Assembly (NCBI GenBank): GCA_029253045.1
Contig: JAQXAG010000048.1
Location: 1-61,518 of the forward strand
DNA: 61,518 nucleotides
Source of the DNA: Fidelibacterota bacterium
GTDB lineage: Bacteria; Fidelibacterota; Marinisomatia; Marinisomatales; Marinisomataceae
Direction of reading: 5' to 3'
Shown: one piece after another, positions 1-61,518 of the stretch
Numbering within the stretch: the stretch's first letter is position 1
Layout of the letters: the number at the start of each line of letters is the position of its first letter
Position numbers and translations under genes: made by a program
The notes under the pieces: generated by a model
Database searches by the model: none
What the model was told of the DNA's origin: nothing
Seen by the model: only the letters and a program-made list of their open reading frames with translations

Positions 1-738
1 ACTCACAATCCAGACAGTCAAGAAAGGTTAATTTCTTTATGGAAAGATAATTGGATAGATAAAGGTTGGGAGCCCATAATCCTCAATAATGATTATGCGA
101 AAGCTCATCACTACTATGATGAATTTGTGGAAAAAATGTCAAAATTCCATGTTCTCATAACAGGAAATAAAATTAATAAATATGGAATTTATTGTTATAC
201 TAGATGGCTAGCTTACGCAATGCTGGAATCATCCGATCAAATTTATACTTGTGATTACGATTTAATAAACAATGGATTAAAGCCGAATGAAATAAAAAAT
301 TCTGGAGGGCTGCACTTAATGTCTGAGTATTGTCCATGTTTTATTTCTGGAAATTCTAAAGATTTTTTAAGAATGGCAAAGTTTATGGCTAACATTACGG
401 AGATGAGGTATGATTTTTTAAGAAACAATGTCAAAAATATGTCTGGAATGAGGTCTGGCATATATCATGATCAAGATGTGTTAGTAAATAATATATCAAA
501 TCTTTACTGTCCTTTTGGAGTCTCAATTGCAAGCGACTTGAAGTTTAATCTTTCTACGAAATATGTAGGACAAATGGCAAGCAAAAATACTTTTGATGAT
601 TTTGTTTTCAAAAAAAAGCTTCCAAAAACTTTGCACTTCTCAAGAAACAGCATGATTAGGTTTAAAAAACAAATTGGAGAAAATCAATTAGATGATGATG
701 TCTTAAGGTGCAATATTATAGAAGAAAAATTTAGATAA
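1..738 (+). CDS. hypothetical protein, 5'-truncated at window edge (weak DXD glycosyltransferase-like hint)
   Basis: Frame 1 is open from nt 1 (THNPDSQERLISLWKDNWIDKGW...) into track ORF 127-738. The GTG at 127 is therefore internal and the gene starts upstream of the window. Stop is TAA 736-738. RWLAYAMLESSDQIYTCDYDLIN loosely resembles the sugar-binding/DXD region of GT32-type glycosyltransferases. This is weak pattern recognition only. Confidence 0.55.
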   Translation, partial: THNPDSQERLISLWKDNWIDKGWEPIILNNDYAKAHHYYDEFVEKMSKFHVLITGNKINKYGIYCYTRWLAYAMLESSDQIYTCDYDLINNGLKPNEIKNSGGLHLMSEYCPCFISGNSKDFLRMAKFMANITEMRYDFLRNNVKNMSGMRSGIYHDQDVLVNNISNLYCPFGVSIASDLKFNLSTKYVGQMASKNTFDDFVFKKKLPKTLHFSRNSMIRFKKQIGENQLDDDVLRCNIIEEKFR

Positions 739-750
739 CTTAAATTATAT

Positions 751-760
751 GGTGTAATAA
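751..760 (+). promoter_or_regulatory. GGTGTAATAA upstream element (candidate phage promoter -10 region)
   Basis: Member of the recurrent (T/G)GTGTA(T)AAT family seen in most plus-strand intergenic gaps. The -10-like TAATAA ends 5 nt before ATG 766. No Shine-Dalgarno is visible. Confidence 0.4.
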
Positions 761-765
761 AAAGT

Positions 766-3315
766 ATGCCAGTGCCAAATTCAAGAATAAAAATAAAGAC
801 TGTAGAAAATTGCGATTTTATATCCTTACCTCTTGCTAAACCTGAATATTTCGGTAGGGAAAAAACATTCAGACTTAGAATAAAATGGGGAGATGGCAGT
901 ACAAATACTTATTCAAACAATTATGACAATGCGACTTTAGATTGGAATAGGGATTACGACACAGCTGGAAAAACTAAAAATTCAGTCCCTGAATCAGATA
1001 CTTTAGTTGTCCCCTTTCATTCCTATAAGGCTCCAGGGCAATACACCATCGAAATTTTTGGGGGATTTGATTATAGCCATGGTGAAAGCGATAACGAAAA
1101 CATAGGAACATTAAAGTTTGCATTTGCAGCCGCTGAAGACAGAATGGAAATATCAACAGGAGAGGGCGAGAATAAAGTTGTAACCAGGCAATGTGTAGGA
1201 ACGCCAGATAAAATTGAAGAGATTTTTGGATTAGGAAGTGCAAATAGGCCAAGGGGAGATTTATTTATTCACGGGCAAGGTGATTTTGAAGATTTTACGA
1301 ATTTAAAAAAAATACGTTGCTCGTTAAAACTTTTAAAATCAATCAAGTCTTCTTCAGAAGATAAAACTATATCATATAGCGAAGTGGACTCAGCTAAGGT
1401 ATGTTTTATAAATACTTTTAAAAATACAGAATCTTTAGAGCAAACCAAACAAATACAAAGATTACTTTCAGGCTCTCCCCAAGTTATAAATATGGAGGGG
1501 TGTTTTGATAATTCTGCATACAATGGGTCTTTATTGTGGAACACATCTGAGGTGAAAAATTTTAATAGAACATTTAGGAAGTCTAAAAATCTTGCCCCAA
1601 TTAAATTTTCTACATCATCCGCTGTAAGTATAGATTATATGTTTGAAGATTCTTATTGCGGACGAGTTTTTAAGATATTTAAAAAGTTATATAAGGGAAC
1701 TGCTAGCGGGGGGACTTCTTTCTGGAAGTTAGTTTTAACTAATAATTCAGGAAATACACTTTGGAGTAATGACGGAAGCATAGACATTGGATCTGCAGTC
1801 GGAGAGCCTTCAGCTTCAGTAAGTCTTGTTACAGAAACAGACGGAACAACTAAAAATAATTTTACTATAGGAGCAGGGGGAATGGACCCAATCAGTCCAG
1901 ATGCATTTATAGACCCATCAAAATCTAATGATTTTTATACAGATGCAAAGTTGCACTTCTGGACTAGCGATACGGATGAAGGAAATTACACTAAACAAAG
2001 TGTAGTTGTTTTAGATTTCAACTCCCCAGGGGTTATAAGGAAAAATGTAGATTCTTTAATTGGAGAATGGACTAATGTAGTATCAGCAGTAGGAACTTTT
2101 AAAGACCATAAAAAGTTAGATCCAGATTTATTGAAAAAGGCATTTGCAGCAGACAAGGAATATCCAATTGAAACTCTTGAAGCTTGTTTTGAAGGAACAA
2201 ATTTTTGGAAAAGCAGAAGGAATTATGCATTAAGGTGGGCGAGAGCTAAACCAAAATCATTAAGCAGATATATAAGGAATTCAAGAAATGCTTTTGATAT
2301 TAGTCGTATAGACACATCAAGACTTGAAAATGTGTCTCATGTTTGTGAAGATACTGATTATAACTTAGGAATAAATTTTAATTTCGAAAATGTAACGGAT
2401 GCATCTTACGCATTCGCTGGTTGTACTGGAAATCCTAAATTAACCGAAGCATTCTGGAGAAGAGGGCCCCTTAGAAGATACAATTTCAAGCCAATTAATG
2501 CTGAAGCAATGTTTGAAGGAAGTACTGGGTGGAGCGGCCAAAATTGGGACTGGCGACATATGAAGCCAACTTCATTAGAAAGAACTTTTAAAGATTGCGA
2601 TTTTAATGGAAGATTCAGCGGGATAAACACTTCAAATTGTACAAGTTTAAATTCTACATTTAAAAATAGCTCCTTTACATCAACAGATACAAATATCACG
2701 AAGTGGAATGTGAAAAATGTAGAAGATGCTAGCTATTGCTTTGAATTAAATCAAGGAGAATGGGACTTATCCTTATGGTTTAAACCAGAAAAAAGAAAAA
2801 ATTTTAAAATTAAAAATGTTACTGGATTTTTTGAAAGTTCAAAAAATAAAACAGTATGTAATGGTTGGGCTGCAACATTTGCAAAAACAGTTGTTTCAGC
2901 AAGTGCAATGTTTAAAAACAATACAGCAATTAAATTCAACGATATATATAAAATCCTAACAAATACTAGGAAAAACTCAAAGATTGAAGATATAGATGAA
3001 ATGTTCAGAGGCATAAAATTGGAAACGGGGGAACCTACTGGAAGTCAAAAATTTGAGATGAAAAAATGGCATTTAGCCAAACCAGAATGCAATCAGCACA
3101 TAAATGTTTTTAGAGGTGTAGGAATAACAATTCCCACAGTAACGTATGGAAGATGCAGGTTTAAATCTCATGAATCTAGAGACAATATTGTCGAAGATCC
3201 AATATACGAAAAGAAAAATTTATATGCTCATTCTGAAGTTGTATATAGAACGTTATGTAGTAGGGAAATGGGCCAGCAAGGTGAATACGACACAGTATTT
3301 ATGAAAGTAAGTTAA
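766..3315 (+). CDS. DUF285/BspA-like leucine-rich-repeat protein with N-terminal PKD-like WGD module
   Basis: 849-aa ORF. IKWGDGSTNTY...FHSYKAPGQYTIEIFGG resembles the PKD beta-sandwich signature (WxxGDG...HxYxxxGxYxI). From about aa 240 to 750 there are repeated ~25-30 aa units such as LWNTSEVKNFNRTFRKSKNL, NFENVTDASYAFAGC, WNVKNVEDASYCFEL and IEDIDEMFRG, as in DUF285/BspA-type repeats. Confidence 0.65.
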   Translation: MPVPNSRIKIKTVENCDFISLPLAKPEYFGREKTFRLRIKWGDGSTNTYSNNYDNATLDWNRDYDTAGKTKNSVPESDTLVVPFHSYKAPGQYTIEIFGGFDYSHGESDNENIGTLKFAFAAAEDRMEISTGEGENKVVTRQCVGTPDKIEEIFGLGSANRPRGDLFIHGQGDFEDFTNLKKIRCSLKLLKSIKSSSEDKTISYSEVDSAKVCFINTFKNTESLEQTKQIQRLLSGSPQVINMEGCFDNSAYNGSLLWNTSEVKNFNRTFRKSKNLAPIKFSTSSAVSIDYMFEDSYCGRVFKIFKKLYKGTASGGTSFWKLVLTNNSGNTLWSNDGSIDIGSAVGEPSASVSLVTETDGTTKNNFTIGAGGMDPISPDAFIDPSKSNDFYTDAKLHFWTSDTDEGNYTKQSVVVLDFNSPGVIRKNVDSLIGEWTNVVSAVGTFKDHKKLDPDLLKKAFAADKEYPIETLEACFEGTNFWKSRRNYALRWARAKPKSLSRYIRNSRNAFDISRIDTSRLENVSHVCEDTDYNLGINFNFENVTDASYAFAGCTGNPKLTEAFWRRGPLRRYNFKPINAEAMFEGSTGWSGQNWDWRHMKPTSLERTFKDCDFNGRFSGINTSNCTSLNSTFKNSSFTSTDTNITKWNVKNVEDASYCFELNQGEWDLSLWFKPEKRKNFKIKNVTGFFESSKNKTVCNGWAATFAKTVVSASAMFKNNTAIKFNDIYKILTNTRKNSKIEDIDEMFRGIKLETGEPTGSQKFEMKKWHLAKPECNQHINVFRGVGITIPTVTYGRCRFKSHESRDNIVEDPIYEKKNLYAHSEVVYRTLCSREMGQQGEYDTVFMKVS

Positions 3316-3328
3316 TAAAAAACATAAA

Positions 3329-6300
3329 ATGAATAACACAGAACATTTATTAGAAGTAGCCAAAAAAAAGTTAAAAGATTTTAAAATATCTTCGTTAAGC
3401 TTTGTTAAAGTAGCTGATTCAGAATTTTTAATATCAGCTTCAGTTGATCAACTCATAGAAGATCTTCCAAATTCAATAGAAATTGATGGAAAGGATTATA
3501 ATATAGATCAAAACATTTCAAAAATACAATTACTTGATGATACTGAATTAGAATTTGATGGAGTAACCAAAGACGAAGGACAAAGGTTACAAAAATGGAG
3601 GGCAAAAGTTCAGGGAGAAAATAACAGGGGGATTATATTTGAAAACGATTGTAATGCAGGGGATGACGGGACTGAATACCCAGATACGACTGTAAACAAA
3701 ACAAGAACTAGACCATTAAAATGTGGATTGTCAATAAGTGCTGATAAAGCATCGCAGGGAACTCTTGGTTGTTTCGCTATAGACAATCAAGATGGAAAAT
3801 TAGTTGGACTAACTAATGCGCACGTATTAGCTGAAAGGTTTTTATTAACTTCAGAAGGTGATGAAAGTGGATATAAAGCATCAGTCGAAAACACTAAAGT
3901 TTATCAAGGAGATATGTCCAACCTTTCTGGATTAACAGATGATGATGCAATTGGAATTGTTAAAAGATATTTTCCCGTAGGGCTGCCTTACACAACTAGA
4001 AGTGGCGGACACTCAATAACAAAGGACCAATATCAAATTGATGCAGCTTTAATAGCTATAAAAAAAGGAATGATAAATGAAAATTCCTGGAAGTTGGCTG
4101 GCATAGACAATACCTCTTTTAATGAAGGAGGGGCTCCTACTTTTGCATCTTACAACGAGCATTTAAATTGGGTTTATGATAGTTTTTGGGGCGGATACAA
4201 CTCAGATGTTGGAGGGGAGCTAGATGAATTCAAAACACCGCAAGAAAGTGACATGCTGACATCTGGTGCTGGTACTGGACCTAAGGATGGAACTGTAAGT
4301 GGAGATGATAATTATAGATGGAGAATTGTTGGTCCATATAAATTTCAAGAACAAAAATTCAAAAACTCAAAAAATCCAGATGCTACTATTATAAAGTTTG
4401 CAGCAAATAATGTAGCTATAGCAAGACAACAAAATAAAGATAGATATAAAAGCGACCAATTAAATACAATCGCAAGAGGTGATTGGTACTGTGCAGATAA
4501 TTTAATACCAGGAGATTCTGGATCTGTACTTTATGCTAAAATTAGAGGCAAATGGAAAATGGTTGGATTGATTTACGCCACTAAATTTGAGCACCCAACT
4601 CCCGAAACTATAACTTACAAAGAAGGTTTAATAATACCTTTTTATTTAGTTGCAGAACTTTTGGATATAAGCCCATGGGATGGGGTAATATCAGATGATA
4701 TTTTTTCTCAAGAAAAGAGCGGAGAAATAAGAACAGATCTTATTTATGCGAAAGGAAAAAGCAATATATACAGGCACGAAGTAGATCATAGACTTGGTAA
4801 AAGGGCTTATTTTCAAGCAGGAAGTGTCGAAAGAGAAAGGAATAGACAATATACAGCAGTACAAGAAAGCTTCGGTAGCGGAGACGGTGAAATAAGGCCA
4901 ATACAGAGAAATATAAGTGAATTTATTACTTATGATGGTATAGATATTGACTTGCCTACGGAAGGGTCTTTTGATAAATCAAACAAAGAATACCAATCAA
5001 ACCCTGTTTGGTTTAAAGTAAAAAATTTAAATGTACCAAATTCCACAATTCCAGCTAATATATTAGATCCAGGGAATGGAGTGATAACTCTTGATGTGGC
5101 AGTAATTAAAGAAGATTCTTTCGAGGGATTGGGGGAGAATTATTTCAAAAAAGAAAATAGAGGGAAAATAATATATGCATCAGCTCCTATATTAGAGTTT
5201 TATGGAAGTACTATAAATGCAAGTGGCACGAATATAGACAGTTTAGCTTCAAAAGTAAGCGATTTACTAGGGGGTGCTGATAGCAATTATCAACCTGGCA
5301 AACAATTTACGAATTTAAGCAAGGTCAGGTTTGATGACGGAAGAAAAGGTAGTAGAATTTCAGTACCAGAAAACGGTTTAAATTTAAATAAAGTAACAGG
5401 TTATATTGAACATTTTCCTTGGGAACTTGGTGCTGATGGAAAATCAAAAGGAGGAGCTAGAGCTACCCCCGAAAAACTTGAAGATTGGATTGAAGAAGGC
5501 TCTATAAAGTGCTTGGTATTAACTTATATAGATAAAGACTCTGAATATATAATAGATAAAGTTGATTTAGGGGCTATAGAAACTGCCGAGCTAGGCACGT
5601 TTCCAGAGCAGAAGAATGTAGCACCTACTGGAGATAAGATAATGAGGTTTGATATTGACACATCTAAATATCTATCAGACCTTACTGTGTTCACAAATGG
5701 AACTAACCAAAATTACGATTCTTATCACTGGAAAAATGGTAACGATAGAGCGGCTAAAACGGTAATGATACCAATTTTAGAAGTTGGAGAAGGGGGTGCT
5801 ACTATAAATTGGGGAGATAACACAACCACTCAAGTCCCAGCAAATTGGAAGATGAAAAATCAAAATCAGCTGGCGACTTGCTGGAAAAATTTAAAAGCTG
5901 GAGCAACTACAAATACTACACACCATCAAGTTCACCAGGATTTAGGTTATGATAAAATCATTCACTATTATCAAACAACTGGGGTAAAACAAATTACAAT
6001 TGAAGGGGATGTTTTGAGGTTTGGTCTGGTTGGATCTTTTCAGGACGAGGCTGTTTCCGCAGGAGGAACTAATTACCCAGCATCAGAAAAAGGTTGGAAC
6101 GCAAATCACGCACGGAATATTATTGGAGGGTTAGAGTCATCAGATTTCTATGAGTATTCTCTAATGTTCTCTTGCAGAGTTACATTTATTAATAAATTTC
6201 CAAATTGGCAAAATTGTGACTTTATATATCCATTTGTATTATCAAACATCACAGGATGGAATGTAAATTCTGAATTTGCTGGATTTAGATCTGTTGGAGC

Positions 6301-9300
6301 TTTCGTTACTCATATAAAAAAGAATAGCGAGTATTCGGAGCAAGAACAAGGTTGGGTTAAAGGGGATTGGGTGTCAGAAGGTTTTTCTGATTTTACAAAC
6401 GGTAATATAGGTCCATTTGATAATTGGAAATTTGGAGAAAATTACTCTGAAGATTTTGACTTTTTTGAAAGGGTGCAATACAAAGAGGGCGAAGATGGTT
6501 TTGGGGTAAAGCAGGTAATGCCTTATGAATCCCTTTACCATACTTTTTACCCCATAATTAGAAATGGTAACATTGCTATAAAAGGGACGAATACAATATG
6601 GCCATATTACTCAACACTCACAGATAAAAAATGGGAAGGGTTAGCTGAGCCAAAAGTATTAAATACCGACTCGCCTTATTCAGAAGTAATAGGTAATATC
6701 AGATTTAATCATGATTTAAAAATAGGAGTCTTAGAAACAAACCCAGCATCTATAAACCAAGAACCTTTCTATAATTATATTTGTAATCAAGTTAATAATT
6801 CTTCAAAACAGGTAAGTGTAAAACACTTAAAGTTAGAAAATTATAAAAGTTTTAATAGAAGTGATGAAATAAATTCTGGAGTCCCGTCAAAAAGTTATGA
6901 TTGGATGTCAAGAACTAATGTCGTTTTTATAGACGATGGTAGTATTGACTTTGCTAGCGGAACTCTTCCAAAATATTCAATAATAGCAAAATTATTAGCA
7001 AAAAATTATGAATTAAGTTCTTCGGAGGGAATAGATTCTATAGAAAATATTTTTGAGTCAGCGCGTATTAACTTTGCATCATTATCTGCTTTTATGAACC
7101 GTTTTACCTTAAAAGGTTCATGCTCTTACAAGCGGGCTTTTAAAAATGCTACATTTACTACTTCTATTGATTTTAGTAAGTTTAGTTTTTCTGGCAATGA
7201 CTTAACAGAGATGTTTAAATCAGCCACTTTTAAAGCTGGCAATGTGAATTTTTCAAAAATAGAAACACCAAGCTCTATTAAAGGCTGGTTTGAAGATGCT
7301 GTGATTAGTAATGGGACTATAAAAGGTCTAGCAGGCTTAAGGACCTCAGAGTCGACTGATATAAGAAATGCATTTTTAAATTTAAAAATACAATCTGATA
7401 TTACTGATCTGCCTAGATTAAAACTTTCTGAAGGGCAAACTTTTGATTTAATAACTAGTAAATGCGAGTCATTAAGAGACGAATTAGGTAATGTTAATCC
7501 ATCCGCATTTAGAGTGGCGACCGATTCGGCAGGATCTATTACATTGCCAGAAAATTTAAATTTTGTAAATGAAATAGTAGATTATGTAAGAATGACACCA
7601 GGCACTGTCAGTAATACTACTGAAGCATCGATATTAGAGAATGAATATTCAGTTGCAATTAATAAAGGTTATCCAGATGCCTCCCGAATTGGATGGGAAG
7701 ATAATCAAATAAAACCTTCTTTTGTCAAAGCAGGAAAATATGCAATATTAGTTGACTCAGCTAGGGGAACTCCATATTCTGCAAACTCCTCAGTGTATGA
7801 AAGCGATGAAAATAATTGGGCGTCAGTATATAATTCAAATTTAGATTTAGGTTTGTATCAAAGCGAATCAGGATATTGGACTAAAAGCGATAGGCGTTTA
7901 ATTGGGGGAAAACAATTTTTCGGAAATAATGCGGACGATTCTGAAGAGGTAACTGATACAAAATACATTAAGAAGTTCAAAGCTATGGCCCTTTCGAGTA
8001 ATGAATATTACTGGATGGGAGGTAATCCTGTTGTAGGCACTTATAATAAAAATGTTTTAAGTAATTTGTTTTCTTGCAGGACTTTATTTGAGAGTATTGG
8101 CAGGCATTCATATTGGGCAATAATAACCGTGGACAAAGATGAATACCAAAAACAAGACCTTCATTTAAGATTCAAGAATACTACATTCACAAGTAAGGAT
8201 TGGGCTGAAGTGTCGGTAGAACCTTTCAGCTATGCACATAACATGCTTCATGCAGCAGAATGGAATGGGGGGTCGATAAGCTCTCCAAGGAGCTTACTAA
8301 GCAACCAAAAAGGGAAATTTTGGACTGATGCAGAGGAGTTATTAGGACAAGGAGGTTTAGCTACTCTTGATTCAGACTCAGATGGCATATTGGATATAGA
8401 TGAAAAAGGAGATGATATCACAGATCCTGACACTAAAGATTCAAAGATAACAATAACTTATGCAGATTCTGCAGAGTATAATGCAATCGCATCGGTGGAT
8501 CATGACGATCTAGGTTATCTACCACAAGGACATGAAATAGCATCCAATAAAGTAGGCATTTCATTGCAAATTGGAACAGGTGGAATAACCATAGATTGGG
8601 GAGATGACAATGACCCCGTAGCTTATACTACCTCAAACTCAGGAGTTATAGTGAAAGATTACGAATCCTCAGGCGGAGAGAAAACTATTATAATAGACGG
8701 CGATGTTACTACTTTTGGCTCAGATAACAATCATGGTGTAGCAGGTCATTATCTATACGGTTACCACACAACATCATCAGAAACAGATAAAAATGTAAGA
8801 ATCTTTCTTGGAAGCCAATTCAGAATGAAATCTTTTAAGTATGAAGGTGGCGGAGGCCTATTGAAATTTGGAAGACCTTTTGGTATTGGAAATGGGGTAG
8901 TCAATAGTCAGCAGACGCATAAGGGGAAAACCATGTTTGATCCGACCAATAATTGGGCGGCTGAAAATACAGGATTGCCAAAATCTAATTGCCAGGTAAG
9001 TGTAGATTTGTCTGGATTCAAACCATACAGTATTAATAATATATCAGGTGTCTTTAGTCAGCTTTATACTCATGATTTGGATTTATCAAGTTTGGATTTT
9101 TCAAGAATTGTATCCATGGATGAACTTTTCGCTTGTGCTATTATCACTGGAAACCTTAAAATGCCAAAAGTTGACGACTCGAATCCTGCAATGCCTGATT
9201 CTAGATATTTTAATGAACGACAAAATACTTTTGACGCTTCACGAGGAAGCCCAGCAACAAGAAAACAAGCATTAAAAGATGCTCATAGAAGAGGAGGTTA

Positions 9301-11734
9301 TAAAAGATTAAATTGGAGCGGACCTCCTTTAAAAGCTTTGGAAGATGATGAAGGGTCTGGAGAGGGTTTCATATTAGAAAATATATCTAATTGTTATAGG
9401 CAGTATAGTAGGTTATTTGTGGGCGCAGTAATTAATGAAATAACATTTGGAAATTTTAAACCAATCTTTACTAAAGCTGAAGATTATGGATTTATTCTGG
9501 GCAGAGGTAGCAATTATATAAACAAAATAGATGGTGCTATAGCAGAGCAATTTCCTAAATCAAGCATGGGTAGAGGAGGTAAGGGGCTACTACTAGCCCC
9601 TCAAACAAAAGAAATAAATATGACCGCAAGCTTTGTTTCTAAAGGGAAGCAGTATAATGAAGAAAATGCTTGGACTGGGCCTTATGATAGAGAAATAACT
9701 TATGAATTATCTCTGGGAAAAGATGATAACACTGGAAATCAGCACATTGATGTTGTGGCTGAACAGGGGATAAGCGAGCCTATGACAACAGAAGGTGAAA
9801 TATTTGATACAAGTGTAATACTTAGGCTTAAAAAGAATTCTGGTTTTGAACCAGATTCAGTTAATAATTTAAGAGAGGCTAGAGCAAGGTTTAAAGTTGT
9901 GGATGGAGATGATCCTATTAAAGTTGGCGACTATTCCTTTAATTCTACTTTTGGTTACCAACAGATAGAATATGAAATGCCAAAAACCACAACAGTACAA
10001 GGGTTGGTTAATTTTATTAATTCTGAGGGTAAGCTAGCTGCTACCGTTCTAAGTGGAAATACAAGTCAAGTTGTAAGTGCATCTGCTGAATCTTCTCAAA
10101 TGTCTTTTTATGGACATAAACTTCTGGAATTAGATTTCACTGGAGTTACTGGAGGAATTACAGTTAGTGAAATTTATAGCGCAGGTTATCTTACATTAAA
10201 CCTTTCAATAGGCAATGGAAATACAAGACAAGATATGATTGATGCAATTAATCAAGACAGCTCAATTAATTCTAAATACACGGCTTCGGCAAAAAGCTAT
10301 CATAATAATGATGATCTAAATAATGTGATTAATGTTGGATCACCTACTATGAATCGGAATAGCTTTTCCCAAAATAGCAAAACATTACTGACTAAGGGGG
10401 GGATTGATCATGCTTCTTTAGGATGGTCAAATTTTGGAGAGTGGAGGCATCGAAATACATACATTGAAAATCCTTACAATGCAAGTTCCATAAATGTATA
10501 TCCTGATAATACTTATGTGTTTGATTGGAGCGATACCAACATACCAATAAAGTTCTCCTTAACTGATGGGGGGACAGAATGGAATGATCCAGACGGTGTT
10601 ATAACAGTAAACACCACACAAAAGAAAACTACATTGAATATAAATTCTAAATTCCCATCTCACGTTAATGGAACTTCGAATTTCCCTCAAACTGAAGCGG
10701 TTTTATATGGATACGCAGAAGGAAAGTCACTCTTTTCAATGAGAATAAACTATGTAAATAATAGAGGTTTCGTTCTTAAAGGTAAGAATTCTTGGGAAAA
10801 TTTTGGATATTCCTCAAAGCCATCGTTGTACCCTTTTAATGGGTACAGTGACATTAGCGAAGATAACTGGACAGAAGTCTCAACTTTACCGTTGATGGCT
10901 GGCTTAAAGTACATTATTGATTACTCAGAATTACATGAAGCAAGTATATACGACAAGCTTGATTTACTTGGTGATAATATCTCCGCTGGTACGCATATTC
11001 AAGTTTTTAATTATTTTACTTCTCATACCGACAACAGAGAGTTAATAATAGATTTAACTGATATGACAATAGATAATTATACTTCGCCATTTGATTGGGG
11101 AAACTATTCACAACCAGTTTTTGTGAATGGTATAGAATGGAATCAGGCTGGATTGACTATAGGATCAAAAAAATACAACCAAGAGAAAAACACAGCATCA
11201 TCAAACGTTTGTCATGTTAAATTTAATAGGGGTCCAGTAGCTGATGATAATATCTTGCCTAATAACAAACTTGTATATGCACAAAAAGACACCTGGTTCT
11301 ATGGAATTTTTGAAAATCATCAGCGATACAGCACTATTAAAAATAGAGGGGATATAGAACAATGGATGCAGCCAGGAAGCTATAAAGATCTTAATCTTTT
11401 AACTACTGAATTTGAGTATAAAAAATATGAAACTACAGTTTCCAGCCTTTTCGCTGGAAAAGATGAGGTTTACAAATATAATGATGATGGAACTATTACG
11501 ACTCAATCTGCGTCGAAAGTTTCAGATACTTGGGGAAGACAATTCGGTGATGACTCTTATGAATGGAAAAGGAACACTGATTTGATTACGGATATTAATC
11601 CTGCAGAAGCCAAGTATAGAAACAGTCAATGCGGATGCATAGATAGTATGTTAAACTTAAAAACTTTCAAATACACTCAATTAACTAATTTTGATGATTG
11701 GGCTGAAAAGTATCCAGAAAAAGCTCCATCATAA
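3329..11734 (+). CDS. giant (2,801 aa) multidomain protein: trypsin-like protease + PKD-like WGD modules + DUF285/BspA-like repeats
   Basis: Uninterrupted ORF starting 13 nt after the previous stop. Domains seen: a protease triad (nt ~3716-4620); two WGD modules (INWGDNTT, W at nt 5810; IDWGDDND, W at nt 8597), each followed by HxY/xxYxxxGxxxIxIxGDV; DUF285-like repeats (e.g. nt 7080-7310 and 9000-9140); and DSDSDGILDIDEKGDDITDPD (8368-8432), a thrombospondin-type-3-like Ca-binding aspartate motif. Confidence 0.7.
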   Translation: MNNTEHLLEVAKKKLKDFKISSLSFVKVADSEFLISASVDQLIEDLPNSIEIDGKDYNIDQNISKIQLLDDTELEFDGVTKDEGQRLQKWRAKVQGENNRGIIFENDCNAGDDGTEYPDTTVNKTRTRPLKCGLSISADKASQGTLGCFAIDNQDGKLVGLTNAHVLAERFLLTSEGDESGYKASVENTKVYQGDMSNLSGLTDDDAIGIVKRYFPVGLPYTTRSGGHSITKDQYQIDAALIAIKKGMINENSWKLAGIDNTSFNEGGAPTFASYNEHLNWVYDSFWGGYNSDVGGELDEFKTPQESDMLTSGAGTGPKDGTVSGDDNYRWRIVGPYKFQEQKFKNSKNPDATIIKFAANNVAIARQQNKDRYKSDQLNTIARGDWYCADNLIPGDSGSVLYAKIRGKWKMVGLIYATKFEHPTPETITYKEGLIIPFYLVAELLDISPWDGVISDDIFSQEKSGEIRTDLIYAKGKSNIYRHEVDHRLGKRAYFQAGSVERERNRQYTAVQESFGSGDGEIRPIQRNISEFITYDGIDIDLPTEGSFDKSNKEYQSNPVWFKVKNLNVPNSTIPANILDPGNGVITLDVAVIKEDSFEGLGENYFKKENRGKIIYASAPILEFYGSTINASGTNIDSLASKVSDLLGGADSNYQPGKQFTNLSKVRFDDGRKGSRISVPENGLNLNKVTGYIEHFPWELGADGKSKGGARATPEKLEDWIEEGSIKCLVLTYIDKDSEYIIDKVDLGAIETAELGTFPEQKNVAPTGDKIMRFDIDTSKYLSDLTVFTNGTNQNYDSYHWKNGNDRAAKTVMIPILEVGEGGATINWGDNTTTQVPANWKMKNQNQLATCWKNLKAGATTNTTHHQVHQDLGYDKIIHYYQTTGVKQITIEGDVLRFGLVGSFQDEAVSAGGTNYPASEKGWNANHARNIIGGLESSDFYEYSLMFSCRVTFINKFPNWQNCDFIYPFVLSNITGWNVNSEFAGFRSVGAFVTHIKKNSEYSEQEQGWVKGDWVSEGFSDFTNGNIGPFDNWKFGENYSEDFDFFERVQYKEGEDGFGVKQVMPYESLYHTFYPIIRNGNIAIKGTNTIWPYYSTLTDKKWEGLAEPKVLNTDSPYSEVIGNIRFNHDLKIGVLETNPASINQEPFYNYICNQVNNSSKQVSVKHLKLENYKSFNRSDEINSGVPSKSYDWMSRTNVVFIDDGSIDFASGTLPKYSIIAKLLAKNYELSSSEGIDSIENIFESARINFASLSAFMNRFTLKGSCSYKRAFKNATFTTSIDFSKFSFSGNDLTEMFKSATFKAGNVNFSKIETPSSIKGWFEDAVISNGTIKGLAGLRTSESTDIRNAFLNLKIQSDITDLPRLKLSEGQTFDLITSKCESLRDELGNVNPSAFRVATDSAGSITLPENLNFVNEIVDYVRMTPGTVSNTTEASILENEYSVAINKGYPDASRIGWEDNQIKPSFVKAGKYAILVDSARGTPYSANSSVYESDENNWASVYNSNLDLGLYQSESGYWTKSDRRLIGGKQFFGNNADDSEEVTDTKYIKKFKAMALSSNEYYWMGGNPVVGTYNKNVLSNLFSCRTLFESIGRHSYWAIITVDKDEYQKQDLHLRFKNTTFTSKDWAEVSVEPFSYAHNMLHAAEWNGGSISSPRSLLSNQKGKFWTDAEELLGQGGLATLDSDSDGILDIDEKGDDITDPDTKDSKITITYADSAEYNAIASVDHDDLGYLPQGHEIASNKVGISLQIGTGGITIDWGDDNDPVAYTTSNSGVIVKDYESSGGEKTIIIDGDVTTFGSDNNHGVAGHYLYGYHTTSSETDKNVRIFLGSQFRMKSFKYEGGGGLLKFGRPFGIGNGVVNSQQTHKGKTMFDPTNNWAAENTGLPKSNCQVSVDLSGFKPYSINNISGVFSQLYTHDLDLSSLDFSRIVSMDELFACAIITGNLKMPKVDDSNPAMPDSRYFNERQNTFDASRGSPATRKQALKDAHRRGGYKRLNWSGPPLKALEDDEGSGEGFILENISNCYRQYSRLFVGAVINEITFGNFKPIFTKAEDYGFILGRGSNYINKIDGAIAEQFPKSSMGRGGKGLLLAPQTKEINMTASFVSKGKQYNEENAWTGPYDREITYELSLGKDDNTGNQHIDVVAEQGISEPMTTEGEIFDTSVILRLKKNSGFEPDSVNNLREARARFKVVDGDDPIKVGDYSFNSTFGYQQIEYEMPKTTTVQGLVNFINSEGKLAATVLSGNTSQVVSASAESSQMSFYGHKLLELDFTGVTGGITVSEIYSAGYLTLNLSIGNGNTRQDMIDAINQDSSINSKYTASAKSYHNNDDLNNVINVGSPTMNRNSFSQNSKTLLTKGGIDHASLGWSNFGEWRHRNTYIENPYNASSINVYPDNTYVFDWSDTNIPIKFSLTDGGTEWNDPDGVITVNTTQKKTTLNINSKFPSHVNGTSNFPQTEAVLYGYAEGKSLFSMRINYVNNRGFVLKGKNSWENFGYSSKPSLYPFNGYSDISEDNWTEVSTLPLMAGLKYIIDYSELHEASIYDKLDLLGDNISAGTHIQVFNYFTSHTDNRELIIDLTDMTIDNYTSPFDWGNYSQPVFVNGIEWNQAGLTIGSKKYNQEKNTASSNVCHVKFNRGPVADDNILPNNKLVYAQKDTWFYGIFENHQRYSTIKNRGDIEQWMQPGSYKDLNLLTTEFEYKKYETTVSSLFAGKDEVYKYNDDGTITTQSASKVSDTWGRQFGDDSYEWKRNTDLITDINPAEAKYRNSQCGCIDSMLNLKTFKYTQLTNFDDWAEKYPEKAPS
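3716..4620 (+). other. trypsin-like (chymotrypsin-fold) serine peptidase domain inside the 2,801-aa ORF
   Basis: GTLGCFAIDNQDGKLVGLTNAHVLA (His165, nt 3821), QIDAALIAI (Asp238, nt 4040) and IPGDSGSVLYA...WKMVGLIYA (Ser397, nt 4517). The H-D-S order and the TNxHV / GDSGS contexts are typical of S1-family peptidases. The Asp-Ser spacing is longer than usual, implying an insertion. Confidence 0.65.
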
Positions 11735-11781
11735 AAAGTTGATTTTTACACCTCTAAATAGATTATAGTTATCGAAAGATA

Positions 11782-12636
11782 ATGAATAATTTTGAAAAAA
11801 AAGTATTAAACTATCCATTTAAGTTAAAAAATAAAAAAGAAATACTAATTGATTTTTTCTTTCCTGAAAAAGATAATAATCCTAATAAACCTTTAGTTCT
11901 TTACTGTCACGGAGGGGGCTGGAGCCAAGGGGATAAAGAAAAAGCCCAAAAAGGTATTTTTAAAAAAGTTCACGAAGGATTACTTGAGAATGGATTTTGT
12001 ATTGCTTCGGTAGGGTATGATAAGGGAGAAGGAATACCCATTAGGGAATGTGTGACTGATTGTAAAGATGCATTAAGATTTATATTTTCAAAATCAAAAG
12101 AGCTAGGGGTTGACACTAAAAATATTTTTGTATTTGGAGATTCATCAGGAGGTCAAATAGCTCAAGTAATTTCTTTTACAGGAATTGAAGATTTTATCGG
12201 AGATAGTAAACTTAAAAATAATGCTTGTAGTGTGTCCGCAGTAGTGTCTTGGTATGCTCCAGTAGATTTTACGGATAAAAAATTAATGTTTAAAAATGAG
12301 CTCGCACGAAATAAAGATAGGTTTAGGGATAGAATAATGGCAGGAGCAAACCTTAAAGAAGAGCAGCAAAGAAGAGAAGAGATAAGCTCAATAACTTATT
12401 TGAGTGAATCAACTCCGCCTCTGCTTGTGATACACGGGGAGGAAGACGAAACTATTCCAGTAAAACACGCTAGGTTGATTAGAAAAAAAGCTGAAGAAAA
12501 GAATGCTAAAGTAAAAGTTTTAGTAATAAAAAATGCAGGTCATAACTGGAGAGCCACAGACGAAAAAATTTCAATTAAAAAAAATAGAATAATAAAGCAA
12601 ACTATAGATTTTTTTGTAAAAAATATCAAAAGTTAA
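11782..12636 (+). CDS. alpha/beta-hydrolase fold esterase (HGGG / GxSxG type, acetyl-esterase/lipase-like)
   Basis: 284 aa. LVLYCHGGGWSQGD (oxyanion HGGG, nt 11908-11922), FVFGDSSGGQIA (GxSxG nucleophile elbow, nt 12136-12153), LLVIHGEEDETIPV (acid) and KNAGHNW (His). No signal peptide is visible. Confidence 0.8.
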   Translation: MNNFEKKVLNYPFKLKNKKEILIDFFFPEKDNNPNKPLVLYCHGGGWSQGDKEKAQKGIFKKVHEGLLENGFCIASVGYDKGEGIPIRECVTDCKDALRFIFSKSKELGVDTKNIFVFGDSSGGQIAQVISFTGIEDFIGDSKLKNNACSVSAVVSWYAPVDFTDKKLMFKNELARNKDRFRDRIMAGANLKEEQQRREEISSITYLSESTPPLLVIHGEEDETIPVKHARLIRKKAEEKNAKVKVLVIKNAGHNWRATDEKISIKKNRIIKQTIDFFVKNIKS

Positions 12637-12676
12637 AAGTGACTTTCAAAGTTAACTTTAGACTTTCTCTCTTTGA

Positions 12677-12693
12677 GGTGTATAATATATTTA
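12677..12693 (+). promoter_or_regulatory. GGTGTATAATATATTTA candidate promoter abutting the portal start codon
   Basis: A perfect TATAAT (12681-12686) lies 7 nt before ATG 12694, with no room for a Shine-Dalgarno. A near-identical 27-nt copy, including the start codon and next two codons, lies on the minus strand at 56732-56758. Confidence 0.5.
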
Positions 12694-14724
12694 ATGAGCA
12701 AGAGAACATATACAAAAAAATCTCCATACTGGAACAAGTTTGCTTCTGGATCTTTAAATAAAGAGAATGAAGGCGAAGTAGGTATAAATGTGGAACCAGC
12801 TATGGCTGGAGACAATTACTATGTATCTAATGCATCTATGTATAATGGGGGATCGACAGGTACGACCTCAAGAAGAAAAAATTCAATATCCTCTTCAGCT
12901 AAGAATAATAGATTTTCTAACATACGGCAAGGAACATTGCCCTATACCCCAAGTTCTGATGGGGTCAATGTAAGAGACGCGATAGAGTTATGTCAAAAGG
13001 CTTATGCGAATGTTCCTATTTTTAGAAATGCGATTGACATAATGGCGGAGTTAGCAAACTCAACTATATCTGTTGAGGGTGGCAATGAGACCTCTAAAAA
13101 TTTTATAGAAAAATGGTTTTCAAAAATTAACCTATGGTCTTTAAAAGATCAGTTTTTTAGAGAGTATTATAGAAGTGGCAATGTATTTTTATATAGATTA
13201 GATGGCAAATTCTCAGCAGAAGATTTCGTAAAATTAAATAAAATATATGGATCTGAGTATCTAAAAGAAGGCTATATTCCAATAAAATATGTGTTACTAA
13301 ATCCTTATGATGTTATAGCTAATAGGTCTACTTCTTTCAAAGGTAGTGCTTATAAAAAAATACTTTCAGAATATGAGTTGGAAAAACTCCAAAACCCAAA
13401 AACAGAAGAAGATAAAGAGATTTATAATGCTCTTCCAGAAGAAACCAAAAAGAAAATAAAATCTGGAGGTTGGTCTGGAGATGGAGTATCAATGGATTTA
13501 GACGCTTCAAAATTAATACATGCTTTTTATAAAAAACAAGATTACGAACCTTTTGCAATACCGTTTGGATATCCAGTTTTAGATGATATTAACTGGAAAA
13601 TGGAATTAAAAAAGGTTGACCAAGCCATAAGTAGAACTATAGAAAATGTAATTTTACTTATAACAATGGGTACAGATCCAGACAAGGGAGGAATTAATCC
13701 AAATAATTTAAATGCCATGCAGAGCCTTTTTCAAAACGAAAGTGTTGGAAGAGTTTTAGTTTCTGATTATACAACTAAAGCTGAATTTATACTACCAGAC
13801 ATCAGTAAAGTGATTGGGCCTGAAAAATATAAAATAGTAAATGAAGATATTTCTCAAGGTTTACAGAATGTTATTGTCGGAGATGAAAAATATAAAAACA
13901 CCCAAGTTAAAGCTGAAATATTCCTAGAAAGGTTAAAGGAAGCTAGGCAATCATTCTTGCATAACTTTCTTCAACCTCAAATAAAAATGGTTTGTAAAGC
14001 TATGGGATTTAAAATATACCCAACAGCAAAGTTTGAAGAAATAGATATTAAAGACGAAGTTCAATTACAAAGAGTTGTAACTAGATTAATTGAAATGGGA
14101 ATATTGACTCCTGAGCAAGGTGTTAAAGCTATTAAAACTGGAATATATCCTGAAATTGAAGATATTGAAAAAGCACAGAAGAGATATATCGAAAAAAGAA
14201 AAGAGGGAATGTACAACCCACTAGTAGGTGGCTTGCCTATGGTTGATGTCGATGGAGATGGAACAGTAGACACCGTTCCATCAGGGAATCCTGAAGAAGG
14301 CGGAAGTTCCAATAAAACTCCCACTCCAAAAGGTTCTGGTAGGCCAGTAGGTAGACCTAGGGGAACAAAAGGCATACCTAGAACAGTGAATGCTACAGAA
14401 GATTTATATTCTAGAAAAGACATCCAAGCTATTGTTTATAAAACCCAAGAGTTGGAAAATCATATTAAAGAAGCTTTTGCAAACAAAACAAACAAAGAAG
14501 AGCTATCAGAAGAGCAAAATGAAATGTGCTCCCAACTAACAAAAAGCATAGTTATGGCAAAAGATAAAAACCAATGGAGAAGATGTGCTAATTCATGTAT
14601 AAAAGATTTTGAAAAAATAGAAAAACTTAAAGTTTTAAAAAATATTTTAGAAATATCTGAAGAGAAAAATTTAGAACTTTATGCTTCTTCATTACTTTAT
14701 CACAGTAAAAAACAAAAAACTTAA
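12694..14724 (+). CDS. portal protein (candidate)
   Basis: The track ORF starts at TTG 12673. I prefer ATG 12694 (MSKRTYTKK...) because of the promoter-like element. The protein is 676 aa and lies directly upstream of the protease/scaffold, D-position and capsid genes (lambda B-C/Nu3-D-E order). VPIFRNAIDIMAELANSTISVEG...FFREYYRSGNVFLY looks like portal-family proteins. There is a Gly/Pro/basic C-terminal extension. Confidence 0.7.
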   Translation: MSKRTYTKKSPYWNKFASGSLNKENEGEVGINVEPAMAGDNYYVSNASMYNGGSTGTTSRRKNSISSSAKNNRFSNIRQGTLPYTPSSDGVNVRDAIELCQKAYANVPIFRNAIDIMAELANSTISVEGGNETSKNFIEKWFSKINLWSLKDQFFREYYRSGNVFLYRLDGKFSAEDFVKLNKIYGSEYLKEGYIPIKYVLLNPYDVIANRSTSFKGSAYKKILSEYELEKLQNPKTEEDKEIYNALPEETKKKIKSGGWSGDGVSMDLDASKLIHAFYKKQDYEPFAIPFGYPVLDDINWKMELKKVDQAISRTIENVILLITMGTDPDKGGINPNNLNAMQSLFQNESVGRVLVSDYTTKAEFILPDISKVIGPEKYKIVNEDISQGLQNVIVGDEKYKNTQVKAEIFLERLKEARQSFLHNFLQPQIKMVCKAMGFKIYPTAKFEEIDIKDEVQLQRVVTRLIEMGILTPEQGVKAIKTGIYPEIEDIEKAQKRYIEKRKEGMYNPLVGGLPMVDVDGDGTVDTVPSGNPEEGGSSNKTPTPKGSGRPVGRPRGTKGIPRTVNATEDLYSRKDIQAIVYKTQELENHIKEAFANKTNKEELSEEQNEMCSQLTKSIVMAKDKNQWRRCANSCIKDFEKIEKLKVLKNILEISEEKNLELYASSLLYHSKKQKT

Positions 14725-14729
14725 ATTTT

Positions 14730-14739
14730 TGTGTAATCT
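14730..14739 (+). promoter_or_regulatory. TGTGTAATCT upstream element
   Basis: Same GTGTAAT core, 31 nt upstream of ATG 14770, in the 45-nt gap after the portal gene. Confidence 0.3.
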
Positions 14740-14769
14740 TCTTTTGAACAATAGCTAACACATATATAA

Positions 14770-16398
14770 ATGTACAAATATAAAACTTTTTTCTCTAGCG
14801 AAATACAAGCTTCAAGTATAGACAATAATAATACAGAATCTATTTCTAAGGCTTCTTTGCAATCATTAAAATCTTTAATGCCTGAAGGAATAGATCTTGA
14901 AGGTAATATAGATTTAATTGCTGTAGCTTTTAATGCTGCCGTAGTTAATGTATTTAATAAGAATCATGACGGAATAAATACTGAAACCGCAAAAGCTGTA
15001 TATAAATACTTTGTAAATAAACCCACAAATATAGAACATAAAAAACAAAAAGTTGTGGGTCATATCATTTCTTCTGGATTTTCAAAGTACGGAACTAATG
15101 AAATTTTAGAAGTAGAAGATATAGAACAATCATATGAGCCTTTTAATATAGCCTTATCGGCTCTAGTTTATAAAACTGTAAATCCTGAGTTTGCAGATTT
15201 AATAGAAAAGTCATCTGACGAGAACGATCCAATGCACAATGTTATTTCTGCCAGCTGGGAAATAGGGTTTAATGATTATGCAATAGCCGTTGGTAGTAAA
15301 AATTTAAAAGAAGCCGAAATTGTAACAGAAGAAAAACAAAAAGAAGAATTGAAAAAATATTTAAAAGCTTTTGATGGAGACGGCCTCATGGACGACGGAA
15401 CTGAAATATATAGATTAGTAGCGGGTGATGTTTATCCATTGGGAATTGGGTTTACCACCAATCCAGCCGCAAATGTAAAGGGAACTATCCAATTAGATAA
15501 AAAAAAAGCAGTGGAAGAAGATCAAATAAAAAACGAAGAAAAAGCTGAAAAGATAGAGGTTAACTTTGACAATTTTTTAAAAAAAATAATAAATATTAAA
15601 AAAAATTCTTCACATACGGAAAAAACGCATGTAATTTCAGACAAACCGAATTTAATCAAAACCGTTCAAAAAATGGAAACACAAGAACTCATCGATCAAC
15701 TCAAGGAAACAATCTTAGCATCAAGCTCTGATAAGTTCTCCGAAGAAGCTGTCGCAAACATCGTAAAGGTAGTATCTGATGCTATCAGAGAAAAGAGCGA
15801 TGTTTACGTTCAAGAAAAAGCTGATTTGGAAACTCAAAGACAAGAGGTAGAAGCTGCCAAAGTCGAATCCGAAAAAAAGCTAATAGAACTTGAGGAAAAA
15901 TTAACCGCTTCTGAAGAAACCTTATCTAAGATTCAGGCAGAGCAAGACGAAGCTAGAAAGCTTCAATTGTTTAATGACAGAATGTCTTCCTTAGATGAAG
16001 AATACGAACTGTCAGACGATGACAGAAAAATTTTGGCATCCGAAGTTAGTGGAGTTGAAGAAGGCGAAGAAGCTTTCGCAACTTACCAAGAAAAAATAGC
16101 GATAGTTTTCAAGCATAAGAATAAATCTTTTATTGAAGAGCAAGAAAAAACTTTTAACGAAAAAGTACTTGCTGAAGTAGAGAAAAGAATGTCGAACGAT
16201 ATTGAAGCTCATGCTTCTGAAGAGGTTGCTGAAGTAGCTGAAGAAATTTCTCAAGAAGTGGTAGAAGAAGTTCTAGAACAGATTGAGTCCAGCGAAGACA
16301 TTCCTTCTAACAATGGTGAATCCACCGAAAAAGACTTATCTCTTGCTGATAAATTTAAATCAGCTTTTAACAAAGAATCCATAACAATTAAATACTAA
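14770..16398 (+). CDS. prohead protease - scaffolding fusion protein (candidate)
   Basis: 542 aa. In the N-terminal ~240 aa, NIEHKKQKVVGHI (His90), ISASWEIGF (Ser162) and LGIGFTTNPAANVKG resemble the conserved blocks of HK97-type (S78) prohead proteases. The C-terminal ~250 aa are acidic and heptad-like (EKADLETQRQEVEAAKVESEKKLIELEEKLTASEETLSKIQAEQDEARKLQ), typical of scaffolds. Confidence 0.5.
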   Translation: MYKYKTFFSSEIQASSIDNNNTESISKASLQSLKSLMPEGIDLEGNIDLIAVAFNAAVVNVFNKNHDGINTETAKAVYKYFVNKPTNIEHKKQKVVGHIISSGFSKYGTNEILEVEDIEQSYEPFNIALSALVYKTVNPEFADLIEKSSDENDPMHNVISASWEIGFNDYAIAVGSKNLKEAEIVTEEKQKEELKKYLKAFDGDGLMDDGTEIYRLVAGDVYPLGIGFTTNPAANVKGTIQLDKKKAVEEDQIKNEEKAEKIEVNFDNFLKKIINIKKNSSHTEKTHVISDKPNLIKTVQKMETQELIDQLKETILASSSDKFSEEAVANIVKVVSDAIREKSDVYVQEKADLETQRQEVEAAKVESEKKLIELEEKLTASEETLSKIQAEQDEARKLQLFNDRMSSLDEEYELSDDDRKILASEVSGVEEGEEAFATYQEKIAIVFKHKNKSFIEEQEKTFNEKVLAEVEKRMSNDIEAHASEEVAEVAEEISQEVVEEVLEQIESSEDIPSNNGESTEKDLSLADKFKSAFNKESITIKY

Positions 16399-16404
16399 AA
16401 AACC

Positions 16405-17091
16405 ATGGCACACAGATTATTACCTTTTAGACAGTACGACGAGAATGACGTAGTCAATCTCTTCGCCCTGAATGCAAAAACCTTGGGTGTAGACCTCAAG
16501 TTGATGAAGCCTTCGGCGGATGACATTAACGCGGACGGAGTTTTAGTTTCCGTTGAAAACGGGAATATGGTTGACAATGATGTCAACTCATTTGGAGAAG
16601 ACGACAGATTCATGAATTCCTATGATTCGCCAGTCGGAAGAAACCCTTATCCAACTAACCCACTTAAGATTGCTCCAGCAGCTTCTGGAACGAGACCTCT
16701 TGGAGTTACTCTTAATCAAACTCTTGCAGTTGATGAGAATGGAGAAAGCTTGCTTTTCAATCCAGTAAAGAAGGATGAGCTTCAAGCAGTTCTTTCTGGT
16801 CAAACCGTTCCAGTTTTAGGAAAAGGAATCATCACGGTTCACCAAAGCGCTGTAGAGTACCAAGCTCAAGGAAATTACGGATTGCCAATAGTGGGAGATA
16901 GACTTATCTCTGCTGGAGGAGGAAAATTCGCATCAGTCGCACCAAATGCAGCTGCTGGAGTGAAAGCCAACCAAGCCATCGGACAAGTTTTAGCTATTGG
17001 AAGCAGAGGAGGTCCTAGCGCCAATAGACCAGTAGGTCTTCGCCCAGATTTCCAAAGCGGAAATTACTACGTAATTAAGCTTGATTGCTAA
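16405..17091 (+). CDS. head decoration / capsid accessory protein (positional candidate)
   Basis: 228 aa, in the lambda gpD position between the scaffold and capsid genes. It shares the elevated G+C and C-ending codons of the capsid gene. PIVGDRLISAGGGKFASVAPN...NQAIGQVLAIGS is reminiscent of DUF2190/decoration proteins. Confidence 0.35.
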   Translation: MAHRLLPFRQYDENDVVNLFALNAKTLGVDLKLMKPSADDINADGVLVSVENGNMVDNDVNSFGEDDRFMNSYDSPVGRNPYPTNPLKIAPAASGTRPLGVTLNQTLAVDENGESLLFNPVKKDELQAVLSGQTVPVLGKGIITVHQSAVEYQAQGNYGLPIVGDRLISAGGGKFASVAPNAAAGVKANQAIGQVLAIGSRGGPSANRPVGLRPDFQSGNYYVIKLDC

Positions 17092-17126
17092 AACTATAAC
17101 ATTTAACAAAAAAAGGTTTAACTAAA

Positions 17127-18188
17127 ATGAATATTACACTCAAAAGAACCGACGAGCAAATCGAACTGGTAAAGGCTATGGCCTCTAAGGACAGAAGTGT
17201 CGCTTACGAAGCTCAACAAGCACTTGCCGCATTCATCGGACCAGTATTGGCCGAGGTTGTAGATAACGCTCCGACATTAAGCAACTTGTTCACCGCTTTT
17301 CAATTCGCCGCTGACGACAATCCAAGTATTCCTTTGGATCTTTATCACGATGTAACTGATGACGAGTACATCAAGGTTTACACTTCTAACACTGCTGGTG
17401 GGCTTCCTTCCAGTCATGTTACTCCAACTCATAGCGAGCTTAAGCTCTCTACTTACAGGTTGGAAAGTGCAATCGACTTTGATAAGCGCTATGCTTCTCG
17501 TTCCAGACTCGACGTGGTTAGTAAGAGTATGTCAAGATTGGCTCAAGAAATCATGCTTCAACAAGAAGCAGCTTCTGCCGCTTTGATCATGGGTACTATC
17601 GCTGACAATGAAGATAAGTGCTATACTCAAGTTAAAACTGCTGGTAAACTCGATATGGATGACTTTAACGCTCTTCTCACGAAGGCTAAAAGAAACAATC
17701 CCGCATGGAATGCTGGTACTCCTGAGCGCAGTCGTGGAATTACCGATCTTATCGTTTCTCCAGAAGTCGTTCAACTTCTTAGATCTTTGGCTTACAATCC
17801 AATCTCCACAGTAGCTGGAGAAGGTATTTCAGCTCCAGACAGCATGAGAAGCACCTTGTTCTCACAAGCTGGAATGACTGAATTCTTCGGAATTTCCATC
17901 ATGGAGATCTACGAGCTTGGACCAAATGCTAAGTATCAAGAAGTTGCAAAGAAACTTATCACAGGGCACACTGGCGCAGGTAAGGATAAAGACTTTGCTC
18001 TTGCCCTTGACAGAAGCCGTGAGTCTATGCTCCGCGCAGTTGCTGTTGATGCTGAGTCAGGAACTTCCTTGACCACTAGTGCTGATGATCAGTATGTAAC
18101 TAGATCCAAGAAGATCGGTTATTACTGCGAGCTTGAGGAAGGCCGCACGATCATTAACGATAGTGCAATCATCGGATTAGGTATCTAA
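17127..18188 (+). CDS. major capsid protein (HK97-fold, lambda gpE-sized)
   Basis: 353 aa, following the portal, protease/scaffold and D-position genes. It has the strongest G+C and codon bias in the window (~48% G+C in hand-counted blocks). A strong intrinsic terminator follows immediately. Confidence 0.75.
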   Translation: MNITLKRTDEQIELVKAMASKDRSVAYEAQQALAAFIGPVLAEVVDNAPTLSNLFTAFQFAADDNPSIPLDLYHDVTDDEYIKVYTSNTAGGLPSSHVTPTHSELKLSTYRLESAIDFDKRYASRSRLDVVSKSMSRLAQEIMLQQEAASAALIMGTIADNEDKCYTQVKTAGKLDMDDFNALLTKAKRNNPAWNAGTPERSRGITDLIVSPEVVQLLRSLAYNPISTVAGEGISAPDSMRSTLFSQAGMTEFFGISIMEIYELGPNAKYQEVAKKLITGHTGAGKDKDFALALDRSRESMLRAVAVDAESGTSLTTSADDQYVTRSKKIGYYCELEEGRTIINDSAIIGLGI

Positions 18189-18210
18189 GATATCTAAAAC
18201 CCTTTTGAAA

Positions 18211-18243
18211 ACGCGGTAGCTTTTGAGTTACCGCGTTTTTTTT
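18211..18243 (+). terminator. rho-independent terminator after capsid gene
   Basis: 8-bp stem ACGCGGTA (18211-18218) / TACCGCGT (18229-18236), a 10-nt loop, and a T8 run (18236-18243). Confidence 0.8.
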
Positions 18244-18315
18244 GTGGAATTTTCTAAATGACTTTTTATAATAATGTGTGTAGACTATATATGTATATGC
18301 TAACCCTCAAACACC

Positions 18316-18717
18316 ATGGCTAATAAAAAAACAACAAAAAATAGAGCAAAGAAAACTGGAATAAAGAAAGAAATTGAATTCATTGATGGTAAAGTTGATG
18401 ACGACAAGCAAGCTCTTTCAAAAGATATCGAAGAAATTTTGATGCCGAGTAAAAATCCATTTGGAACAAATTCTTCTGAGGATTTAGAAAATAAGTTAGA
18501 GGGAATGAATTTAAGGCAAATGCAAGAACTAGCAGTTAAGGCTAGTGTTTTTCCTTCTGGCAACAAAACGACTTTAAGAAAAAAAATTAAAAAAGAATTC
18601 TCAGTTAAATTTGGAACTAAAGATGGAAGCAGAAAATACAATGCGCCAACTGAATCTCCAATCGTAGCAGATAAAGAAGTAGCCAAAGATGTTATGGCTA
18701 TTTTGAACAAGAGATAA
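18316..18717 (+). CDS. small basic protein with Rho-N/HeH (SAP-like) motif
   Basis: 133 aa with a Lys-rich N-terminus. LEGMNLRQMQELAVKASVFPSGNKTTLRKKIKKEF matches the helix-extension-helix pattern (L..m.l.eL.elA...g...s....K..LI..I). The fully overlapping minus-strand ORF 18300-18710 is hydrophobic low-complexity sequence, an antisense shadow. Confidence 0.6.
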   Translation: MANKKTTKNRAKKTGIKKEIEFIDGKVDDDKQALSKDIEEILMPSKNPFGTNSSEDLENKLEGMNLRQMQELAVKASVFPSGNKTTLRKKIKKEFSVKFGTKDGSRKYNAPTESPIVADKEVAKDVMAILNKR

Positions 18718-18741
18718 TCTTTTTAATAAAAGGTTTTTGGT

Positions 18742-19254
18742 ATGGGGGCATACAATTTTTCAGATAATGTCAATGAGATTGGAAATTTAGCTTCTGGAAT
18801 ATACAAGTATGATTTTGACGAAGATTCTTCTTTAGTTAATCCAAGCTTTGTTTCAGGATGGCTGCAGAACAATGTTGGAGAGTTAAATATTTCTATTCAT
18901 AATTGCTATAGTGGAGAAAATCCAGGAATGGGAGATGAGGAGCAAAACATATACAGGCAAATGTTCTTAAGAGATTTTTACAAAAAAACAGGTAGGAAGG
19001 CTTTAATGGGAGTCTCATACACTTCCGCTAACGAAAACGGGCTTGTAACATCCGATTGGACTGAGTTAAGAGAGGGAGATAGTGTTATAAGAAGAAGAGC
19101 TTTATTAGCTAGCCCTAGCGAGAAAATAACGGCATCCAGGCAATTCTCAGAGCTATCAAGAGAAGCTAACGAGGAATTAAAGCATCTTTTATATAAATAT
19201 AATATATCAAAAGGTGAACCTAGACAGGTTGCAGGAAAAGATTCTCCAGCTTAA
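18742..19254 (+). CDS. hypothetical virion protein (head completion/connector candidate by position)
   Basis: 170-aa ORF after the capsid block. No motif recognised. Its stop shares TTAA with the convergent minus-strand gene. Confidence 0.5.
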   Translation: MGAYNFSDNVNEIGNLASGIYKYDFDEDSSLVNPSFVSGWLQNNVGELNISIHNCYSGENPGMGDEEQNIYRQMFLRDFYKKTGRKALMGVSYTSANENGLVTSDWTELREGDSVIRRRALLASPSEKITASRQFSELSREANEELKHLLYKYNISKGEPRQVAGKDSPA

Positions 19255-20237
19255 CCTTGCCCTCCTAACTCCATTAAATCTGACATATTCAAACTGCCGC
19301 CTTTTTTCTTAGCCGCTTGAGTTATGGAATTAGTTGATTTATCCACTCCCATATATTCATAATCTTCTTTTGTCGCCCCAAATACAGTAGAAGCTCCATC
19401 TTTATCCAAGTGTTCTTTCATTTTTTCTCTGCTTTTTGAGTTACTTGCAAAATCTAAAAGAGCCGCAGGATCTTTTCTTATTTTACTTGGAATATCTTGA
19501 TTATTGTCAAAAATATTTCTAAAAATTCTACTGTAAGTTAATATAGAAAGTTGATTGTTATTTAATTCAATAGCTGGTTTACCGAAAAGCTCTGTCGGTT
19601 TTTCGCTTATATACATGAAAGGAAAAAAGAACTCTTCTAAAACAATCTTTTGTATATTCTCCTCGCAAAAAGTTGACACCATTAAATTATTCACTTTGGT
19701 ATATTCCGCAATGTCACTATAAGAAAGTTCGTTAAAATCTTGGTCTGATAAAAATCTCTTTTTGAATTTTTTATCTAAATAAAAAGAGTTCGCAACAAAA
19801 TAATCATTAATTTGCTTGGAGGCATAAGCTTCTGCCGTATTACCAAGCAATGAAATTCTTTCATTTTTCTTATTATTAAATTTTGCTTGTTCTTCGTCTA
19901 TAATTTTTTGATGACGATCTTTTTCTGATTTTAAATTTAAATTATTTTTGGTTCTCTGGAGGTTTTCTAGAAATATTTGTTGAGTCTCTAGGAAATTTTC
20001 ATCTTTTTCGGTCCATAAATCATCTTCAAATATTATTTTTAAAGCTTCCTCTTCTGTGGGCAAACCTCTTTTTTTAGCCTTACTTAAGAATGTTTCTTCC
20101 TTTTCATTTACAGCTATATAATCATTAGCATGTAAATGTTTTGCATATAAAACATTATCTTTTACTGAGGTTTTTGTATAACCCAAACAAACATCTCTAA
20201 ATACTTTTCTATAAAAATATTCATCTTTTTCATACAT
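19251..20237 (-). CDS. hypothetical protein (inverted cassette 1, gene 3)
   Basis: 328 aa. ATG 20237 overlaps the upstream minus-strand stop by 8 nt (ATGTATGA). Its stop shares the palindrome TTAA (19251-19254) with the plus-strand gene. Lys/Glu/Asn-rich, with no recognisable motif. Confidence 0.6.
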   Translation of the reverse strand: MYEKDEYFYRKVFRDVCLGYTKTSVKDNVLYAKHLHANDYIAVNEKEETFLSKAKKRGLPTEEEALKIIFEDDLWTEKDENFLETQQIFLENLQRTKNNLNLKSEKDRHQKIIDEEQAKFNNKKNERISLLGNTAEAYASKQINDYFVANSFYLDKKFKKRFLSDQDFNELSYSDIAEYTKVNNLMVSTFCEENIQKIVLEEFFFPFMYISEKPTELFGKPAIELNNNQLSILTYSRIFRNIFDNNQDIPSKIRKDPAALLDFASNSKSREKMKEHLDKDGASTVFGATKEDYEYMGVDKSTNSITQAAKKKGGSLNMSDLMELGGQG

Positions 20238-20991
20238 CGCCAGAATCTATATCTTTATTTAAATCATCAAAATCTTCCTTAGATGCATTAGAGCTAAAAT
20301 ACCAAAAACTTAAAATTGATAATATTTTATCTTTTACAAGGTCAAAAATTTCGTGACCGTTTTCATCGACATCATAATATTGATCTATTTTATCTTCAGA
20401 TTCTTGCCCATTAAAGAAAGGTTTTACATCAGAATCTTCATTTTCTTGATAATGAGAAAGGTGAACTAAATACCAAAGTATAACTTTATTTTGAGCCTTA
20501 CTATCTGCCGTATGATTGAAAAGAGAAGAGTAGGAGGTTTCCATATCTACGATATCCCTTCTTTTTTCAGCCATCTCGCCAAGAAGAGAACTTAACCTAT
20601 CTTCGTCTTTTTTTTCTTTTTTTGGTTTTGATGACAATCTGCTGTATTTGTTCTGCATTTCTCCAAGCTCCGAATACCTTCTTGTTAAAAGCTTCGCATC
20701 TTCTTCTGTCAGTAACCCACCTGTATCACTATATTTTTTAGCTAACATGGCTTTTGTTAAAATACCTCTCTTTATGCATTTACTCATTTCTATGCTATAC
20801 TCTATGTCCGCTTCTTCCAAGTCTCTTCTGTTAGGTTCCTTAAGTAATATCTTTACTGGAACTGGCTTCTTGACAGTCTCCTCTATAGAGACCTCCTCCA
20901 TTTTTCCAGTCTCTTTATTTTTTCTTTTTTTCTTGACGGTCTCTTTAACCTCTCTGTCTATATCGACACTAAAACTGTATATCTCTTTCAT
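20230..20991 (-). CDS. hypothetical protein (inverted cassette 1, gene 2)
   Basis: 253 aa, with a highly charged N-terminal half (KKKRKNKETGK...) and an acidic C-terminus. Translationally coupled to the downstream gene. Confidence 0.6.
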   Translation of the reverse strand: MKEIYSFSVDIDREVKETVKKKRKNKETGKMEEVSIEETVKKPVPVKILLKEPNRRDLEEADIEYSIEMSKCIKRGILTKAMLAKKYSDTGGLLTEEDAKLLTRRYSELGEMQNKYSRLSSKPKKEKKDEDRLSSLLGEMAEKRRDIVDMETSYSSLFNHTADSKAQNKVILWYLVHLSHYQENEDSDVKPFFNGQESEDKIDQYYDVDENGHEIFDLVKDKILSILSFWYFSSNASKEDFDDLNKDIDSGDV

Positions 20992-21005
20992 GTATTAATT
21001 AATTT

Positions 21006-21311
21006 TTACTTATAATAATTTTTAAACTTAAATTCTACAATAAATTTTTCCAAATCTTCGCTTTGACTTCTCAATGAATCATTTCCCAAATCAAGAACTC
21101 TTTTTCTAAGATATTGCATTTTTTCAAAATCAAAATAATTTGCTTGATTTATGAGCGAATTGTAAGTCTCTGGTAAAGCTTTTTTTAATTTTGCAAAATG
21201 TATATTATGCTCTTCGTTCAAATCTTCAAGCATGAATAAAAAACCCTTGAATAAGCTTTTTATATGCTTTTCATACCTGTCTTGTAATATTTCTTTATCT
21301 TCCTCGCCCAT
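21006..21311 (-). CDS. hypothetical protein (inverted cassette 1, gene 1)
   Basis: 101 aa and helical-looking. It is preceded by a 66-nt AT-rich divergent intergenic region (21312-21377). Confidence 0.55.
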   Translation of the reverse strand: MGEEDKEILQDRYEKHIKSLFKGFLFMLEDLNEEHNIHFAKLKKALPETYNSLINQANYFDFEKMQYLRKRVLDLGNDSLRSQSEDLEKFIVEFKFKNYYK

Positions 21312-21358
21312 AATAAGCTAGATATAATAATTTTCAAAAACAATTTTTCAACAAAAAG

Positions 21359-21368
21359 AGTGTAATTT
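21359..21368 (+). promoter_or_regulatory. AGTGTAATTT upstream element
   Basis: GTGTAAT core ending 9 nt before ATG 21378. It restarts plus-strand transcription after the inverted cassette. Confidence 0.4.
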
Positions 21369-21377
21369 ATATATAAG

Positions 21378-21839
21378 ATGTCCAGCCTGATACCAGATTC
21401 AGAAAAAATTCTTTTACAGAATGCTTTCGACAGTGTTCATTCGACATTCGCAAGACCTATTTATTACTTTAAAGAAGCTCAAACTGTAGTCCTGCAAACA
21501 AACCCTTCTTTTAATTCAATATATGGTCAACAAAATAATGCTGTAAATAAAACCATCAAGAAGGTTATTCAATCTGGTGTCTTTAATGCTAGAATAGCAT
21601 ACGATACAGACAAAGCGAATTCTTACATTAATGATCCTGAAATAGATTCTCAATTAAAACTTAAGCTCCCTGATGGATATGTAAGAATAAAAGTTGATTC
21701 TAGTGGATATAAAACAATAAAGGAAACTAAAAGAGTTATTTTTGACGATAGAACTTTTTCGATAGAAAGTGATGTAAGGCCACATGGTTTGTTTAAACCC
21801 TCTTATTATACATTCTTTTTACTTCCTACAGAAAAGTAA
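21378..21839 (+). CDS. head-tail adaptor / head closure protein (candidate)
   Basis: 153 aa, the first gene of the neck/tail block. RVIFDDRTFSIESDVRPHGLFKPSYYTFFL resembles the C-terminal pattern of small head-tail joining proteins. The call is weak. Confidence 0.4.
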   Translation: MSSLIPDSEKILLQNAFDSVHSTFARPIYYFKEAQTVVLQTNPSFNSIYGQQNNAVNKTIKKVIQSGVFNARIAYDTDKANSYINDPEIDSQLKLKLPDGYVRIKVDSSGYKTIKETKRVIFDDRTFSIESDVRPHGLFKPSYYTFFLLPTEK

Positions 21840-21840
21840 A

Positions 21841-22494
21841 ATGGCTACACTACCTAGAGATGTTAAAAAATCTATTAATTCTCAATTACCTAAAGAAGTG
21901 GGAAAAAAAATAGAAGCTATGGTCCTTGAGAAGTTTGAGGTTATAAAAAATGCCATGATTCAAGAGTTTGAATCCCACCCTGTAACAGTAGAAATAGATT
22001 CTGGCCCAAATAGCTCAAATATTAGTGGCACACTTGGGGGGTATGGAAATTTATTTACTTTCATAGGATTTGCTGATGGCGATAATCCAATTTCAGAAGT
22101 TAGAGATAGGTTTGAAAAAACATTAATTAGAAAAATAAATTACAAAAATGGGTTTTTTAACTTCATAACAACCGAACCTACAAAATCAGAATTGTATGCA
22201 ATGACCCCTTTGCCTTGGGCTGTCGGACAGAGAAGCTGGATGGATGGAATAGAAACTGGGTTGTCTGGACTAGGATCTTATCTATATAAAGAAGGTAAAG
22301 AAATAAGTAAATCTAGATCTGGACCCGCAATACAATTAAAAGGGGGAAAGAAATCTGAATCAGCATTTGGAGGAAGTTCTACTGGGGGAGCTATAGGATT
22401 ACAAAGATCAAGATATTCTAGAGTATCTTATATAAGCTCTATTTTAAAAAATTTTAATAAATCTATTGAGAGGTTAAGAAACAGCACACTATAA
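21841..22494 (+). CDS. hypothetical neck/tail morphogenesis protein
   Basis: The track ORF starts at 21784 (alternative start) inside the previous gene. ATG 21841 (MATLPRD...) lies 1 nt after the previous stop and is preferred. 217 aa. Confidence 0.5.
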   Translation: MATLPRDVKKSINSQLPKEVGKKIEAMVLEKFEVIKNAMIQEFESHPVTVEIDSGPNSSNISGTLGGYGNLFTFIGFADGDNPISEVRDRFEKTLIRKINYKNGFFNFITTEPTKSELYAMTPLPWAVGQRSWMDGIETGLSGLGSYLYKEGKEISKSRSGPAIQLKGGKKSESAFGGSSTGGAIGLQRSRYSRVSYISSILKNFNKSIERLRNSTL

Positions 22495-23351
22495 TGAAAC
22501 CTAATTTCGGACATACCGCAACAACTAGCTTTACCATGTGGTTTGAAAACCACCTATTGAAAGCTGGCGAAGCATATGATAATAAAACTGGAATCTTGTA
22601 CCATGTAGATGATACGAGGTTGCCAAATTCATTTTTTAGATACAGTAGCCCTTATAAACAATGGGTTACAGAAAGTGGGGTTGGAGGATCTTATGTTCCA
22701 ACAGGCATATATGACGCAAACGGTATCATAGATAAAACTAAACCAGAAAAAGGTTACTATTTTGACTTCGAAAATGGAGGTATAGTGGTAACAGGAAATG
22801 CGGCATCAAACGATATGATGTTAAGCGGGTCTTTTGCTGTAAAAGAATTTAATATATACAACACAAACCAAACGGAAGAAGCTTTAGTAATAGAAAATAA
22901 ATTTGATAATAATAGTAGGTTTGCAATTCCAGAAAGCGGAATAGTTCCATACGATATGGTAACTCCTTCGATATTTATAAATAATGAATATATAGAAAAC
23001 ACTCCGTATGCTTTTGGGGGCGAAGACAAAACATCTCTAATCTTTAAATCAGTTGTTTTAGCAGAAAATTTATATCAATTAGATGGGGTTTTATCGTTAT
23101 TCTCAGACACAAGAAACTCAACAGTTGCAGATCTAAATTTTGAAGATTATCCTATAAATGAATACGGAGATCTTAAAACTGGAAAATATTCGTACTTAGA
23201 GACTTGTCGTAAGTCCTCAAAAAATCCTTTTAATATAGAAAAAGTCTCAACGTCTAAGATAAGCGACAACGTAAGAACAAAGATATCTCCTTCTTTATAT
23301 GTTGGATTCATTGATTTTGAAATATCAAAGCCTAGATTTCCAAGAATTTAA
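22494..23351 (+). CDS. hypothetical tail protein (tail terminator/completion candidate by position)
   Basis: 285 aa. TAATG start/stop overlap with the previous gene. It lies directly upstream of the major tail gene. Confidence 0.5.
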   Translation: MKPNFGHTATTSFTMWFENHLLKAGEAYDNKTGILYHVDDTRLPNSFFRYSSPYKQWVTESGVGGSYVPTGIYDANGIIDKTKPEKGYYFDFENGGIVVTGNAASNDMMLSGSFAVKEFNIYNTNQTEEALVIENKFDNNSRFAIPESGIVPYDMVTPSIFINNEYIENTPYAFGGEDKTSLIFKSVVLAENLYQLDGVLSLFSDTRNSTVADLNFEDYPINEYGDLKTGKYSYLETCRKSSKNPFNIEKVSTSKISDNVRTKISPSLYVGFIDFEISKPRFPRI

Positions 23352-23446
23352 CAAATAAGAAAATATTTCACATTATATTATTTCTAATGTAATTTAGGAT
23401 AAACCCATTTTTCCAAAAAACATAAAAATCTAAATATTTAAATATC

Positions 23447-25189
23447 ATGGCCAGAAACAGAGTTATTTATCAAAGTGAGGCGCTTTTTGTAAGCCCAAAT
23501 GCCACAGGATCTCACTTCACATGCACAGCCGTAGTTACGGGACTAGGACCGAAAATTGGAGTTAATCCAGCAACAAATGCAGCAGGTCAGACTGGTAATG
23601 CATTAGCATTGCACACCTTGTCAAGTCCTGTAGGTCTTCAAGAAGATCCACTACTCACAAAAGGGTATGGAGAGGCTGAATTCACCGTTGCGAAATTAGC
23701 ATCAGCTCGAAATGCTGGATTAAATTACGGAAAACCTGGTGTTATAGATGTTCTTAATATTAGTGGTGCTGCAGCAGAATCCATTGGCGCGGAATTAAAA
23801 GCATTAAATGGATGGGAACCTGCAGGAGCGCCAATCTTAAACGGAGGAAATACTCAAAATGCAGCAAGAGCTACTCTTGTAGCTGATAACACTGGTCAGT
23901 TACATTTCTTTACAAGAAAAAGTCATTTTGAAAATGCGGAAGCAGCTTATTTTAAATTAGGTGATGGACCTACTACTGGACCCGCTGGAGCTATATCTGC
24001 AGCAGATAGACAAAAAACTCCTTTCTGCGCTTTTATTCAACCATGGTCTGGCGACTATGAAAATCTTGTTCAACAAATTCATAGGGTACAAAGTGCTAAT
24101 TACAGCTTTACTATTAACAGAACTGATGTTAATACTTTTGGTCAACTCGCAAGAATTGATGCCATCGCACTTGAGCCACCCACAGTAAATCTTGACTTTA
24201 CTTATTACCCAACCGATGGTTTTAATGAAAGAAATCTTGGTTTCTATGTTCAAGGAGAAGACGGTTTGGGAGCACAAATGGGAGCTGCTGCAAGAAATAC
24301 CGCAGCAGGACACATGGGCTCAGACAATGCGGGTAAGAACTTTTTTATCTTAACCACACCTGAATCAACTGATGCATTTAATTCTACCGATTCAATTTCA
24401 GAAAGAAGTGTTATTGGATTAGGTAATGGATTCCTTAGCGATTATACTATAGAAGCCTCTGTTGGATCTATACCAACCGCAAACAGTACGATTGAGCTTT
24501 ATAATGCAAAATCTGACATTGGAACCACTGGAGTATCAATCCCTGGAGTTAATCTTGTAAATGGTCTAGCTTCAACAGGAGCTAACTTCTCACTAGGTCA
24601 TCCTGAATCTTTAAGAGGAGATTTTAAGGGAGCTTCGCCAAGTACTGGTGAGTTCGGAGGCTCTTCAATTACAGCCCTTAGACCTGGAGATATTCAACTT
24701 GAACTTCCTGCAGAACTTTCAATGTTCTCTAAGGTTTCTGGAGATGGAGCAGTTCACATACAAAACTTTAGTTTAAGTATGCCATTAAGCCGTAGCCCAA
24801 TTGATAGGTTAGGAACTAGGTTTGCATTCTCTAGAGTTGTAGACTTGCCCGTAACCGCGTCTCTAAGTGTAAGTGCTTTAATGTCAGACATAGGAACTGG
24901 AAATCTTGCAGACTTACTTGATGATTGTAAGGAGCACGATGTTAAGATCAAAATGTTTGGTCTCACTTCCTGTAATCCTGGAGATGAAAAAGTTCAAGCA
25001 TTAACGGTTGACTTTAAGGGAGCAAGAATTGATAGTGAATCAATGTCATCTGATATTGGAAGCAATAAGAGTGTTGACTTAACTTTCACAACTCAAATTG
25101 GAGGCCCAGAAGATCTTCTCCATGGAGTATTCATTTCTGGCGCGAATAGGAATATTATTCCAACATACGCTGATATACCTAATCGATAA
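23447..25189 (+). CDS. major tail (tube) protein with duplicated tube-like domain (T5 pb6-like architecture)
   Basis: 580 aa, the last gene before the TMP. It has elevated G+C and a strong terminator follows. The N-terminus MARNRVIYQSEALFVS recalls T5 pb6 (LRNTRIFVST). There are two copies of a tube-type motif: VQSANYSFTINRTDVNTFGQL...PPTVNLDFTYY (nt ~24086-24206) and IQNFSLSMPLSRSPIDRLGTR...PVTASLSVSAL (nt ~24757-24880). Confidence 0.65.
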   Translation: MARNRVIYQSEALFVSPNATGSHFTCTAVVTGLGPKIGVNPATNAAGQTGNALALHTLSSPVGLQEDPLLTKGYGEAEFTVAKLASARNAGLNYGKPGVIDVLNISGAAAESIGAELKALNGWEPAGAPILNGGNTQNAARATLVADNTGQLHFFTRKSHFENAEAAYFKLGDGPTTGPAGAISAADRQKTPFCAFIQPWSGDYENLVQQIHRVQSANYSFTINRTDVNTFGQLARIDAIALEPPTVNLDFTYYPTDGFNERNLGFYVQGEDGLGAQMGAAARNTAAGHMGSDNAGKNFFILTTPESTDAFNSTDSISERSVIGLGNGFLSDYTIEASVGSIPTANSTIELYNAKSDIGTTGVSIPGVNLVNGLASTGANFSLGHPESLRGDFKGASPSTGEFGGSSITALRPGDIQLELPAELSMFSKVSGDGAVHIQNFSLSMPLSRSPIDRLGTRFAFSRVVDLPVTASLSVSALMSDIGTGNLADLLDDCKEHDVKIKMFGLTSCNPGDEKVQALTVDFKGARIDSESMSSDIGSNKSVDLTFTTQIGGPEDLLHGVFISGANRNIIPTYADIPNR

Positions 25190-25209
25190 ATAAAAGCATA
25201 AATCGATTT

Positions 25210-25241
25210 AAAAAAACCCGCCAAATGGCGGGTTTTTTTTG
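25210..25241 (+). terminator. rho-independent terminator (A-tract / GC hairpin / T-tract, potentially bidirectional)
   Basis: A7 (25210-25216), stem CCCGCC (25217-25222), loop AAAT, stem GGCGGG (25227-25232), and T8 (25233-25240). Confidence 0.85.
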
Positions 25242-25269
25242 TTTATACAAATGTCAATTATCTATGTTT

Positions 25270-25279
25270 GGTGTAATAT
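25270..25279 (+). promoter_or_regulatory. GGTGTAATAT upstream element before tape measure gene
   Basis: GTGTAAT core 21 nt upstream of ATG 25300, directly after the terminator. An AAGGA-like ribosome-binding site follows (taaggatatATG). Confidence 0.4.
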
Positions 25280-25299
25280 CTGTTAAGGAATAAGGATAT

Positions 25300-28200
25300 A
25301 TGCCATTAAAAATACCAACAGTACAAGTAGGCCTTGAAAAGTCTATACAAAAAGCTGTAAAGAATGTTAGTTCTAGAGGCGGATTAAACTTATCTCTTAA
25401 TGATAGAAATTTTACTAGACCTTTAGGGAAGATAACTGGTTCAGTAAGCGAATTCAATAAATCACTAGAAGCTTCAAATGCTAGAGTTTTAGCTTTCGGC
25501 GCATCTGTAGGGATCATAAACGGTGTACAAACTGCATTTAAAGCATTATTGCAAACTACAATACAGGTAGAAAAACAGCTTACTGAAATTAACATCGTTA
25601 TGGGATTAACTAACTCTCAGTTAGATGATTTCTCAAAAGGACTTTTTAAAGTAGCTAAGAATACAGCACAATCTTTTTCAACTGTTGCAACTGCAGCAAC
25701 AGAACTAGCAAGACAAGGTTTGACGATGGAGGAAACCTTGAAAAGAACTAATGATGCCCTTATACTTACAAGGTTGACTGGCTTAGATGCTGCTAATGCA
25801 GTAAGCGGTTTAACTGCAGCTTTAAACACATTTAATAAAGCTGGTCTAGACTCCACCAAAATTTTAAGTAAAATGGCTGCGGTTGATGTTCAATTCGCAG
25901 TTAGTACTGAAGACTTGATTGATGCCGTGTCTAGAGCTGGTGCTGTAGCTCAAGATGCTGGTGTTAGTTTCGACCAACTACTAGGTGCTGTTACCGCAGC
26001 TCAACAACAAACAGCTAGAGGCGGTAAAGTTATAGGTAATAGTTTTAAAACTATATTTACTCGTGTGCAAAGATCTAGCACCATAAGTAGATTAGAAGAA
26101 TTGGGTATAGCAGTCAGAGATATAGCAGGTAATACATTACCAGCCATAACAGTTCTTGAAAATTTATCTAAAACATATGAAACTTTAGCTGACACTACGA
26201 AAGCTGCTGTTGCAGAGCAAGTGGGTGGAGTTTTTCAAATCAACATTTTAAAAGCTGCTATAAACGATTTGTCATCAGCAAACAGTATATTAGCTAGAGC
26301 CACTCAAATATCAGCCAGTGCAACAGACGAAGCTTATAAAAAGAACGAAATTCTGAATAGGTCGCTATCCGCATTATCTTCTCAAGCGGCATCGAGCATA
26401 AAAGAGCTTGCTAATTTAGTTGGAGATATTGGGTTTTCTGACCAAATTAGAGATTATCTAACTTTTATTAGAGATCAGGTTAGCGGAATATCAGACTTCC
26501 TGGGGCAAAAAGAAGGGGAGTCAGCTGGAGCAGATTTTGCAAAAGGATTAATTGCTGGAATAGGAAACGTAATAAGTGGGCCAGGTTTATTTTTAGCTGG
26601 AGCCGTCTTAATAAAACTTTTTGCAAAAACATCTCAATTTCTTCTTGGAAGTGCTAAAGAATTAATGGGTGTTGTAAGTGCTTCTCAAAAACAAAAAAGA
26701 ATACAAGAATCAATTGTTACAGTTCTTGGTGAAAATAGCAATTTACAAAGAAGAATATTATCTCAAGAAGGCAATAGAGCAGCTCAAGAAAAAACAATAC
26801 TCACTTTGCTTCAAGCCCAAAATAGAGAGCAACAAAGAATTGCTGCCGCTGCGAAAGCAATAGGGCCTTCGGTTTTAAGAGCGGGTTTTAATACGGGATT
26901 GAGTAAAGGGAAAAGCGGAGGGCATATACCTAATTATGTGTCTGCAGAAGAAAGGATAATGGAGAAACAGGGTGCGAGATCTGGAGGTTATTCCGCTGGT
27001 TCAGTGAAATCAATGAATGTTGGAGGAAGGGGTAGGGTAGTATATAATACAGCCGAAAAAGTTAAAAAATTTCCAGGACTTAGCGAACCAGCTATAATGC
27101 CGCCCCAGCAAAGTTCTGCAGGAAAAAAATACCAAAACAGTTTTGAACAAATACATGGATTTAATCCTTATAGCAATAAGGGTATGGTTCCAAATTATGC
27201 GAATCCTAGATCTAAAGTATTCGCTAAAGAAATGGGGGGAGGTCAAGTAGGAGGTCCACCCAGACAGGTTACTTTTACATCGATGGTAGGGTCTAAAAAG
27301 TTCGTCGATGCTCAAACGATGGAAATTCCAGTATCAGGATCTGATAAAATGGGGCTACAAGTTATTTTTACTGGAGACTCTCCGCAAAGCTTGAGAGGTC
27401 AAGGATATGGAACTGAACTTTATGAGCATATGGCTGGATATGCAAAGAAGAAAGGGTATGCTGGATTATACGGCGATATGGGAACATCTATTTCTGCCAT
27501 GAGAGTTATAGATAGTATAGCTAAAAGAAAAACTTTTAAAGTTGAAAAAGCTAAAGATCTTAAATTTCATAAAGATGATTTTGAAACAGAGGGAATGTGG
27601 GGTAGTGATGATTGGACATATAAACTATCCAGTCAAGGGAAAATACCTAATTATGCACTATCTAATACTCCAGTAGGAGCTGATTTCTTACTTGGCTTAA
27701 GTGCCGCTAGTCCAGCCAACTACAAAACGAGTACAATAGCTAAGTATGAAGCGCACAAAGATCCAACAAAACTTAATGACTTATTGTCCAGCCCCCAAAG
27801 AACACTTGAGGCGTTAAAGTATTTAGATAATAAAGGCTTAAACCAAGTAAAAGACTCAATGCTGTCTACTGGATTGCTAACAGATAGAGATTGGGAGTTA
27901 GTAAAACAAGGGGTTGGTAAAAAACCCGAAGGTAATATAGCGGATATTCTTAGGAAGACACCCGCTAGAGATTTGTTAAATTACATGTCTGGAAATACAG
28001 ATAGAATAAGCGGAAATATACCAGGAACATTTCTAAGGTTAATGGATAGAGATGAAAGAGATAAAATTGCTCTTGACATGATAGGAAGAACAGGAGTCTC
28101 TGGGGTTGTTAAAAAACAAGTTGGATTAATGGGCAAAAGCAAAAACAGAATGCGAGATGCTCAAATGGAAGTTATGTCATCAGACGTGCCAAGGTTAGCA

Positions 28201-31200
28201 TACAACCCAGAAAGAGGCATAACTAAAGCTAGAAGCCAGGGCTACTTGCTGGCTCAAATGTATAGGACAGGAAACCCTAGAGCTTCTCAACCATTTTATC
28301 CAGATTCATTTATTGATAGCAAGGGCGAGCTTAAGAAATTTAGAAAATTTGGAGATTTTTCAGAAAGACAAAATAGAATAAAGAAAATAGCAGACCAAAG
28401 AAGGATTGAATCCTCTTTTAGTTCAGGGCAAGGATCTTTAATGAGAGGAGCTGCATTAAACCAAAATTCAGGAAGAAATCTGTTGCTTTCTAACTTAGCC
28501 GCAGGAGGGGTAAGAAATCAAAAAGCAGTTCAAGATTTTGAACAGTTAATCTCCAGGGAACAAAACCCTTTAACAAGTAAACAAGCAATATCAAAAATTG
28601 CACCAAGTATAACACTGAATAAAGATTTAGAAGACTATTACAAAAAACTTAGAAAAAGATCAAGAGGTAGATTTGGTTTTAGTGACGGCATGATCCCCAA
28701 TTATGCGATGCGAATAGACCCTACAAAAATATCACCTTTTGCATCAAGAGCAAGGGCGGGAAAAATTAACTCTTCAAAACACGATGGAGTTATAGGAATG
28801 TCAAAACTCTCTGAGATATTAAATGGTAGATTATTTACATCCATAAAATACCAGAAATCAGGAGGAGGGGGAACTCAAGACCTTTTTCTCTCTGGGGCTA
28901 GGTCTGGTGTTCATAAATATAAAAAAGGAGCACCGCCTCCTGCTAAGTACACAAGCTATGCAGACATGGACGCTAAAACAGGAACAACGGTTGTTCATGC
29001 AAACTCTGCGGGAGTTGGAGAGAAAGGCTACAGAAGATTAAAACTAAATAGAGTAGACAGTGTAGTCTCGCAAGGTAAGCATTTTAAAGTTGATCCTAAC
29101 ATGGCTAATGCAGGAATGGTTCCTAATTTTATGCTTGGAAAAATAAGAACAGTGGCCCAGGCAGTGGGGATGTTTAAAAAGGATACTGGTTTATTTTCTG
29201 CTCTTTCAGGTAAAAACTTTTGGAGCAGAAGAACTAATTCTATAAAATTAAGAGAAAGTAATTATGACGAAGTAAGACAATTTATTAATAGTAGGTCTTT
29301 TAGATCGCTGCCAGAAGGCGAAAGAAATAAAATATTAAAAGACTTAAAAAATCAATCTGAAAATCTAAATGTAAACGATGTAACTAGATCTTATTTTCAA
29401 TATGGAGATCCTGATTATCAAGGAAGAATTCATGCTAGCTCAGGAGCTATACCAAATTATGCAAATCTATTTTCAGGTGGAGCTTCAAAAGTATTATCAA
29501 AAAACCCTCAATATGGTGGAGCTGTAAAAGACGCAATAGCTAGAGAAGCTTCTTTTGGGCTGACTCCTAGAGTGGTACAAGCTCCATCTTTAAGAAGCTC
29601 AAGAAATCCAGGGTTAGCTGTAGTAAACCAAGAACAAGAAGGAGGCAGGTTGTCTAATGCAAGAAAGTTGCATGGAGGTTTAAACCCTAACAAGAAAAGC
29701 TCTGCAATTCCTAATTATGCAATACAACCAGTTGGTTTAAGTGAAGTAATACAATCTAGAGTAGGAGCGTTAAGAGAGGTTGATGCTCTAGGCTTAGATG
29801 CTGTATCAAAATCTGCCGAGAGAGCTTCTCAAACAATTGATGAGCTTAGCGCAAGTACTCAGAAGGGAGAAGATTTCTTAAAACAACAATCTCAACAGTA
29901 TGCAAATTCTGCAGAATTAATAAAAGAAAATAACCTAAGGGAAAAGGCAAGGCTGGGAACTCTCAAGAGAGAGAGTGTTGAGAGAAAAAAATACATGAGA
30001 GAAACCTTTAGGAAAGATGCTTTAGGTTCTCTAGCTGGAACTGATGGCCCAATGGGAGATTTAGCAAAATCCCTACAAGGAGAAGGCTTCGAAAAAAATC
30101 TAAGAACTCAAATGGGGGTCGCACAACAATCAGGAGATGTAGAGACATTAAAAGGGTTAGAAAGATTGAATGATGCTATAGATAGAAGTGCTTCATCAGC
30201 CATGGATGACCCAAAAACTCAAGCAAAATTCCTAGAAGATAGTTTGAAGAAAGCCAGTAGAGACGAAAAAAGACTGGAAAGATTTAGAGGCACAAAAGGA
30301 TACGGACAAACAGAGCTTAAAAAGTTTTTTGCTCAAGAATTTCTATCTCAAAGAGGTGTTCAAACCACAGACCAAACACAAGCCTTAAGTGTTCTAAGCT
30401 CAATGGGACGAAGAGGACAAGAAGATTTTAAAGCTTTTACTCAAGAACAAGGAGTTTTATCTTCAAATAAGGCATTAGCCAGATCAGGATTAAGGACTGG
30501 GCAATTTGGAAGTTTAGTTAAAGGTGATGGATCAAACTTTATATCTAAACTTGAAAAATTTCAAAACAAATTAGATGCTGGGGAATCAACTAGATCTTTA
30601 AGAAAAGATTTATTTAGAGAAGCAGCTAAAGTAGGGAAAAATTCTGATTCAGCTCAAACCCTTCAAGCTATGGTTGCCAATACAAGACAGCAACAAAAGG
30701 AGGATAAACAACAAAAAAGAAGAGATGCACGAGCTCGCCTTGGTCAAAGACAATTACGACAAGGGGGTGGGTTTAGAGCATCTTTTCTTTCAGGAACTGG
30801 GGGATCAAACTTAAGATCTTCAGGAATTATAGGTGGACTTGGAAATAGATTAGGAAGAACTGCTGGAGCAGCTAGGGCTGGTGCAGGTAATTTTGTGAAG
30901 AGTGGTTTTGCTGGAGGATTTGGCGGGCAAGTTGGATTAGGTTTATCCATAGTAGCCCCTATGCTTGCTGGCATGATCGCCAATCAAACTCCAAGAGAAG
31001 ATAGAGCAACATTAAAAAACGGAAGGTTTGAGGTTGGGGGAACTGGTAAAGATATGGCATCCAGCACACTCATGGGAGTGGGAATGGGAGCTATTTTCGG
31101 AGCTCCTGGAGCTATAGCTGGAGGGTTTATAGGATTTATAAACTCAATGAAGAAAGCTACCCTCACTATAGATGAGCAAATTAGAGTAAGAGAAAAAGAA

Positions 31201-34200
31201 ATAGCTTTAATAGGTCAAAACATGCAAGCCGCACAATCAATACAAAACCTTTCAACATCCAGAGCTCAAGCTTTAGCAACTGGAGATATGGATAAAGTGG
31301 CAAATGTAGATACCGCAATGAATCAAGCTTTAGCGGGAGTTAATGATATTGATACTCTTAAGAGGTTAGCTTCTGCTGGGGGAGATAATGATGCATTATC
31401 TCAAATACAAAGAGGTTTACAAGACCAAATGACTAATGCCGTCAGTGTTCAAAACTTCGGGGTAGCTCTTAAAAATTCAGACCAAGTCAAAGCTGCAAAA
31501 AATGCTGGTGTTGCAATGGGGTCAATGATTGCTCAAGCTATTAGAAATGAAGATATGGACGAAGGTACTGCATTAGAAACCTTGAGAAACATACAAACAA
31601 GTACTGCAGAAAAAGAAGGTATGGGAATGCTTGACACGAAAAGCCTTAATTCTCTAAGAAAACGAGCTGAGGGGGCTCAAGGGATGACGAGTCCAGGTAC
31701 ATTGGGAGGAGCAGGGGTTGGGCTTGCGGCAGCAGGAGGATTGGCTTTAGCGGGTGTTGCGACTGGAGGAGCAGCCTTAGTAGTTGCCGCTCTACTTGCG
31801 GGCGGCGGAGCTTTAGCTGGAAGAGGAATCGAAAGCTCTATGGCGGAAGGTGATTTGGAAGATGCGCAAAAACTTGGATTAGATGAAATAAACGAGCTTT
31901 CTAAGTTAGTTGAAGCTGGAGCTATGACCGAAGTTCAAATGCAACAATTAACGGCTGCATTCAGAGAGGGAGAAATAAGTATAGGTGATATAGCCAAAGA
32001 AGCTGAAGGAGCTGTAATAGAATTTCAAAAAATTAAAAAAGCATCAGATAGAGCTAGCGAAGCATTATTCAATATAGATCAAACTTTTAAAAGAACTATA
32101 TCTAAAATGGCGGTAAGTTTAGAGGTTGACAAAATAAGATCTGGAGCTAAATCTTCGGTAGACAGATCTAATGCTAATTTTTCCTCTCAATTCATGTCTG
32201 GTAAAGATGCCTCATCTTTTCTAGGTAGAAGGCAAAGCAAGATACTAGCAAACGATGCTTCTGCGAGAATAGGTCAATTTTCAAGAGAGACAGATATAGG
32301 ATTCTTAAGAGACGTAAAAGCAAAGAGTAAAAATTTAAACTTTGGAGGTCCTCAGATGGAATTCATAAGAAAGACCGTTGAAGAAAGTGGTGTTGCACCA
32401 ATAGAATCAATGGTAAGATCCAGAAAAATGGATGGGGTAATGAACCTTAATTTAGACACAGGAAGACTAGATGATATATTTGAAGCACTTGGTGTTCAAG
32501 GTGGAGTGGAGAAGTTTCAAGCGAATAGTAGTATCACTATGCCTGAAAATATTAATGACTTAGCAGGGTCTCTTGGAACCAATAATAAAGAAGAGCAAAA
32601 AAGAATAGTAGATGAAATAATACAAAATCTACCTGAAATCAGAAAAACAGGGGAAATGCAGACTAGTTTCACTAGGGAGCTTGCAGAGCCTGATGCAAAA
32701 ATGCTTACAGAAATCTTAGACTCAAGAAAAGAGCAGTTTCAAATAATACAAGAACAAATATTGGCTGAGAGGAAAAACTTAAGCGTTCAGATAGCTCAAA
32801 ATAATATTCAATCACACATACAAAATGATTTAGAATTACTTCAGAGGGAAATGGAAAATAGAGCTATGGCTGAAGAGACTAAACTTTTAGGAATAAAAGG
32901 AAGATCTCAAACAACCAAGTCCTTCGCTTCATTTGAAGGCGGAGAAATGTTTAGAGGAATGAATTCTGATAGTGAGGAGAATTCCAGGCAGGCAAAATTA
33001 AGAAAGCAAATTTTTGACGAGGATATGAAAGTGAGAAAGGCTGAAGCTTTAAACGCTTTGAAAAGAGAAGCTCAAAAAATACTTTCGGAGAAAAATCTTA
33101 TTAATGCATTGAACGATTTAAAAAGTTCTATAGATGAACAACTTGATGAAGCAGCAAAAGAGGGAGACATTTCTCAAGGTCAAGGAGGAGGATTATTGGT
33201 AGACAAAGGAGGGCAAGGCGGGGGAGCTGCAGGAGTTGGCAAAAGGCTTTCCGTGTTCAAGTCAGTAGAGGGTAGTTCAAAGATAAATGATCAAATACAA
33301 AAAGAAGGAACCCAAATAACAAATAAAAAGTCAGAAATAAAAACTATAAATGCAAAAAAAGAAAAACAAGTAAGCACGCAAAACAAAAAAGAAACAGAAA
33401 TAAAGACAATAACAGATTACCTGAATAGGGTTAGCTCTGCTAATAAACTGCCAGAAAATAAAGTTTTTTCAAAAAATGGGTTTAGTCTTGGTAATATACA
33501 AAGAATTAATTTAAGAGAGAGTGCTCTTGACGACATAAGAGATGACCTTAAAAGAGACCCTAAAATGAGTGCTCAGTTAGCTCAAACAACATACTCGGAA
33601 GGCGGCGATGGATTCGATGATGGAGGTGTGGTCCAAAGGACTAGAGATGCTACCGCAGGCGAAATGTCAGGCAGGCTGAAAGAATTGCTAGGCGAAAGAG
33701 AAAATGAGCTTAAGGCGGCTACCGAAAAAGTAGCAAAAAGAGATACTGACATAGCAGCACTAGAAGCTGACATACAAACAAGAGAAGAAAGAATAAAGAA
33801 ACTAGAAGAGAATTTGAGAGGTAGTGTTGTAGAATTAAGCGATGTTTTAAAAGGTCAGAACATAAAATTAGAAAAGATAAATTTAATAAACACAAAAGAG
33901 TTACAAGATAAAATTCAAGGAGCTACAAATTTAGAAGAAGTAACATCGGTTTTCGAATCAGAAATAAAAAGGCTAGGAGAAGGAAGGGTTGATGAGGTTA
34001 TTAGTGCAAGAATAAAGACATTAACCGAAGTCATGAAAAGCTTAAATTCAGGGCTGACCGAAGCAGAAAGAGGATTCAATGTAGCAGAAGCTCAAAGAGC
34101 AATGGAAGATTTTAATAGTAATTTAAATTTTTCTTCATATTCAAAATCTTCTTTTAATAGCATTAGAGGAATGGACAATGTAAATATTAGATCTATGGCT

Positions 34201-35937
34201 GGAGCAAGAGCGATGTCCAAAGTAGAAGACCAAACAAGAAGAGAGCAAGAATTTGATTTAGTACGAAACGACCCAACATCTACGAGAGCTGAAATAGCAA
34301 GGGCCGAAGCTGATATGGTGTCAAGAACGATAGGAACTAAAGATCAAAGAACTAAAATGACTGACATGAGGGGTGACTTAGCTACATATAACAGAAGTTT
34401 AAAAGGAGAAGAAGAACGTAAGTTAAATGCAATATCTACTGGAGATAAAGATTCTCAGGCTAGTGCTGAGGCGCAGATAGTAGATTTAAAGGATGCTATA
34501 TTAGAATTAGATACATCTATGGAGGATTTAGCCCTAGAGATGACTAGGACAACTCCTAGGGATAAAGGTTTTATGGGTGAATTTACAGAAAATACATCTA
34601 TGGGTTTAAAAATGGGATTTGCTGAGATAGAAGAGCAATCCGAACTAATTTATACTAGGTTGGGTAGAGATTTGCCTATGCTCTTTAGGGACGGCCTAGT
34701 TGATGCAATGCAAGCTGCAATTGACGGAAGTCAAAGCTTAGAAGATTCTTTTAGGCAAATTGGTGTCACACTTTTACAAAACATACAAAAAGCATTCTTG
34801 ACTAGCGCATCAAATAGAATAACAGGAGCTGTAGGAAATCTTTTTGACATAGATGGCTACAACTCAGGGGGATATGTAAATGGTGGCAGCGGAACTAAAG
34901 ACGATATTCCTGCTATGTTGATGGGTGGAGAATACGTAATAAAGAAAAGCGCTGTTGATAGATATGGAGTTAACTTTCTTGAAAATCTAAATAGTGGAAC
35001 TTTGCCTGGATTTAGAGATGGAGGAGGAGTTAATTTAGCTATAGGTGGGCCAAAAGTAGCAGAAAGAGAAAAATTTATTGATGAAAATAAATATGGAAAT
35101 GTTACTAGATACAAGACTACAAAAGCTGGAATAGGTATAAACAGTTCATTATCTTCATATGCCATAAATAACGATAGGTCTATTCAGAAATACTTTAGAG
35201 ATCAAGAGGGGCAATTCAATCAAGATATATCAACAAGAAATCAAGAAAAACAAAGAAAGAAACAAGAAGAGTACCAGAAAAAAGTAGAAAAAAATCAAAT
35301 GTGGAATGCGCTTATAGGCATTGCTGGCTCAGCTTTATTAAGTAAAGCTATTGATTTTGGTATGGATAAATATAATCAAACTGATTTTGCAAAAAATAGA
35401 GCGGCTAAAAAAGCTCAGCGCTCGATGGATGATAAAGGTTATGTTGACGTAAGAGGAAGAAGCATAAATAAAATTTATAAAAAACCTTCTGAAGCAGCAA
35501 AAGTTAGAAGTGAGATTAGAAGTGTTCATAGGAATAATGGGTGGGAAGCTTCTTCAGCCCTTATGAGGGATTATGGAATTGGGGGTTCTGTTGATAAGGA
35601 TGGCATAGTTATAAGAAACAAAGGGGGCGGAGTTCCATCTAGACTTACAGGCGGAGAATATGTAATGAGTCCTAGTGCTGTAAAAACTTACGGATCAACC
35701 TTAATGGAGGGCTTAAATAGCGGTTCTGTTTCAGCTCCAAGTACTTCAGGAGGAGGAGGGTCAGGGCAAGTAAGCAATATTAGTCATGGTGATGTTAATA
35801 TTAGTATTAATGTTGATGGTTCTGGGGGAACATCTGGAGGGGCTGATATTAATTCTTCAGAATTTGCAACTAAAGTTAAAAGTGCTGTAATGCAGGTGAT
35901 ATCAAAAGAAAAAAGAGTGGGAGGCACCTTAAGATAA
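25300..35937 (+). CDS. tail tape measure protein, 3,545 aa
   Basis: The N-terminal ~330 aa match the TP901-family TMP core pattern (TEINIVMGLTNSQLDDFSKGLFKVAKNTAQSFSTVATAATELARQGL...DLIDAVSRAGAVAQDAGVSFDQLLGAVTAAQQQT). There are long coiled-coil stretches and Gly/Ala-rich hydrophobic segments (nt ~26590-26650, 30880-31130, 31690-31830, 35310-35350). The canonical C-terminal motif is present twice. The gene sits between the major tail gene and the tail-tip genes. Confidence 0.9.
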   Translation: MPLKIPTVQVGLEKSIQKAVKNVSSRGGLNLSLNDRNFTRPLGKITGSVSEFNKSLEASNARVLAFGASVGIINGVQTAFKALLQTTIQVEKQLTEINIVMGLTNSQLDDFSKGLFKVAKNTAQSFSTVATAATELARQGLTMEETLKRTNDALILTRLTGLDAANAVSGLTAALNTFNKAGLDSTKILSKMAAVDVQFAVSTEDLIDAVSRAGAVAQDAGVSFDQLLGAVTAAQQQTARGGKVIGNSFKTIFTRVQRSSTISRLEELGIAVRDIAGNTLPAITVLENLSKTYETLADTTKAAVAEQVGGVFQINILKAAINDLSSANSILARATQISASATDEAYKKNEILNRSLSALSSQAASSIKELANLVGDIGFSDQIRDYLTFIRDQVSGISDFLGQKEGESAGADFAKGLIAGIGNVISGPGLFLAGAVLIKLFAKTSQFLLGSAKELMGVVSASQKQKRIQESIVTVLGENSNLQRRILSQEGNRAAQEKTILTLLQAQNREQQRIAAAAKAIGPSVLRAGFNTGLSKGKSGGHIPNYVSAEERIMEKQGARSGGYSAGSVKSMNVGGRGRVVYNTAEKVKKFPGLSEPAIMPPQQSSAGKKYQNSFEQIHGFNPYSNKGMVPNYANPRSKVFAKEMGGGQVGGPPRQVTFTSMVGSKKFVDAQTMEIPVSGSDKMGLQVIFTGDSPQSLRGQGYGTELYEHMAGYAKKKGYAGLYGDMGTSISAMRVIDSIAKRKTFKVEKAKDLKFHKDDFETEGMWGSDDWTYKLSSQGKIPNYALSNTPVGADFLLGLSAASPANYKTSTIAKYEAHKDPTKLNDLLSSPQRTLEALKYLDNKGLNQVKDSMLSTGLLTDRDWELVKQGVGKKPEGNIADILRKTPARDLLNYMSGNTDRISGNIPGTFLRLMDRDERDKIALDMIGRTGVSGVVKKQVGLMGKSKNRMRDAQMEVMSSDVPRLAYNPERGITKARSQGYLLAQMYRTGNPRASQPFYPDSFIDSKGELKKFRKFGDFSERQNRIKKIADQRRIESSFSSGQGSLMRGAALNQNSGRNLLLSNLAAGGVRNQKAVQDFEQLISREQNPLTSKQAISKIAPSITLNKDLEDYYKKLRKRSRGRFGFSDGMIPNYAMRIDPTKISPFASRARAGKINSSKHDGVIGMSKLSEILNGRLFTSIKYQKSGGGGTQDLFLSGARSGVHKYKKGAPPPAKYTSYADMDAKTGTTVVHANSAGVGEKGYRRLKLNRVDSVVSQGKHFKVDPNMANAGMVPNFMLGKIRTVAQAVGMFKKDTGLFSALSGKNFWSRRTNSIKLRESNYDEVRQFINSRSFRSLPEGERNKILKDLKNQSENLNVNDVTRSYFQYGDPDYQGRIHASSGAIPNYANLFSGGASKVLSKNPQYGGAVKDAIAREASFGLTPRVVQAPSLRSSRNPGLAVVNQEQEGGRLSNARKLHGGLNPNKKSSAIPNYAIQPVGLSEVIQSRVGALREVDALGLDAVSKSAERASQTIDELSASTQKGEDFLKQQSQQYANSAELIKENNLREKARLGTLKRESVERKKYMRETFRKDALGSLAGTDGPMGDLAKSLQGEGFEKNLRTQMGVAQQSGDVETLKGLERLNDAIDRSASSAMDDPKTQAKFLEDSLKKASRDEKRLERFRGTKGYGQTELKKFFAQEFLSQRGVQTTDQTQALSVLSSMGRRGQEDFKAFTQEQGVLSSNKALARSGLRTGQFGSLVKGDGSNFISKLEKFQNKLDAGESTRSLRKDLFREAAKVGKNSDSAQTLQAMVANTRQQQKEDKQQKRRDARARLGQRQLRQGGGFRASFLSGTGGSNLRSSGIIGGLGNRLGRTAGAARAGAGNFVKSGFAGGFGGQVGLGLSIVAPMLAGMIANQTPREDRATLKNGRFEVGGTGKDMASSTLMGVGMGAIFGAPGAIAGGFIGFINSMKKATLTIDEQIRVREKEIALIGQNMQAAQSIQNLSTSRAQALATGDMDKVANVDTAMNQALAGVNDIDTLKRLASAGGDNDALSQIQRGLQDQMTNAVSVQNFGVALKNSDQVKAAKNAGVAMGSMIAQAIRNEDMDEGTALETLRNIQTSTAEKEGMGMLDTKSLNSLRKRAEGAQGMTSPGTLGGAGVGLAAAGGLALAGVATGGAALVVAALLAGGGALAGRGIESSMAEGDLEDAQKLGLDEINELSKLVEAGAMTEVQMQQLTAAFREGEISIGDIAKEAEGAVIEFQKIKKASDRASEALFNIDQTFKRTISKMAVSLEVDKIRSGAKSSVDRSNANFSSQFMSGKDASSFLGRRQSKILANDASARIGQFSRETDIGFLRDVKAKSKNLNFGGPQMEFIRKTVEESGVAPIESMVRSRKMDGVMNLNLDTGRLDDIFEALGVQGGVEKFQANSSITMPENINDLAGSLGTNNKEEQKRIVDEIIQNLPEIRKTGEMQTSFTRELAEPDAKMLTEILDSRKEQFQIIQEQILAERKNLSVQIAQNNIQSHIQNDLELLQREMENRAMAEETKLLGIKGRSQTTKSFASFEGGEMFRGMNSDSEENSRQAKLRKQIFDEDMKVRKAEALNALKREAQKILSEKNLINALNDLKSSIDEQLDEAAKEGDISQGQGGGLLVDKGGQGGGAAGVGKRLSVFKSVEGSSKINDQIQKEGTQITNKKSEIKTINAKKEKQVSTQNKKETEIKTITDYLNRVSSANKLPENKVFSKNGFSLGNIQRINLRESALDDIRDDLKRDPKMSAQLAQTTYSEGGDGFDDGGVVQRTRDATAGEMSGRLKELLGERENELKAATEKVAKRDTDIAALEADIQTREERIKKLEENLRGSVVELSDVLKGQNIKLEKINLINTKELQDKIQGATNLEEVTSVFESEIKRLGEGRVDEVISARIKTLTEVMKSLNSGLTEAERGFNVAEAQRAMEDFNSNLNFSSYSKSSFNSIRGMDNVNIRSMAGARAMSKVEDQTRREQEFDLVRNDPTSTRAEIARAEADMVSRTIGTKDQRTKMTDMRGDLATYNRSLKGEEERKLNAISTGDKDSQASAEAQIVDLKDAILELDTSMEDLALEMTRTTPRDKGFMGEFTENTSMGLKMGFAEIEEQSELIYTRLGRDLPMLFRDGLVDAMQAAIDGSQSLEDSFRQIGVTLLQNIQKAFLTSASNRITGAVGNLFDIDGYNSGGYVNGGSGTKDDIPAMLMGGEYVIKKSAVDRYGVNFLENLNSGTLPGFRDGGGVNLAIGGPKVAEREKFIDENKYGNVTRYKTTKAGIGINSSLSSYAINNDRSIQKYFRDQEGQFNQDISTRNQEKQRKKQEEYQKKVEKNQMWNALIGIAGSALLSKAIDFGMDKYNQTDFAKNRAAKKAQRSMDDKGYVDVRGRSINKIYKKPSEAAKVRSEIRSVHRNNGWEASSALMRDYGIGGSVDKDGIVIRNKGGGVPSRLTGGEYVMSPSAVKTYGSTLMEGLNSGSVSAPSTSGGGGSGQVSNISHGDVNISINVDGSGGTSGGADINSSEFATKVKSAVMQVISKEKRVGGTLR
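26920..29721 (+). repeat. seven-fold G-x-(I/V)-P-N-(Y/F)-A motif array within the TMP (protein-level repeat)
   Basis: GHIPNYV 26920-26940; GMVPNYA 27181-27201; GKIPNYA 27637-27657; GMIPNYA 28687-28707; GMVPNFM 29113-29133; GAIPNYA 29443-29463; SAIPNYA 29701-29721. All are in the TMP frame, at aa 541, 628, 780, 1130, 1272, 1382 and 1468. Confidence 0.85.
27208..27560 (+). other. GNAT-like N-acetyltransferase module embedded in the TMP (candidate)
   Basis: MGLQVIFTGDSPQSLRGQGYGTELYEHMAGYAKKKGYAGLYGDMGTSISAMRVIDSIAKRKTFKV fits GNAT motif A (beta4, then R/Q-x-x-G-x-G/A, then helix; RGQGYG at nt 27394-27411). It is followed by beta5-alpha4-beta6-like segments. The module is bounded by IPNYA motifs 2 and 3 (~145 aa). 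Confidence 0.4.
34867..35724 (+). other. two copies of the canonical C-terminal TMP motif (IPxxLxxGEYV...AV..YG...LE.LNSG)
   Basis: GGYVNGGSGTKDDIPAMLMGGEYVIKKSAVDRYGVNFLENLNSG (34867-34998) and NKGGGVPSRLTGGEYVMSPSAVKTYGSTLMEGLNSG (35617-35724). I recognise this as a motif common near the C-termini of siphovirus TMPs. Confidence 0.7.
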
Positions 35938-35938
35938 T

Positions 35939-36772
35939 ATGGCAATAGGATATGTTCATAATGCTGACCAAGAATTTCACATAAACGGATTACAAGTTTC
36001 TGGAGTTTCTTCTTTAAATGCATCTTATAACATCCCAACGGAAAATAATGATTACTTGGGGTATGTAGGTCCAGCTGAGTTTTTTCAAAACGCACCTGGA
36101 GTATGCAATCTTTCATTTGAAAGATCTATGATTACTGACGACAAGCCCATAACTGAATTAATAGGTTCTACTAGTGGGTTTGATGGCGGATTAAGTTTTA
36201 ACTCTAAGAATTTTAATTTTCAAAGCGGTTTCATTAATTCTTACCAATGCTCTTTTTCTGTGGATAATATTGCAGAGTCTAGTATATCAATATCAGCTTT
36301 TGGGGAAGTAGGCCCTAATGTAGAGATAAAAAAACATACACAGACACAAAATGAATTATTCATTCCCACTAGTAGTGGTATAAATATTGAGTGCGACGGA
36401 AGAGAAAGCAATAGAGTACTAAGTTTTTCTTTTAATACTCAAATTGATAACGAACCAATATATAAAATAGGATCTATATTCCCATGCGAAGTTACGGTTA
36501 GGACCCCATTAAAACAATCTTTTTCAATAGAAATGGAAATAGATGATTTCGATGCAAAAAATGTATATGATTACATGAGAACAGGTATACATTTAGAAGA
36601 TATAAGAGTTACATTAAGAAGCCAATGCGGGTCACAAAAAGAAGTGGAATATCTTTTTAAAAATGCTCACTTATTATCTCAAAAAATTAATACAGATGCA
36701 GATAACAACACTAAAGTTGAAATGTCTTATTCTACAGTTTCTAGATACAAACCTGATATTTTTTATAGATGA
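35939..36772 (+). CDS. tube-fold tail protein paralogue A (distal tail / tube-initiator candidate)
   Basis: 277 aa, with ATG 1 nt after the TMP stop. Two tube-type motifs: VSSLNASYNIPTENNDYLGY...GVCNLSFE and NRVLSFSFNTQIDNEPIYKIGSIFPCEVTV...QSFSIEME. It aligns by eye with the next gene. Confidence 0.5.
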   Translation: MAIGYVHNADQEFHINGLQVSGVSSLNASYNIPTENNDYLGYVGPAEFFQNAPGVCNLSFERSMITDDKPITELIGSTSGFDGGLSFNSKNFNFQSGFINSYQCSFSVDNIAESSISISAFGEVGPNVEIKKHTQTQNELFIPTSSGINIECDGRESNRVLSFSFNTQIDNEPIYKIGSIFPCEVTVRTPLKQSFSIEMEIDDFDAKNVYDYMRTGIHLEDIRVTLRSQCGSQKEVEYLFKNAHLLSQKINTDADNNTKVEMSYSTVSRYKPDIFYR

Positions 36773-37530
36773 AATATATAAGACATCAAGAATGCGAAGT
36801 AGAAATAAATGGAGAAAAAATTTTTGCAAAAAATGCTTCTCTATCCTCATCTAGCTCTACTAAATCAAATAGAACATATGGGGGAGGTCTAAGACCTTAC
36901 AACTCTACAGATCCCGTAAGCTCATCAGTTCAGTTTTCATATTATATAACAGGTAAAGAAGATTCAATAGATTTATTAACAGGATCTCATCCATGCTCTG
37001 GAAGATTTTGCGGTATAGAATTTTCGGGAGCATACCTCACTAATTACGGGGTTGAGATCGAACCTTACAGGCCAGTTCAGTTTTCAGCATCTTTTGATAT
37101 TTATAGCGGATTTAATCAAGAAACTAAAACAGGTTCTTTTGGGGGAGCGTCAAGTGGACTAGCCAATGGAGCATATACAGAACTATTAAATTTTAATAAA
37201 AATAATATTGGTTTAGATTTTCCGCAAAGAATATCTTACTCTATAGATTGCGAAAGAACACCTAATTATGTTATAGGTTTAGAGCATCCCGTGGACGTAA
37301 GGCATGGAAAAATATCTAAAAATCTTTCTATACAAGGCGAGAATATCGGCAGTGTAATGAATTATTCAGGAAAAGGTTTTGCTAAAATTGAGATCTCCCC
37401 AAGAAATATAGACTATGCAGCAAGAGGTAGAACCCTGAATTGCGAAGGAGTTATAAATAGTCAAAACTTAAGCGTAAGCTCTAGAGGACTATTAAATGGA
37501 TCTATAGATGTCATGGAGAGTGTGAGATGA
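36769..37530 (+). CDS. tube-fold tail protein paralogue B
   Basis: 253 aa, ATGA overlap with the previous gene. EVEINGEKIFAKNASLSSSSS...SSVQFSYYI and PQRISYSIDCERTPNYVIGLEHPVDV...KNLSIQGE parallel the motifs of paralogue A. Confidence 0.5.
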   Translation: MKYIRHQECEVEINGEKIFAKNASLSSSSSTKSNRTYGGGLRPYNSTDPVSSSVQFSYYITGKEDSIDLLTGSHPCSGRFCGIEFSGAYLTNYGVEIEPYRPVQFSASFDIYSGFNQETKTGSFGGASSGLANGAYTELLNFNKNNIGLDFPQRISYSIDCERTPNYVIGLEHPVDVRHGKISKNLSIQGENIGSVMNYSGKGFAKIEISPRNIDYAARGRTLNCEGVINSQNLSVSSRGLLNGSIDVMESVR

Positions 37531-38495
37531 GCGATGTAGTTAATAAAAAACACTTCTGGAATTTAGATAAAGATTTTTATGATACAACAGAAAACTCTGG
37601 AGGGGGTTATTATAATTCATATTCGGATTTTGTTAAAAATTCTAAGATAGAAACTAACTTAAAAAACTTTAAATACAAAAACCCTTTTAGTTTTATTCCT
37701 TCGTATGGAGCTTCAGTATCTATTAATTTTTTAAATAAAGTAAGTAATTACGGAAATAATTATTTAATGGTAGAAGAAAATGGGCTAAATAGAATTATAA
37801 TTACTTTTGAACTTGGTTTCGAGAACAGGGGCGACGATGAATCGGATAATATAATCAGTTATATAAATTCAAAAGGTGGTGCTAAATATTTTCCTTTGCA
37901 GTTTATAGAGAGAGATGGGCTGTCTCTTGAAAATGCCTACAAATCATTATTTTCAATAAACCCCTATATGATTCAAGAGTTTAAATGTAGTTCTATTAGT
38001 TCTAGTTCAAATTATGTAGATAGTAATTCTATTAAACTGGATCTAATAAATGATTTAGCTACTAAATTTAACTCTAGAAATATTATTTACTCAGAATCCT
38101 TGCCGCAAAAAGATAAAGATGTTATAAATGATTATTGGGGCAAAAGCTCTTTAGACATTCAACCTTCATATCCTTTATCCAGAGATGAAGATTTTAATGT
38201 AAAAGAATTAAAATTAGGTAATTCGAAATCTCATTCTGAAGAAGATGGAATAAATGCAAAATTAATGTCTTTATCTTTAAAGTTTGAAGCTATAAACGAC
38301 GAAACATTATTAAAATTATTATCGTTTTTTATATCAAAACATGGAACTGAAACCTTTGAATTTGAATTACAAAGGCCAGAAAGAAAAACTGTTAACTTTA
38401 TGTGCTCTCAAATAAATCATACTTTTTTGTATATGGGATCGCATGATTTGACGGTAAGGGTTAGCGAAGTGCCAATTAAAAGAAAACTTTTATAA
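37527..38495 (+). CDS. minor tail protein (lambda gpM position)
   Basis: 322 aa, ATGA overlap, directly upstream of the L-like gene. The C-terminal FEFELQRPERKTVNFMCSQINHTFLYMGSHDLTVRVSEV is vaguely gpM/DUF2460-like. The call is mainly positional. Confidence 0.35.
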   Translation: MSDVVNKKHFWNLDKDFYDTTENSGGGYYNSYSDFVKNSKIETNLKNFKYKNPFSFIPSYGASVSINFLNKVSNYGNNYLMVEENGLNRIIITFELGFENRGDDESDNIISYINSKGGAKYFPLQFIERDGLSLENAYKSLFSINPYMIQEFKCSSISSSSNYVDSNSIKLDLINDLATKFNSRNIIYSESLPQKDKDVINDYWGKSSLDIQPSYPLSRDEDFNVKELKLGNSKSHSEEDGINAKLMSLSLKFEAINDETLLKLLSFFISKHGTETFEFELQRPERKTVNFMCSQINHTFLYMGSHDLTVRVSEVPIKRKLL

Positions 38496-38535
38496 ATCTC
38501 AATCGAAAAAAATACAAAAAATAATATAATATATA

Positions 38536-39441
38536 ATGGCTTTCTTAAAAAAAGAATCTGTAAATGCTGAACTTTTTAATCACACAAAAAGTGCTCATGT
38601 AGAATTTTTAGAAATATCTGAAATACCAAACTCTGGAGATGTCATTAGACTTCACGGCGGAGTTAACTCAATAAATGAATCAATTTTTTTTGGGGGTAAA
38701 GAGTATTTTTATATTCCATATGAAGGTGTAGACTTTGGAAGTAGGTCTGACGGAAGAGTATCAAGACCCACTATAAAAATAATTAATTATAGCGGATTTC
38801 TTTCGAAGTTCATGTTAGGAAAAGATGATTTAATAAGATCAAGAGTAACTAGAATAAGAACTTTTTTTAGATTTTTAGATAAAGAAAACTTTTTAAATTA
38901 TGATGCTGATAAAGGTTTTTGGGATAAAATGGGAATATCCCCAGATCCAGATGCAAGACTTAGGCCAGATGTATGGTACATAAATCAAAAGATAGAAGAG
39001 AATAAATTTTACATTGAATATGAATTATCCAATGCTCTTGATTTAGAGGGCGCCGTTTTACCCAGAAGGCAAATATTGAATAATTATTGTACATGGAAAT
39101 ACAGAGGAAAAGGTTGCAAGTATAGCGGAGGAGTAGCAGCTGATTCAAACGATGTTAAATTTGATAAAACTTCATTGAACCCAAGAGGTGAGTGGGCTGT
39201 TGGTGAAAATTATATTTTGGGAGATGTTGTTTATGTATGGACTAGGGAGGGGCAGGATCAAAGATCAATAATGTATGTATGCACAGAGCCTCATACATCA
39301 TCAAAAGGACTAAGACCGTCTATAAATACGTCGAATTGGGCTATGGATGCTTGCTCGAAGACCCTAAACGGCTGCAGATTAAGATTCGGTGAAGATAATG
39401 AGCTTCCTTTTGGCGGGTTTCCTTCAAGCAGGCTTTATTAA
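38536..39441 (+). CDS. minor tail protein, lambda gpL-like (Cys-cluster type)
   Basis: 301 aa. NNYCTWKYRGKGCKYSGG (nt ~39081-39130) and the C-terminal CSKTLNGCRLRFGEDNELPFGGFPSSRLY (39351-39438) match the gpL/BR0599-type cysteine cluster and the LPFGGFP ending. Confidence 0.8.
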   Translation: MAFLKKESVNAELFNHTKSAHVEFLEISEIPNSGDVIRLHGGVNSINESIFFGGKEYFYIPYEGVDFGSRSDGRVSRPTIKIINYSGFLSKFMLGKDDLIRSRVTRIRTFFRFLDKENFLNYDADKGFWDKMGISPDPDARLRPDVWYINQKIEENKFYIEYELSNALDLEGAVLPRRQILNNYCTWKYRGKGCKYSGGVAADSNDVKFDKTSLNPRGEWAVGENYILGDVVYVWTREGQDQRSIMYVCTEPHTSSKGLRPSINTSNWAMDACSKTLNGCRLRFGEDNELPFGGFPSSRLY

Positions 39442-39824
39442 TGAAAAGTGAAATTTTAAATAAAATTAAAAAGATTTCAGAATCCCAAAAAGAAGAAGAA
39501 ATTTGCGGGTTTATTGTAGAAGATAAAGGTAAAGAACATTTGGTTGAATGTGAAAATGTGTCTTTTCATAAAAAAGGTAATTTTGAGATATCACAAAAAA
39601 AATTTGTAGAAGTTTTTGAGCAAAATAAAATTTTAATTATTTACCATTCCCATCCAGAAAATACAGAACAGTTTTCAAAAGAAGATATAAATCTTAGTGA
39701 ATCTTTGATTCTGCCAATTATAGTTTATAGTAATCAAACTGAAAAATTTAACATACATATTCCCAAGGGGGTGAAAAGAAATAAATCATTAAACAGGGTG
39801 GAAAAAAGTGTAGTTACTTATTAG
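39441..39824 (+). CDS. JAB/MPN (JAMM) metallopeptidase-domain tail protein, lambda gpK N-terminal-like, without NlpC/P60 domain
   Basis: 127 aa. EEICGFIVE (upstream Glu) plus HSHPENTEQFSKED equals H-x-H-x7-S-x2-D (nt 39645-39686), a complete JAMM motif. It sits between the L-like and I-like genes. Confidence 0.8.
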   Translation: MKSEILNKIKKISESQKEEEICGFIVEDKGKEHLVECENVSFHKKGNFEISQKKFVEVFEQNKILIIYHSHPENTEQFSKEDINLSESLILPIIVYSNQTEKFNIHIPKGVKRNKSLNRVEKSVVTY

Positions 39825-39836
39825 GGAATAAGGTTT

Positions 39837-40547
39837 ATGAAAATATTTTTACATGGAGAGATTGGAAAGAAATTCGGAAAAGAATGGGATCTTAATGTAA
39901 AGTCTCCTAACGAGGCTTTAAGAGCTATAAATGCGAATACAGATAACTTTTTTAAATTCTTATCTAGCAAAGAGAACGAAAATATACACTACAGACTATA
40001 TGTAAACAAAAAACCTGTAAAAAATCAAGATGAACTCGGTTTAGAATCTAAAAATATAAAGAACCTACATTTATTTCCCGTCATTAAAGGGGCTGGAAGT
40101 AATGATAAAGAGGCTTATAGATACATGGGGTATGGAGCCGCTGGGCTTGGATTATCTTATGGAATAGATGCTCTCGGCGACTATGTGGGAGGAACATGGG
40201 GAAAGGTTTTAGGATTTATAGCTGATATCGGTTATGAAATAAGTGGGGCATTAATAACGCAAGGAGCTATAATGCTATTACAAAAAGACCCTCCAGCTCC
40301 TCCTGCAGAGGATGTAGCCCCAGCACAAAAAAATACTTCTTCTTTTACTTTTGCGAGACCTTTAAATAATACAACTCAAGGAGCTCCTATTCCAATTGGT
40401 TATGGTCGATTAAGAATAGGAACTCATGTTGTATCCTCTCATCTCATGAACACTAGGCTCGTGGCTTTTAATCAAGTCAGGGCAGAAGTGATTGACGAAA
40501 ACAACCAAATGGTCGGAGCTATAAACGTAGATCATTACACACTGTAA
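39837..40547 (+). CDS. tail assembly protein, lambda gpI-like
   Basis: 236 aa. The N-terminus MKIFLHGEIGKKFGKEWDLNVKSPNEALRAINANTDNF is beta-grasp-like as in gpI. There is a Gly-rich hydrophobic middle. The C-terminal NNTTQGAPIPIGYGRLRIGTHVVSS matches the gpI C-terminal signature. Confidence 0.8.
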   Translation: MKIFLHGEIGKKFGKEWDLNVKSPNEALRAINANTDNFFKFLSSKENENIHYRLYVNKKPVKNQDELGLESKNIKNLHLFPVIKGAGSNDKEAYRYMGYGAAGLGLSYGIDALGDYVGGTWGKVLGFIADIGYEISGALITQGAIMLLQKDPPAPPAEDVAPAQKNTSSFTFARPLNNTTQGAPIPIGYGRLRIGTHVVSSHLMNTRLVAFNQVRAEVIDENNQMVGAINVDHYTL

Positions 40548-40550
40548 GCT

Positions 40551-43500
40551 ATGCCTTTTAATTTATATTGCAATGCTTCAGACACAACTCCTAGAGTTTT
40601 CAGGAGAGATATTAGAGGTTCTTACAATCCGTCTGATGCGGATAAAGAAAAATTGCAATCTACAGCTTTTGTAAAGTCTTTAGACTTGTTGTGCGAAGGT
40701 CCAATCGAGGGTTTAGTTGATGCAACAGGAAAATTAGTAAAAGGAAATGACATATTAAAGGGTGTCTATTTAAATGAAGTCCCAGTTCAATTAACTAGCA
40801 ATTCCGCTTCACCTATATATAATTTTAGAAATATATCTTTGGCATATAAAAAAGGCACAGAAACCCAGACCCCTTTTTATAATAATCAAGATGATAATTT
40901 TTATTGGTTAAGAGATTTTTCCTATACATCTAAAACCGTTAGTATTGGCGTTGATTTAAATAATCAAACCGTACTTGAAGCCGATGCTCAAGCAAAAAAA
41001 TTAAATGCACAATCCTCTTATTCTGTAATTGATCAAGATGTAGATTTTCTTGGATTAACTTTGAATGTCAGTCAATGTTATAATACAGACGAAGAAGGAA
41101 TCCATCAGCCAAATGAAGGTGGGTTTCAGATATGGGGAGATATAACTGGAGTCGCTCATAGGAGTTTAGGAGAATTTGAAGTTGCTCCAATTATTGATGA
41201 TGGGGTTAATGAGTATAATGTAAATGTAACATTCAAAGGGTTAGCTTTATCTCCTTACAAAGAAGACATATTTTTAAAACTAAAAGATGCTAAAGATATT
41301 GGTTCTAGTAGACCTAGACATGTACATATAAGAAATACAACAACCCAATCTTTAAATTTTAGAACAAAGTTTGCGGCTTCTTTAGATGCAGCAACAGAAA
41401 TAGTAGATGTAAATCTAAAAAACCCCAACTCCGCTATGGTTGCAGCCGTAACTAGTGCGGAGAATTTTTCGAGCCCACCTACTAGAACATTTGATGTAAA
41501 GCTTAAAAAGGTAAAATTACCAAGTAATTATGTAGATAAATTAGAGGGGCCAGATGGACCTACTAAAAAAAGAGCATATGCATCTTCGTATGGAGCGGCA
41601 GGATCTGAAGCAGAAAGTGAAAATAGACACGAGGGCTATTGGGATGGAAATTTTAAAGAAGAACTAGAATGGACGGATAATCCTGCTTGGATACTATATG
41701 ATTTACTCACCAATGATAGGTATGGATTGGGAGAATATATAAAAAATGCAGATGTAGATAAATGGGAGCTATTTAAGATAGCTAAGTATTGCGATGATTT
41801 AGTTCCGACATCAATGGGTAATTCATCTAATGATGGATTCATAAAAGAAAGAAGGTTTTCATGTAATATATTATTAACAAATGCTTCTGATGCATATCAA
41901 ACTTTAAATGAAATAGCATCAATATTTAGAGGTATAGCATATTTTAATAATTTAGAAATATTTTTAGCTAGCAATACTTTAAAAGAGTCAATAACTACAT
42001 TTACTAATGACAATGTAATAGATGGTATGTTTAGATACGGAGGAGCTCCAGAACATACAAAATTTACCGCAATAAAAGTAGCATACAAAGACAAAACAGA
42101 CTCTTTCTTACCAAAGTATACATACATAGAAGACGCAGAAGGGATAATAAGATACGGTTTAAGGCTTAAAGAAATGACAGCAGTAGGCTGTACATCAAGA
42201 GATCAAGCTTTAAGGTTAGGAAGGTGGACTTTGCTTACGTCCAACCTAGAAGAAGAAACAGTAAATTTCGCAACAGATAGACAAGCAGATTATTTACAAC
42301 CTGGAGAGGTTTTTACAATTCAAGACGATTTAAGAAAAGAATTTAAAATAGCAGGAAGGGTAAAACATGTAGAGAATCACCACAGTTCTGTAGATAAAAA
42401 TTTTATATTATTAGATAGAGAAATAGAAACTGATAAATACGACTTAACCTCTATATCTTTTTTAATTCCAAGCGAAGACTATCAAGAAGATGGCTCTACA
42501 GAACAATTCAAAGAATTTGTTCATAGGAATGGTTATAATATAGGGGGGCAAGATAATGGAGATAGAGTGCCTCCTTACTTTTCTCCAGTTATTCCCCTGC
42601 ACTCAACAACTTCCCTAAACTCATCATTACATAATTATATAGAAAACACAGCTTCTGGCGCTAAAATATTAACAGACGAAGATGAAGATTTAGTTTTAAT
42701 AAAACCTATTTCTGGATCAGAGATAAGTAATCAAGCTAGAAATAAAACATTCAATGATTATTTCTTGCAAAGTGGAGTTTTAAAGAATTTAAGAAATGGT
42801 ACAGAAAGATCCGAAGTAAGAGATAAAATAAGAGACGGTGCGATATATTTAATACACGGTGTAGCAAAAGACGGAAGCTCTACAGATTTTGAGGGCAAAG
42901 ATTATCAACTACTGTCAAAAGTAGAGAATGAAGATGGAACATATTCTATATCAGCTTTAGAGTATGACTCTGGTAAGTTTGATAAAACAGATGCCCTGTC
43001 CACAATATACACTGAAACAGATTACAATTATGAGCCAGGAGATGGAAATCCAGGAGGCCCTGGAAGCGGACCTCCGCCCCCGTCTCAACCGCCTGTAGAT
43101 GCTCCAGTTACCCAAGTCATAAACCTTGGATACCCTAAAGTTAATACAGTAGATTTAACTGTTCAGAGCAGCGGGGTGGTAAACTCACAAGGAGAAGTAA
43201 GATCTAAGGTAAAATATTACTTTCATAACACCGCAGAAAATCAAGATTATTACAGAAACAAGTTATCAAATGGATATTATGGATTTAGACTTTCTCAAAT
43301 ATCAGATGATTATTACGGAAAATTATTAACAGCTTTAGATAATTCAGAAAAAGTTTTACAGCATGGTCAATATATAATTTCTGGAATTCAAGATTGCGGA
43401 GATTATAGAGTAATTTACGATAACACATCTCCAGGAAATGATTATCACAAAACTCCAAGTGGTAAAGCAGTAATAGGGGGAACAGACAATTTATCTGTAG

Positions 43501-46500
43501 CACTATCCACCTTTAAGGTTTCTGATTTTACTCCATTTCTGGAGGTAGAAAGACCTAGAGCCACAAATGAATTTGGTGATTTAAAAGTAGAAGGCTGCAC
43601 CGTATTTGATACAACATACGAAAATAAAGAATTAAATGGAGTATTATCTGGCGAATTTGAACTACCAGATCCTGATGCTTATTATCAATTGAGATGGTAC
43701 GAAGCAAATTCCTTTGGAAGAAGTCCTGAAAAAATAATGATATTTAAAGGGGCTAAAGATTTAAAACCACCAGCAATACCCACAAACTTTAATGTATCAA
43801 TAAATGATCTTTTCCCTAATTTAATTAATTTTGAATGGGACCATCAAGAATCTAAAGATTCTGACTTAATAGGATTTAGAATTTACACTGGACATGAAGA
43901 CTCCGCAGATCCAAGTTTAAAATTTACAAATTATTCAGATGAGATAAATCCTTTCAATCAATACTACACCCCAAAACAAGGATCTTCATTCGCAGAAGTT
44001 GTTGGGAAAAATGCAAGATATTTTACGTACGAAGCTGACACATCGGATGGAACATTAAGGAACAACAAAGGTCAAGCTATAGGTTTTGGAGAAAAAGCGG
44101 CTTTCCATATTAGAGCTTTTGACTATTCAGAAAACTTAAGCGACGCAGATAATAGTAACATACTTTCTCTCTTGAGTGTATCAGCCGCTCCTGATTTATA
44201 TTTATCTGGAGAAATAGCTGAAGAGGGAGTGGGGACCGATAATTATAGATGGACTCCTACTATGCATGTTTTTTATTCTGGTTCATATCATGAATATAAA
44301 TCTTTTAGGAATTATCATTTAAAAATGACTGACGAAACATACGGGTTTGGTGCTCCTAGATCCTATGTAATAAATAAACAAGACATTAAAGTAGCCCCAC
44401 AAAGATTTGGAGCGGGAGCTTCTGGGTATTATGAATTAAGAGAGGTTTTGCCCGAAGCAACTTATTACGGAGAAATATATGCCGTAATGAATGATGGAAG
44501 AGAATCAAAAGAAGGAAATTATAGAGCATCAATACCTAAAGACCTTTTTCCTCCAGCAAAATTAAGTGACTTTAGGGTATCTAAACAATTTTCTAATTTT
44601 AGATTTTCTTGGGAGGTTCCAGAAGAAAGGGATGTAGAAAAAGTTTTGCTATATACTGGAAGCGGTCATTCTAATTGGGGGGTAAGCCTAACTGACGAAG
44701 ATACCACCACCAACTTAACTAATCCAGAATTTACTCCTCAAGTTCCCCATTTTATAGTCTCTGATCCTACGGATTTCCCTTCATCGCCTATTGATAAGTT
44801 TAGAGAATTTGGTCAAGAATCATGGGAGAAAACTAAATTTCCATTTCATGCTGTTCCAGTCGATACATCTAACAACACTGGCATGTATAGCAATTATACA
44901 TATAGGTATGTTAATTTGGCTGGGCCAGAGGTACATACTAGTGGACAAGCTCATCCTGACGGAAGATCTTTAATTCATGTATTTTACTCTGGTATTGGGC
45001 AGAATGATGAATCTTTTAAATTTTACGAAACAGAATATCAAGATGTAAGCTCTGACGATTCATTTTTAATAAACTCTTATCCAGACTCTAAAAAAGCTCA
45101 ATTAGATTATCCTTCAATAGGTAAAGGTTCTGGGCATTTTAGCTTTGAAGCTTTAGGTAACCATTTATACGAAGTAAGAACAAGAGTAGTCTTTGATTCA
45201 TTTGAGTCACAATTTTCTGATGATGTTAGACTAACAAATTATAAGCATGGAATAACATCAAAATATATATATGCTCCGCCTGATAGAATCCCACCAGGAA
45301 GACCAGAATGGATAGCTTCTCAAAAGAACGGTCCGAATGCATTTTTATCATGGGACAATCCCCCTGATAAAGATTTAAAATCAATACTTTTATATACTGG
45401 TTATGAAAATTTTACAGGCGAAGAAGATGGAACTTATTTGCATCAAAATTCATTAACTAATGTTGATGTAATACCCTTAAAAGATTTTAGAAAAAATTCT
45501 CAGAATGATTTGTATTTTTGGTTAAGAGGTGTTGATACATCAAATAATACTGGAGATTGGAGCATAGGAAATACTGCAATAGGTAATCCAGATCAAAAAG
45601 ATTTACAAGGAAGATATTATAATAGTGGTCAAAGAATTGGTATAGGTAAACCAGAACCGTTATACAGAGAGCATATTACAGCTACTACTGGAATAGAAAT
45701 GGACGATAAGGGAGATGGCTCTTCTAAAGCATTTATATCCTATGTTATAACGGGAAAATTAGATTATCAAAGAGCATACTATAAAGTAGATTTATCTAAA
45801 AAAAGCAATTATAAAATATTAAGAGGGTCTCAAAATATAGATATTGAACATGACCCTTTAACAAATACTATGACTGGAAGTGGAGTCTTTTCTGACTTAG
45901 TGTCCGATGAAGACTTTTATTTAAGAGCTAGGTATCAAGAATTTGATGGAAGAGTCAGTGATTATACTGATTGCATACAGAACCCTATAAGAACTCCTAA
46001 GGATTCAACTCCACCCCAAAATCCAACAAATTTTGTTATAGTATCTGGTCCTAAACAGAATATAATAAACTGGAAATGGAACCAAGGAGTATCAAAAGAT
46101 TTAGCTTCATTATTAGTATATAAAACTGGCATACCAACAGGAAGAATAAATAAGGATTCTGATGAAAATAATTGCTGGCATTCTAGAGATATTAGTGGAT
46201 ATTTTGAAAAATACCCTGAAGAATATGAATTTCAATTAGCTCCTTCTACATCTTTTATTGATAATGATGTTATTACTGGCTTGAATTACAATTGGGGTTC
46301 ACCAGGAAATGTTTACGGGAAATATGAGCGTCCGCTAGAAACAGTATACTATCATTACTTTATAAAAACAATAGATAGATCTGGGAATACAGGAATAGGA
46401 TTTGTTTCTGGAGTATCTCAAGACACTCATACTTCTTATCCAATAAATGCATCCAAAACTGTTCACACATCTCATGCCAATGATAGATATGCACAGACAC

Positions 46501-49193
46501 CGCATAACCAAGGTTATGTAACTGGAGGAGCAATAAGCGCGAGTTATATTTCTAATGTTTATGCTGGAGATATAATATCTTCAAAAATCACTTCTACAGA
46601 TTTTATTTTAGCGCACCCTAGTGGAAGAATATTAAGTGATTCCATTCATACACTGGGGCCTTCATACGGACCTAATCCTGGACCAAATGTACATGAATAT
46701 GACTACTTAGCAGGACCTGGTTTATACATGGATCATAAAATGTTCAGAATTGGAGATCCTGATGGATTTGGAATGTTTTGGACTGGAGAAAAACTTGTAG
46801 ACGGATCATTTAAACAACCGACTTTCAGGCATGATGCTGATGGATGGCATGCTATAGATATAGACCCTAATACTCTTGAGATCAGGGGCAATCTAACTGC
46901 TGGAACTATACAGATAGGAGCTAATAAACAAGCCGCATTAGATGTTGATCAGTATGGTAATTTAAGCATAGGAGATCAAAGAAAAAATATAAAAGGGTTT
47001 TTTACTGGCACCCTAGGATATAGTGGAGTATTAGCTGATGAGGTTGGAATGACCGAACCTGCACCTCTTGTGCCTGGAATAACAGATGATGCAGGTAAGG
47101 CATATGTGCAACTTAATCTAGAAGATTACCAAAATTACGAATTATCTGATTTAGCTGGTGGAGGAATGTTTATAGAATTGCATTGGCAGAGAGATGGCGG
47201 GGTTTATAATGGAATAGAAACCAGACAGGTTCTAGATATCGATCTCAGGCCAGATAGAGATTACACTCAAGGGTTTGGTAAAGTAAGGTTAGGTGGCGCC
47301 GCTGGCTCTTTTGACGGTGTAGATTTTACAACTAGATTTGGAAATACATATAATTTCAAAGGAGTAACAACTACTGGAGCTTTAATATATTACGATCAAG
47401 AAAGCGATAAAGATAATCCGCTATACTCTTTACCAAAAGATAGGGATTGGTTTCAAATACATAATGCTAAATTTAAAGTTTTAAATGATGGTTCTGTTTT
47501 TGCAGATAGCGCTCAAATAGGAGGTGTAGTAAAAGCAGATTCTTTCCAAGCAGGAAACAACATCACATTAGGAGACCAAGAAAACCAATATAATACAATG
47601 ATATCCAGTTTTGGATTCGTTGATGATCTTCCATGCAAAGACCCAACCCAAGATGGAAGAGGTTGGGGAATAAAGGGTGACGGGCATGCAGTATTTAAAA
47701 GTATAGATATTAGATCAGGAATGATAAGTGGTGTATCTATTGCCGCTGGAGATTGTGATAGTAGAGATCATTTTAGAGTAAATACACGTGGAGATATATC
47801 AGTTGGGCCAAGCAATGATTATGCGAGTAATAATTTCTATGTAACAAGACGGGGAGAGCTTCATGCAACAGATGCATTCTTCTCTGGAGATGTTACTATT
47901 ACTGGGATATTGGATGTTGGAGAAGGACTTCAGATAGCTACAGAGGTAATAGGTCATGACGATGGAGACCCCGATACATTTCATGCTGAAGGCACAAAAG
48001 GCATACTCATAACAAAAGACGACATAAGATCTACTAATTACGATGATTCTAATTTTACCTTGCCTCCAATGGTTGGGCATGGCGCACCGCAAAATAGAGG
48101 GTGGAAAATAACAAATGATGGTAATGCTGTATTTTTTGGAGCATATGTAACTGGCGGTTTTCTAAGCGGTAATTCTATAATAGCTGGAGAAGGAACTCCT
48201 GATCATCCATATTTTAAAATATCATCAGATGGAGAAATGCAGGTAGGTGCATTCGGGCCTGGGGTAACAGCTGCTTCAGCACCAACATCAGGTCAAGGGC
48301 TACACATTGATAGAAAAGGAAGGCTTTATGCTCAAGATGCATATATAAGAGGTAACATAACAGGAGATGCAGGAAAAATAGGATCCTTATATATAGCTAG
48401 AAATTATTTAGCAACATACGATCATAGTACAAAAGGAAAAAATACTAGAAGTAATGTTAAATGGCAAGAAGGAAAAACTGGAATATATCTCGGAAAGAAT
48501 GGTGACATATCTATAGCTAACGAAAAAGGATTAATATTTGCCTATGATCCAGATCAAAATTCTGATTATGTTACCATAACTGGATTAGCTTCTAGTAGCA
48601 ATAAAGCATCTGAGTTAGCCGCATTAACTAATCAAAACGATCAAACACCTTGGGCTGGAGATGGAAAAGGTAAGGGATTTGTATTTGCAGGAGATGGAGA
48701 TAACTGGTTGGCAAATTTTACAACAGATCCATATAGTGCTTCTGGAATAGCTAGACAGGTAGAAACTCAAATTAATGGAGACATACAAAGCCCGCAAAAA
48801 GATAAAGACTATACTGTTATGGCAAAATCTCCAATTGGATATACTGTTTTAGGTATATATATGGAAACTGACGCTGGAGATTGTACTGTTGCTTGGAGTA
48901 AAAATGCACCAAAAACAACAGTTCGAAGTATGTTGGGTTTAGATAAAGCTGGAGCTGGATATATTAATATGAGTGTTGACGATAACGGATCGTACCATAA
49001 TTTTACAGATATAGAATATAAACATGGAACGGCAAATACTGTAGTTCCAACAAACACAACAGCAGCTAATGTAATAAATCCTTTAAGTAACGATTGTTAT
49101 ATAGTTTGTACTCCTACGGCTGTAGGCACAACAACTTCATTAAGATTTAGAATAGACTTAAAAAGAAGTGGAAGTGAAGACACAAAAAATTAG
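40551..49193 (+). CDS. host-specificity / central tail fibre protein, lambda gpJ-like, 2,880 aa
   Basis: LDLLCEGPIEGLVD, GVYLNEVPV and NPAWILYDLLTNDRYGLGEYI (nt 41679-41741) are typical gpJ blocks. There is a Pro-rich linker GNPGGPGSGPPPPSQPPVDAP (~43040-43110), four FN3-like modules, and a long C-terminal extension with repeated beta-helix-like units. Confidence 0.85.
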   Translation: MPFNLYCNASDTTPRVFRRDIRGSYNPSDADKEKLQSTAFVKSLDLLCEGPIEGLVDATGKLVKGNDILKGVYLNEVPVQLTSNSASPIYNFRNISLAYKKGTETQTPFYNNQDDNFYWLRDFSYTSKTVSIGVDLNNQTVLEADAQAKKLNAQSSYSVIDQDVDFLGLTLNVSQCYNTDEEGIHQPNEGGFQIWGDITGVAHRSLGEFEVAPIIDDGVNEYNVNVTFKGLALSPYKEDIFLKLKDAKDIGSSRPRHVHIRNTTTQSLNFRTKFAASLDAATEIVDVNLKNPNSAMVAAVTSAENFSSPPTRTFDVKLKKVKLPSNYVDKLEGPDGPTKKRAYASSYGAAGSEAESENRHEGYWDGNFKEELEWTDNPAWILYDLLTNDRYGLGEYIKNADVDKWELFKIAKYCDDLVPTSMGNSSNDGFIKERRFSCNILLTNASDAYQTLNEIASIFRGIAYFNNLEIFLASNTLKESITTFTNDNVIDGMFRYGGAPEHTKFTAIKVAYKDKTDSFLPKYTYIEDAEGIIRYGLRLKEMTAVGCTSRDQALRLGRWTLLTSNLEEETVNFATDRQADYLQPGEVFTIQDDLRKEFKIAGRVKHVENHHSSVDKNFILLDREIETDKYDLTSISFLIPSEDYQEDGSTEQFKEFVHRNGYNIGGQDNGDRVPPYFSPVIPLHSTTSLNSSLHNYIENTASGAKILTDEDEDLVLIKPISGSEISNQARNKTFNDYFLQSGVLKNLRNGTERSEVRDKIRDGAIYLIHGVAKDGSSTDFEGKDYQLLSKVENEDGTYSISALEYDSGKFDKTDALSTIYTETDYNYEPGDGNPGGPGSGPPPPSQPPVDAPVTQVINLGYPKVNTVDLTVQSSGVVNSQGEVRSKVKYYFHNTAENQDYYRNKLSNGYYGFRLSQISDDYYGKLLTALDNSEKVLQHGQYIISGIQDCGDYRVIYDNTSPGNDYHKTPSGKAVIGGTDNLSVALSTFKVSDFTPFLEVERPRATNEFGDLKVEGCTVFDTTYENKELNGVLSGEFELPDPDAYYQLRWYEANSFGRSPEKIMIFKGAKDLKPPAIPTNFNVSINDLFPNLINFEWDHQESKDSDLIGFRIYTGHEDSADPSLKFTNYSDEINPFNQYYTPKQGSSFAEVVGKNARYFTYEADTSDGTLRNNKGQAIGFGEKAAFHIRAFDYSENLSDADNSNILSLLSVSAAPDLYLSGEIAEEGVGTDNYRWTPTMHVFYSGSYHEYKSFRNYHLKMTDETYGFGAPRSYVINKQDIKVAPQRFGAGASGYYELREVLPEATYYGEIYAVMNDGRESKEGNYRASIPKDLFPPAKLSDFRVSKQFSNFRFSWEVPEERDVEKVLLYTGSGHSNWGVSLTDEDTTTNLTNPEFTPQVPHFIVSDPTDFPSSPIDKFREFGQESWEKTKFPFHAVPVDTSNNTGMYSNYTYRYVNLAGPEVHTSGQAHPDGRSLIHVFYSGIGQNDESFKFYETEYQDVSSDDSFLINSYPDSKKAQLDYPSIGKGSGHFSFEALGNHLYEVRTRVVFDSFESQFSDDVRLTNYKHGITSKYIYAPPDRIPPGRPEWIASQKNGPNAFLSWDNPPDKDLKSILLYTGYENFTGEEDGTYLHQNSLTNVDVIPLKDFRKNSQNDLYFWLRGVDTSNNTGDWSIGNTAIGNPDQKDLQGRYYNSGQRIGIGKPEPLYREHITATTGIEMDDKGDGSSKAFISYVITGKLDYQRAYYKVDLSKKSNYKILRGSQNIDIEHDPLTNTMTGSGVFSDLVSDEDFYLRARYQEFDGRVSDYTDCIQNPIRTPKDSTPPQNPTNFVIVSGPKQNIINWKWNQGVSKDLASLLVYKTGIPTGRINKDSDENNCWHSRDISGYFEKYPEEYEFQLAPSTSFIDNDVITGLNYNWGSPGNVYGKYERPLETVYYHYFIKTIDRSGNTGIGFVSGVSQDTHTSYPINASKTVHTSHANDRYAQTPHNQGYVTGGAISASYISNVYAGDIISSKITSTDFILAHPSGRILSDSIHTLGPSYGPNPGPNVHEYDYLAGPGLYMDHKMFRIGDPDGFGMFWTGEKLVDGSFKQPTFRHDADGWHAIDIDPNTLEIRGNLTAGTIQIGANKQAALDVDQYGNLSIGDQRKNIKGFFTGTLGYSGVLADEVGMTEPAPLVPGITDDAGKAYVQLNLEDYQNYELSDLAGGGMFIELHWQRDGGVYNGIETRQVLDIDLRPDRDYTQGFGKVRLGGAAGSFDGVDFTTRFGNTYNFKGVTTTGALIYYDQESDKDNPLYSLPKDRDWFQIHNAKFKVLNDGSVFADSAQIGGVVKADSFQAGNNITLGDQENQYNTMISSFGFVDDLPCKDPTQDGRGWGIKGDGHAVFKSIDIRSGMISGVSIAAGDCDSRDHFRVNTRGDISVGPSNDYASNNFYVTRRGELHATDAFFSGDVTITGILDVGEGLQIATEVIGHDDGDPDTFHAEGTKGILITKDDIRSTNYDDSNFTLPPMVGHGAPQNRGWKITNDGNAVFFGAYVTGGFLSGNSIIAGEGTPDHPYFKISSDGEMQVGAFGPGVTAASAPTSGQGLHIDRKGRLYAQDAYIRGNITGDAGKIGSLYIARNYLATYDHSTKGKNTRSNVKWQEGKTGIYLGKNGDISIANEKGLIFAYDPDQNSDYVTITGLASSSNKASELAALTNQNDQTPWAGDGKGKGFVFAGDGDNWLANFTTDPYSASGIARQVETQINGDIQSPQKDKDYTVMAKSPIGYTVLGIYMETDAGDCTVAWSKNAPKTTVRSMLGLDKAGAGYINMSVDDNGSYHNFTDIEYKHGTANTVVPTNTTAANVINPLSNDCYIVCTPTAVGTTTSLRFRIDLKRSGSEDTKN
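43764..46404 (+). repeat. four fibronectin-type-III-like modules in the J-like protein (protein-level repeat)
   Basis: PPAIPTNFNVSINDLFPNLINFEWDH...IRAFDYSENLSD; FPPAKLSDFRVSKQFSNFRFSWEVP...HAVPVDTSNNTG; IPPGRPEWIASQKNGPNAFLSWDNP...LRGVDTSNNTGDWS; STPPQNPTNFVIVSGPKQNIINWKWN...IKTIDRSGNTGIG. Confidence 0.65.
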
Positions 49194-49201
49194 TATAATA
49201 T

Positions 49202-49366
49202 ATGAACATTAGAGAATTAGATGAATTAAATATAAAAGCAATGCTTTGCGACATTTTGCTTGAAAAAGAAAATATAGAAAAAAATATAGATATATTAAAA
49301 GCAGAATTAGAAAGAAGAGAAAACGACAGAAAAGTTAAAGTTCAAAGCGGACCAGGAGGAAAGTAA
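49202..49366 (+). CDS. small coiled-coil protein (54 aa), not in ORF track
   Basis: ATG 49202, TAA 49364-49366. MNIRELDELNIKAMLCDILLEKENIEKNIDILKAELERRENDRKVKVQSGPGGK. It fills the gap between the J-like and fibre genes, and the next gene starts 6 nt later. Confidence 0.35.
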   Translation: MNIRELDELNIKAMLCDILLEKENIEKNIDILKAELERRENDRKVKVQSGPGGK

Positions 49367-49372
49367 TAAATT

Positions 49373-52300
49373 GTGCCATTCGATCAAATCTATTGGAATA
49401 ACTATGGATCTGGAGACTTTGCGGATCCAGGATATACTGATGTTGGAACATCTGGTGATGTCAGATTTGGAGTAACAAGTACAGCAGATTGTCACAGCAC
49501 ATTTTCTTTTTACGGAAAAAGAAGAAAGAGGTTTGGGTCTTTTTGGAATTGTTTATATAGAGATAAAAAATTTCCGTATGATTCTAATAATTTTGGATCA
49601 TATGGAACGGGGGGATTTTGGGAAAATAGCCCCAGCTCTGGGTCCCCTGATCCAGCATTACCAAACCCTAATACTGGGAGTACTGCAGGGTCTTGTAATG
49701 AGTCTAATGGATGGATAGATAGTGGATACAGTGGAATATGTAAACCCAGGAGAGAATGGCAAGTACAGGTTGGAGATACCATTGTTTATAGTTGGCCTGG
49801 GATAGAGAGCTATACATATTCTAATTTTAATGTCAATGACATGCAGAAAACTGGAAACGCTGGAAACAATATAGCAAATGTATACACTACACCTACTGAT
49901 GATCATTTATTTCAATCACAAAATAGAGAAAGTTGTCATAATATATCAAACACAGCAAGAGTAAAAGATGCTACCAATACATTCATAGGTATACATAAAG
50001 ATTATCCCTTGTCGGTTACAACCACTAAGGCGATGAGAGGATTCTATTTAATATTAAAAAGAAAAAGATTTATTTATAATGAGTATGCTAGTAAACACAC
50101 TGAGCAGTATGGAACTTCTGGAGGTGATCATTACCAAAAAGGAGGCGGAATAAAATGGACTCACATAGATTCTAGACAAGGTAATTATTTAGAATTAAAA
50201 GATCTACTTGATAATACAGTAGACATAAAAAAACCATGGACTGATGAATATGCTGTATTAAAATCAGAATTTGAAAGTGGAGACGTGGGTAGAGATATAA
50301 TAGCATTAGAAACTAATGCAACAATCGGCTTAGTTAAAGATTCTACTTATAAAATAACACAATTTGTTGATGTAGACAATATGAAGATAAATGCTTCATC
50401 TGGGACTAAAAATATAGAATATGACGATGTTAGGGATAAATGGAATTGGATAAATTCTAAAGGCCAGATAACTCCAGGTCACGGAGGGACAGAAACAACA
50501 GATAATATTACAAATGTATTATCATCGCCATTAGGAGCTCCTCTGTCACAAAATAGAGACTATCAAGAAGTGATTCTTCTTGGAAAAAAAGTTGGCACCA
50601 CGGGTTACAATTGGAGGGCTGCGGGTGAGAATACTGCAGCGCAAACAGAATTAGAAGATCTTAAAGGATTATTTAGAAGTAAGGTTCCATGGAAAAATTT
50701 ATTCAGCCTTCCTTTAGATAATTTAGATGAAGATATAAATGAATGGTTTTACCTTTTTAACAGAACTGAGGCGAATAGACTTTATCAACAAGCAATTGTG
50801 AATAGTGCAACAGTATTACAAAATACAGCAACACAAAATTACAATACAGACCTAGCCGATACAGATGCAAAGTATGCAACATCACAAGCTGCTTCGAATA
50901 CTAGAGATGATGCAGTAAATGAGTGGAATAGATTAAAAGCAATTAATGATACAAAAGCGGCAACTAGACAGCAAGAAAAAGATACAATGGATACTTTAAA
51001 TGATGCTGAAGTCGCTGCATTAGCTGCTCTTAATACAGCTTTAACCAATAAAAATACTGCAACAGATACATACAATACAGCTTTACAAAGTTTTACATCA
51101 TGGGATAATTATTGTTATGCATGGGAAAATGCATCAGGCTGGACTGCTGAATTATCATTTTCATGGAGATGTGGACAAACATTTCCTGGATCGGCTGGTC
51201 AAGAGTCAACCTACGGGTGGCAGGCAGGAAATTATAATAATTACGTAAACTCATCGAATAATTTTACTGCTGCTGAAACTGCCTCTAATGCCGCTGATGC
51301 AGCTTATACGGCAGCAGATGCAGCTCATACCTCTGCTTTAAGTGCTTATAATGCACAAGTAATTATTTTTAATGCAGCAGATGCAGCTGCAACAGCTGCC
51401 TCTAATGCCGTAGATGCACAACTAACAGTAAAGGATACTGCGCTAGCTGCATTTAATACAGCAGAAGGAATATGGCAAGCTGCAAAAGCAATATCAGACG
51501 CTTCAGAAACGGTAATGAATACAACAATAGCAGCGACAGAAGTTGCTCAAACTTTGTACGATATATATGCCACTGCGATAGCAGCATATCCTAATAATGC
51601 AGGAGCTGCAATGACAGATAGAATACTGAATCCCATTTATTATGGAGATACCCGTTTGAATTGGAGGCAGGCTCAGATTGCAAATCTTGCAAATAATTTT
51701 AATACTGAGCTGGATAGAAGTGATCCACTTGGGGAAGATCACGATGGAAGTGTTGATCTTATAGATGCCGTAATACACCCGAACTTTGTTCCAAGAGAAA
51801 GGGCCGAAACAGGCTCTGTTTATATAAAAAATATAACAATAAAAAAGAATGGAACGGTAATTAAAGCTGAAGACGATTCCGTTGGTGAATTTATTGAAGT
51901 TCCTAGCTCTGAAATATATACAGATCAGTCTGGGGAAATACAAGCTACTGGAACTAAAGATCAGCCATGGGTAACATTTTCAAACTTATATTATAATAAA
52001 ACTAATATTATACATAGATATATATCTGAAAATTTTAAAATAAGGTTTCCAGAAGCTGGGCTTTATGAAATAGATGAAGTTCAAGCTGCTGGCAATAGAA
52101 TTAAACTAAAAACAAATTTGACAAAAGCTATAAGTAATAAAAGTTTTACACTATCAGTTCCACGAGGTTCTACTAATCCAGATTATACTTGGGGAGAAAT
52201 ACAATTAACAGAATTTGATACTGATACATATGAAACAACCAGTACTGTTGACATGACTCAACAACATAAAATTTATACCCAAAGTGGAATGACAACCATG

Positions 52301-53554
52301 CCGACAAGCGGAACTTATGGAATAGATTTTTTAAATGAATATGACGCAACATACGATGATCACTTTTTACATGTCATCAGCGATAGTATGAGCCCTTTTC
52401 TTAGAGATTTGTTTAGAGCAACTAGTTCAGACAAAAGCCATAAAACATTAGGCCAACTATATAATAGTGCAAGTTTTGGAATGAGTGCTGGCCATTTGGG
52501 TAAAGCCGTAAGGCACCCTTTCTTTTCTAACGAATTATCTGAAAGTCTACACATAAGAAATGATTTCTTTAGTTGGGCTTATTATGAGTATTTATATTTT
52601 GGAGCTTCTTCTGGGCAAGGGGGGCATGTATCTTCAAAAGTAAAAGGAGATGTAACTTGGGATAAATATAAATGGGTTAATTATTGGGAAAGAACGAGGA
52701 CCAGTGTCTCAATGCAGACTGAGGCTTTAGCAGAATTTGCTGATAGTGGGTTTACTAATTTAAATGAATCTGAATTTGACGGGTTTGTGACTTATACAGA
52801 TACAGGAGGAAATCAAACACAAACAAAAGCTAAACAATTTTTTTATGGAGGAATTGATAAAGCATCATCTGCCGTTTGGCCTTGTTATGAAAATAATATA
52901 CCCGCATTAAGTCAACTTCATTTTAATCAATCTTTTACATCTCATTACAGTAGTTGGGTGGATGAATTCACAGAAGCATACACAAATCACAATCACTCAT
53001 TAAGGGGAATAAATCTAGGGGCAAGTGTAAACAATACACCTTCTGTGCAAAAGATTTTAGACAGACCTTGGTTCAGTTATTGTGCTTTTTCTCAAAACCC
53101 TGGATTAAAGGTTAATATAACAAATAGCTTGGGAAGAACCACAGAAAGAAGCATTATGCAGCTAGCCATGACACACAGAAATATCAATTCAGCAAATAAC
53201 ACAAAAAGAGCTGAGCCGTGGATAAGTATGCAAAATGCAAAGTACGAAAAAATATTAAAAAGACCTTATGTTTTAGCCCAGTATGGTTATGCTGGAGATA
53301 TGTTTGGATATAGCACTGCCGATGTAGGGTTTGCTAATAATGATTGGGCAGATCATCATATTACTATATATGAAAGCAGTAATGTGATATCCGCTGGAAC
53401 ACAATTTGAAATATCACTACAACAAGCTGGATCTGAATTTAATGATGATGTTAGGAATGAAAAAGAAGAAAGAGTTGTGGATGACAATTTCGTAGGAGAC
53501 GGAAGGTCAAAAATATCGTTGGACAATTACACTCTTTATGCAGTAGCAAAGTAA
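49373..53554 (+). CDS. tail fibre protein (candidate), 1,393 aa
   Basis: GTG start; the first in-frame ATG is more than 150 codons downstream. It lies after the J-like gene. The central Ala/Thr/Asn-rich helical region (nt ~50821-51620) has reiterated AADAA / YNTAL-type units. Confidence 0.5.
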   Translation: MPFDQIYWNNYGSGDFADPGYTDVGTSGDVRFGVTSTADCHSTFSFYGKRRKRFGSFWNCLYRDKKFPYDSNNFGSYGTGGFWENSPSSGSPDPALPNPNTGSTAGSCNESNGWIDSGYSGICKPRREWQVQVGDTIVYSWPGIESYTYSNFNVNDMQKTGNAGNNIANVYTTPTDDHLFQSQNRESCHNISNTARVKDATNTFIGIHKDYPLSVTTTKAMRGFYLILKRKRFIYNEYASKHTEQYGTSGGDHYQKGGGIKWTHIDSRQGNYLELKDLLDNTVDIKKPWTDEYAVLKSEFESGDVGRDIIALETNATIGLVKDSTYKITQFVDVDNMKINASSGTKNIEYDDVRDKWNWINSKGQITPGHGGTETTDNITNVLSSPLGAPLSQNRDYQEVILLGKKVGTTGYNWRAAGENTAAQTELEDLKGLFRSKVPWKNLFSLPLDNLDEDINEWFYLFNRTEANRLYQQAIVNSATVLQNTATQNYNTDLADTDAKYATSQAASNTRDDAVNEWNRLKAINDTKAATRQQEKDTMDTLNDAEVAALAALNTALTNKNTATDTYNTALQSFTSWDNYCYAWENASGWTAELSFSWRCGQTFPGSAGQESTYGWQAGNYNNYVNSSNNFTAAETASNAADAAYTAADAAHTSALSAYNAQVIIFNAADAAATAASNAVDAQLTVKDTALAAFNTAEGIWQAAKAISDASETVMNTTIAATEVAQTLYDIYATAIAAYPNNAGAAMTDRILNPIYYGDTRLNWRQAQIANLANNFNTELDRSDPLGEDHDGSVDLIDAVIHPNFVPRERAETGSVYIKNITIKKNGTVIKAEDDSVGEFIEVPSSEIYTDQSGEIQATGTKDQPWVTFSNLYYNKTNIIHRYISENFKIRFPEAGLYEIDEVQAAGNRIKLKTNLTKAISNKSFTLSVPRGSTNPDYTWGEIQLTEFDTDTYETTSTVDMTQQHKIYTQSGMTTMPTSGTYGIDFLNEYDATYDDHFLHVISDSMSPFLRDLFRATSSDKSHKTLGQLYNSASFGMSAGHLGKAVRHPFFSNELSESLHIRNDFFSWAYYEYLYFGASSGQGGHVSSKVKGDVTWDKYKWVNYWERTRTSVSMQTEALAEFADSGFTNLNESEFDGFVTYTDTGGNQTQTKAKQFFYGGIDKASSAVWPCYENNIPALSQLHFNQSFTSHYSSWVDEFTEAYTNHNHSLRGINLGASVNNTPSVQKILDRPWFSYCAFSQNPGLKVNITNSLGRTTERSIMQLAMTHRNINSANNTKRAEPWISMQNAKYEKILKRPYVLAQYGYAGDMFGYSTADVGFANNDWADHHITIYESSNVISAGTQFEISLQQAGSEFNDDVRNEKEERVVDDNFVGDGRSKISLDNYTLYAVAK

Positions 53555-53555
53555 T

Positions 53556-54626
53556 TTATTTACATTTATCTTTTCCGCAAAAAGACTGAGATGTTGGTGT
53601 AGATCCAGGACTAGGAGGACTGTATTGGCTGTAAGAAGGGGTGTTTGTTCCGTTATTAGTTGTCTCGTTACAGCAATTTTCTCCACTACTGGTTGTAGCA
53701 TGCCCACTTCTTCCAGGGAAATATAATCTGCTTTTTTGTTTAGGCATATATGGATTAAGCATGGGCATAATTATTGAATTATAACCAGGATGTTGCATTC
53801 TTCTATTTTTTAAAGCATGGAATATGAAACCTTTATTTGGTTTTAATTTAACATCTCTATAAAAAAAGTTTGCTGGATTTTGATACTGTAAAGTTTCAAT
53901 TGATTTTAAATCAATTGATCTTCCGTGAGCATAAAAAACATTCTCTTCTTTTACAAAAGAAAAAACTCTAGGTATTAATCTTTTACTTTGACCTTGTACT
54001 TTATGATTTACTTGAGGTTGATTTAATAATTCATTAACACTTTTGCTTTGGATTTCAGTGTCATATTCGCTTAGATAATCTTCTATAGTTTGCCTATTTC
54101 CTTGCATAGAGTCTCCTAATCTAGTATGCATAGGCTGACCCTTATAGGCACTTTGAATCTGCATTTCTATAGGTGAATCATATATAATTTCTGATGCAAG
54201 TTTTCCATTTTTAGGGTAAAATATTCTGAATCTAGTATTGACTGGGTCACCTCTATAAGCTATAATATTGCATTTATTGAAAACTAGTTCACCATCATCT
54301 CCGTCACATTCTAAAAAAAGCTCGACGAACACAACCTCTCCTGCTTTTATATTTGATATTTTTAATAGCGGTGTCTGGCTTTTATGAGATCCGATCCAGT
54401 CAACCTCAACATTAGTTTGAAAATCAACAGAGTTCTTGTAGTTGCTATGTATCCCAATTACTTGCCAATCCCAATTAATTGGATTAAAATTAAGTGCATG
54501 ATATTTAGGTATAACATGTACAAAATCAGAAGACGTTCCGTCGTAGTCCTCTACAGTTCTATATAAAGAATTATTTAAGTTTAAAAAAGGTTTCCAAACT
54601 GCTTTTTGCTCTTCCGTTAATGCCAT
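53556..54626 (-). CDS. hypothetical protein (inverted cassette 2, gene 2)
   Basis: 356 aa. Its stop lies 1 nt from the convergent stop of the 1,393-aa gene. The Ser/Thr/Pro/Asn-rich C-terminal tail ends in a Cys-rich CCNE...FCGKDKCK. Confidence 0.6.
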   Translation of the reverse strand: MALTEEQKAVWKPFLNLNNSLYRTVEDYDGTSSDFVHVIPKYHALNFNPINWDWQVIGIHSNYKNSVDFQTNVEVDWIGSHKSQTPLLKISNIKAGEVVFVELFLECDGDDGELVFNKCNIIAYRGDPVNTRFRIFYPKNGKLASEIIYDSPIEMQIQSAYKGQPMHTRLGDSMQGNRQTIEDYLSEYDTEIQSKSVNELLNQPQVNHKVQGQSKRLIPRVFSFVKEENVFYAHGRSIDLKSIETLQYQNPANFFYRDVKLKPNKGFIFHALKNRRMQHPGYNSIIMPMLNPYMPKQKSRLYFPGRSGHATTSSGENCCNETTNNGTNTPSYSQYSPPSPGSTPTSQSFCGKDKCK

Positions 54627-54638
54627 AATAAATTATTG

Positions 54639-56741
54639 TTAATCATCTGAGCTATAACTAGATGAACTATTATTTTGAGATGATGAAGTTGAATTATCTC
54701 TTCCATAGTATGACATATCCAACATAGATTCAACTGCGCCAGGTCCTATTTGTGCTTCTGTATCTAAAAAGATTTGTTTCACATGGTCGAAATTAGGAAT
54801 ATAATTCCCGTTTATATTATACTTTTCATCGGTGTAATCTAAGTCAACTCTCCAACCTTTTAATTCTAGCCTTTCAACTAATGCTAGTATATTGTTGTTT
54901 AAATCATAAGTTGGAGCATTTTCATACTTTGGATTTTCCTCAAAAGTCAAATTATCTGACAGCATGTAAGCATCTGGTCTGCCAGTAACACTAACTAGTG
55001 CCCCCATTGGGCCAATATAATCATGAACACCTGTATAAATTACAGCATTCTCTGGGCCATTCCTTGTCTCTTGATCTTTAGCATTAAAATAACCATTTGT
55101 CCTATTGCAGTGTAAAGCTGATTTTAATGCATGGTAAATTCCAGTTTGATTTAATTTATTTGAACCTAAATTAAGCAGCTTCAATTTTTTATTTGATATG
55201 AAAAAAGGAGGGCATCCATTTGGAAAAAACTCATCTTTTGGGAGGTCAACTTCTAAACCATTATAATAAGGACATCTAGCATGAACAGGCGGTTGATTAA
55301 ATATATGTCTCCATTCGTGCTTGGTATCGTGATTTTCATTTTTTGGGCTCAAATTGTGATAATCATTCAACCAGTCGGTTCCGCACCCAGAAATAATAAA
55401 AGTTTTTACATTAGGAAATGAGTGAGGATGAAAATATATATATTCAAGGTTGGGACAGTCAGTAAACATTAAAGATGTAGCTCTTCGTGTACTACCCATG
55501 TGTTGAGCTGGTATTCTAAAAGATTTTAGTTGATGACTATCATCTATCCTTATGAAATCAAAAACGTCATATTTATGCCCCCAGAAACAAAATGGAGCTC
55601 CATATTGATGGTGGTATAAATTTTTATAATTTTTTCGATCAGCCCAAAGCTCAGTAGGTATAGTTCCGTTTTCATATAAACTAGCTTCTTGAATTCTTTC
55701 TCTATTAATAGAATCAGTGGCATTAGTTATTTTAATTTCTTTTGTACTATCTTGGTCGTCAAGAACACTATCAAAATGAACTTTCATACTTCGCGTCATT
55801 TCGTCTTTATAAATAGTATGTGGAATGACCATTGTATTTGCAGGCTCCCAAATCGCTCCAGTGCCACGGTATTCTCCTCCGTTCTCTGCATTTTTAGTGA
55901 AATACCTAACTATACTACTTCTTTTATTTTGATAAGTTACCGCCCCTATCGCAAGGTCATAAACCAAACAATCAAAATTCATGCTTGTCGTTATGTCCGC
56001 TCTAAGTTCTCTCGCAAAACCTTCTACTTCAATTTCTTGAATACCAGTTTTATGATAAGTTATATCAAGAGTCGCATATTCATTAGGGTCTCCTCGGTAG
56101 CCGCCCATAGATCCGCTTATAAAACTAGGATCGGTTTGAAGTTCAGGACGAATATAAATTTCATTTCGCACTCCTTTAGATTTAGATTGAAGAATGAAGG
56201 GACCATACCTAGGTTCAGTTAAATCACCCATTTTTGATACATAAAATCCGCTTGATCCACTAACCAAATCTTCATCTATTATTGTTTGTATTTCTTGGGC
56301 GGTAAAACTATATCTTATTGGTCTGGTTAATTTTTCGTTACCATCGATTTCTAGATAAGATATTTGATAAAAATTACTCCTGTATTGCTCTAGATATTCT
56401 TTTGAGCTTTTACATATTTGTCCATATAAATTACCTCTTAAAATCTCTCTGTATGTTAAAACTTCTGGCCTTACAGAGGCCTCAGTATCATTATTAGGAT
56501 TTTTAAATCCTTTTTTATTGTTATAATCTAAAAGAAGAGGATCTTTTTGATCGTTTAGTTTATTATAATTTAAATTAAAATATTTTGCGGTTTTATCTAA
56601 GTAATAATTAGGTCGATCAATCAAGTCTTTTAAGGTTAATTTATCCGAAGTGCTTCTCCAGGGTTTGATTTGATTATCAAAAACCCCTTGCCCTGGGCTA
56701 AAAGTACCCCCACCGAGTTGAAAATTCTTAGTCTTACTCAT
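54639..56741 (-). CDS. LRR-like hypothetical protein (inverted cassette 2, gene 1)
   Basis: 700 aa from ATG 56741 (the track uses TTG 56744). A portal-type promoter copy lies directly upstream. The C-terminal half has LRR-like segments (CPNLEYIYFHPHSFPNVKTFIISGCG; NKKLKLLNLGSNKLNQTG). It ends in STSSSQNNSSSSYSSDD. Confidence 0.6.
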   Translation of the reverse strand: MSKTKNFQLGGGTFSPGQGVFDNQIKPWRSTSDKLTLKDLIDRPNYYLDKTAKYFNLNYNKLNDQKDPLLLDYNNKKGFKNPNNDTEASVRPEVLTYREILRGNLYGQICKSSKEYLEQYRSNFYQISYLEIDGNEKLTRPIRYSFTAQEIQTIIDEDLVSGSSGFYVSKMGDLTEPRYGPFILQSKSKGVRNEIYIRPELQTDPSFISGSMGGYRGDPNEYATLDITYHKTGIQEIEVEGFARELRADITTSMNFDCLVYDLAIGAVTYQNKRSSIVRYFTKNAENGGEYRGTGAIWEPANTMVIPHTIYKDEMTRSMKVHFDSVLDDQDSTKEIKITNATDSINRERIQEASLYENGTIPTELWADRKNYKNLYHHQYGAPFCFWGHKYDVFDFIRIDDSHQLKSFRIPAQHMGSTRRATSLMFTDCPNLEYIYFHPHSFPNVKTFIISGCGTDWLNDYHNLSPKNENHDTKHEWRHIFNQPPVHARCPYYNGLEVDLPKDEFFPNGCPPFFISNKKLKLLNLGSNKLNQTGIYHALKSALHCNRTNGYFNAKDQETRNGPENAVIYTGVHDYIGPMGALVSVTGRPDAYMLSDNLTFEENPKYENAPTYDLNNNILALVERLELKGWRVDLDYTDEKYNINGNYIPNFDHVKQIFLDTEAQIGPGAVESMLDMSYYGRDNSTSSSQNNSSSSYSSDD

Positions 56742-56758
56742 CAAATATATTATACACC
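56742..56758 (-). promoter_or_regulatory. GGTGTATAATATATTTG candidate promoter (inverted copy of the portal promoter)
   Basis: The reverse complement of 56732-56758 is GGTGTATAATATATTTGATGAGTAAGA. The portal copy at 12677-12703 is GGTGTATAATATATTTAATGAGCAAGA, giving 25/27 identical. TATAAT (56754-56749) lies 7 nt before ATG 56741. Confidence 0.5.
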
Positions 56759-56782
56759 AAAACGGAGAAAAAACTATTTTAA

Positions 56783-56792
56783 TGTGTAAATT
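56783..56792 (+). promoter_or_regulatory. TGTGTAAATT upstream element (divergent partner)
   Basis: GTGTAAAT core ending 6 nt before ATG 56799. It lies back to back with the minus-strand promoter in a 57-nt intergenic region. Confidence 0.4.
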
Positions 56793-56798
56793 ACATAC

Positions 56799-57950
56799 AT
56801 GGGAGAAAACTCCATATTAAGGTATAATTCAGCTAGGTTATTTGGGCAATCTAGAACTGCGGGCGAGACTATAAATCCTATATCCTTGGTTACTGATTTT
56901 GATTTTGGATTTAGCCTTAATAGGCAGTTAATAAAATCAGTCGGATATAGTGAAATAATAAGACCTGTAGTTTCAAATCAAAGACCTTATTTTAATTTTT
57001 CATATTTTCTTTCTGATGTGGATAATGAAAAGCTATTCAGGATGCCTGTAACAGCAGACGAGGCCGTTCATGCAAAAATACCTATATTCACTGGTTTAGA
57101 AACAATGGATTTTATGTTTTTATCTTCAGAGAGTGGTCAGGATTTTGTAAATATAGATGAAAATGAACTTTCTGCATGTTTTTTTACAGGAGCATTCATG
57201 ACCTCCTATAATCTAGAAATATTAAATTCTGGAGTTATAAAAATAAGCACATCATGGGAGGCGGATAATGTAAGATTTGAAAAATTTAAAAACATATCTG
57301 AATATAAATTTATAGATTTTGATGTAGAAGATTTAGAAATGACTACTCAAAGCACATTTGAATTAAACGACGGAAAAGAAGAAATAAATTTAGACGTTGG
57401 GGGTTTTGGCACTCAGGGCAGGATGCAAAGTTTTAGTTTTTCAGCAGACATTCCGACAAAAACACTTTATGACTTTGGGCAATATGCACATAAAAAAGAT
57501 ATAAAATTTCCAATAGAAGGAAGAATTTCCACCAGAGCATTCGTAAACAAACAAATAGAAGGACGATTGGATAATATTTTGTGCTCAGACAAGGGCGTGG
57601 ATTTTTTGTTTTCAAATTTTAGAAACTCATGTAAAAAAGGCAATATAAAAAATGATAAGTCAGGTTTTTTATTTAAAGATGCAAAAATAGAATCACAGAA
57701 ATATTCATTAAGCACGAGCAAAGGAAACTATTTTGTAGCAGATTTAGAGTTTACAGTTTATATAACGAGAGAAAAAGGGGTTTATATAGCAAAACACATA
57801 ACCCCAGCGACCGATGCTATTTTTCAGGGAGAAGATGGTTTTGAGATATTAAATTTAATGTTGGAATCTGAAGGTGGAGCTGGAGGTATTTTAAGTGAAG
57901 TTGCTGGAGATATGATATCCAGCATGAAGGATTTAAGAAACAAAGTGTAA
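56799..57950 (+). CDS. tube-fold-like structural protein (third paralogue class)
   Basis: 383 aa. The N-terminus ILRYNSARLFG recalls tube-protein N-termini. Two tube-type motifs: TDFDFGFSLNRQLIKSVGY...PYFNFSYF and MQSFSFSADIPTKTLYDFGQ...FPIEGRIS. Confidence 0.4.
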   Translation: MGENSILRYNSARLFGQSRTAGETINPISLVTDFDFGFSLNRQLIKSVGYSEIIRPVVSNQRPYFNFSYFLSDVDNEKLFRMPVTADEAVHAKIPIFTGLETMDFMFLSSESGQDFVNIDENELSACFFTGAFMTSYNLEILNSGVIKISTSWEADNVRFEKFKNISEYKFIDFDVEDLEMTTQSTFELNDGKEEINLDVGGFGTQGRMQSFSFSADIPTKTLYDFGQYAHKKDIKFPIEGRISTRAFVNKQIEGRLDNILCSDKGVDFLFSNFRNSCKKGNIKNDKSGFLFKDAKIESQKYSLSTSKGNYFVADLEFTVYITREKGVYIAKHITPATDAIFQGEDGFEILNLMLESEGGAGGILSEVAGDMISSMKDLRNKV

Positions 57951-57959
57951 TTAAATACG

Positions 57960-60900
57960 ATGGCTATAGATAGAAAAATATCGGACTTAGATAATATCCC
58001 AGGGTTGGCAACAACACCTCCTAAAGAAGGGGATTACTTCCTTATAGCTAGAGAAGACGTAAACAACTATAAGCTTAGTTATACTAGGTTAGACGATCTA
58101 GTTAGAAGAGATGTTGTTTTTACAACTGGAGATCAAACAATAGATGGTCAAAAAAGTTTTGACAAAGCTATAATAGGTAATTTACAAGGGTTCTCCAAAT
58201 ATGTATACGAAGGAATGTATATTACTGGCGATCAAACAGTTGCTGGAATAAAAACATTTGATGAATTTATATTAGGTAATGTTAGTGGAAACCTATCTGG
58301 AACAGCTCAATATGTAGTAAGTGGGGTATATCAAACTGGTGATCAAACCATATATGGAATAAAATCTTTTGAAGACGATATTTTTATAAGTGGGAAATCT
58401 TTAGACTCTCACATAAAATATGTGATATCAAACGCTACATCTGATATAAGAGAGGATGTAGAAGGGCTAAAATCGAGTGGAGTTTTTATTACTGGAAATC
58501 AGTACATAAGTGGTATAAAAAGCTTTGATTCGTTTATCTCAGGTAATGTTAGTGGTAATCTTTCAGGAACTGCGAGATATGTACAAGATGGAGTTTACCT
58601 AACTGGCAATCAAGTCATATCAGGAGTTAAAACTTTCGATGATTTTCTCGTAGGAAATGTAAGCGGCAACCTTTCGGGCACATCTCTGTATGTAAAAAGC
58701 GGGGTTTATACCAGCGGAGACCAGAAAATTGAAGGTACTAAAGATTTTGTAGGCGATATTTACCTAAGCGGAAAGCCTATAGTTTCTATGGTAGCAGACG
58801 CCATAGATAATGTTGCTTACATTACTGGGGACCAAAACATTTCTGGAATAAAAACATTTGAATCTTTTATTAGTGGAAATGTTAGCGGTAATTTGTCTGG
58901 GACCGCTCTTTATGTTCAGAGTGGTGTTTACACTAGCGGCAATCAAAACATAGAGGGTGTTAAAGATTTCGTAGGAGATCTTTACATCAGCGGAAAGCCG
59001 TTTACAGACTACAGTACGAAACTTTCAGAAGAAGAAGTTTTATTTATCACAGGTTACGATCAGGTAATAACTGGTAAAAAGATTTTTTATGATTATTTAA
59101 TTCCATCTGGAGGGATAACTACCACGGGCGATTCACAATCACTAGTATTAAAAGGTGATCCGTACAAAATTATAGATGCGCCAACTGGAGCCTTAACTAT
59201 ATCTTTCGAAAACGGCGTTTATATAACAGGATCAGATTTACATGTTCAGGGAAAAATCTTTGCTGATGAAATTCAATCTGTTGATTCTATAGCTGGAAAT
59301 TCTGGATCTATGGTTCTCACCGATGGTAGGGATCCTGCGCTATTTGAAGGTCCAGACGAAAGCCTCTCTATGGCATTCAAAAGTGGGGTATTCATTACTG
59401 GTGGTGCCGATCTCCATGTTGAGGGTAAAATCTTTGCTGACGAAATCGAAGCTCTCGATTCTATAGCAGGGGAATCTGGAGCTATGGTTCTTACCGATGG
59501 TAGGGATCCTGCGCTATTCGAAGGTCCAGATGAGAGTCTTTCTTTAGCCTTCAAAAGCGGTGTTTACATAACAGGATCGAGCTTTTACATAGATGAAAAT
59601 TTATATATAAGTGGGAAAAATTTCAAGTCTTACATTCCAGAAGATATATTTTATATAACAGGAGATCAGACGGTTGGTGGAGAAAAAGTTTTTTCAAATT
59701 TTATAACGGCTGATATTAGCGGAAATTTATCTGGGACAGCAAGCAATGTAGTAAGTGGGGTATATACGAGTGGAAATCAACAAATAAAAGGTATAAAAGA
59801 TTTTGTAGGTGATTTACTTGTGAGTGGAAAGCCTTTTAATAGTTACGCAAGCCCCTCATTAAATAATAATAATCAACATGTAGAACCAAATGTTTTTTAC
59901 GAAACTATAAATTCTAATTTTTGGTGGTCATCCTCAAGTTCAAAAGTTTATATTCCATTGTCTAATGCAGAAACTGCATGCTCTTCTAATTGCACCAATT
60001 CAGAAGAAAGTGGAAAAATGAATATGCAGCATGTAAAATTGATGCCCAACAAAGGGAAAGTCAAAAAAATAAATTTTTCAATAACTAAAACAAATCCCCA
60101 CGGAATACCAAACCCTCAATTTAATATAATAAGCGGAAAAGCTATTGATTATGATTGCGATTCAAGTGTAGATTCTGAATGCTCAAGCAAGTTATATTTC
60201 ATTGATGATATTGGAGAGGAAGTGAAGAATAAAGTAGGATCAACTAATTTTCAATATTCACAATGGGAGGATACATACCATGTATATGCAAGAATGGGAA
60301 GCTCATATCCAAGCCATTCCTGCTGCTATCCAAGCTCTTCATTTAATCCTAATACAGGGTGGACACCTAGTGAGGACTATAACAGTTCCGATTTAAAATT
60401 ATGGCTGGATGCTTCGGACCTCACCACTGCAGGAGCAACTTGGAATGACAAGAGTGGAAATGAAAACCACGCCACCAAATACAACACCCCAACTGTGGTA
60501 CCCGATGCTCAAAATGGTCTATCCCTAATGCGATATGATAGAGCTTCGGCGGCCGCGAGTACCGACTACCACGAATGGAACGATATTAATGATATCCGTA
60601 CCATATTTGCAGTGTTTAAAAGGGATAGTGGAAACAACGGATCAATACTGACAGACGATTCAGTTTACCCTTTCTTCTCCAATGGAGACTCATTGCTCAG
60701 TAACAATCATGGTGATGATAATATTAAAAATGGTCTCTATAAGTTAAACGGCTCTTCCATCACCCCAACCTCAACTGAGTACCCTGCAAACTTATCAATT
60801 GTTGCAATACGTTCTTTAGATACTGTGGAATCTAGTCGAATTGGTAGAGATAGGGAGGCGAACAATTACCATTTCGATGGTGATTACGGCGAACTCCTTA

Positions 60901-61247
60901 TCTTTAATACTGCCCTAAGCGACGCTGATATCGAAAAAATCGAAGGCTACCTCGCTCACAAATGGGGGCTTGAAGGCGAGTTACCAAACGATCATGGGTG
61001 GAAATCAACCCCCCCTTCTTCTGTTGTATCTTTTAATACCTCTGCAATTCCTGTAACTCCTCAAAAATTTAGAACCCCTCAGAAATATATAACTTATTCA
61101 TATGAATTACCTGAAGAAAATCATTATGAAGAAGGAACATATTTAGCTATTGAAATGGATAATGGAGGAACCAATGGAGAAAAGTGTTACGAAGGAAATA
61201 TAAATCAAGCGATTTTTATATCAGTATTAATTGAGAATAAAATTTAA
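57960..61247 (+). CDS. tail fibre with GDQxIxGxKxF repeats and C-terminal LamG/concanavalin-like lectin domain
   Basis: 1,095 aa. About 11 units of V(Y/F)xTG(D/N)QxIxGxKxFxxFxxGNVSGNLSGTAxYVxSG, a 58-aa tandem duplication, and a C-terminal LamG-like domain. Confidence 0.75.
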   Translation: MAIDRKISDLDNIPGLATTPPKEGDYFLIAREDVNNYKLSYTRLDDLVRRDVVFTTGDQTIDGQKSFDKAIIGNLQGFSKYVYEGMYITGDQTVAGIKTFDEFILGNVSGNLSGTAQYVVSGVYQTGDQTIYGIKSFEDDIFISGKSLDSHIKYVISNATSDIREDVEGLKSSGVFITGNQYISGIKSFDSFISGNVSGNLSGTARYVQDGVYLTGNQVISGVKTFDDFLVGNVSGNLSGTSLYVKSGVYTSGDQKIEGTKDFVGDIYLSGKPIVSMVADAIDNVAYITGDQNISGIKTFESFISGNVSGNLSGTALYVQSGVYTSGNQNIEGVKDFVGDLYISGKPFTDYSTKLSEEEVLFITGYDQVITGKKIFYDYLIPSGGITTTGDSQSLVLKGDPYKIIDAPTGALTISFENGVYITGSDLHVQGKIFADEIQSVDSIAGNSGSMVLTDGRDPALFEGPDESLSMAFKSGVFITGGADLHVEGKIFADEIEALDSIAGESGAMVLTDGRDPALFEGPDESLSLAFKSGVYITGSSFYIDENLYISGKNFKSYIPEDIFYITGDQTVGGEKVFSNFITADISGNLSGTASNVVSGVYTSGNQQIKGIKDFVGDLLVSGKPFNSYASPSLNNNNQHVEPNVFYETINSNFWWSSSSSKVYIPLSNAETACSSNCTNSEESGKMNMQHVKLMPNKGKVKKINFSITKTNPHGIPNPQFNIISGKAIDYDCDSSVDSECSSKLYFIDDIGEEVKNKVGSTNFQYSQWEDTYHVYARMGSSYPSHSCCYPSSSFNPNTGWTPSEDYNSSDLKLWLDASDLTTAGATWNDKSGNENHATKYNTPTVVPDAQNGLSLMRYDRASAAASTDYHEWNDINDIRTIFAVFKRDSGNNGSILTDDSVYPFFSNGDSLLSNNHGDDNIKNGLYKLNGSSITPTSTEYPANLSIVAIRSLDTVESSRIGRDREANNYHFDGDYGELLIFNTALSDADIEKIEGYLAHKWGLEGELPNDHGWKSTPPSSVVSFNTSAIPVTPQKFRTPQKYITYSYELPEENHYEEGTYLAIEMDNGGTNGEKCYEGNINQAIFISVLIENKI
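58114..59003 (+). repeat. fibre repeat block (about 8 units of ~35-40 aa; 2-3 more at 59044-59100 and 59644-59845)
   Basis: Examples: MYITGDQTVAGIKTFDEFILGNVSGNLSGTAQYVVSG; VFITGNQYISGIKSFDSFISGNVSGNLSGTARYVQDG; VYLTGNQVISGVKTFDDFLVGNVSGNLSGTSLYVKSG; VAYITGDQNISGIKTFESFISGNVSGNLSGTALYVQSG. These alternate with VYTSG(D/N)QxIEGxKDFVGDxYxSGKP units. Confidence 0.8.
59250..59597 (+). repeat. tandem duplication, 2 x 174 nt (58 aa)
   Basis: GKIFADEIQSVDSIAGNSGSMVLTDGRDPALFEGPDESLSMAFKSGVFITGGADLHVE (59250-59423) and GKIFADEIEALDSIAGESGAMVLTDGRDPALFEGPDESLSLAFKSGVYITGSSFYIDE (59424-59597). A 26-nt core, accgatggtagggatcctgcgctatt, is identical in both copies. Confidence 0.9.
60390..60985 (+). other. 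LamG / concanavalin-A-like lectin domain (Laminin_G_3 type) at fibre C-terminus
   Basis: DLKLWLDASDLTTAGATWNDKSGNENHAT...IRTIFAVFKRD...GDYGELLIFNTALSDADIEKIEGYLAHKWGL matches the L.LWLDA....W.D.SGN.NHA ... GxIxExxIF...LS....IE.YLA.KWGL pattern. Confidence 0.75.
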
Positions 61248-61429
61248 CTAAGCTTCTTGCAAACTCCTAAAAATAAATAGGAGAATAAAGGCCAAGAAAA
61301 GGTTCCAGCTAATATAATTAAAGGCGAGCAACCCGATAATGAACATATAATTAGACCTGTAATCCAAGATATGTGAGTAGCTAGACAGAGAGGACATATA
61401 AAAAGTTCACCTAACTTTCCTCCATTCAT
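61244..61429 (-). CDS. small membrane protein with CxxC motif (DUF1360-like?)
   Basis: 61 aa. ELFICPLCLATHISWITGLIICSL and LIILAGTFSWPLFSYLFLGV form two hydrophobic helices. Its stop shares TTAA (61244-61247) with the convergent fibre gene. Confidence 0.4.
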   Translation of the reverse strand: MNGGKLGELFICPLCLATHISWITGLIICSLSGCSPLIILAGTFSWPLFSYLFLGVCKKLS

Positions 61430-61518
61430 AGCTAAATAATCTTCTAGGTCGTCAGCCGTGTAGATAGAATCATTTTTTTTTTTATTTTATAAAATTTTAT
61501 AAAAATAAACAGATATGT

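Follow-up and report, generated by a model that had tools for sequence, protein, structure and literature searches.

A short word, GTGTA followed by A/T-rich bases, lies directly 5' of ten genes in a phage fragment of 61,518 nt (the whole stretch of DNA analysed, here called the window). The observation of this element, first made in a sequence-only reading of the window, is confirmed, beyond the strength with which it was first stated. The word is almost certainly a phage-specific promoter, since comparison with uncultured phages that are distantly related finds it at matching positions in dozens of them. We propose, with a probability of roughly one half, that GTGTA-A-W-N-T is the core element of a family-specific, -35-less class of middle/late promoters, for which a sigma-like factor of the phage is the most likely reader.

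Placement and conservation of the element

The copies and the features around them are collected in Table 1. All seven main copies reported by the sequence-only reading were found where it had placed them, and the intragenic copies it had put at about 9812 and 37351 were located at 9813 and 37352; likewise, its figure of about 0.9 kb (~1.5%) of non-coding DNA agrees with the 904 nt (1.47% of the window) that we counted. Its two weaker copies fared differently: the one at 18278 is real, GTGTA being kept at the matching places of the complete relatives G5 and G6, whereas the one at 23388 has no GTGTA match, both relatives carrying [AC]TGTAATTT there. Two copies absent from that list, at 57945 and 39808, were also seen.

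Table 1. Copies of the GTGTA element and associated features in the window. Offsets give the position of the A of ATG relative to the first G of the element.
Feature	Position	Strand	Start codon (offset)	Context	Matching sites in relatives
GTGTAATAA element	752-760	+	ATG 766 (+14)	5' of 849-aa DUF285 protein gene	G6 22363, also with GTGTA
GGTGTAAA	11745-11752	-		opposite orientation; probably chance copy, outside the system	
TAGACTTT	12659-12666	+		-35-like box, 16 nt 5' of the portal promoter's TATAAT	
GTGTATAAT element	12678-12686	+	ATG 12694 (+16)	portal gene	
GTGTAATCT element	14731-14739	+	ATG 14770	5' of 542-aa gene	
Intrinsic terminator	18207-18243	+		15-bp hairpin then T8, past capsid-region operon; RNAfold -23.3 kcal/mol	
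GTGTAGACT element, weaker	18278-18286	+	ATG 18316	35 nt past terminator	G6 36287, G5 48186, each past a terminator-like T run
GTGTAATTT element	21360-21368	+	ATG 21378 (+18)	in 66-nt divergent gap	G6 39339, G5 51273 (G5: ATG at +15)
TGTAATTT variant without leading G	23388-23395	+	ATG 23447, ~50 nt downstream	doubtful member	
Intrinsic terminator	25210-25240	+		13-bp hairpin (6 of 13 pairs GC) and T run, past 580-aa gene; -19.3 kcal/mol	
GTGTAATAT element	25271-25279	+	ATG 25300	tape-measure gene	
AAGGAATAAGG	25285-25295	+	ATG 25300	near-invariant Shine-Dalgarno-like leader, 4 nt before ATG	
GTGTAGTTA element	39808-39816	+	ATG 39837	within 3' end of preceding gene; GGGAATAAGG downstream (39824-39833)	G6 57885, G5 70087
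GTGTATAAT element	56749-56757	-	ATG 56741 (+16)	700-aa gene	G6 75018, G5 83771
GTGTAAATT element	56784-56792	+	ATG 56799 (+15)	383-aa gene	G6 75045, G5 83787
GTGTAATTA element	57945-57953	+	ATG 57960 (+15)	in last codons of 383-aa gene; 1095-aa fibre gene	G6 76206 (+15), G5 84964

In 45-nt sense-strand windows upstream of the 31 genes of the window, GTGTA occurs 10 times against 0.72 expected (binomial p = 3e-9), a count that 0/20000 shuffles reached, and it ranks second of the 1024 pentamers. The clustering before start codons, which the sequence-only reading had called non-random, is thus borne out. In two complete relatives, of 180 and 163 kb, the upstream enrichment was replicated genome-wide (22 versus 2.56 expected in G5, p = 9e-15; 18 versus 2.72 in G6, p = 3e-10). 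The view that a short word rich in A/T clusters by chance in intergenic DNA of like composition would agree with the count over the whole window, where GTGTAWWWW is not over-represented (16 versus 12.2 expected), but the upstream statistics, their replication in G5 and G6 and the invariance of the word in dozens of diverged relatives reduce that explanation to a negligible probability; the comparative data have already led to its rejection.

The enrichment is confined to one orientation. TACAC was found three times in the upstream windows, two of these being the divergent pair, and once that pair is left out the wrong-orientation copies are close to expectation. As for the copy at 11745-11752, suggested earlier to drive an antisense RNA, it is not conserved in the closest relative, the matching gap of G6 having no such copy, and could be due to chance; we do not retain the suggestion. 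In the genome bin to which the window belongs, the cellular contigs show no enrichment of GTGTA upstream of genes (10 versus 18.5 expected), and a search for words enriched upstream of the genes on these contigs gave mainly tRNA and A/T words and brought out no clear promoter motif. Nor was GTGTA enriched upstream of genes on C27, an early-region contig with TTGAC promoters, whereas the 10 copies of the window all lie in the structural region.

Conservation at matching sites was followed for the portal gene, its downstream neighbour and the tape-measure gene. Even where protein identity falls to 50% and the flanks have diverged, relatives retain GTGTA 5' of these genes. Upstream of the portal gene, GTGTA-nn-AT was present in 78/78 relatives' loci (51 unique sequences), with the start codon 6 nt past the hexamer in 36/51 of the unique sequences. 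For the 542-aa gene that follows, 41 of the 42 unique relatives have GTGTA, and the ATG is 7 nt past the hexamer in most of them. At the tape-measure gene, TTTT[GA]GTGTAWW was found in all listed unique upstream sequences from 56 relatives' loci, whose proteins are 50-89% identical. A second genome of the same genus also has a phage contig that retains the word, its portal protein being 55% identical. Together, the enrichment in relatives, its absence from cellular contigs and the conservation at matching sites support the earlier proposal of a phage-specific promoter.

Proposed promoter architecture and spacing to the start codon

The TA of GTGTA takes the place of the start of a -10 hexamer, in the arrangement TAnnnT, six bases, ATG. 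The A of ATG falls at +13 to +17 from the first G in 23/51 start-proximal sites, with a mode at +15 that corresponds to TAnnnT-N6-ATG. The phage family has a second promoter class in its early region, canonical TTGACA-N17-TAnnGT, and the canonical early promoters (TTGAC-N17-TAnnnT) peak just as sharply at 7 nt. Across the 57 sites that we aligned, which were anchored so that TA is necessarily invariant, conservation extends over about 9 bp, and the last hexamer position is T in 37/57 and A in 17/57, weaker than in typical -10 elements; in portal promoters the hexamer ends in AT in 50 of 51.

On this register, the TA would occupy -12/-11 of a -10-type hexamer, the adjoining GTG would lie at -15 to -13, and the host core RNA polymerase would initiate about 7 nt past the hexamer. 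Because the TA is in the -10 register and its spacing to the ATG equals that of the canonical early promoters, many transcripts probably start right at the start codon, i.e., they would be leaderless. For six of the ten window sites the predicted start is the A of the ATG or lies within ~3 nt of it; the remaining four would have a short leader, such as the ~24 nt predicted between the start from the 14731 element and ATG 14770. The leaders predicted for the tape-measure gene and for the gene at ATG 39837 would carry a conserved GGAATAAGG ribosome-binding box. At the former, AAGGAATAAGG begins close to the predicted 5' end of a transcript from the 25271 element, and its GGAATAAGG core is present in nearly all listed relatives, with single-base variants in a few.

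The sites have no -35 element in common: TTGAC was found in 1/57, and positions -45 to -8 carry no information content, consistent with -35 independence of the class. The portal promoter is the exception, with a conserved box, TAGACTTT, that reads T[AG]GACTTT across 51 unique relatives. There, a sigma-70 scan scored TAGACT-16-TATAAT at 10/12; a generic sigma-70 promoter scan of 11-27 kb gave 51 sites versus 54 expected. The idea, already put forward from the sequence, that recognition is -35-independent or dependent on a phage factor fits the 1/57 count and the gene content of the complete relatives, which have sigma-like proteins but no RNA polymerase that could be recognised.

The portal box belongs to a series of ACTTT repeats spaced by about 7-12 nt, which resembles a set of extra binding sites. 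It could thus be argued that GTGTA is the site of a phage late activator, or of some other regulator, beside a weak A/T-rich -10, and is not contacted by sigma; an invariant short word next to a variable A/T-rich hexamer fits such an arrangement, and the relatives encode further helix-turn-helix proteins (e.g., a 381-aa protein in G6). Nevertheless, the word adjoins or overlaps the -10 at a fixed distance from the start codon, so that an activator bound there would clash with sigma, and both dyad symmetry and a second half-site are absent. We consider a regulator site improbable.

Two GTGTA sites (18278 and 25271) are directly downstream of strong terminators, and two opposed copies stand back to back in the 57-nt divergent gap 56742-56798. 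Divergent gaps and post-terminator positions need promoters, which argues for a promoter role. These positions also bear on a role at the RNA level, as a processing site or a translation signal in long polycistronic transcripts, to which the strict sense orientation, the fixed short distance to many start codons and the location of the copies at 39808 and 57945 within the 3' end of the upstream gene would lend some colour. However, the 57- and 66-nt divergent gaps need promoters and hold little else, copies occur directly past strong terminators, at the tape-measure gene and ATG 39837 the word and the start codon are separated by a distinct conserved ribosome-binding box, and the spacing equals that of the bona fide -10 hexamers of the canonical class. 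An RNA-level role is therefore, in our judgement, very improbable.

Candidate reader and comparison with known promoter systems

The GTGTA promoters would drive the structural (middle/late) genes, and the best candidate for their reader is a protein of ~240 aa that appears to combine a sigma region 2, a four-cysteine insert and a region-4-like helix-turn-helix. This sigma-like protein is encoded in all sufficiently complete relatives, and both the protein and the GTGTA motif are invariant across the phage family. Region 2 matches were obtained in relatives G002-G007; weak matches to regions 2 and 4 together, in the right order, were also seen, and in some members the protein falls below the Pfam cut-off (22.6-22.8 bits versus 24). 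Relatives of the protein are encoded on at least 585 viral contigs. Its structural model (pLDDT 74.5) retrieved mostly sigma factors as top matches, none of them significant (E >= 0.037), and a profile search of solved structures returned only ECF sigma matches, with E = 0.4-1.4. The window lacks the gene, as does the bin as a whole, probably because the contig represents only about half of a 160-180 kb genome, consistent with the CheckV estimate of 51% completeness for a 57-kb relative. Transcription of the sigma-like gene from a GTGTA promoter of its own was rejected, the word being upstream of it in 1/77 loci.

The closest parallel is offered by phiEco32, whose own small sigma recognises a single element, tAATGTAtA, present in few copies and only at middle/late genes, while the early genes use canonical host-type promoters (PMC4331800). 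As in phiEco32 and Salmonella phage 7-11 (ECF-type sigma gp36), the promoters described here have a single short conserved element near -10 and no -35, in few copies (10 in the structural region), and the phiEco32 word shares a TGTA core with GTGTA. However, the GTGTA-AWNT word is a different one, and its recognition is inferred from sequence; the phiEco32 sigma has no detectable sequence relation to our candidate, which carries the four-cysteine insert; and the N6 spacing to the ATG, a leaderless design, is not described for phiEco32.

A factor encoded by the phage may not be needed. The host primary sigma might recognise the element as an atypical extended -10 that lacks a -35, the timing being set by a small phage protein that blocks -35-dependent initiation; gp39 of P23-45 and AsiA of T4 are small phage proteins of this kind. 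TA lies at exactly the distance from ATG seen in the canonical -35/-10 early promoters of the family, and since a G directly before TA is also common in those promoters, one host sigma could read both classes. The Thermus phage P23-45 has the same pattern, an early -10/-35 class followed by a -35-less middle/late class with an upstream extension of the -10 (PMC3950348). In P23-45, where the switch depends on gp39/gp76, the TG is at the canonical -15/-14 and host sigma A is used with no phage sigma, whereas here GTG adjoins TA and the relatives have sigma-like genes. Many P23-45 transcripts are leaderless.

The GTGTA sites share with the canonical sigma-70 extended -10 (TGnTATAAT) the TA at the hexamer start, a T-rich last position, -35 independence and a predicted start ~7 nt downstream. 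Yet the GTG adjoins the TA in 57/57 sites, which, with TA taken as -12/-11, puts the TG at -14/-13, one base nearer the hexamer than the canonical -15/-14. Moreover, the invariant part appears to be GTGTA and not A-11/T-7, and an invariant GTGTA beside a variable remainder of the hexamer would be uncommon among sites of a primary sigma. Genes on the bin's cellular contigs make no use of GTGTA upstream, and the sigma-like genes of the complete relatives, up to three in number, would be left without a role. Recognition by the host sigma hence strikes us as rather unlikely, though well short of implausible, and we favour the phage sigma-like factor.

T4 provides a precedent for such a factor, its -10-only late promoters (TATAAATA) being read by gp55, a phage-encoded, much reduced sigma-family protein, together with gp33 and the sliding clamp. 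Here, in contrast, the word is different, the candidate factor would have a region 2 and a region-4-like domain, and clamp coupling is a feature known from T4. Three further promoter types were rejected. For the Bacteroidota type (-33 TTTG / -7 TAnnTTTG), CTTTG does precede the portal GTGTA, but the TA positions are unconserved (A19 C12 G4 T16; A18 C5 G10 T18). For an ECF-sigma promoter (-35 AAC, 16-17 nt, -10 CGT), the AACTTT/GACTTT boxes occur only at the portal promoter, and ACTTT in 11/57 sites. A promoter of a T7-like or other phage RNA polymerase would be expected to conserve ~20 bp, against ~9 bp here, and three complete relatives have no match to T7-like (PF00940) or multisubunit (PF00623) RNA polymerases, the PF00940 negative being weak in that this search was also silent in the control genomes.

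Lineage and use of the motif

Neither the tape-measure DNA nor the portal protein was matched in cultured phages (for the portal protein, 0 among 50,697 phage records), and a literature search returned no description of the GTGTA motif. The portal protein was detected in one public genome only, in a scan saturated with spurious pattern matches. The bacterial order concerned holds only 233 species genomes; the search for the identity of the host gave matches to T9SS sorting domains and none to WhiB or SusD. We tentatively suggest, at rather less than even odds, that a very widespread uncultured aquatic phage lineage has an expression regime of its own, in which an undescribed sigma, its regions 2 and 4 separated by a four-cysteine insert, reads a -10-only GTGTA promoter, that the first genes of early and late units alike are leaderless with an exact N6, and that the streamlined ~1-Mb bacterium of the bin has neither feature.

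The promoters of uncultured phages are almost never known, and the GTGTA motif provides a ready map of transcription units for a large phage lineage without a cultured member. It also allows early genes (TTGACA class) to be separated from middle/late genes (GTGTA class) by sequence alone, and singles out a new sigma-like protein, together with the DNA it likely targets, as a pair that can be tested in vitro with no culture of the host. Leaderless translation, if true, would be informative about translation in a streamlined marine host. Finally, the fixed spacing from promoter to ATG serves to fix start codons, favouring, for instance, ATG 12694 over the upstream TTG 12673.

The phage contig and its possible host

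On its gene content the window (C97, a 61.5-kb contig taken entire from a bin of 961 kb in 108 contigs) is assigned to a phage. Lambda-type tail genes M, L, K and I were identified at 37.5-40.5 kb, flanked by the genes for a 3545-aa tape-measure protein and a 2880-aa tip protein, and the gene order from portal to fibre is the same as in IMG/VR viral contigs. Two related uncultured viral genomes rated complete measure 180 kb (G5) and 163 kb (G6), and the completeness of a 57-kb relative is put at 51%; the window is therefore about half a genome. Searches with the tape-measure DNA and the portal protein found no relative among cultured phages.

Phages of this family occurred in two genomes of the bin's genus (37 species of ~1 Mb) and in 0 of 196 others in the order, which holds only 233 species genomes. 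This distribution modestly supports a link between the phage family and that genus as host, the binning of phage contigs being unreliable. T9SS-type sorting domains are present in the bin; WhiB and SusD, also searched for there, were not found.

Placement and conservation of the GTGTA element

GTGTAWWWW is not over-represented in the window as a whole (16 copies, 12.2 expected). Sense-strand counts in the 45 nt before each of the 31 scorable genes nevertheless gave 10 copies of GTGTA where 0.72 were expected (binomial p = 3e-9; 0 of 20000 shuffles reached 10), which bears out the claim of a sequence-only reading that the copies cluster non-randomly before start codons; chance is a much less likely account than a phage-specific promoter. 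Among the 1024 pentamers, GTGTA ranked second in these upstream regions, after AAAAA. Each copy listed in the sequence-only reading was found where that reading had placed it, and its figure of about 0.9 kb (~1.5%) of non-coding DNA agrees with the measured 904 nt (1.47% of the window). It had overlooked two upstream sites, at 57945 (ATG 57960) and 39808 (ATG 39837). The genome-wide count that it had called for gave the same enrichment in G5 (22 in upstream windows, 2.56 expected, p = 9e-15) and G6 (18, 2.72 expected, p = 3e-10), with crude gene calls for the relatives (longest ORF, first ATG) and with related phages as non-independent samples; the cellular contigs of the bin fell below expectation (10 vs 18.5, rank 794 of 1024). 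The top upstream pentamers in G5 and G6 were all pure A/T except GTGTA.

The element is also conserved at matching sites. In 80 viral loci fetched for the portal gene (50-84% protein identity), GTGTA-nn-AT was kept in 51/51 unique upstream sequences, amid variable neighbouring bases. GTGTA likewise preceded the gene after the portal in 41 of 42 unique sequences, and the tape-measure gene in every unique upstream sequence printed from 56 loci, often ~10-20 nt past a terminator hairpin in the relatives. Three related genomes (G1, G5 and G6) carry it at sites matching 766, 18316, 21378, 39837, 56741, 56799 and 57960, and so does a related phage contig (portal 55% identical) in another genome, of ~1.1 Mb, from the bin's genus. 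The fetched part of that 64-kb contig (G063:C36, L253) has 42% G+C, vs 33-35% in the window's bin and phage, with GTGTA promoters identical in kind. In G5 (108011, L097) and G6 (103434, L169), GTGTA lies at +23 to +33 before the gene for the ribonucleotide reductase large subunit; the promoters thus appear to extend beyond structural genes, and the class is probably middle and late rather than strictly late.

Genomic context shows these sites as probable transcription starts. Two opposed copies, with little besides, occupy the 57 nt that separate the divergent genes starting at 56741 and 56799, and two strong intrinsic terminators are each followed by a copy (see table). At ATG 25300 and 39837, where GTGTA is more distant, a near-invariant GGAATAAGG box occupies the predicted short leader, so GTGTA itself is unlikely to be a translation signal; an RNA-level signal is much less likely than a promoter. 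The GGAATAAGG core of the tape-measure leader hardly varies even in relatives of only 50% identity, and this leader and its near-copy may be strong ribosome-binding or regulatory leaders. Such a leader is unusual for a genome where many genes are predicted to have none.

Taken as its longest ORF, the portal gene would begin at TTG 12673, but the promoter falls within that extension (12673-12693) and relatives start at an ATG (MSKR/MPKR), so the real start is ATG 12694. The portal promoter and first codons are nearly duplicated, inverted, 44 kb away. Some transcription units start without GTGTA, with a plain TATAAT/TATTAT-type hexamer 3-13 nt before the ATG; this may be a third and weaker type of promoter. 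For the minus-strand cassette at 21311 the sequence is TTGAAA-16-TATTAT, where the matching site of G5 has GTGTA.

Positions of features in the window (unless a locus or contig is named)
Feature	Position	Strand	Remark
Intrinsic terminator	18207-18243		-23.3 kcal/mol; GTGTA copy 31-35 nt beyond
Intrinsic terminator	25210-25240		-19.3 kcal/mol; GTGTA copy 31-35 nt beyond
AAGGAATAAGG	25285-25295	+	before tape-measure ATG
GGGAATAAGG, near-copy of the AAGGAATAAGG leader	39824-39833	+	before ATG 39837
Near-duplicate pair, GTGTATAATATATTTAATGAGCAA vs GTGTATAATATATTTGATGAGTAA	12678-12703 and 56732-56757 (minus strand)		both start Met-Ser-Lys
GTGTA-less starts	38496-38535, 49194-49201, 21312-21351 (minus strand)		plain hexamer
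ACTTT boxes (AACTTT/GACTTT)	12640-12666		portal promoter only; 3-4 boxes, ~7-12 nt apart
Canonical early promoters	C27: 6292-6330, 6531-6569, 10048-10086		examples of ~18 on C27; also in G5 (L092-L093), 0-23 kb
Sigma-like gene	L164:13845-14564 (G6); L104:1405-2100 (G5); L173-L252		fetched loci of relatives

Register relative to the early promoters

Another contig of the bin, C27 (18.8 kb), matches the early region of G5 at 80-90% DNA identity and therefore comes from the same phage or a sister phage. Many canonical promoters occur on C27 and in the early parts of G5 and G6, each built from an A tract, TTGACA, a 17-nt spacer and a hexamer of the TAnnGT type. Distances from hexamer to start codon show a sharp peak at 7 nt (5/20 in C27, 9/56 in G5), which was looked for and not seen in the cellular contigs of the bin. 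Because of this peak the early genes appear to be built as leaderless, a design predicted to be systematic in C27 and G5.

Of 51 start-proximal GTGTA copies taken from the window, G5 and G6, 23 have the A of their ATG at +13 to +17, counted from the first G. The mode, +15, corresponds to TAnnnT, six bases and ATG, taking the TA of GTGTA as hexamer start. Since this spacing equals that of the early promoters, the TA would stand in the -10 register, with GTG at -15 to -13. Over 57 sites in four phages the word is followed by A (34/57), W (52/57), any base and T (37/57); no conserved position was found from -45 to -8, and TTGAC was present once, so that the reported absence of a TTGACA-type -35 holds. 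A separate activator site is much less likely than a promoter element.

The only GTGTA promoter with a conserved -35-like box is that of the portal gene, where T[AG]GACTTT lies 16 nt upstream of the hexamer amid ACTTT repeats. These boxes, conserved in 51 unique relatives (loci among L002-L081), may bind an extra regulator or act as an UP-like element.

The ATG spacing common to both classes, and the G before TA in early promoters too, would also suit recognition of GTGTA by the host primary sigma as an odd extended -10, while a phage protein stops -35-dependent initiation. Thermus phage P23-45 is a documented case of such a switch, with host sigma acting on an extended -10 (PMC3950348). Here, however, the TG position is off by one, GTGTA is invariant, and it is not seen as an upstream word of the bin's cellular genes, which leaves this explanation less likely than a phage-encoded reader. 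By the position of its TG, GTGTA was rejected as a canonical extended -10 promoter; it also differs from the Bacteroidota -7/-33 promoter and the typical ECF promoter as these are defined.

A candidate reader of the element

No T7-like or multisubunit RNA polymerase was found in three complete relatives, the T7-like negative being weak because the same search gave no match in any control genome; large unassigned proteins showed no polymerase domains. Five of the six relatives searched encode a ~240-aa protein matching sigma region 2 (23.0-28.3 bits, cut-off 24), the exception being G001, which is 51% complete. The protein also has a region-4-like helix-turn-helix and, between the two domains, invariant Cys94, Cys97, Cys110 and Cys122. 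Its relatives are encoded on at least 585 IMG/VR viral contigs; neither such a gene nor the two further sigma-type genes of G6 described below were found in the window or elsewhere in the bin. None of the solved structures is related to it in sequence, and the best structural matches to its AlphaFold model (pLDDT 74.5) were mostly holoenzyme sigma factors, none significant.

GTGTA stands upstream of the sigma-like gene itself in 1 of 77 loci, a near-absence that fits a factor made earlier, which would then switch on the GTGTA class. The closest described case is the single-element promoter (tAATGTAtA) read by the sigma that phages phiEco32 and 7-11 themselves encode (PMC4331800). The logic is alike, whereas word and protein differ, and we infer the pairing of the sigma-like protein with GTGTA. 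G6 has two further genes with sigma domains: one encodes a clear ECF-type sigma, whose region 2 match scores 40.9 bits, and the other a 381-aa protein that contains a region 4 domain.

Follow-up and report, generated by a model that had tools for sequence, protein, structure and literature searches.

A giant phage ORF with a predicted serine protease at its N terminus

The 61,518-nucleotide stretch of DNA analyzed here (“the window”) raises the question of what role a phage might assign to a 2,801-residue protein that the initial annotation had read as an N-terminal trypsin-like serine protease joined to adhesin-like modules. The giant gene belongs to the rightward late block of an uncultured marine tailed phage of siphovirus-like type and lies two genes upstream of the portal gene. 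Its ORF (3329..11734; this, its parts, and the neighbors at 766..3315, 11782..12636, and 12673..14724 are all on the + strand) is complete, with an ATG start and 2,801 codons plus stop, and the identical protein is deposited at NCBI as hypothetical protein P8P37_02315 of a ‘Candidatus Marinimicrobia’ MAG. The start is confirmed by ortholog alignments, which begin at residue 1. All motifs named beforehand were found in place, namely TNAHV with H165, IDAAL with D238, GDSGS with S397, WGD at 828 and 1757, and DSDSDGILDIDEKGDD at 1681. The sequence contains neither a signal peptide-like N terminus nor a membrane anchor; because it has no such N terminus, an extracellular role would need virion incorporation or lysis. 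Self-BLAST detected no internal repeats, and BLAST found no match between the giant protein and either the upstream ORF or the tail giants; unlike BLAST, profiles did bring out modules shared with the upstream ORF, as described below.

The N terminus is predicted to be a complete NAL1-type protease unit

We modeled aa 1-480 with AF2 (pLDDT 80, pTM 0.83). The model is strand-rich between aa 130 and 450, and its confidence extends through aa 470. When this model was searched with Foldseek, the top match was rice NAL1 (E 5e-11, about 475 columns, spanning constructs that include the N-domain), followed by alpha-lytic protease (target-normalized TM 0.66) and thrombin, all three at probability 1.00. 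A profile built from 74 sequences (A3) led to the same protein: among PDB sequences NAL1 was its only significant match (E 4e-9), with TNxHV and GDSGS aligned and with profile positions 24-149 matching the NAL1 N-domain residues through the His motif. Searches of PDB sequences with phmmer and with a four-sequence profile gave no match, and scans of the giant protein with Pfam, PHROG, and NCBIfam returned only a sub-threshold DUF285 match.

Altogether, these models predict that aa 1 to about 505 form a complete NAL1-type serine protease unit, in which a linker connects a small beta domain at the N terminus to a double barrel of the chymotrypsin fold. The NAL1_N-like domain (aa 1-70, 3329..3538) is beta-rich, with five strands at pLDDT 81-95, and is followed by a low-confidence linker (aa 71-100, 3539..3628; pLDDT below 50 at residues 73-95 and 97-100). 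Where a pro-region of about 130 aa had been proposed, AF2, Foldseek, and the profile thus place a NAL1-like domain and a disordered linker instead. The PA-clan (chymotrypsin-fold) domain itself (aa 101-452, 3629..4684), assigned from AF2, Foldseek, and the family profile search, carries a helical insertion at about aa 255-310, ends at a conserved PWDG motif, and is the best-conserved section of the giant protein, with 52-62% identity to orthologs. The unit closes with a C-terminal tail (aa 453-510, 4685..4858), which the family consensus marks by the motif region G.S....I...GK.YWQ.G; BLAST alignments of stand-alone family members stop at about aa 498-516 of the giant protein.

As in the PA clan, the predicted catalytic residues come in the order His-Asp-Ser, and the Ser lies within G-D-S-G. 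Among the best 152 family members, the predicted base His165 (codon 3821..3823, aligned with the NAL1 TNxHV motif) is kept in 152, the predicted acid Asp238 (codon 4040..4042, at the position between His and Ser that it takes in PA-clan proteases) in 151, and G-D-S-G, which holds the predicted nucleophile Ser397 (codon 4517..4519) and aligns with GDSGS of NAL1 and chymotrypsin, in all 152. Such conservation is far beyond chance. The N terminus is therefore best described, on the predicted fold and the conserved triad, as an intact chymotrypsin-fold serine peptidase, as had been claimed; a catalytically dead pseudo-protease was rejected on the conservation of His, Asp, and G-D-S-G in divergent members. 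The label “trypsin-like”, taken in the sense of a classical trypsin (S1A) domain, did not survive. Pfam Trypsin and Trypsin_2 had no match in the giant protein at E<=1, and Trypsin matched only 2 of 40 relatives weakly (best 0.0069), so that classical trypsin membership was rejected in favor of a NAL1-type unit. The NAL1_N profile (PF25608) likewise did not match the giant protein itself and gave weak matches in 5 of 40 and 1 of 39 family members.

Comparison with known proteases

In rice NAL1, the catalytic H234 lies in the TNxHV motif, the N-domain binds ATP, and trimers stack into a hexameric (D3) cage that is required for activity (PMC12012508). The giant protein resembles NAL1 (PDB 7Y77, 8PMG, 8PMI, and 8HAS; NAL1_N, PF25608) in placing an N-terminal domain before a chymotrypsin-fold protease. 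It differs in being viral rather than from a plant, in the extra helical insertion, in showing only 11-14% identity in the Foldseek alignments, and in its 2,300-aa C-terminal extension, which NAL1 lacks. The best viral structural match was A0A7S9XDX3 of Virus NIOZ-UU157 (449 aa; E 1.8e-25, TM 0.63/0.67), which together with phrog_20754 represents the stand-alone form of the protease unit, in proteins of about 430 aa without the extension.

Alpha-lytic protease and the Lysobacter proteases L1 and L5 share the double beta-barrel and the H-D-S triad (target-normalized TM 0.59-0.66), but they are catalytic domains of about 200 aa, whereas the giant protein has a NAL1-type N-domain and large insertions. 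Bacterial secreted PA-clan proteases are, moreover, made with cleaved pro-regions and signal peptides, and the giant protein has no signal peptide. Tail spikes and fibers with S74 chaperones are also large phage proteins that combine a peptidase with elongated binding modules. In the giant protein, by contrast, the peptidase is N-terminal, belongs to the PA clan, and also occurs stand-alone, and the gene lies outside the tail module. Since no Pfam or PHROG match to Peptidase_S74 was found in the giant protein and its peptidase is N-terminal, an S74 intramolecular chaperone was rejected, and the contrast that had been drawn with C-terminal S74 peptidases holds.

The C-terminal extension carries recurring modules

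The remaining part of the protein, about 2,300 aa, comprises a connector, two units that each pair a WGD module with DUF285-like repeats, and an unassigned C-terminal region. Without a recognizable fold, the connector (aa 511-795, 4859..5713) is nevertheless kept in all giant orthologs, including the one of 4,873 aa. WGD module 1 (aa 796-905, 5714..6043; I.WGD...H.Y..G...I.I.G, PKD-like by motif only) was delineated by local jackhmmer and hhalign, and it aligned with aa 39-100 of the upstream ORF at 78.6% hhalign probability (E 1.7e-5); the strands that flank its motif reach an AF2 pLDDT of 74-87 within a poor overall model. The second copy (aa 1732-1798, 8522..8722) is shorter, with jackhmmer domain matches of 3.5e-6 and 0.084, and its region is about 52% identical to the 2,955-aa ortholog P0008. 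From these comparisons, the WGD modules appear to be real recurring modules that are also present in the upstream ORF. Their earlier description as two PKD-like beta-sandwich modules stands as regards recurrence; as regards PKD, there was no Pfam PKD match in the giant protein, and the likeness lies in the motif only.

When aa 790-1440 were modeled from four sequences, AF2 gave a pLDDT of 55 and Foldseek found nothing below E=2. The only well-predicted stretch, at aa ~1190-1420 (pLDDT 80-90), contains a tentative DUF285/BspA-like repeat region (aa 1232-1366, 7022..7426), which hhalign matched to aa 517-649 of the upstream ORF (75.5% probability, E 2.4e-5), overlapping that ORF’s own Pfam DUF285 match at 580-671. 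A second DUF285-like region (aa 1886-1945, 8984..9163) contains the direct Pfam DUF285 (PF03382) match, which at 13.7 bits (E 0.053, aa 1892-1936) falls below the cut-off of 25. DUF285 similarity of the giant protein is thus plausible, as the match to the neighbor’s repeats suggests, with membership below the curated threshold.

At the junction of the two units lies the DxDxDG motif DSDSDGILDIDEKGDD (aa 1681-1696, 8369..8416). It is present in a single copy, for which we estimate about 0.09 chance occurrences from composition, and the site is conserved in three orthologs, as LDTDGDGILDADE in P0008 and LDSDFDGYPDIID in P0005/P0006; the orthologs of 1,605-1,667 aa stop just ahead of it. We take it to be a conserved, putative calcium-binding-type hinge that joins the two extension units. 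Thrombospondin type-3 and other DxDxDG acidic loops normally occur in repeats, and Pfam TSP_3 had no match in the giant protein, so that the calcium-binding-type motif claimed earlier is present and conserved but has no profile behind it. Beyond the second unit, aa 1946-2801 (9164..11731) hold no recognizable domain, and P0008, at 24-30% identity, is the sole homolog detected. The adhesin part of the initial annotation is accordingly less strongly supported than the protease.

Very large viral ORFs with DUF285-type repeats have been reported before, in jumbo phages and in giant viruses. Vibrio phage vB_VhaM_pir03 carries ORF200, an annotated 19-kb DUF285 ORF that ends at 187,867, 134 bases ahead of the start of the DNA-packaging ORF 202 at 188,001 (PMC7765460), and Kratosvirus quantuckense encodes DUF285 proteins (PMC10720644). 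Unlike the giant protein, neither is reported to have an N-terminal protease, and the DUF285 signal is sub-threshold in the giant protein and clear in its upstream neighbor.

A large viral family shares the protease unit

The profile of relatives matched 481 protein clusters at E<=1e-3 and 217 at <=1e-10. The protease unit thus marks out a large family of viral proteins, nearly all of them known from metagenomes. Its members are diverse, with only about 25-30% identity overall among the best 152. The unit occurs alone or with C-terminal extensions that differ greatly in length and content: 78 of these 152 members have at most 520 aa, 48 have 520-1,000 aa, and 26 exceed 1,000 aa, so that about half of the best relatives (the 78) are stand-alone proteins of about 430 aa. 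In the other members, the extensions contain fn3, DUF285 (3.6e-203), BNR, an RCC1 propeller, F5/8-C, CBM_5_12, and SprB, all of which are binding-type, extracellular-type modules. No domain typical of tail fibers or spikes turned up when the giant protein and the extended parts of 39 long relatives were scanned. The phrog_20754 profile (‘protease’) was matched by 39 of 40 family members, and the giant protein itself does not reach a match to it.

Across 50,697 GenBank phages, megablast and tblastn with the giant protein returned no match, and the same held for a stand-alone member, the family consensus, and seven diverse members concatenated. The family thus marks a block of marine phage biology in which no isolate was identified. 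A scan of 185,579 species genomes with narrow motif patterns yielded, besides a short MAG contig, a single weak match in Halomonas and nothing else; it therefore provides no clue to the host, and at that sensitivity the family looks rare in cellular genomes. In their own contigs, the stand-alone members have ORFs of portal- and capsid-like size nearby, for which HMM and hhalign searches gave no identification. Our literature searches found no report of phage or prokaryotic NAL1-like proteases and no experimental work on phrog_20754 or A0A7S9XDX3.

The giant gene belongs to a fast-evolving island beside the head genes

Upstream of the giant gene lies an 849-aa ORF (766..3315) with a WGD module and DUF285 repeats (Pfam DUF285 5.7e-14), which are the modules it has in common with the giant protein. 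Downstream lies a 284-aa alpha/beta-hydrolase esterase of the BD-FAE type (11782..12636; Pfam BD-FAE 1.2e-42, phrog_3341 esterase), and after it the first conserved head gene past this three-gene island, a probable portal of 683 aa (12673..14724). tblastn matched the latter (2e-6 to 2e-5) to genes annotated as portal in RefSeq in the Bacillus phages Stills, Slash, and Staley, and an HMM of its orthologs matched the Stills portal at 42 bits. The giant gene points in the same direction as the portal and head genes, with gaps of only 13-48 bp, and its syntenic slot is kept in every relative examined. The earlier placement just upstream of head genes is thus borne out for the portal by tblastn and HMM, while the other head assignments follow gene order and size only, which makes the capsid, scaffold, and protease identities of the ORFs after the portal probable. 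PDB sequence and profile searches and tblastn left the 542-, 228-, and 353-aa ORFs, considered as protease/scaffold, decoration, and capsid, unmatched. Searches on the terminase candidates gave no identification, and no prohead protease profile (S78, U35, ClpP) matched any ORF of the window. The window also encodes a tape measure, gpM/gpL/gpK/gpJ-like proteins, and a BppL_N fiber, and the island of DUF285 protein, giant protein, and carbohydrate-type esterase sits outside this recognizable tail module. Relatives include IMG/VR viral contigs, and marine samples in Tara and ENA ‘monsoon’ assemblies also contain relatives. A promoter and terminator scan stayed at chance level, and no tRNA genes were found.

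Against its syntenic relatives, the giant protein is 33-38% identical, compared with 72-84% for the portal and 73-91% for the probable capsid protein, and its length is 1,005, 1,605, 1,667, 2,801, or 4,873 aa. Along the chain, identity is 52-62% in the protease and drops to 20-30% toward the distal end. In the relative L001, the protease unit at 52-62% compares with 84-91% for the portal and probable capsid (capsid alone, 91%). The neighbors diverge as well: the upstream protein is only 40% identical to its L001 ortholog, and the esterase, 43% identical to its ortholog, occurs only in the window and L001 and is absent from L002, L009, and L011. By these identities, the three-gene island evolves much faster than the flanking head genes, and from this divergence pattern, together with the DUF285 and BD-FAE neighbors, we infer what looks like a host-interaction signature.

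A tentative model for the giant protein and its alternatives

The reading that we favor, tentatively, is that the giant protein is a late-expressed, probably virion-borne, active protease that targets the host surface. In this model, the protease unit would be catalytically active and, by analogy with NAL1, might oligomerize as a three-fold ring or possibly as a stacked pair of such rings. Long variable arms, three (or six) in number, would be held together by the ring and would bind ligands on the host surface or the particle surface, which would bring the protease to a protein substrate in the host envelope. The giant protein could be either an appendage carried on the virion or a late product that works together with the neighboring esterase. 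Counting against this model, a full set of tail-tip and fiber genes is already present downstream, and the adhesin-type modules lie below curated thresholds. The lack of typical fiber or spike domains, the poor model of aa 790-1440, and the missing signal peptide also weigh against it. Since NAL1 degrades intracellular proteins inside its cage, the analogy itself does not point to a surface substrate.

Several other readings were weighed. The protease could cut its own chain, in cis or trans, to release a free protease and at least one mature binding protein. The cut might fall after the conserved PWDG / YWQ.G tail (about aa 450-510), a kind of self-cleavage known from the alphavirus capsid protease and from further viral proteases of the PA clan, or it might fall between modules. 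This autoprocessing would fit the extension starting exactly at the end of the stand-alone unit, a natural domain boundary, and the best viral structural neighbors after NAL1, which come from RNA-virus polyproteins (3C-like and other PA-clan proteases). It would also fit W450, a position about 53 residues past the catalytic Ser that is W in 125 of 152 members and Y/F in 17 more, and whose spacing recalls that from the Ser to the C-terminal Trp of the alphavirus capsid protease. However, the triad is just as invariant in the half of the family that lacks an extension to cut, so that the conserved substrate must be a different one; a cleavage-site motif could not be derived, and the AF2 model remains confident past PWDG. 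We therefore consider autoprocessing unlikely. That the fold serves only for oligomerization or attachment, as a catalytically dead structural domain, is very improbable: the activity of NAL1 does depend on its quaternary state, free trimers having a misaligned triad (PMC12012508), but the retention of His, Asp, and G-D-S-G across 152 divergent members at about 25-30% identity argues for selection for catalysis.

The composition of the island itself suggests a non-virion late enzyme, receptor-destroying or surface-remodeling, that would be released at lysis or act inside on envelope precursors. With the esterase and the DUF285 protein, it would strip or modify host proteins and glycans, for example to keep progeny from adsorbing to debris or to prevent superinfection. 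The fast evolution of the island, its carbohydrate-type esterase and DUF285 protein, its place outside the tail module, and the dispensability of the esterase in relatives, like that of many accessory genes, agree with such a role. The missing signal peptide and membrane anchor, the tight co-orientation with the portal and head genes, and the slot kept in all relatives do not, and we regard it as rather improbable. Proximity to the portal raises instead a function in the head, either as an assembly or maturation protease or as a capsid- or portal-bound protein whose extension forms a head fiber or decoration; the protein might also be packaged and ejected, as some phages do with giant internal proteins. 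The portal- and capsid-sized ORFs around stand-alone members point the same way, as does the lack of a prohead protease profile match here. Yet divergence in the protease unit far outpaces that of the portal and probable capsid, whereas a maturation protease co-evolves with its capsid. The ORF at 14770-16398 shows, by eye only, prohead-protease-like H/S motifs and a coiled-coil scaffold-like half, and the fn3, CBM, BNR, and F5/8-C modules of relatives speak against an internal, ejected protein. A head-associated role as a whole is thus quite improbable; a prohead maturation protease of the S78, U35, or S14/S49 type was rejected, given the absent profile match and the identity of 52-62% in the unit vs 91% in the probable capsid protein of L001.

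Significance of a viral NAL1-like unit

If the giant protein is virion-borne and active, as in our preferred model, it would be the proteolytic equivalent of the depolymerases that phage fibers carry against polysaccharides. It could provide an infection route into hosts with protein surface layers, and it could be a source of targeted proteases. A bolder proposal, which we offer as a long shot, is that the NAL1-like unit represents a new class of phage host-recognition machinery, in which an active ring or cage hub carries three or six interchangeable adhesin arms. Were this so, marine phages would possess a virion-borne proteolytic ‘depolymerase’ directed at protein layers (S-layer, outer-membrane proteins, pili) rather than at polysaccharide, the stand-alone and giant versions would mark the two extremes of a single modular system, and the NAL1 architecture of plants would be matched by an abundant counterpart in viruses or prokaryotes.

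So far, the NAL1 architecture has been studied mainly as a plant developmental protease. The same two-domain unit, its triad untouched, now turns up across several hundred clusters of viral proteins, in some cases joined to binding arrays that reach about 4,900 aa. Even on the conservative reading, a family labeled only “hypothetical” or “protease” can now be annotated as “NAL1-like serine protease unit”.

An intact NAL1-like protease heads the giant protein

The giant gene (3329-11734, + strand) is one unbroken ORF that encodes 2,801 aa; its ATG start is confirmed by orthologues, which align from residue 1. The identical 2,801-aa sequence has an NCBI record, where it is called a hypothetical protein and assigned to a "Candidatus Marinimicrobia" MAG. 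The ORF and every motif listed in the initial annotation were recovered at the residues given there: His165 within TNAHV, Asp238 within IDAAL, Ser397 within GDSGS, WGD at residues 828 and 1757, and the DxDxDG motif DSDSDGILDIDEKGDD at residue 1681.

The sole Pfam match of the giant protein is DUF285, which is sub-threshold (E 0.053); PHROGs and NCBIfam scans gave no match, nor did a search of PDB sequences using the protein alone or a four-sequence profile. When a profile built from four orthologues was run against 1.84 billion representative proteins, it retrieved 481 proteins at E<=1e-3, 217 of them at E<=1e-10. The uncharacterised phrog_20754 family ("protease") was matched by 39 of the 40 family members tested, a few of which also gave weak matches to Trypsin and NAL1_N, the Pfam model of the N-terminal domain of rice NARROW LEAF 1 (NAL1). 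Among the best 152 members, whose overall identity is only about 25-30%, His165 and G-D-S-G are kept in all and Asp238 in 151. A 74-sequence profile matches NAL1 among PDB sequences (E 4e-9), with the TNxHV and GDSGS motifs in register, and, more weakly, the GDSG region of chymotrypsin and 3C proteases.

To this we add an AlphaFold2 model of residues 1-480, which rests on the 74-sequence alignment (mean pLDDT 80, pTM 0.83). Among solved structures, only entries of rice NAL1 fill the top ranks (E 5e-11 to 1e-7 over about 475 aligned columns), ahead of alpha-lytic protease (target-normalised TM 0.66), the L1/L5 proteases of Lysobacter, and thrombin. The model contains a confident small beta domain (aa 1-70), a disordered stretch (aa 73-100) and the protease barrel (about aa 130 to 450), and the NAL1 match extends over the region preceding the barrel. 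Therefore, what had been read as a pro-region of ~130 aa is a NAL1-type N-terminal domain plus linker, not a pro-peptide. The call of a trypsin-like protease is borne out by the family profiles, the invariant triad and the model, all of which support the predicted S1 fold, once it is refined to NAL1-like. The unit is thus an intact NAL1-type protease with its triad under strong selection.

In NAL1 the triad is H234/D291/S385, the N-terminal domain binds ATP and makes trimer contacts, and two stacked trimers form a D3 cage that is needed for activity (PMC12012508). This plant protein is the closest known entity to the phage protease unit; the closest viral entries are phrog_20754 and a 449-aa protein of Virus NIOZ-UU157. 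We found no relative by tblastn against 50,697 GenBank phage records, only two marginal matches with narrow patterns in 185,579 species genomes, and no literature on phage or prokaryotic NAL1-like proteases. Jumbo phages have annotated giant DUF285 ORFs beside their packaging genes but, unlike in the giant protein, with no protease head.

The C-terminal extension is modular and rapidly changing

In the stand-alone family members, the chain stops at a point corresponding to about residue 500-510 of the giant protein, and 78 of the best 152 members have at most 520 aa, 48 have 520-1,000 aa and 26 are longer. Thus, the unit is an independent protein that has been repeatedly fitted with C-terminal extensions. 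Those of other long members carry fn3, DUF285 (3.6e-203), BNR/Asp-box, RCC1 propeller, F5/8 type C, CBM_5_12, SprB and similar modules, a repertoire of extracellular binding proteins. In the phage, a giant modular protein is headed by a conserved PA-clan protease of NAL1 type.

Three orthologues of 1,605-1,667 aa (P0002, P0003, P0004) share 38% identity over residues 1-~1660, P0008 (2,955 aa) aligns over the full length, and P0005 and P0006 (about 4,870 aa) have the first ~730 aa in common with the giant protein, plus scattered modules. Identity peaks in the protease (52-62%) and falls distally to 20-30%.

Internal repeats are not seen by BLAST, but profiles do show them: a WGD module at aa 796-905 and a shorter one at aa 1732-1798, with further copies in orthologues and in the 849-aa upstream ORF. 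By hhalign, aa 826-894 pair with upstream-ORF aa 39-100 (78.6% probability) and aa 1232-1366 with upstream-ORF aa 517-649 (75.5%), the latter overlapping the upstream ORF's Pfam DUF285 match. The two proteins therefore have a common design, a WGD module plus DUF285-like repeats, which by sequence appears to be present twice in the giant protein. The DxDxDG motif is kept in P0008 as LDTDGDGILDADE and in P0005/P0006, and its position is the exact end point of the short orthologues, which suggests that this site is a hinge beyond which a second unit was added.

An AlphaFold model of aa 790-1440, built on four sequences only, is poor (pLDDT 55) and confident only at aa ~1190-1420; Foldseek with it gave no match. 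Therefore, "PKD-like", "DUF285" and "Ca-binding" stay reasonable but unproven labels. The adhesin modules proposed from the sequence are tentative: the WGD module recurs and the DxDxDG motif is conserved, the Pfam DUF285 match is sub-threshold and the model is poor. No fold could be assigned to the final 850 aa. P0008 has an extra segment at aa ~835-925 with a cupredoxin-like 'HYYCSAHSQMG' motif that is missing from the giant protein, a further sign of module swapping at this slot.

The giant gene lies in a hypervariable island beside the probable portal gene

The relatives' contigs (57-199 kb; Tara and other marine assemblies, IMG/VR) keep the gene order PhoH, DnaJ, ..., DUF285 ORF, protease-headed giant ORF, (esterase), portal, and so on. 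Divergence from them is very uneven across genes. The portal shows 72-84% identity and the probable capsid protein 73-91%; the giant protein shows 33-38%, the upstream ORF (766-3315) 40%, and the BD-FAE-type esterase (11782-12636), absent in three relatives, 43%. The giant-gene product has 1,005, 1,605, 1,667, 2,801 or 4,873 aa across relatives. In L013 (IMGVR_UViG_3300007541_000020), a 65-kb viral contig, positions 1-10564 form a single stop-free frame of >3,521 aa, ended by the contig edge, which encodes a P0005-like giant orthologue, protease unit included. The DUF285 ORF, giant gene and esterase form a fast-evolving, hypervariable island beside conserved head genes, the usual signature of host-interaction genes.

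The giant gene had been placed just upstream of the head genes. For the portal this holds: the probable portal ORF (12673-14724), two genes downstream, matches RefSeq-annotated portal genes of Bacillus phages Stills, Slash and Staley (tblastn 2e-6 to 2e-5), and an HMM of its orthologues gives the Stills portal a score of 42 bits. The next ORFs (542, 228 and 353 aa) resemble scaffold/protease, accessory and capsid genes in order and size; profile, PDB and tblastn searches did not confirm these identities. By eye, the N-terminal half of the 542-aa ORF (14770-16398) resembles an HK97-type prohead protease, with His/Ser motifs VGHIISSGF, ISASWEIGF and GIGFTTNPA, and its C-terminal half is an acidic, scaffold-like coiled coil; profile and PDB searches gave this reading no support. 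The giant gene thus sits portal-adjacent in the late block of a phage.

Proposed function

The family is large, undescribed and apparently active. For the giant protein we infer a function in host interaction. The protease unit would be catalytically active and, by analogy, might oligomerise as NAL1 does; the extension arms would bind surface ligands, and the protease would attack a protein of the host envelope, acting either from the virion, as had been envisaged, or as a late enzyme together with the esterase. We hold this combined reading tentatively, at somewhat less than an even chance.

That the giant chain processes itself is unlikely: viral PA-clan proteases offer a precedent and the domain boundary is clean, but in half of the family there is no extension to cut. 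A receptor-destroying enzyme working outside the virion seems less probable again, and a head-associated protein, for maturation or ejection, ranks lower still, given how much more rapidly the protease has diverged than the capsid genes. A dead structural domain is very improbable, being contradicted by the invariant triad.

Other features of the phage

The window is a tailed phage. Its tape-measure ORF (25300-35937; Pfam PhageMin_Tail, 1.9e-25) encodes 3,545 aa; as a rule of thumb, tails measure about 1.5 Å per tape-measure residue, which implies an unusually long tail of about 0.5 µm. A lambda-like tail-tip module (37527-49193) comprises gpM-like, gpL-like and JAB/gpK-like genes, a 236-aa ORF and a 2,880-aa gpJ-like protein with Phage-tail_3. 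Thus, with the tape measure and gpJ-like protein, the phage has several giant proteins apart from the protease-headed one; the WGD module was found in none of these others. A BppL_N fibre gene is also present. Between the fibre genes, the rightward late block is broken by two ORFs on the minus strand (356 and 701 aa; 53556-56744); neither has a Pfam or NCBIfam match, and tblastn of the 701-aa ORF against GenBank phages gave none either. Neither a large terminase nor tRNA genes were identifiable across the window. The contig is deposited in a 'Candidatus Marinimicrobia' MAG. The genes that can be recognised on it are those for phage structural proteins, and its close relatives are viral contigs of 57-199 kb; its place in the MAG may reflect a binning artefact or point to the host.

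Follow-up and report, generated by a model that had tools for sequence, protein, structure and literature searches.

A Probable Portal Gene and a Distant Gene Start on the Opposite Strand

The window, i.e., the whole stretch of 61,518 nt that was analysed (GCA_029253045.1, contig JAQXAG010000048.1, positions 1 to 61,518 of the forward strand), contains only structural genes of an uncultured marine tailed phage, which is siphovirus-like and has relatives with genomes of ~160-220 kb. Gene 1 (12694-14724, plus strand) encodes a protein of 676 aa, and gene 2 (54639-56741, minus strand) encodes one of 700 aa without assigned function and is followed by a gene for 356 aa (53556-54626). Neither protein has a Pfam or PHROG match at standard thresholds, a profile search of PDB sequences returned nothing, and the AlphaFold models of both are poor (pLDDT of 50.5 and 58.3, respectively). 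An earlier sequence-only reading had named gene 1 a portal gene, which is supported weakly but consistently: the fold search with its model gave only weak portal matches, the best being the portal of P23-45 (E = 0.018), and gene 1 probably encodes the portal. Gene 2 had been described as LRR-like, a label that we do not retain, since LRR Pfam families reach only E = 0.2-0.5 and the fold search with the gene-2 model yielded nothing usable. Among deposited phage genomes, none was matched by a DNA search with positions 12000-19900 or by a search with the gene-1 protein, and we found no literature on this phage lineage, which comprises >4,600 portal homologues and contigs of up to ~218 kb. Scans for tRNAs and Rfam families as a host clue gave no matches. 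The portal homologues in GTDB lie in MAGs that bear the labels of at least eight unrelated taxa, and 4 of 14 portal-carrying MAG contigs are labelled Flavobacteriales; because of this spread the contigs are regarded as misbinned phage DNA, and no host is called. A Verrucomicrobiales label is the same kind of misbinning.

The starts of the two genes are nearly identical. Copy 1 (12677-12703, plus strand) reads GGTGTATAATATATTTAATGAGCAAGA and copy 2 (reverse complement of 56732-56758) reads GGTGTATAATATATTTGATGAGTAAGA, with 25 of 27 positions identical, as the sequence-only reading had stated, and both in register with the start codons at 12694 (plus strand) and 56741 (minus strand). In copy 1, GTG (12678-12680) is followed by TATAAT (12681-12686), the 7-nt A/T spacer ATATTTA and ATG AGC AAG A; in copy 2, GTG (56757-56755) is followed by TATAAT (56754-56749), the spacer ATATTTG and ATG AGT AAG A. 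Both genes hence start with M-S-K, and TATAAT ends 7 nt before each ATG. The longest exact run shared by the copies is 16 bp, and the two proteins are unrelated (BLASTP E = 2). In an all-versus-all search of the window, 27-mer pairs with at most two mismatches came solely from the two copies and from a duplication inside a fibre gene (59.3 kb). One might attribute the similarity to chance in an AT-rich genome, since A and T dominate the core and the window contains further inverted repeats, of 21-26 nt and 88-95% identity, that arose by chance, so that as a bare repeat the pair tops the list only narrowly. However, no 27-mer pair with at most two mismatches arose in 30 windows simulated with a first-order Markov model, and the pattern of the pair was matched in none of 100 dinucleotide shuffles. 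The pair is convincing because it is in register with two start codons and is conserved in other phages.

Conservation of Both Gene Starts in Related Phages

For gene 1 we compared ~90 related loci, representing 56 distinct upstream regions, with orthologues of 50-91% amino-acid identity. GTGTA is present at -14 to -20 in 54 of the 56 regions, and 52 of these 54 have a hexamer TAnnAT, in which T-12, A-11, and T-7 are invariant whereas positions 3-4 vary. These three bases, which TATAAT provides in both copies, are the positions that matter for recognition by region 2 of sigma-70-family factors. The gap between hexamer and start codon is 5-7 nt in 45 of the 54 regions; as orthologues differ in spacing by 1-2 nt, the motif cannot be coding sequence. 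Moreover, a purine occupies the predicted +1 in the two copies as well as in all orthologues with 7-nt spacing. For gene 2, orthologues with 35-43% protein identity were available from eight syntenic loci (L201-L204, L206, L227, L229, L231), in all of which GTGTATAATATATTTG-ATG is invariant and divergence sets in right after the ATG. The N-termini of these orthologues are MAKK, MST or MSKV. In a sister genome copies 1 and 2 are only ~20/26 identical and gene 2 starts with MAKK, so the 25/27 identity and the common M-S-K are specific to the present lineage. Of the 27 nt, the promoter layout is kept in the relatives, but the identity reaching into the coding region is not.

This lineage-specific part could also reflect a recent copying event or gene conversion, with the same promoter geometry at both sites but an identity of 25/27 that does not result from separate selection on each site. 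Of the 16 bases outside the ~11 motif-constrained positions, 14 match, for which a rough binomial chance is ~1e-5 per pair; compared with L209, its closest relative (ctGTGTATTAT), copy 1 has three changes, all of which bring it nearer to copy 2, and the lower identity in the sister genome fits such an event as well. However, the same three changes also approach the family consensus TTTGGTG-TAtaAT, so that ordinary selection or drift suffices, L209 already has the spacer ATATTTA, and the tract is too short for conversion to be detected. We thus consider a copying event or gene conversion unlikely.

With a matrix built solely from the gene-1 upstream regions of other phages, copy 2 is the top site of the whole window at 18.9 bits and copy 1 reaches 15.1 bits, the best value in 20 shuffles being 13.5. 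Together with the simulations and the conservation of both sites among the gene-1 and gene-2 orthologues, this ranking effectively refutes chance, to which we assign a negligible probability. A scan of IMG/VR with TTTGGTGTAYWATNNNNNATG was of little use: among the matches listed, gene-1 orthologues made up about one quarter, the rest were unrelated sigma-70-like sites in other viruses, and no new paralogous sites appeared.

A Class of Promoter-Like Sites in the Window

The two copies are not a unique pair. They belong to a promoter-like class, represented by at least 10 sites in the window, and resemble each other more than any other two of its members do. Among the 5-mers in the 45 nt before the 30 gene starts, GTGTA shows the strongest enrichment (10 observed versus 0.7 expected, P = 4e-9), and in six genes it lies at -14 to -18 of the ATG (0.085 expected, P = 5e-10). 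Further members on the plus strand are GTG-TAATAA-AAAGT-ATG (752-768) upstream of an 849-aa DUF285 gene (766-3315), GTG-TAATTT with 9 nt to the ATG (21360-21380) in the divergent intergenic region before the gene 21378-21839, and GTG-TAATTA-AATACG-ATG (57945-57962) upstream of a BppL_N fibre gene (57960-61247). In the latter, GTGTAA doubles as Val-stop of the upstream gene, which is a second possible cause of its conservation. As these examples show, several members end their hexamer in A, which is a point against the promoter reading, as is the coding role of GTGTAA at 57945.

Other members have a leader. TTTGGTG-TAATAT (25271-25279, plus strand) lies 20 nt before the ATG of the tape-measure gene (25300), directly past a strong terminator (25210-25239), and the orthologous site is kept in L209; similar leadered sites are found at 14731, 18278, and 39808. 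At four genes the motif is 29-39 nt away from the ATG, and the tape-measure leader there bears an SD-like AAGGA. The existence of leadered members argues for a transcription signal and against a translation signal at fixed distance. Since the motif is found where operons begin, between divergent genes and past a terminator, and is sometimes followed by a leader, it behaves as a promoter. The same layout precedes both orthologue sets and other genes of the window, which supports the proposal of a shared regulatory and initiation signal as opposed to a gene duplication.

The GGTG in these blocks could alternatively be a Shine-Dalgarno-like signal pairing with CACC near the 3' end of the 16S rRNA, in which case the block would be the translation-initiation region of a longer mRNA. 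Copy 1 indeed has GAGGTG, TTTGGTG is found in 34 of the 56 orthologous regions, and GGAGG-like runs occur 13-15 nt from the start of a few further genes. However, GGTG ends 11-13 nt before the ATG, while pairing with CACC would need ~3-7 nt as judged from the 16S 3'-end sequence. Furthermore, only GTG is conserved (gene-2 orthologues have CTAGTG, some gene-1 orthologues CGTG or AGTG), the conserved part runs on as TAnnAT, for which the anti-SD offers no pairing partner, and the distance of 29-39 nt at other starts does not fit either. A Shine-Dalgarno function of GGTG is therefore very unlikely. In the window an SD core at canonical spacing precedes only 2 of 30 genes. The GTG-TAnnAT element is best read as a promoter, and the near-identical 27 nt at two unrelated gene starts are explained by the use of this recurring element at both.

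Flanking Elements and Promoter Type

Upstream of copy 1, a -35-like TAGACT (12659-12664, plus strand) is located 16 nt 5' of TATAAT, and this combination matches 10 of 12 positions in a sigma-70 consensus scan. TAGACT or TGGACT occurs at the same position in 31 of the 54 orthologous gene-1 regions. In copy 2, the -35 position is occupied by TAGTTT (56771-56776, minus strand), likewise 16 nt 5' of TATAAT and inside a stretch AAAATAG(N)TTTTT. The match to TTGACA is weak in both cases (4/6 for TAGACT, 3/6 for TAGTTT), and the other class members share no -35 element. Two adjacent palindromes, AAAGTGACTTT and AAAGTTAACTTT, lie at 12636-12666 (plus strand) together with a half-site, TAGACTTT, which overlaps the -35 position of copy 1. 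The palindromes are two of only three such matches in the window, are particular to the portal-gene upstream region and are kept in ~80 related loci; they probably form a binding site of a dimeric regulator or a packaging-related site. Copy 2 faces a divergent partner promoter, GTG-TAAATT-ACATAC-ATG (56784-56801, plus strand), which precedes a 383-aa gene (56799-57950) and is kept in L201, L203, L205, and L206. Both promoters share an intergenic region of 57 bp, in which each overlaps the -35 zone of the other. This overlap and the weak -35 matches count against the promoter reading.

In copy 2, TATATTTG stands directly before the ATG and is a perfect TAnnTTTG that is invariant in the gene-2 orthologues, which raises the question whether the block is a promoter of the Bacteroidota type with a -7 box TAnnTTTG, used in a flavobacterial host and starting transcription inside the annotated ORF. 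The near-absence of SD sequences and the Flavobacteriales labels mentioned above would agree with this. Copy 1, however, has TATATTTA at this place and does not contain the box, the 56 gene-1 regions mostly do without TAnnTTTG (e.g., TACTATCTAAT), and a -33 TTTG 19-21 nt upstream is missing. TAnnTTTG also shows no enrichment before genes (4 of 93 sites versus 2.3 expected), a start 3' of the box would delete the conserved ATG and the N-terminus, and MAG labels spanning at least eight unrelated taxa carry little host information. A Bacteroidota-type promoter is therefore highly improbable.

No Indication of an Inversion of the Structural Block

The pair is inverted and brackets the region from 12.7 to 56.7 kb, and it had been named as a potential substrate for flipping a structural block of 44 kb; either an invertase or homologous recombination could do so. 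An exchange within the pair would indeed leave both genes with promoter, ATG and M-S-K. Several observations speak against it. Apart from the short exact run of 16 bp, Pfam and PHROG scans of the ORFs tested, which took in part of the small ORFs, gave no match to a recombinase or invertase, and the similarity of the copies is explained by a motif that also occurs at unrelated genes. Moreover, an ACTTT-repeat flank is kept by 56 of 56 distinct gene-1 upstream regions and the divergent 383-aa neighbour by all eight syntenic gene-2 loci. As the ~90 gene-1 and 8 gene-2 loci all keep the parental junctions, inversion is not supported, and we regard it as extremely unlikely. It would have been more striking than a promoter. 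The 27-nt pair is a clear, fairly ordinary regulatory signal and neither a gene duplication nor an inversion switch.

A Possible Near-Leaderless Mode of Expression

It is likely that both copies belong to one promoter class, with the consensus GTG-TAnnAT and a near-leaderless geometry, that serves virion genes of this phage. The -10 hexamer, TATAAT in these two cases, would be recognised directly 3' of GTG, together with the weak -35-like TAGACT or TAGTTT 16 nt upstream. In the stretch 6-9 nt downstream of the hexamer, purines occur only directly before the ATG (A in copy 1, G in copy 2) and as its first base; with a gap of 7 nt, RNA polymerase is therefore expected to start at the AUG or 1 nt before it. 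Such an mRNA would lack a Shine-Dalgarno leader, and the ribosome would bind the 5'-terminal AUG directly, which fits a genome with so few SD cores at canonical spacing. Over its first 60 nt, neither predicted transcript folds more stably than shuffled sequences (z = +0.6 and +1.4). Two short contigs were considered as candidate transcripts with informative 5' ends, but both carried upstream DNA. The leaderless mRNA proposed in the sequence-only reading thus gains support from the geometry and from the conserved layout of the orthologues. What the data show is the motif with its enrichment, placement and conservation, whereas the start site, translation without a leader, the time of expression and the sigma factor or polymerase involved are inferred. 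The start codon is ATG in both copies and in most orthologues, but GTG in four gene-1 orthologue groups (L015, L016, L017, L022). In leaderless initiation of E. coli AUG is strongly preferred and GTG is a poor start codon, so these groups are a minor point against leaderless translation. By using a common element, the phage might co-regulate the head operon from the portal gene onward and the minus-strand operon at the tail end with the 700-aa and 356-aa genes, both of which would probably be late genes.

Several known systems resemble this arrangement. Among phages, the classic leaderless gene is lambda cI when it is expressed from PRM. The canonical sigma-70 promoter is similar in the 10/12 match of TAGACT-16-TATAAT and in the conservation of T-A-n-n-A-T, the positions read by sigma region 2, but differs in that the -35 is weak and not common to all members and that GTG, conserved at -15 to -13, is non-canonical. 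As GTG abuts the hexamer, its TG lies at -14/-13, whereas a canonical extended -10 (TGnTATAAT) has TG at -15/-14, so that reading by the host sigma-70 is not guaranteed. Berdygulova and co-workers reportedly found in 2011 that the transcripts of P23-45 are largely leaderless. P23-45 is also a siphovirus with a very long tape-measure protein, and in its late-type promoters a -10 element carrying a conserved G/T-rich extension dominates, while the -35 is weak; in the present phage, however, GTG abuts the hexamer instead of TGn, and the phage is marine, not thermophilic, and has ~34% GC. For leaderless genes in general, a TA-like (-10) signal ~10 nt before the start codon is the in silico signature described by Zheng et al. 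(2011; PMC3160421), according to whom such genes make up >20% of the genes in Actinobacteria and Deinococcus-Thermus. Both copies carry such a signal at this distance and no SD; as in leaderless genes, 5-7 nt separate TAnnAT from the ATG, an SD at a usable distance is lacking, and orthologues conserve the position. In contrast to the GC-rich groups in which leaderless genes abound, the host would be AT-rich; the leaderless starts of the phage are predicted from geometry, and its hexamer is directly preceded by a further conserved GTG. The phage-encoded sigma factor gp36 of phiEco32 uses single-element promoters tAATGTAtA with the transcription start 6-8 bp downstream (PMC8948821). The sites described here share with them a short conserved element with TGTA(t)A, the lack of a strong -35, the association with middle or late phage genes and a start, predicted from geometry, a few bp downstream; at 56780 the partner promoter reads TAATGTGTA. 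They differ in the consensus GTG-TAnnAT, and phiEco32 transcripts are not described as leaderless.

A more far-reaching interpretation, which we regard as possible but doubtful, is that GTG-TAnnAT serves as a late promoter for a sigma factor or RNA polymerase encoded by the phage and not for host sigma-70, that the virion genes are expressed mainly from leaderless mRNAs in a host scarcely using SD sequences, in a very large uncultured marine lineage of global distribution, and that the AAAGTnnACTTT palindromes 5' of the portal gene are the operator of a lineage-specific regulator.

Implications for the Phage Lineage

The comparative evidence supports a shared promoter with a near-leaderless start. 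A new mechanism is not revealed. What results is a testable consensus for the class, GTG-TAnnAT followed by 5-7 nt and ATG, and a map of the operons in the structural module of this lineage, which is abundant and marine but uncultured and has mostly unannotated genes. If confirmed, the consensus would improve the calls of start codons and operons on thousands of related metagenomic contigs, and it would add an AT-rich marine case to leaderless expression, which is known mostly from Actinobacteria, Deinococcus-Thermus, and archaea.

A 27-nt Repeat at Two Start Codons

Copy 1 of the repeat, at 12677-12703 on the plus strand, is GGTGTATAATATATTTAATGAGCAAGA; copy 2, GGTGTATAATATATTTGATGAGTAAGA, is the reverse complement of 56732-56758, and 25 of the 27 bases are identical. 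Each has a perfect TATAAT ending 7 nt before an ATG, that of gene 1 at 12694 (+) and that of gene 2 at 56741 (-), and both ORFs begin with M-S-K, which confirms the repeat described in the sequence-only reading. An all-against-all comparison of the whole window returned only two sets of 27-mers with at most two mismatches, this pair and an internal duplication of the fibre gene, and 30 simulated first-order Markov sequences contained no such pair. Ranked purely as a repeat, the pair tops the window's list by a narrow margin, and chance repeats of 21-26 nt with 88-95% identity are also present; it is meaningful because it is in register with two start codons and conserved elsewhere. The pair is not unique but belongs to a class, and its extension into coding sequence is incidental.

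Gene 1 (12694-14724, +) encodes 676 aa and belongs to a family of >4,600 marine-metagenome proteins, including Tara samples, on contigs reaching ~218 kb. Ten of 20 family members match the profile phrog_16240 ("portal"), with E = 0.003 at best, phage portals make up nearly all matches of a fold search with a gene-1 model that is itself poor, and the invariant columns of the family contain no Walker A motif. Sequence and model thus point weakly but consistently to a portal protein. Gene 2 (54639-56741, -) encodes 700 aa and has only five homologues; neither profile nor fold searches assigned it a fold, and its previous "LRR-like" label is unsupported, with LRR matches at E = 0.2-0.5 only. Comparison of the two proteins shows no kinship, as had been stated.

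Conservation in Related Phages

The sequences preceding gene-1 orthologues (50-91% protein identity) gave 56 distinct upstream regions, and GTGTA occurs at -14 to -20 in 54 of them. In 52 of these 54 the hexamer is TAnnAT, in 45 it lies 5-7 nt from the start codon, and in 31 TAGACT or TGGACT is found 16 nt upstream; the two remaining regions keep TATAAT, at 5 or 8 nt from the ATG. Invariant T, A, A and T with free positions 3 and 4 are the pattern expected from selection for -10 recognition by a sigma-70-family factor, which these alignments would suggest. Since spacing differs by 1-2 nt among orthologues, the motif is not coding sequence. At the protein level the gene-2 orthologues are only 35-43% identical, but their 57-bp divergent intergenic region is conserved, with an invariant GTGTATAATATATTTG-ATG and divergence right after the ATG. 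A weight matrix trained solely on the gene-1 upstream regions of other phages served as an independent test and ranked copy 2 as the best site of the whole window (18.9 bits), with copy 1 at 15.1 bits and a shuffle maximum of 13.5 (n=20). Simulations, matrix ranking and conservation upstream of both sets of orthologues exclude chance similarity of the copies. In related loci the GTGTA-at-minus-15 layout recurs at a 383-aa gene, the fibre gene and a small 127-aa gene, and is absent from replication-module genes. At a gene beside the replication module (L201 1034-1150 and the equivalent regions of the related loci L203 and L205), TATATT-ATATA-ATG places a -10-like hexamer without GTG 5 nt before the ATG; judging from these sequences, leaderless-type starts may not be confined to GTG-class promoters.

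The high identity within the window is a different matter. In the sister genome IMGVR_UViG_3300028844_007948, whose portal is 84% identical, copy 1 is GTGTATTATACATATG-ATGAGTAAGA and copy 2 is GTGTATAATATATTTG-ATGGCTAAAA, which are ~20/26 identical, and gene 2 begins MAKK; other gene-2 orthologues begin MST or MSKV, so that the 25/27 identity and the common M-S-K are peculiar to the window's lineage. Copy 1 of the closest relative (L209, 91% portal identity) is ctGTGTATTATATATTTA-ATGAGCAAGA. Either drift brought copy 1 closer to the consensus of the family or a short conversion took place, and long-term selection acts on the architecture only. Inversion of the 44-kb block between the copies, for which the pair had been proposed as substrate, finds no support: the longest exact run between them is 16 bp, the ORFs scanned in the window include no recombinase, and all related loci have parental junctions only.

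Distribution of the Element in the Window

An unbiased 5-mer count over the 45 nt preceding the 30 starts puts GTGTA first in enrichment (10 observed vs 0.7 expected, P = 4e-9). Six genes have it at -14 to -18 (0.085 expected, P = 5e-10), with starts at 766, 12694, 21378, 56799 and 57960 (+) and 56741 (-), and therefore a TAnnnN hexamer ends 5-9 nt before each ATG. In four further genes (starts 14770, 18316, 25300 and 39837) it is more distant, at -29 to -39; the site of gene 25300 comes after a strong terminator (25210-25239), and the leader there contains AAGGA. This placement, at the start of operons, within each of the two divergent intergenic regions and downstream of a terminator, is the one expected of a promoter. 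In the divergent region 56742-56798, two back-to-back GTG-TAnnnT elements have hexamer starts 33 bp apart and hexamers 6-7 nt from their own ATG, so that each promoter overlaps the other's -35 zone.

An SD core (GGAG, GAGG or AGGA whose last base lies 4-10 nt ahead of the start) is present in only 2 of 30 genes. GGAGG-like runs lie instead 13-15 nt upstream in three genes (12694, 35939, 49373), and for the 1,393-aa gene, which starts with GTG, the G-rich run ahead of the start is kept in related loci. Reading GGTG itself as an SD-like signal fails, since its spacing of 11-13 nt is wrong and conservation covers GTG only.

Just upstream of the portal promoter, the adjacent palindromes AAAGTGACTTT and AAAGTTAACTTT and a half-site TAGACTTT (12636-12666, +) overlap its -35 position. 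AAAGT-N0-3-ACTTT has three matches in the window, two of them here, and equivalent ACTTT/AAAGT arrays precede the portal gene in ~80 related loci. The palindromes could be a putative regulator operator or packaging-recognition site.

Phage Context

The window (GC content ~34%) covers the structural module of a phage of siphovirus-like type; searches with the DNA of 12000-19900 and with the gene-1 protein matched no deposited phage genome. The tape-measure protein (25300-35937, +; 3,545 aa, PhageMin_Tail domain) implies an exceptionally long tail, and the tail-tip set is lambda-like, with M/L/K/I-like PHROGs and a J-like protein (40551-49193; 2,880 aa, Phage-tail_3 domain). The BppL_N fibre gene (57960-61247, +) contains five ~132-nt copies at 58244-59809 (67-73% identical to the reference copy) and, at 59235-59575, two tandem 167-nt units (82% identity), which suggests a repeated-domain shaft. 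A giant ORF (3329-11734, 2,801 aa) is without any Pfam match. In the 1,393-aa protein of unassigned function (49373-53554), overlapping GCTGC/GATGCA repeats spaced by multiples of 3 nt (9, 12, 24, ...) occupy an alanine-rich stretch (51269-51469). A BD-FAE/alpha-beta-hydrolase esterase gene (11782-12636; Pfam E = 1e-42) lies directly upstream of the portal gene and is also kept in L209; farther upstream, the 849-aa product of 766-3315 has a DUF285 domain. Inside the plus-strand module, a minus-strand cassette (19251-21311) of three genes (328, 253 and 101 aa, without family matches) has a canonical-looking TTGAAA-16-TATTAT promoter without GTG (intergenic 21312-21377), divergent from the GTG-TAATTT promoter of gene 21378, and may represent a separate temporal class. 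Portal homologues (contigs L210-L223 of GTDB genomes, and protein P0121) sit in MAGs with labels including Halobacteriovorax, Cellvibrionales, Verrucomicrobiales, Flavobacteriales, Patescibacteria, Neomarinimicrobiota, Rhodospirillales and Pseudomonadales, among others; these contigs, some >200 kb, are almost certainly phage DNA misbinned into bacterial MAGs.

Predicted Leaderless Transcription

Placing the hexamer at -12 to -7 would put +1 on the base that directly precedes the ATG. Copy 1 has an A there, copy 2 a G, and all orthologues with a 7-nt spacer a purine; downstream of it, the first purine is the A of the ATG. Transcripts would thus begin (A/G)AUG or AUG and be leaderless, and folding predicts unstructured 5' ends for both. 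A Bacteroidota -7 box, TATATTTG, could be read as the functional element in copy 2, but it is absent from copy 1 and most gene-1 orthologues, and its start would fall inside the conserved ORF. Strong comparative evidence favors the shared promoter and initiation signal proposed before, with copies 1 and 2 as probable leaderless, -10-dominated phage promoters of an already known type. Leaderless genes have a published in silico marker, a TA-like signal lying ~10 nt upstream of the start codon (PMC3160421). The element differs from the canonical extended -10 with its TGn extension, as a conserved GTG abuts the hexamer, and loosely resembles the phage-sigma promoter of phiEco32, a single element tAATGTAtA with the TSS 6-8 bp downstream (PMC8948821). 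GTG-TAnnAT would gain in importance if a phage-encoded factor turned out to read it in this abundant uncultured lineage.

What the first reader, a model, noticed from the sequence alone, without database searches (positions are those of the whole stretch)
26920..29721. Seven-fold G-x-(I/V)-P-N-(Y/F)-A motif array partitions a ~930-aa non-coiled insert of the tape measure protein into discrete modules
The motif occurs at aa 541 (GHIPNYV), 628 (GMVPNYA), 780 (GKIPNYA), 1130 (GMIPNYA), 1272 (GMVPNFM), 1382 (GAIPNYA) and 1468 (SAIPNYA). Each copy follows a small/polar run (SGG, NKG, SQG, SDG, NAG, SSG, KSS). The motifs cut the region into modules of 86-350 aa that, unlike the rest of the TMP, do not look coiled-coil. 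Modules 1 and 6 also share ..VV.N..E....HG.(N/L)NP..K..(V/I)PNY. Copy 1 continues GGHIPNYVSAEERIM, which aligns with the canonical C-terminal TMP motif present twice here (DDIPAMLMGGEYVI; GGVPSRLTGGEYVM). The array may therefore be an amplified, degenerate form of that motif. I know of no described function. One hypothesis is that the motifs are domain-boundary or processing sites of a polyprotein-like cargo region delivered with the TMP. Lambda gpH is known to be proteolytically processed during assembly, and a complete JAMM peptidase gene lies 3.5 kb downstream. The alternative is that they are periodic docking contacts to the tube lumen.
Basis: partly seen in the sequence, partly recalled or inferred. 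Interest (0 to 1): 0.8.

Follow-up and report, generated by a model that had tools for sequence, protein, structure and literature searches.

The report
Motif-delimited enzyme cassettes inside tape measure
A giant phage tail "tape measure" protein carries a string of small swappable protein modules, at least one of them an enzyme, each fenced off by the same strictly conserved seven-residue motif; hundreds of uncultured aquatic phages share this layout, which looks like a way to load extra proteins into the tail and inject them into the host.

Summary
The 3545-aa ORF (25300-35937) is a TP901-type tape measure protein (TMP). It holds exactly seven [IV]PN[YF] copies at the stated positions, against 0.02 expected by chance, and none elsewhere in the protein.

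The motif is a hallmark of a large uncultured family: 361 protein clusters and 214 IMG/VR contigs, with the only genome hits in Flavobacteriales MAGs. Its consensus is [AS]-x-G-[FLHY]-[IV]-P-N-[FY]-[AS], and it is selected at the peptide level. In 1.5 Mb of related loci it occurs essentially only in TMPs.

The motif lies in predicted unstructured linkers and delimits cassettes. Two paralogous ~70-aa "bookend" domains usually open and close the array. Internal cassettes (104 families) differ in number and order between relatives. Window module 2 is a GNAT-fold acetyltransferase, and a cassette found in relatives is a staphylococcal-type nuclease. In a sister lineage the strict motif appears only where a cassette is present.

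Best reading: a cargo array embedded in the TMP, with the motif needed at every cassette boundary. It is most plausibly a processing site (about 0.4); a docking peptide is nearly as likely. Derivation from the canonical C-terminal TMP motif and a link to the JAMM gene (an ordinary lambda gpK homolog) are not supported.

The parts
25300..35937 (+). Tape measure protein ORF, 3545 aa
   Evidence: ORF list and translation. PF10145 E=2e-25 at aa 118-310. TIGR01760 E=6e-33 at aa 76-403. PHROG tape measure families.
25525..26508 (+). TP901-type tape measure N-terminal domain (aa 76-403)
   Evidence: TIGR01760 match and PF10145 match.
26545..26646 (+). Gly-rich hydrophobic stretch, aa 416-449, just upstream of the array
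   Evidence: Kyte-Doolittle scan.
26920..26940 (+). Motif copy 1, GHIPNYV (aa 541-547)
   Evidence: Low pLDDT in the model.
26941..27180 (+). Module 1 (aa 548-627): N-terminal 'bookend', family 0. Small alpha/beta domain.
   Evidence: AF2 core pLDDT 86-93. No fold match in PDB or BFVD. Conserved at about aa 520-650 in hundreds of TMPs.
27181..27201 (+). Motif copy 2, GMVPNYA (aa 628-634)
27202..27636 (+). Module 2 (aa 635-779): GNAT-fold acetyltransferase cassette, family 8
   Evidence: Foldseek top 50 hits are all GNAT, E down to 1e-4, prob 1.0. All PDB profile hits are GNAT, E about 0.1. Pfam Acetyltransf_1 matches motif A only, E=0.005, below the cut-off.
27637..27657 (+). Motif copy 3, GKIPNYA (aa 780-786)
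27658..28686 (+). Module 3 (aa 787-1129): cassette family 6, function unknown
   Evidence: Cluster of 11 TMPs. No Pfam hit.
28687..28707 (+). Motif copy 4, GMIPNYA (aa 1130-1136)
28708..29112 (+). Module 4 (aa 1137-1271): cassette family 3, function unknown
   Evidence: Cluster of 18 TMPs. No Pfam or PDB hit.
29113..29133 (+). Motif copy 5, GMVPNFM (aa 1272-1278)
29134..29442 (+). Module 5 (aa 1279-1381): cassette family 5, function unknown
   Evidence: Cluster of 12 TMPs. No significant Pfam or PDB hit.
29443..29463 (+). Motif copy 6, GAIPNYA (aa 1382-1388)
29464..29700 (+). Module 6 (aa 1389-1467): C-terminal 'bookend', family 0, a diverged paralog of module 1
   Evidence: BLASTP against module 1, E=8e-5. 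Same cluster as module 1; a family 0 module is last in 99 of 120 arrays.
29701..29721 (+). Motif copy 7, SAIPNYA (aa 1468-1474)
34906..34938 (+). Canonical C-terminal TMP unit, copy 1 (IPAMLMGGEYV, aa 3203-3213). Not related to the array motif.
   Evidence: hhalign negative.
35632..35664 (+). Canonical C-terminal TMP unit, copy 2 (VPSRLTGGEYV, aa 3445-3455)
39441..39824 (+). JAB/JAMM protein, the lambda gpK-position homolog. Context only, not shown to be part of the system.
   Evidence: PF14464 E=3e-10 and phrog_30. Flanked by gpL (PF05100) and gpI (phrog_32) homologs.

Best explanation
**What it is (shown).** The seven motif copies are the delimiters of a cassette array inserted after about aa 540 of a TP901-type tape measure protein. 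The phage is an uncultured siphophage with lambda-like tail-tip genes, probably infecting Flavobacteriia.
- The array opens and closes with two paralogous ~70-aa alpha/beta 'bookend' domains.
- Between them sit four internal cassettes.
- Each cassette, bookends included, is flanked on both sides by G-x-[IV]-P-N-[YF]-A in a short unstructured linker.
- In relatives the same and about 100 other cassette families occur in other numbers and orders, always with the motif at each boundary.
- At least some cassettes are enzymes: a GNAT acetyltransferase here, a staphylococcal-type nuclease in relatives.

**How it most likely works (inferred).**
1. The cassettes are cargo. They are synthesised as part of the TMP, so they are drawn into the tail-tube lumen at fixed stoichiometry.
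2. They leave the tail with the TMP just ahead of the DNA.
3. The motif is the signal needed once per boundary. Most plausibly it is an endoproteolytic processing site, cut after [FY] or after N, that releases the cassettes as free proteins.
4. The array lies deep inside the tube, so the cut would have to be autocatalytic, bookend-assisted, or made by a host protease after ejection.

**Confidence by step.**
- Motif-delimited, shuffled cargo array: about 0.8.
- Cassettes injected to act on the host: about 0.55.
- Motif is a cleavage site: about 0.4.
For: **Motif and family.**
- Seven copies against 0.02 expected.
- 361 protein clusters match the array region, mostly TMPs of 2000-5200 aa. 214 IMG/VR contigs carry module 1.
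- The family-wide logo from 670 instances has P 100%, N 95% and G 92%, with nothing conserved beyond position +4.
- Third codon positions vary freely: all four Pro and all four Gly codons are used, and 405 instances give 260 distinct 21-mers. Selection therefore acts on the peptide.
- In 1.5 Mb of six-frame translation from 86 loci, every hit but one 63-aa antisense segment lies in a TMP ORF.

**Cassette behaviour.**
- 495 modules fall into 105 families. Family 0 is first in 78 and last in 99 of 120 arrays. Order is permuted: WIN 0-8-6-3-5-0, P0004 0-3-6-8-0, P0005 0-3-8-6-5-0, P0008 0-10-8-14-3-6-0. Minimal arrays are 0-1-0.
- Natural control in a sister lineage:
  - The cassette-less P0035 has only degenerate GGLIPQ/GGLIPF.
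  - Its relatives P0042 and P0057, which carry cassettes, have a strict G-L-[IV]-PNF motif at each cassette boundary. P0060 has it on both sides of its 230-aa cassette.
  - Within P0038 and P0039, only the boundaries of the one cassette carry the strict motif.
- No array among 84 loci is split into separate genes at a motif. This is consistent with a need for covalent linkage at synthesis.

**Structure.**
- Module 1 folds confidently while both flanking motifs have low pLDDT. The same holds for module 2.

**Enzymes.**
- GNAT.
- SNase with DGD / R..L..D..E / Y.RG kept.

**Precedent.** Lambda gpH and T5 pb2 are cleaved in the particle. For gpH the protease and the exact site are unknown (PMC12617516).
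Against: - No cleavage has been observed, and no family member is cultured: tblastn against 50,697 phage records found nothing.
- No protease gene is consistently linked to the array within +-10 kb. The gpK JAB protein is generic to lambda-like tails.
- The array lies far from either end of the TMP, so a trans-acting protease could hardly reach it in an assembled tube.
- Three to six TMP chains each carrying ~930 aa of globular domains must fit a lumen about 4 nm wide (my estimate). Module 3, at 343 aa, would not fit as a compact globule.
- Modules 3-5 have no recognisable function, so 'enzyme cargo' rests on one cassette in this window.
- In some lineages the first copy of the motif is degenerate.
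Confidence: 0.45

Rival explanations
1. Uncleaved docking or threading peptide. The motif is a short linear motif that binds one common partner: the inner wall of the tail tube, a tail-assembly chaperone, or the bookend domains. Each globular cassette is thereby positioned and the tube can keep polymerising across a non-helical stretch. The TMP stays in one piece.
For: - The motif sits in flexible linkers, as short linear binding motifs do.
- The invariant Pro-Asn-aromatic core suits a binding pocket as well as it suits a protease.
- A universal partner exists in every phage: the tube-position protein is conserved in 68 loci. No universal protease was found.
- The array is never split into separate genes.
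- The bookend domains are always present and have no catalytic signature.
Against: - Spacing is irregular, 5-625 aa.
- n cassettes carry n+1 motifs, i.e. both flanks, which excision requires and anchoring does not.
- No complementary feature was found. The tube-like protein's C-terminal 'IIPTYA' is not conserved in relatives.
- Enzyme cassettes tethered inside a 3545-aa chain would have limited reach.
Confidence: 0.3
2. Recombination scar or linker. The motif has no biochemical role of its own. It persists because its coding sequence supplies the microhomology at which cassettes are exchanged between TMP genes, or because it is simply a tolerated linker.
For: Cassettes are clearly exchanged and permuted between related TMPs, with junctions exactly at the motif.
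Against: - Synonymous positions vary freely: 260 distinct 21-mers in 405 copies, and all four Pro and Gly codons are used. Amino acids are nearly invariant over 670 copies and more than 100 cassette families. Conservation is therefore at the peptide level.
- 12-21 nt with degenerate third positions is poor recombination homology.
- The cassette-less relative has lost N-[FY] while keeping G-x-I-P. This implies a function tied to cassettes.
Confidence: 0.07
3. The array is an amplified, degenerate form of the canonical C-terminal TMP unit (..D-[IV]-P-A-x-L-x-x-G-E-Y-V..).
For: - Both start with [IV]-P, and copy 1 has a Glu at a similar distance.
- In some relatives the canonical unit is followed about 25 aa later by G-x-[IL]-P-x-[FY]-A-x-GG (by eye).
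Against: - Profile-profile comparison of module 1 (23 sequences) with the canonical unit (24 sequences) gives probability 0.3%, E=0.18, over 9 columns.
- Nothing downstream of the motif is conserved across the family.
Confidence: 0.03
4. Compositional or chance artefact, or an assembly chimera.
For: None found.
Against: - 0.02 copies expected against 7 seen.
- The motif is absent from other proteins.
- The same architecture occurs on hundreds of independent contigs.
Confidence: 0

Closest known systems
Proteolytic processing of tape measure proteins: lambda gpH to gpH* + gpHC, and T5 pb2 to pb2* + pb2C
   Same: Both are TMPs of non-contractile tails that are cut after tail assembly, with the pieces staying in the particle. 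For gpH the protease and the exact site are unknown (PMC12617516). The tail-tip gene set here is lambda-like.
   Different: Those are single cuts near the C-terminus at the tail tip, with no known consensus. Here there are seven candidate sites with a strict heptapeptide consensus, 540-1474 aa from the N-terminus, bounding swappable domains. Cleavage has not been shown here.
TMPs with embedded enzymatic domains: peptidoglycan hydrolase or Rpf-like motifs in mycobacteriophage, T5 and other TMPs
   Same: A functional, non-measuring domain is carried inside the TMP and delivered at infection. PMC12617516 notes that several TMPs harbour a peptidoglycan hydrolase. The mycobacteriophage examples are from my own knowledge (Pedulla 2003; Piuri and Hatfull 2006).
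   Different: Those are one domain, muralytic, with no delimiting motif. Here there are 1-12 internal cassettes per TMP drawn from about 100 families, non-muralytic where identified (GNAT, SNase), permuted between relatives and fenced by a conserved motif and bookend domains.
TMP-related modular effectors of contractile injection systems (Streptomyces Sle1 family)
   Same: A TMP-derived trunk is packaged in a tail-like tube and carries an exchangeable functional domain that differs between relatives (PMC13277306; PMC11126660).
   Different: Those have one variable C-terminal domain, belong to actinobacterial CIS rather than phages, and no delimiting motif was noted in the abstract I read. There is no sequence relationship to the array described here.
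Polymorphic toxin and cargo fusions with a demarcating motif: Rhs/YD proteins (PxxxxDPxGL) and MuF-toxin fusions of temperate phages (my own knowledge)
   Same: A conserved delivery trunk, hypervariable enzymatic modules swapped by recombination, and a short conserved motif marking the trunk-cargo junction. In Rhs that motif is an autoproteolytic site.
   Different: Those have a single C-terminal toxin per protein, usually with an adjacent immunity gene. Here several cassettes sit in series in the middle of a structural protein. No immunity genes were looked for or noticed.
Viral polyproteins with a conserved cleavage heptapeptide, e.g. potyvirus NIa/TEV E-x-x-Y-x-Q|S/G (my own knowledge)
   Same: There is one site per domain boundary, conservation is on the P side and stops at P1'/P2', and the sites lie in flexible linkers.
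   Different: Those encode their own protease within the polyprotein. No protease is identifiable here. Those are eukaryotic RNA viruses, and their products are replication proteins, not virion cargo.
Enzymes packaged in virions and injected: T4 Alt ADP-ribosyltransferase and internal proteins, N4 virion RNA polymerase, T7 gp16 (my own knowledge)
   Same: Phage enzymes are delivered with the DNA to act on the host immediately.
   Different: Those are separate gene products packaged in the head, some with a protease-removed targeting peptide. They are not domains of the tail's tape measure.

Membership tests
TP901-family phage tail tape measure protein (PF10145 / TIGR01760) | Match to the family's N-terminal domain model above the curated cut-off | tested here: met
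   PF10145 90.4 bits against cut-off 33.2. TIGR01760 114.4 bits against cut-off 28.8.
TP901-family phage tail tape measure protein (PF10145 / TIGR01760) | Gene position between tail-tube/chaperone genes and tail-tip genes | tested here: met
   Followed by gpM-like (PF05939), gpL (PF05100), gpK-like JAB, gpI (phrog_32) and a 2880-aa ORF in the gpJ position. Preceded by a protein conserved in 68 related loci.
TP901-family phage tail tape measure protein (PF10145 / TIGR01760) | Protein length sets tail length | not testable with these tools
   No virion is available.
GNAT acetyltransferase (module 2) | GNAT fold | tested here: met
   The top 50 Foldseek PDB hits are all GNAT enzymes, E down to 1e-4, prob 1.0, TM 0.4-0.5. 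The model is of moderate confidence, with core pLDDT 72-81.
GNAT acetyltransferase (module 2) | Motif A, Q/R-x-x-G-x-G/A, for acetyl-CoA binding | tested here: met
   RGQGYG is invariant in 7 homologs and aligns to motif A of GNAT structures.
GNAT acetyltransferase (module 2) | Pfam gathering threshold for Acetyltransf_1 | tested here: not met
   17.6 bits against cut-off 20.7. Only 24 residues matched.
GNAT acetyltransferase (module 2) | Acetyl-transfer activity | not testable with these tools
   Needs a biochemical assay.
Proteolytically processed TMP / polyprotein | Fragments with ends at defined sites, seen in protein | not testable with these tools
   There is no cultured member and no proteomic data.
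Proteolytically processed TMP / polyprotein | Conserved site at every domain boundary, in an accessible linker | tested here: met
   Logo, low-pLDDT linkers, and the motif tracking cassette presence.
Proteolytically processed TMP / polyprotein | A cognate protease | tested here: inconclusive
   None was recognised within +-10 kb of 84 TMP genes. The JAB gene is the generic gpK homolog. The bookend domain has no fold match. A host protease cannot be excluded.
Canonical C-terminal TMP unit (D-[IV]-P-A-x-L-x-x-G-E-[YF]-V) | Profile similarity between the array unit and the canonical unit | tested here: not met
   hhalign probability 0.3%.
Staphylococcal nuclease (cassette family 7, in relatives only, not in this window) | Model match and catalytic residues | tested here: met
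   Pfam SNase 26.5 bits against cut-off 21. PDB thermonuclease E=5e-8. DGD, R-L-x-x-x-D-x-x-E and Y-x-R-G are invariant.
Polymorphic toxin systems | Adjacent cognate immunity gene | not tested
   Not examined. The cassettes sit inside a structural gene.

The most novel reading that the evidence does not exclude
The array is a true polyprotein carried in the tail lumen. After ejection, or autocatalytically with help from the bookend domains, it is cut at every G-x-[IV]-P-N-[FY]-A site. This releases a lineage-specific, rapidly reshuffled set of effector enzymes (acetyltransferase, nucleases, HExxH proteins) into the host ahead of the DNA. It would be the first multi-effector tape measure and the first defined TMP cleavage signal. 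A further speculation: a cut between N and [FY] would give every released cassette an N-terminal Phe or Tyr, a bacterial N-degron, which would limit the lifetime of the injected enzymes.
Probability: 0.35. Interest if true: 0.88.

Novelty: new variant of a known kind. Interest (0 to 1): 0.72.

Why it matters
**An open question becomes testable.** TMPs are thought of as rulers and channel formers that occasionally carry one muralytic domain. According to a 2025 structural study (PMC12617516), only lambda and T5 TMPs are known to be cleaved, and for lambda gpH neither the site nor the protease is known. This family offers an unmistakable heptapeptide present 4-14 times per protein. The questions 'are TMPs processed, where, and by what' become directly testable by mass spectrometry and mutagenesis.

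**A new delivery route, if the cassettes are injected.** The tail lumen of a large group of aquatic phages would then be a delivery compartment for a fast-evolving arsenal of enzymes. That would be a new place to look for host-takeover and anti-defence functions, and a natural modular scaffold for loading foreign proteins into phage tails.

**A packing problem.** The array also raises a structural question: how does ~930 aa of globular domains per chain fit inside a tube about 4 nm wide?

Tried and rejected
- **Known phages.** Megablast of 20 kb and tblastn of the array and of a module 1 consensus against 50,697 phage records found no match. No cultured relative or annotation could be used.
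- **Word-indexed protein searches.** These gave only 3 relatives for the array and only short unnamed fragments for module 1. The exhaustive HMMER search was what revealed the family.
- **Genome scan.** It failed with the broad alignment. With a narrower alignment it returned only three hits in Flavobacteriales MAGs, so the host assignment is weak.
- **Homology of the bookend to the canonical C-terminal TMP unit.** Rejected.
- **JAMM gene as a dedicated protease.** Rejected as a specific link, because it is the gpK-position gene of a lambda-like tip module. From my own knowledge, Iyer, Burroughs and Aravind (2006) proposed that JAB domains of this kind act on the ubiquitin-like gpI.
- **Tube-position protein ending in IIPTYADIPNR as a motif mimic.** Not conserved in relatives. 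Dropped.
- **The S9/BD-FAE alpha/beta hydrolase at 11782-12636 as a prolyl endopeptidase for the invariant Pro.** Its best match is an esterase family. It lies outside the flanks available for related loci. Left unresolved.
- **Fold of the bookend domain.** No match in PDB or BFVD.
- **Cassette families 3, 5 and 6 (window modules 4, 5, 3).** No Pfam hit for any of them. Families 3 and 5 also gave no significant PDB profile hit. Family 6 was not searched against PDB.
- **By-eye signatures in relatives.** LYRG..SYTT..ExE (ADP-ribosyltransferase-like, family 17), G.IFE..D[LF]..[DE].K (PD-(D/E)xK-like, families 1 and 36) and HExxH (families 28 and 30) got no support from Pfam or PDB profile searches. 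They are leads only.
- **First-versus-last bookend statistics.** An HMM built on module 1 failed because it does not detect the diverged last bookend. It did, however, expose the informative sister lineage.
- **Literature searches.** Four searches of the held open-access library found no description of this motif or architecture. A fifth search was used only for background on lambda gpH cleavage. Absence from this library is not proof of novelty.

Full report
**1. The observation**

The window holds one continuous ORF at 25300-35937 (+) of 3545 aa. It is a tape measure protein (TMP).
- PF10145 matches at aa 118-310 (E=2e-25).
- TIGR01760 matches at aa 76-403 (E=6e-33).
- Several PHROG tape measure families match the N-terminal ~460 aa.

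Downstream lie homologs of lambda gpM (PF05939), gpL (PF05100), gpK (JAB domain only), gpI (phrog_32), and then a 2880-aa ORF in the gpJ position.

[IV]PN[YF] occurs exactly seven times, at aa 543, 630, 782, 1132, 1274, 1384 and 1470. No other PN[YFW] exists in the protein. Composition predicts 0.023 copies, and 2000 shuffles gave at most 2. In the six-frame translation of the window the looser pattern [IVLM]PN[YF] has only four other hits, and there is no further motif array. The seven copies use different codons.

**2. The motif is a family hallmark**

Known phages gave nothing. The word-indexed search gave three relatives. Their TMPs already showed the same motif and, strikingly, the same modules in a different order.

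An exhaustive HMMER search with aa 521-1497 found 361 protein clusters at E<=1e-3. Most are TMPs of 2000-5200 aa that share module 1 at about aa 520-650. A degenerate-pattern scan found 214 IMG/VR contigs. The only hits in 185,579 species genomes were three contigs of Flavobacteriaceae or Flavobacteriales MAGs. Together with the 30-42% G+C of the window, this suggests a Flavobacteriia host, but only weakly.

Over 670 instances the motif is [AS]-x-G(92%)-[FLHY]-[IV]-P(100%)-N(95%)-[FY]-[A 54% / S 14%]. Nothing is conserved after that. At the DNA level all four Pro codons, all four Gly codons and both Asn codons are used, and 405 copies give 260 distinct 21-mers. The constraint is therefore on the peptide. 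In 1.5 Mb of six-frame translation from 86 loci, G.[IVLM]PN[YFW] occurs only in the TMP reading frame, apart from one 63-aa antisense segment.

**3. What the motif delimits**

I cut 120 long TMPs at the motif and clustered the 495 pieces. This gave 105 families.
- **Family 0** (57-133 aa, median 81) contains window modules 1 and 6. It is the first piece in 78 and the last piece in 99 of the 120 arrays. The two window copies are directly similar (BLASTP E=8e-5).
- **Internal pieces** belong to 104 families, 66 of them singletons. They are 5-625 aa long, median 202.
- **Motif copy number** per TMP is most often 4 (52 of 120), as bookend - one cassette - bookend, and reaches 14.
- **Order is permuted** among close relatives: window 0-8-6-3-5-0; P0004 0-3-6-8-0; P0005 0-3-8-6-5-0; P0006 0-39-40-10-6-3-8-0; P0008 0-10-8-14-3-6-0.

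These are independent, exchangeable cassettes.

**4. Structure**

AlphaFold2 on aa 521-650 with a 36-sequence alignment gives a confident small alpha/beta domain: pLDDT 86-93 for about aa 551-620, arranged as helix, hairpin, two strands, helix. Both flanking motifs fall in low-confidence segments. The fold has no match in PDB or BFVD.

Module 2 with both motifs (8 sequences) gives a moderate model with core pLDDT 72-81. Again the motifs are disordered. The motif is therefore a linear element in linkers of about 15 aa between folded domains.

The insert is also richer in Pro than the rest of the TMP (4.7% against 1.15%, p=1e-9) and richer in Tyr. The rest of the protein has long helix-favouring stretches and four Gly-rich hydrophobic segments.

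**5. What the cassettes are**

*Window module 2 is a GNAT-fold domain.*
- The top 50 Foldseek hits are all GNAT acetyltransferases (E down to 1e-4, prob 1.0).
- All seven PDB profile hits are GNAT enzymes, at E of about 0.1-0.7.
- The invariant RGQGYG aligns with motif A.
- The Pfam score is below the gathering threshold.

*Cassette family 7* occurs in eight relatives but not in this window. It is a staphylococcal nuclease homolog (Pfam SNase 26.5 bits against cut-off 21; PDB thermonuclease E=5e-8). The catalytic constellation is invariant.

*Window modules 3, 4 and 5* gave nothing.

Other families show, by eye only, HExxH, LYRG/SYTT/ExE, or E...D...[DE]xK patterns. Profile searches did not confirm them.

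**6. A natural control**

A sister lineage keeps the bookend domain but differs in cassette content.
- P0035 (2145 aa) has no cassette, and its bookend is flanked only by GGLIPQ and GGLIPF.
- P0042 and P0057, from the same lineage, have four cassettes each, with a strict G-L-[IV]-PNF-[AS] at every cassette boundary. P0060 carries the strict motif on both sides of its 230-aa cassette. In all three the site on the N-terminal side of the bookend stays GLIP[QE].
- In P0038 and P0039 the first bookend has no cassette and has degenerate flanks. The second bookend is followed by one ~390-aa cassette (~750 aa in P0039) bounded by FGYVPNYA and GGKIPNFA.

So G-x-I-P belongs to the bookend flank, and the full P-N-[FY] signal is present where, and only where, a cassette has to be delimited.

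**7. Mechanism**

*Shown.* This is a motif-delimited, bookended, shuffled cassette array inside a TMP. Some cassettes are enzymes. The motif is unstructured and under strong peptide-level selection.

*Inferred.*
- The cassettes are made as part of the TMP, and the array is never split into separate genes in 84 loci. They are therefore drawn into the tube lumen with the TMP at its stoichiometry.
- TMPs leave the tail before the DNA (established for lambda and T5; PMC12617516). The array lies in the N-terminal third, so it would exit last, just ahead of the genome.

*Role of the motif.* The two live options are a processing site and a docking peptide.

I favour processing (about 0.4) for these reasons.
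- Every cassette carries the motif on both flanks.
- Conservation is one-sided and stops at the small residue after the aromatic, as at protease sites.
- Enzymes would act better once freed.
- TMP cleavage has precedent, with protease and site still unknown for lambda gpH.

Against processing:
- No protease is linked to the array.
- The sites are deep in the lumen, so cutting would have to be autocatalytic, bookend-assisted, or done by a host enzyme after ejection.

Docking (about 0.3) needs no protease, and a universal partner is available: the tube-position protein is conserved in 68 loci. It does not explain why both flanks are needed, and the spacing is irregular.

A pure recombination-scar explanation is contradicted. 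Derivation from the canonical C-terminal unit is contradicted.

**8. Comparison with known systems**

The protein is a member of the TP901 TMP family, and module 2 is a GNAT-fold domain. The array works like a polyprotein or like polymorphic-toxin cargo. Membership of any processed-protein class cannot be claimed without protein data.

The closest precedents are:
- lambda gpH and T5 pb2 cleavage: a single C-terminal cut with no known consensus;
- TMPs with one muralytic domain;
- TMP-derived CIS effectors with one swappable domain (PMC13277306);
- Rhs or MuF toxin fusions with a demarcating motif;
- head-packaged injected enzymes such as T4 Alt.

None of these combines several serial cassettes, a strict delimiter and bookend domains. 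Four searches of the held literature found no description of this. The library covers only open-access papers.

**9. Verdict**

Boundaries and cargo-like content hold. Processing is untested. The canonical-motif origin, the JAMM link and periodic docking do not hold.
- I rate it a new variant of a known kind (a TMP carrying functional domains), of considerable interest. It is widespread, sharply defined, and turns TMP processing and tail-lumen cargo into testable questions.

Main caveats:
- There is no cultured member.
- Three of the four internal cassettes in this window have no assigned function.
- The host assignment is weak.
- The lumen-packing problem is unsolved.

Noticed in passing
window 3329-11734 (+), with 766-3315 and 11782-12636: A 2801-aa ORF with no Pfam hit. 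It is preceded by an 849-aa protein with DUF285 (BspA-like) repeats and followed by a 284-aa alpha/beta hydrolase (BD-FAE 1e-42, Peptidase_S9 4e-13). I considered the hydrolase as a prolyl-specific protease for the invariant Pro of the motif, but its best matches are esterases.
   Followed up: partly
window 40551-49193 (+): A 2880-aa ORF directly after the gpI homolog, i.e. in the position of the lambda gpJ central fibre. It is unusually large.
   Followed up: no
window 26545-26646, 30922-30987, 31075-31140, 31696-31833: Four Gly-rich hydrophobic stretches in the TMP (aa 416-449, 1875-1896, 1926-1947, 2133-2178). They are candidate membrane-inserting segments. The first lies about 90 aa upstream of the cassette array.
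   Followed up: no
window 34906-34938 and 35632-35664: The canonical C-terminal TMP unit ([IV]P-x-x-L-x-x-GEYV ... YG ... LN-G) is present twice. Of 103 long relatives, 51 carry two copies and 30 carry one. In some relatives it is followed about 25 aa later by G-x-[IL]-P-x-[FY]-A-x-GG, a superficial echo of the array motif.
   Followed up: partly
window 23447-25189 (+): A 580-aa protein directly upstream of the TMP, with no family hit. It is conserved in 68 related loci and is likely the tail tube protein. It ends in IIPTYADIPNR, which resembles the motif, but relatives end in IPEHYSIPNR, IPQHYQIPGR or other sequences.
   Followed up: yes
window 19251-21311 (-): Three minus-strand ORFs (328, 253 and 101 aa) interrupt the otherwise plus-strand structural block. 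GC skew turns negative and G+C drops to 0.30 there. The same arrangement appears in L001.
   Followed up: no
L001 10001-21380: The homologous TMP on the JGI contig is broken by several frameshifts and one in-frame stop. The gene caller therefore split it into five ORFs. This is probably assembly error, not biology.
   Followed up: partly
relatives P0035, P0038, P0039, P0042, P0057, P0060: A sister lineage has a second bookend-like domain far downstream (for example P0042 aa 2310-2371), preceded by GGNIP and not adjacent to the cassette array. Its role is unknown.
   Followed up: no
relatives: cassette families 1, 17, 28, 30 and 36: By-eye catalytic-looking signatures: G.IFE...D[LF]...[DE].K (PD-(D/E)xK-like; family 1 is the commonest internal cassette, in 52 TMPs), LYRG/SYTT/ExE (ADP-ribosyltransferase-like), and HELSH/HEYGH (metallopeptidase-like). 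None was confirmed by Pfam or PDB profile searches.
   Followed up: partly
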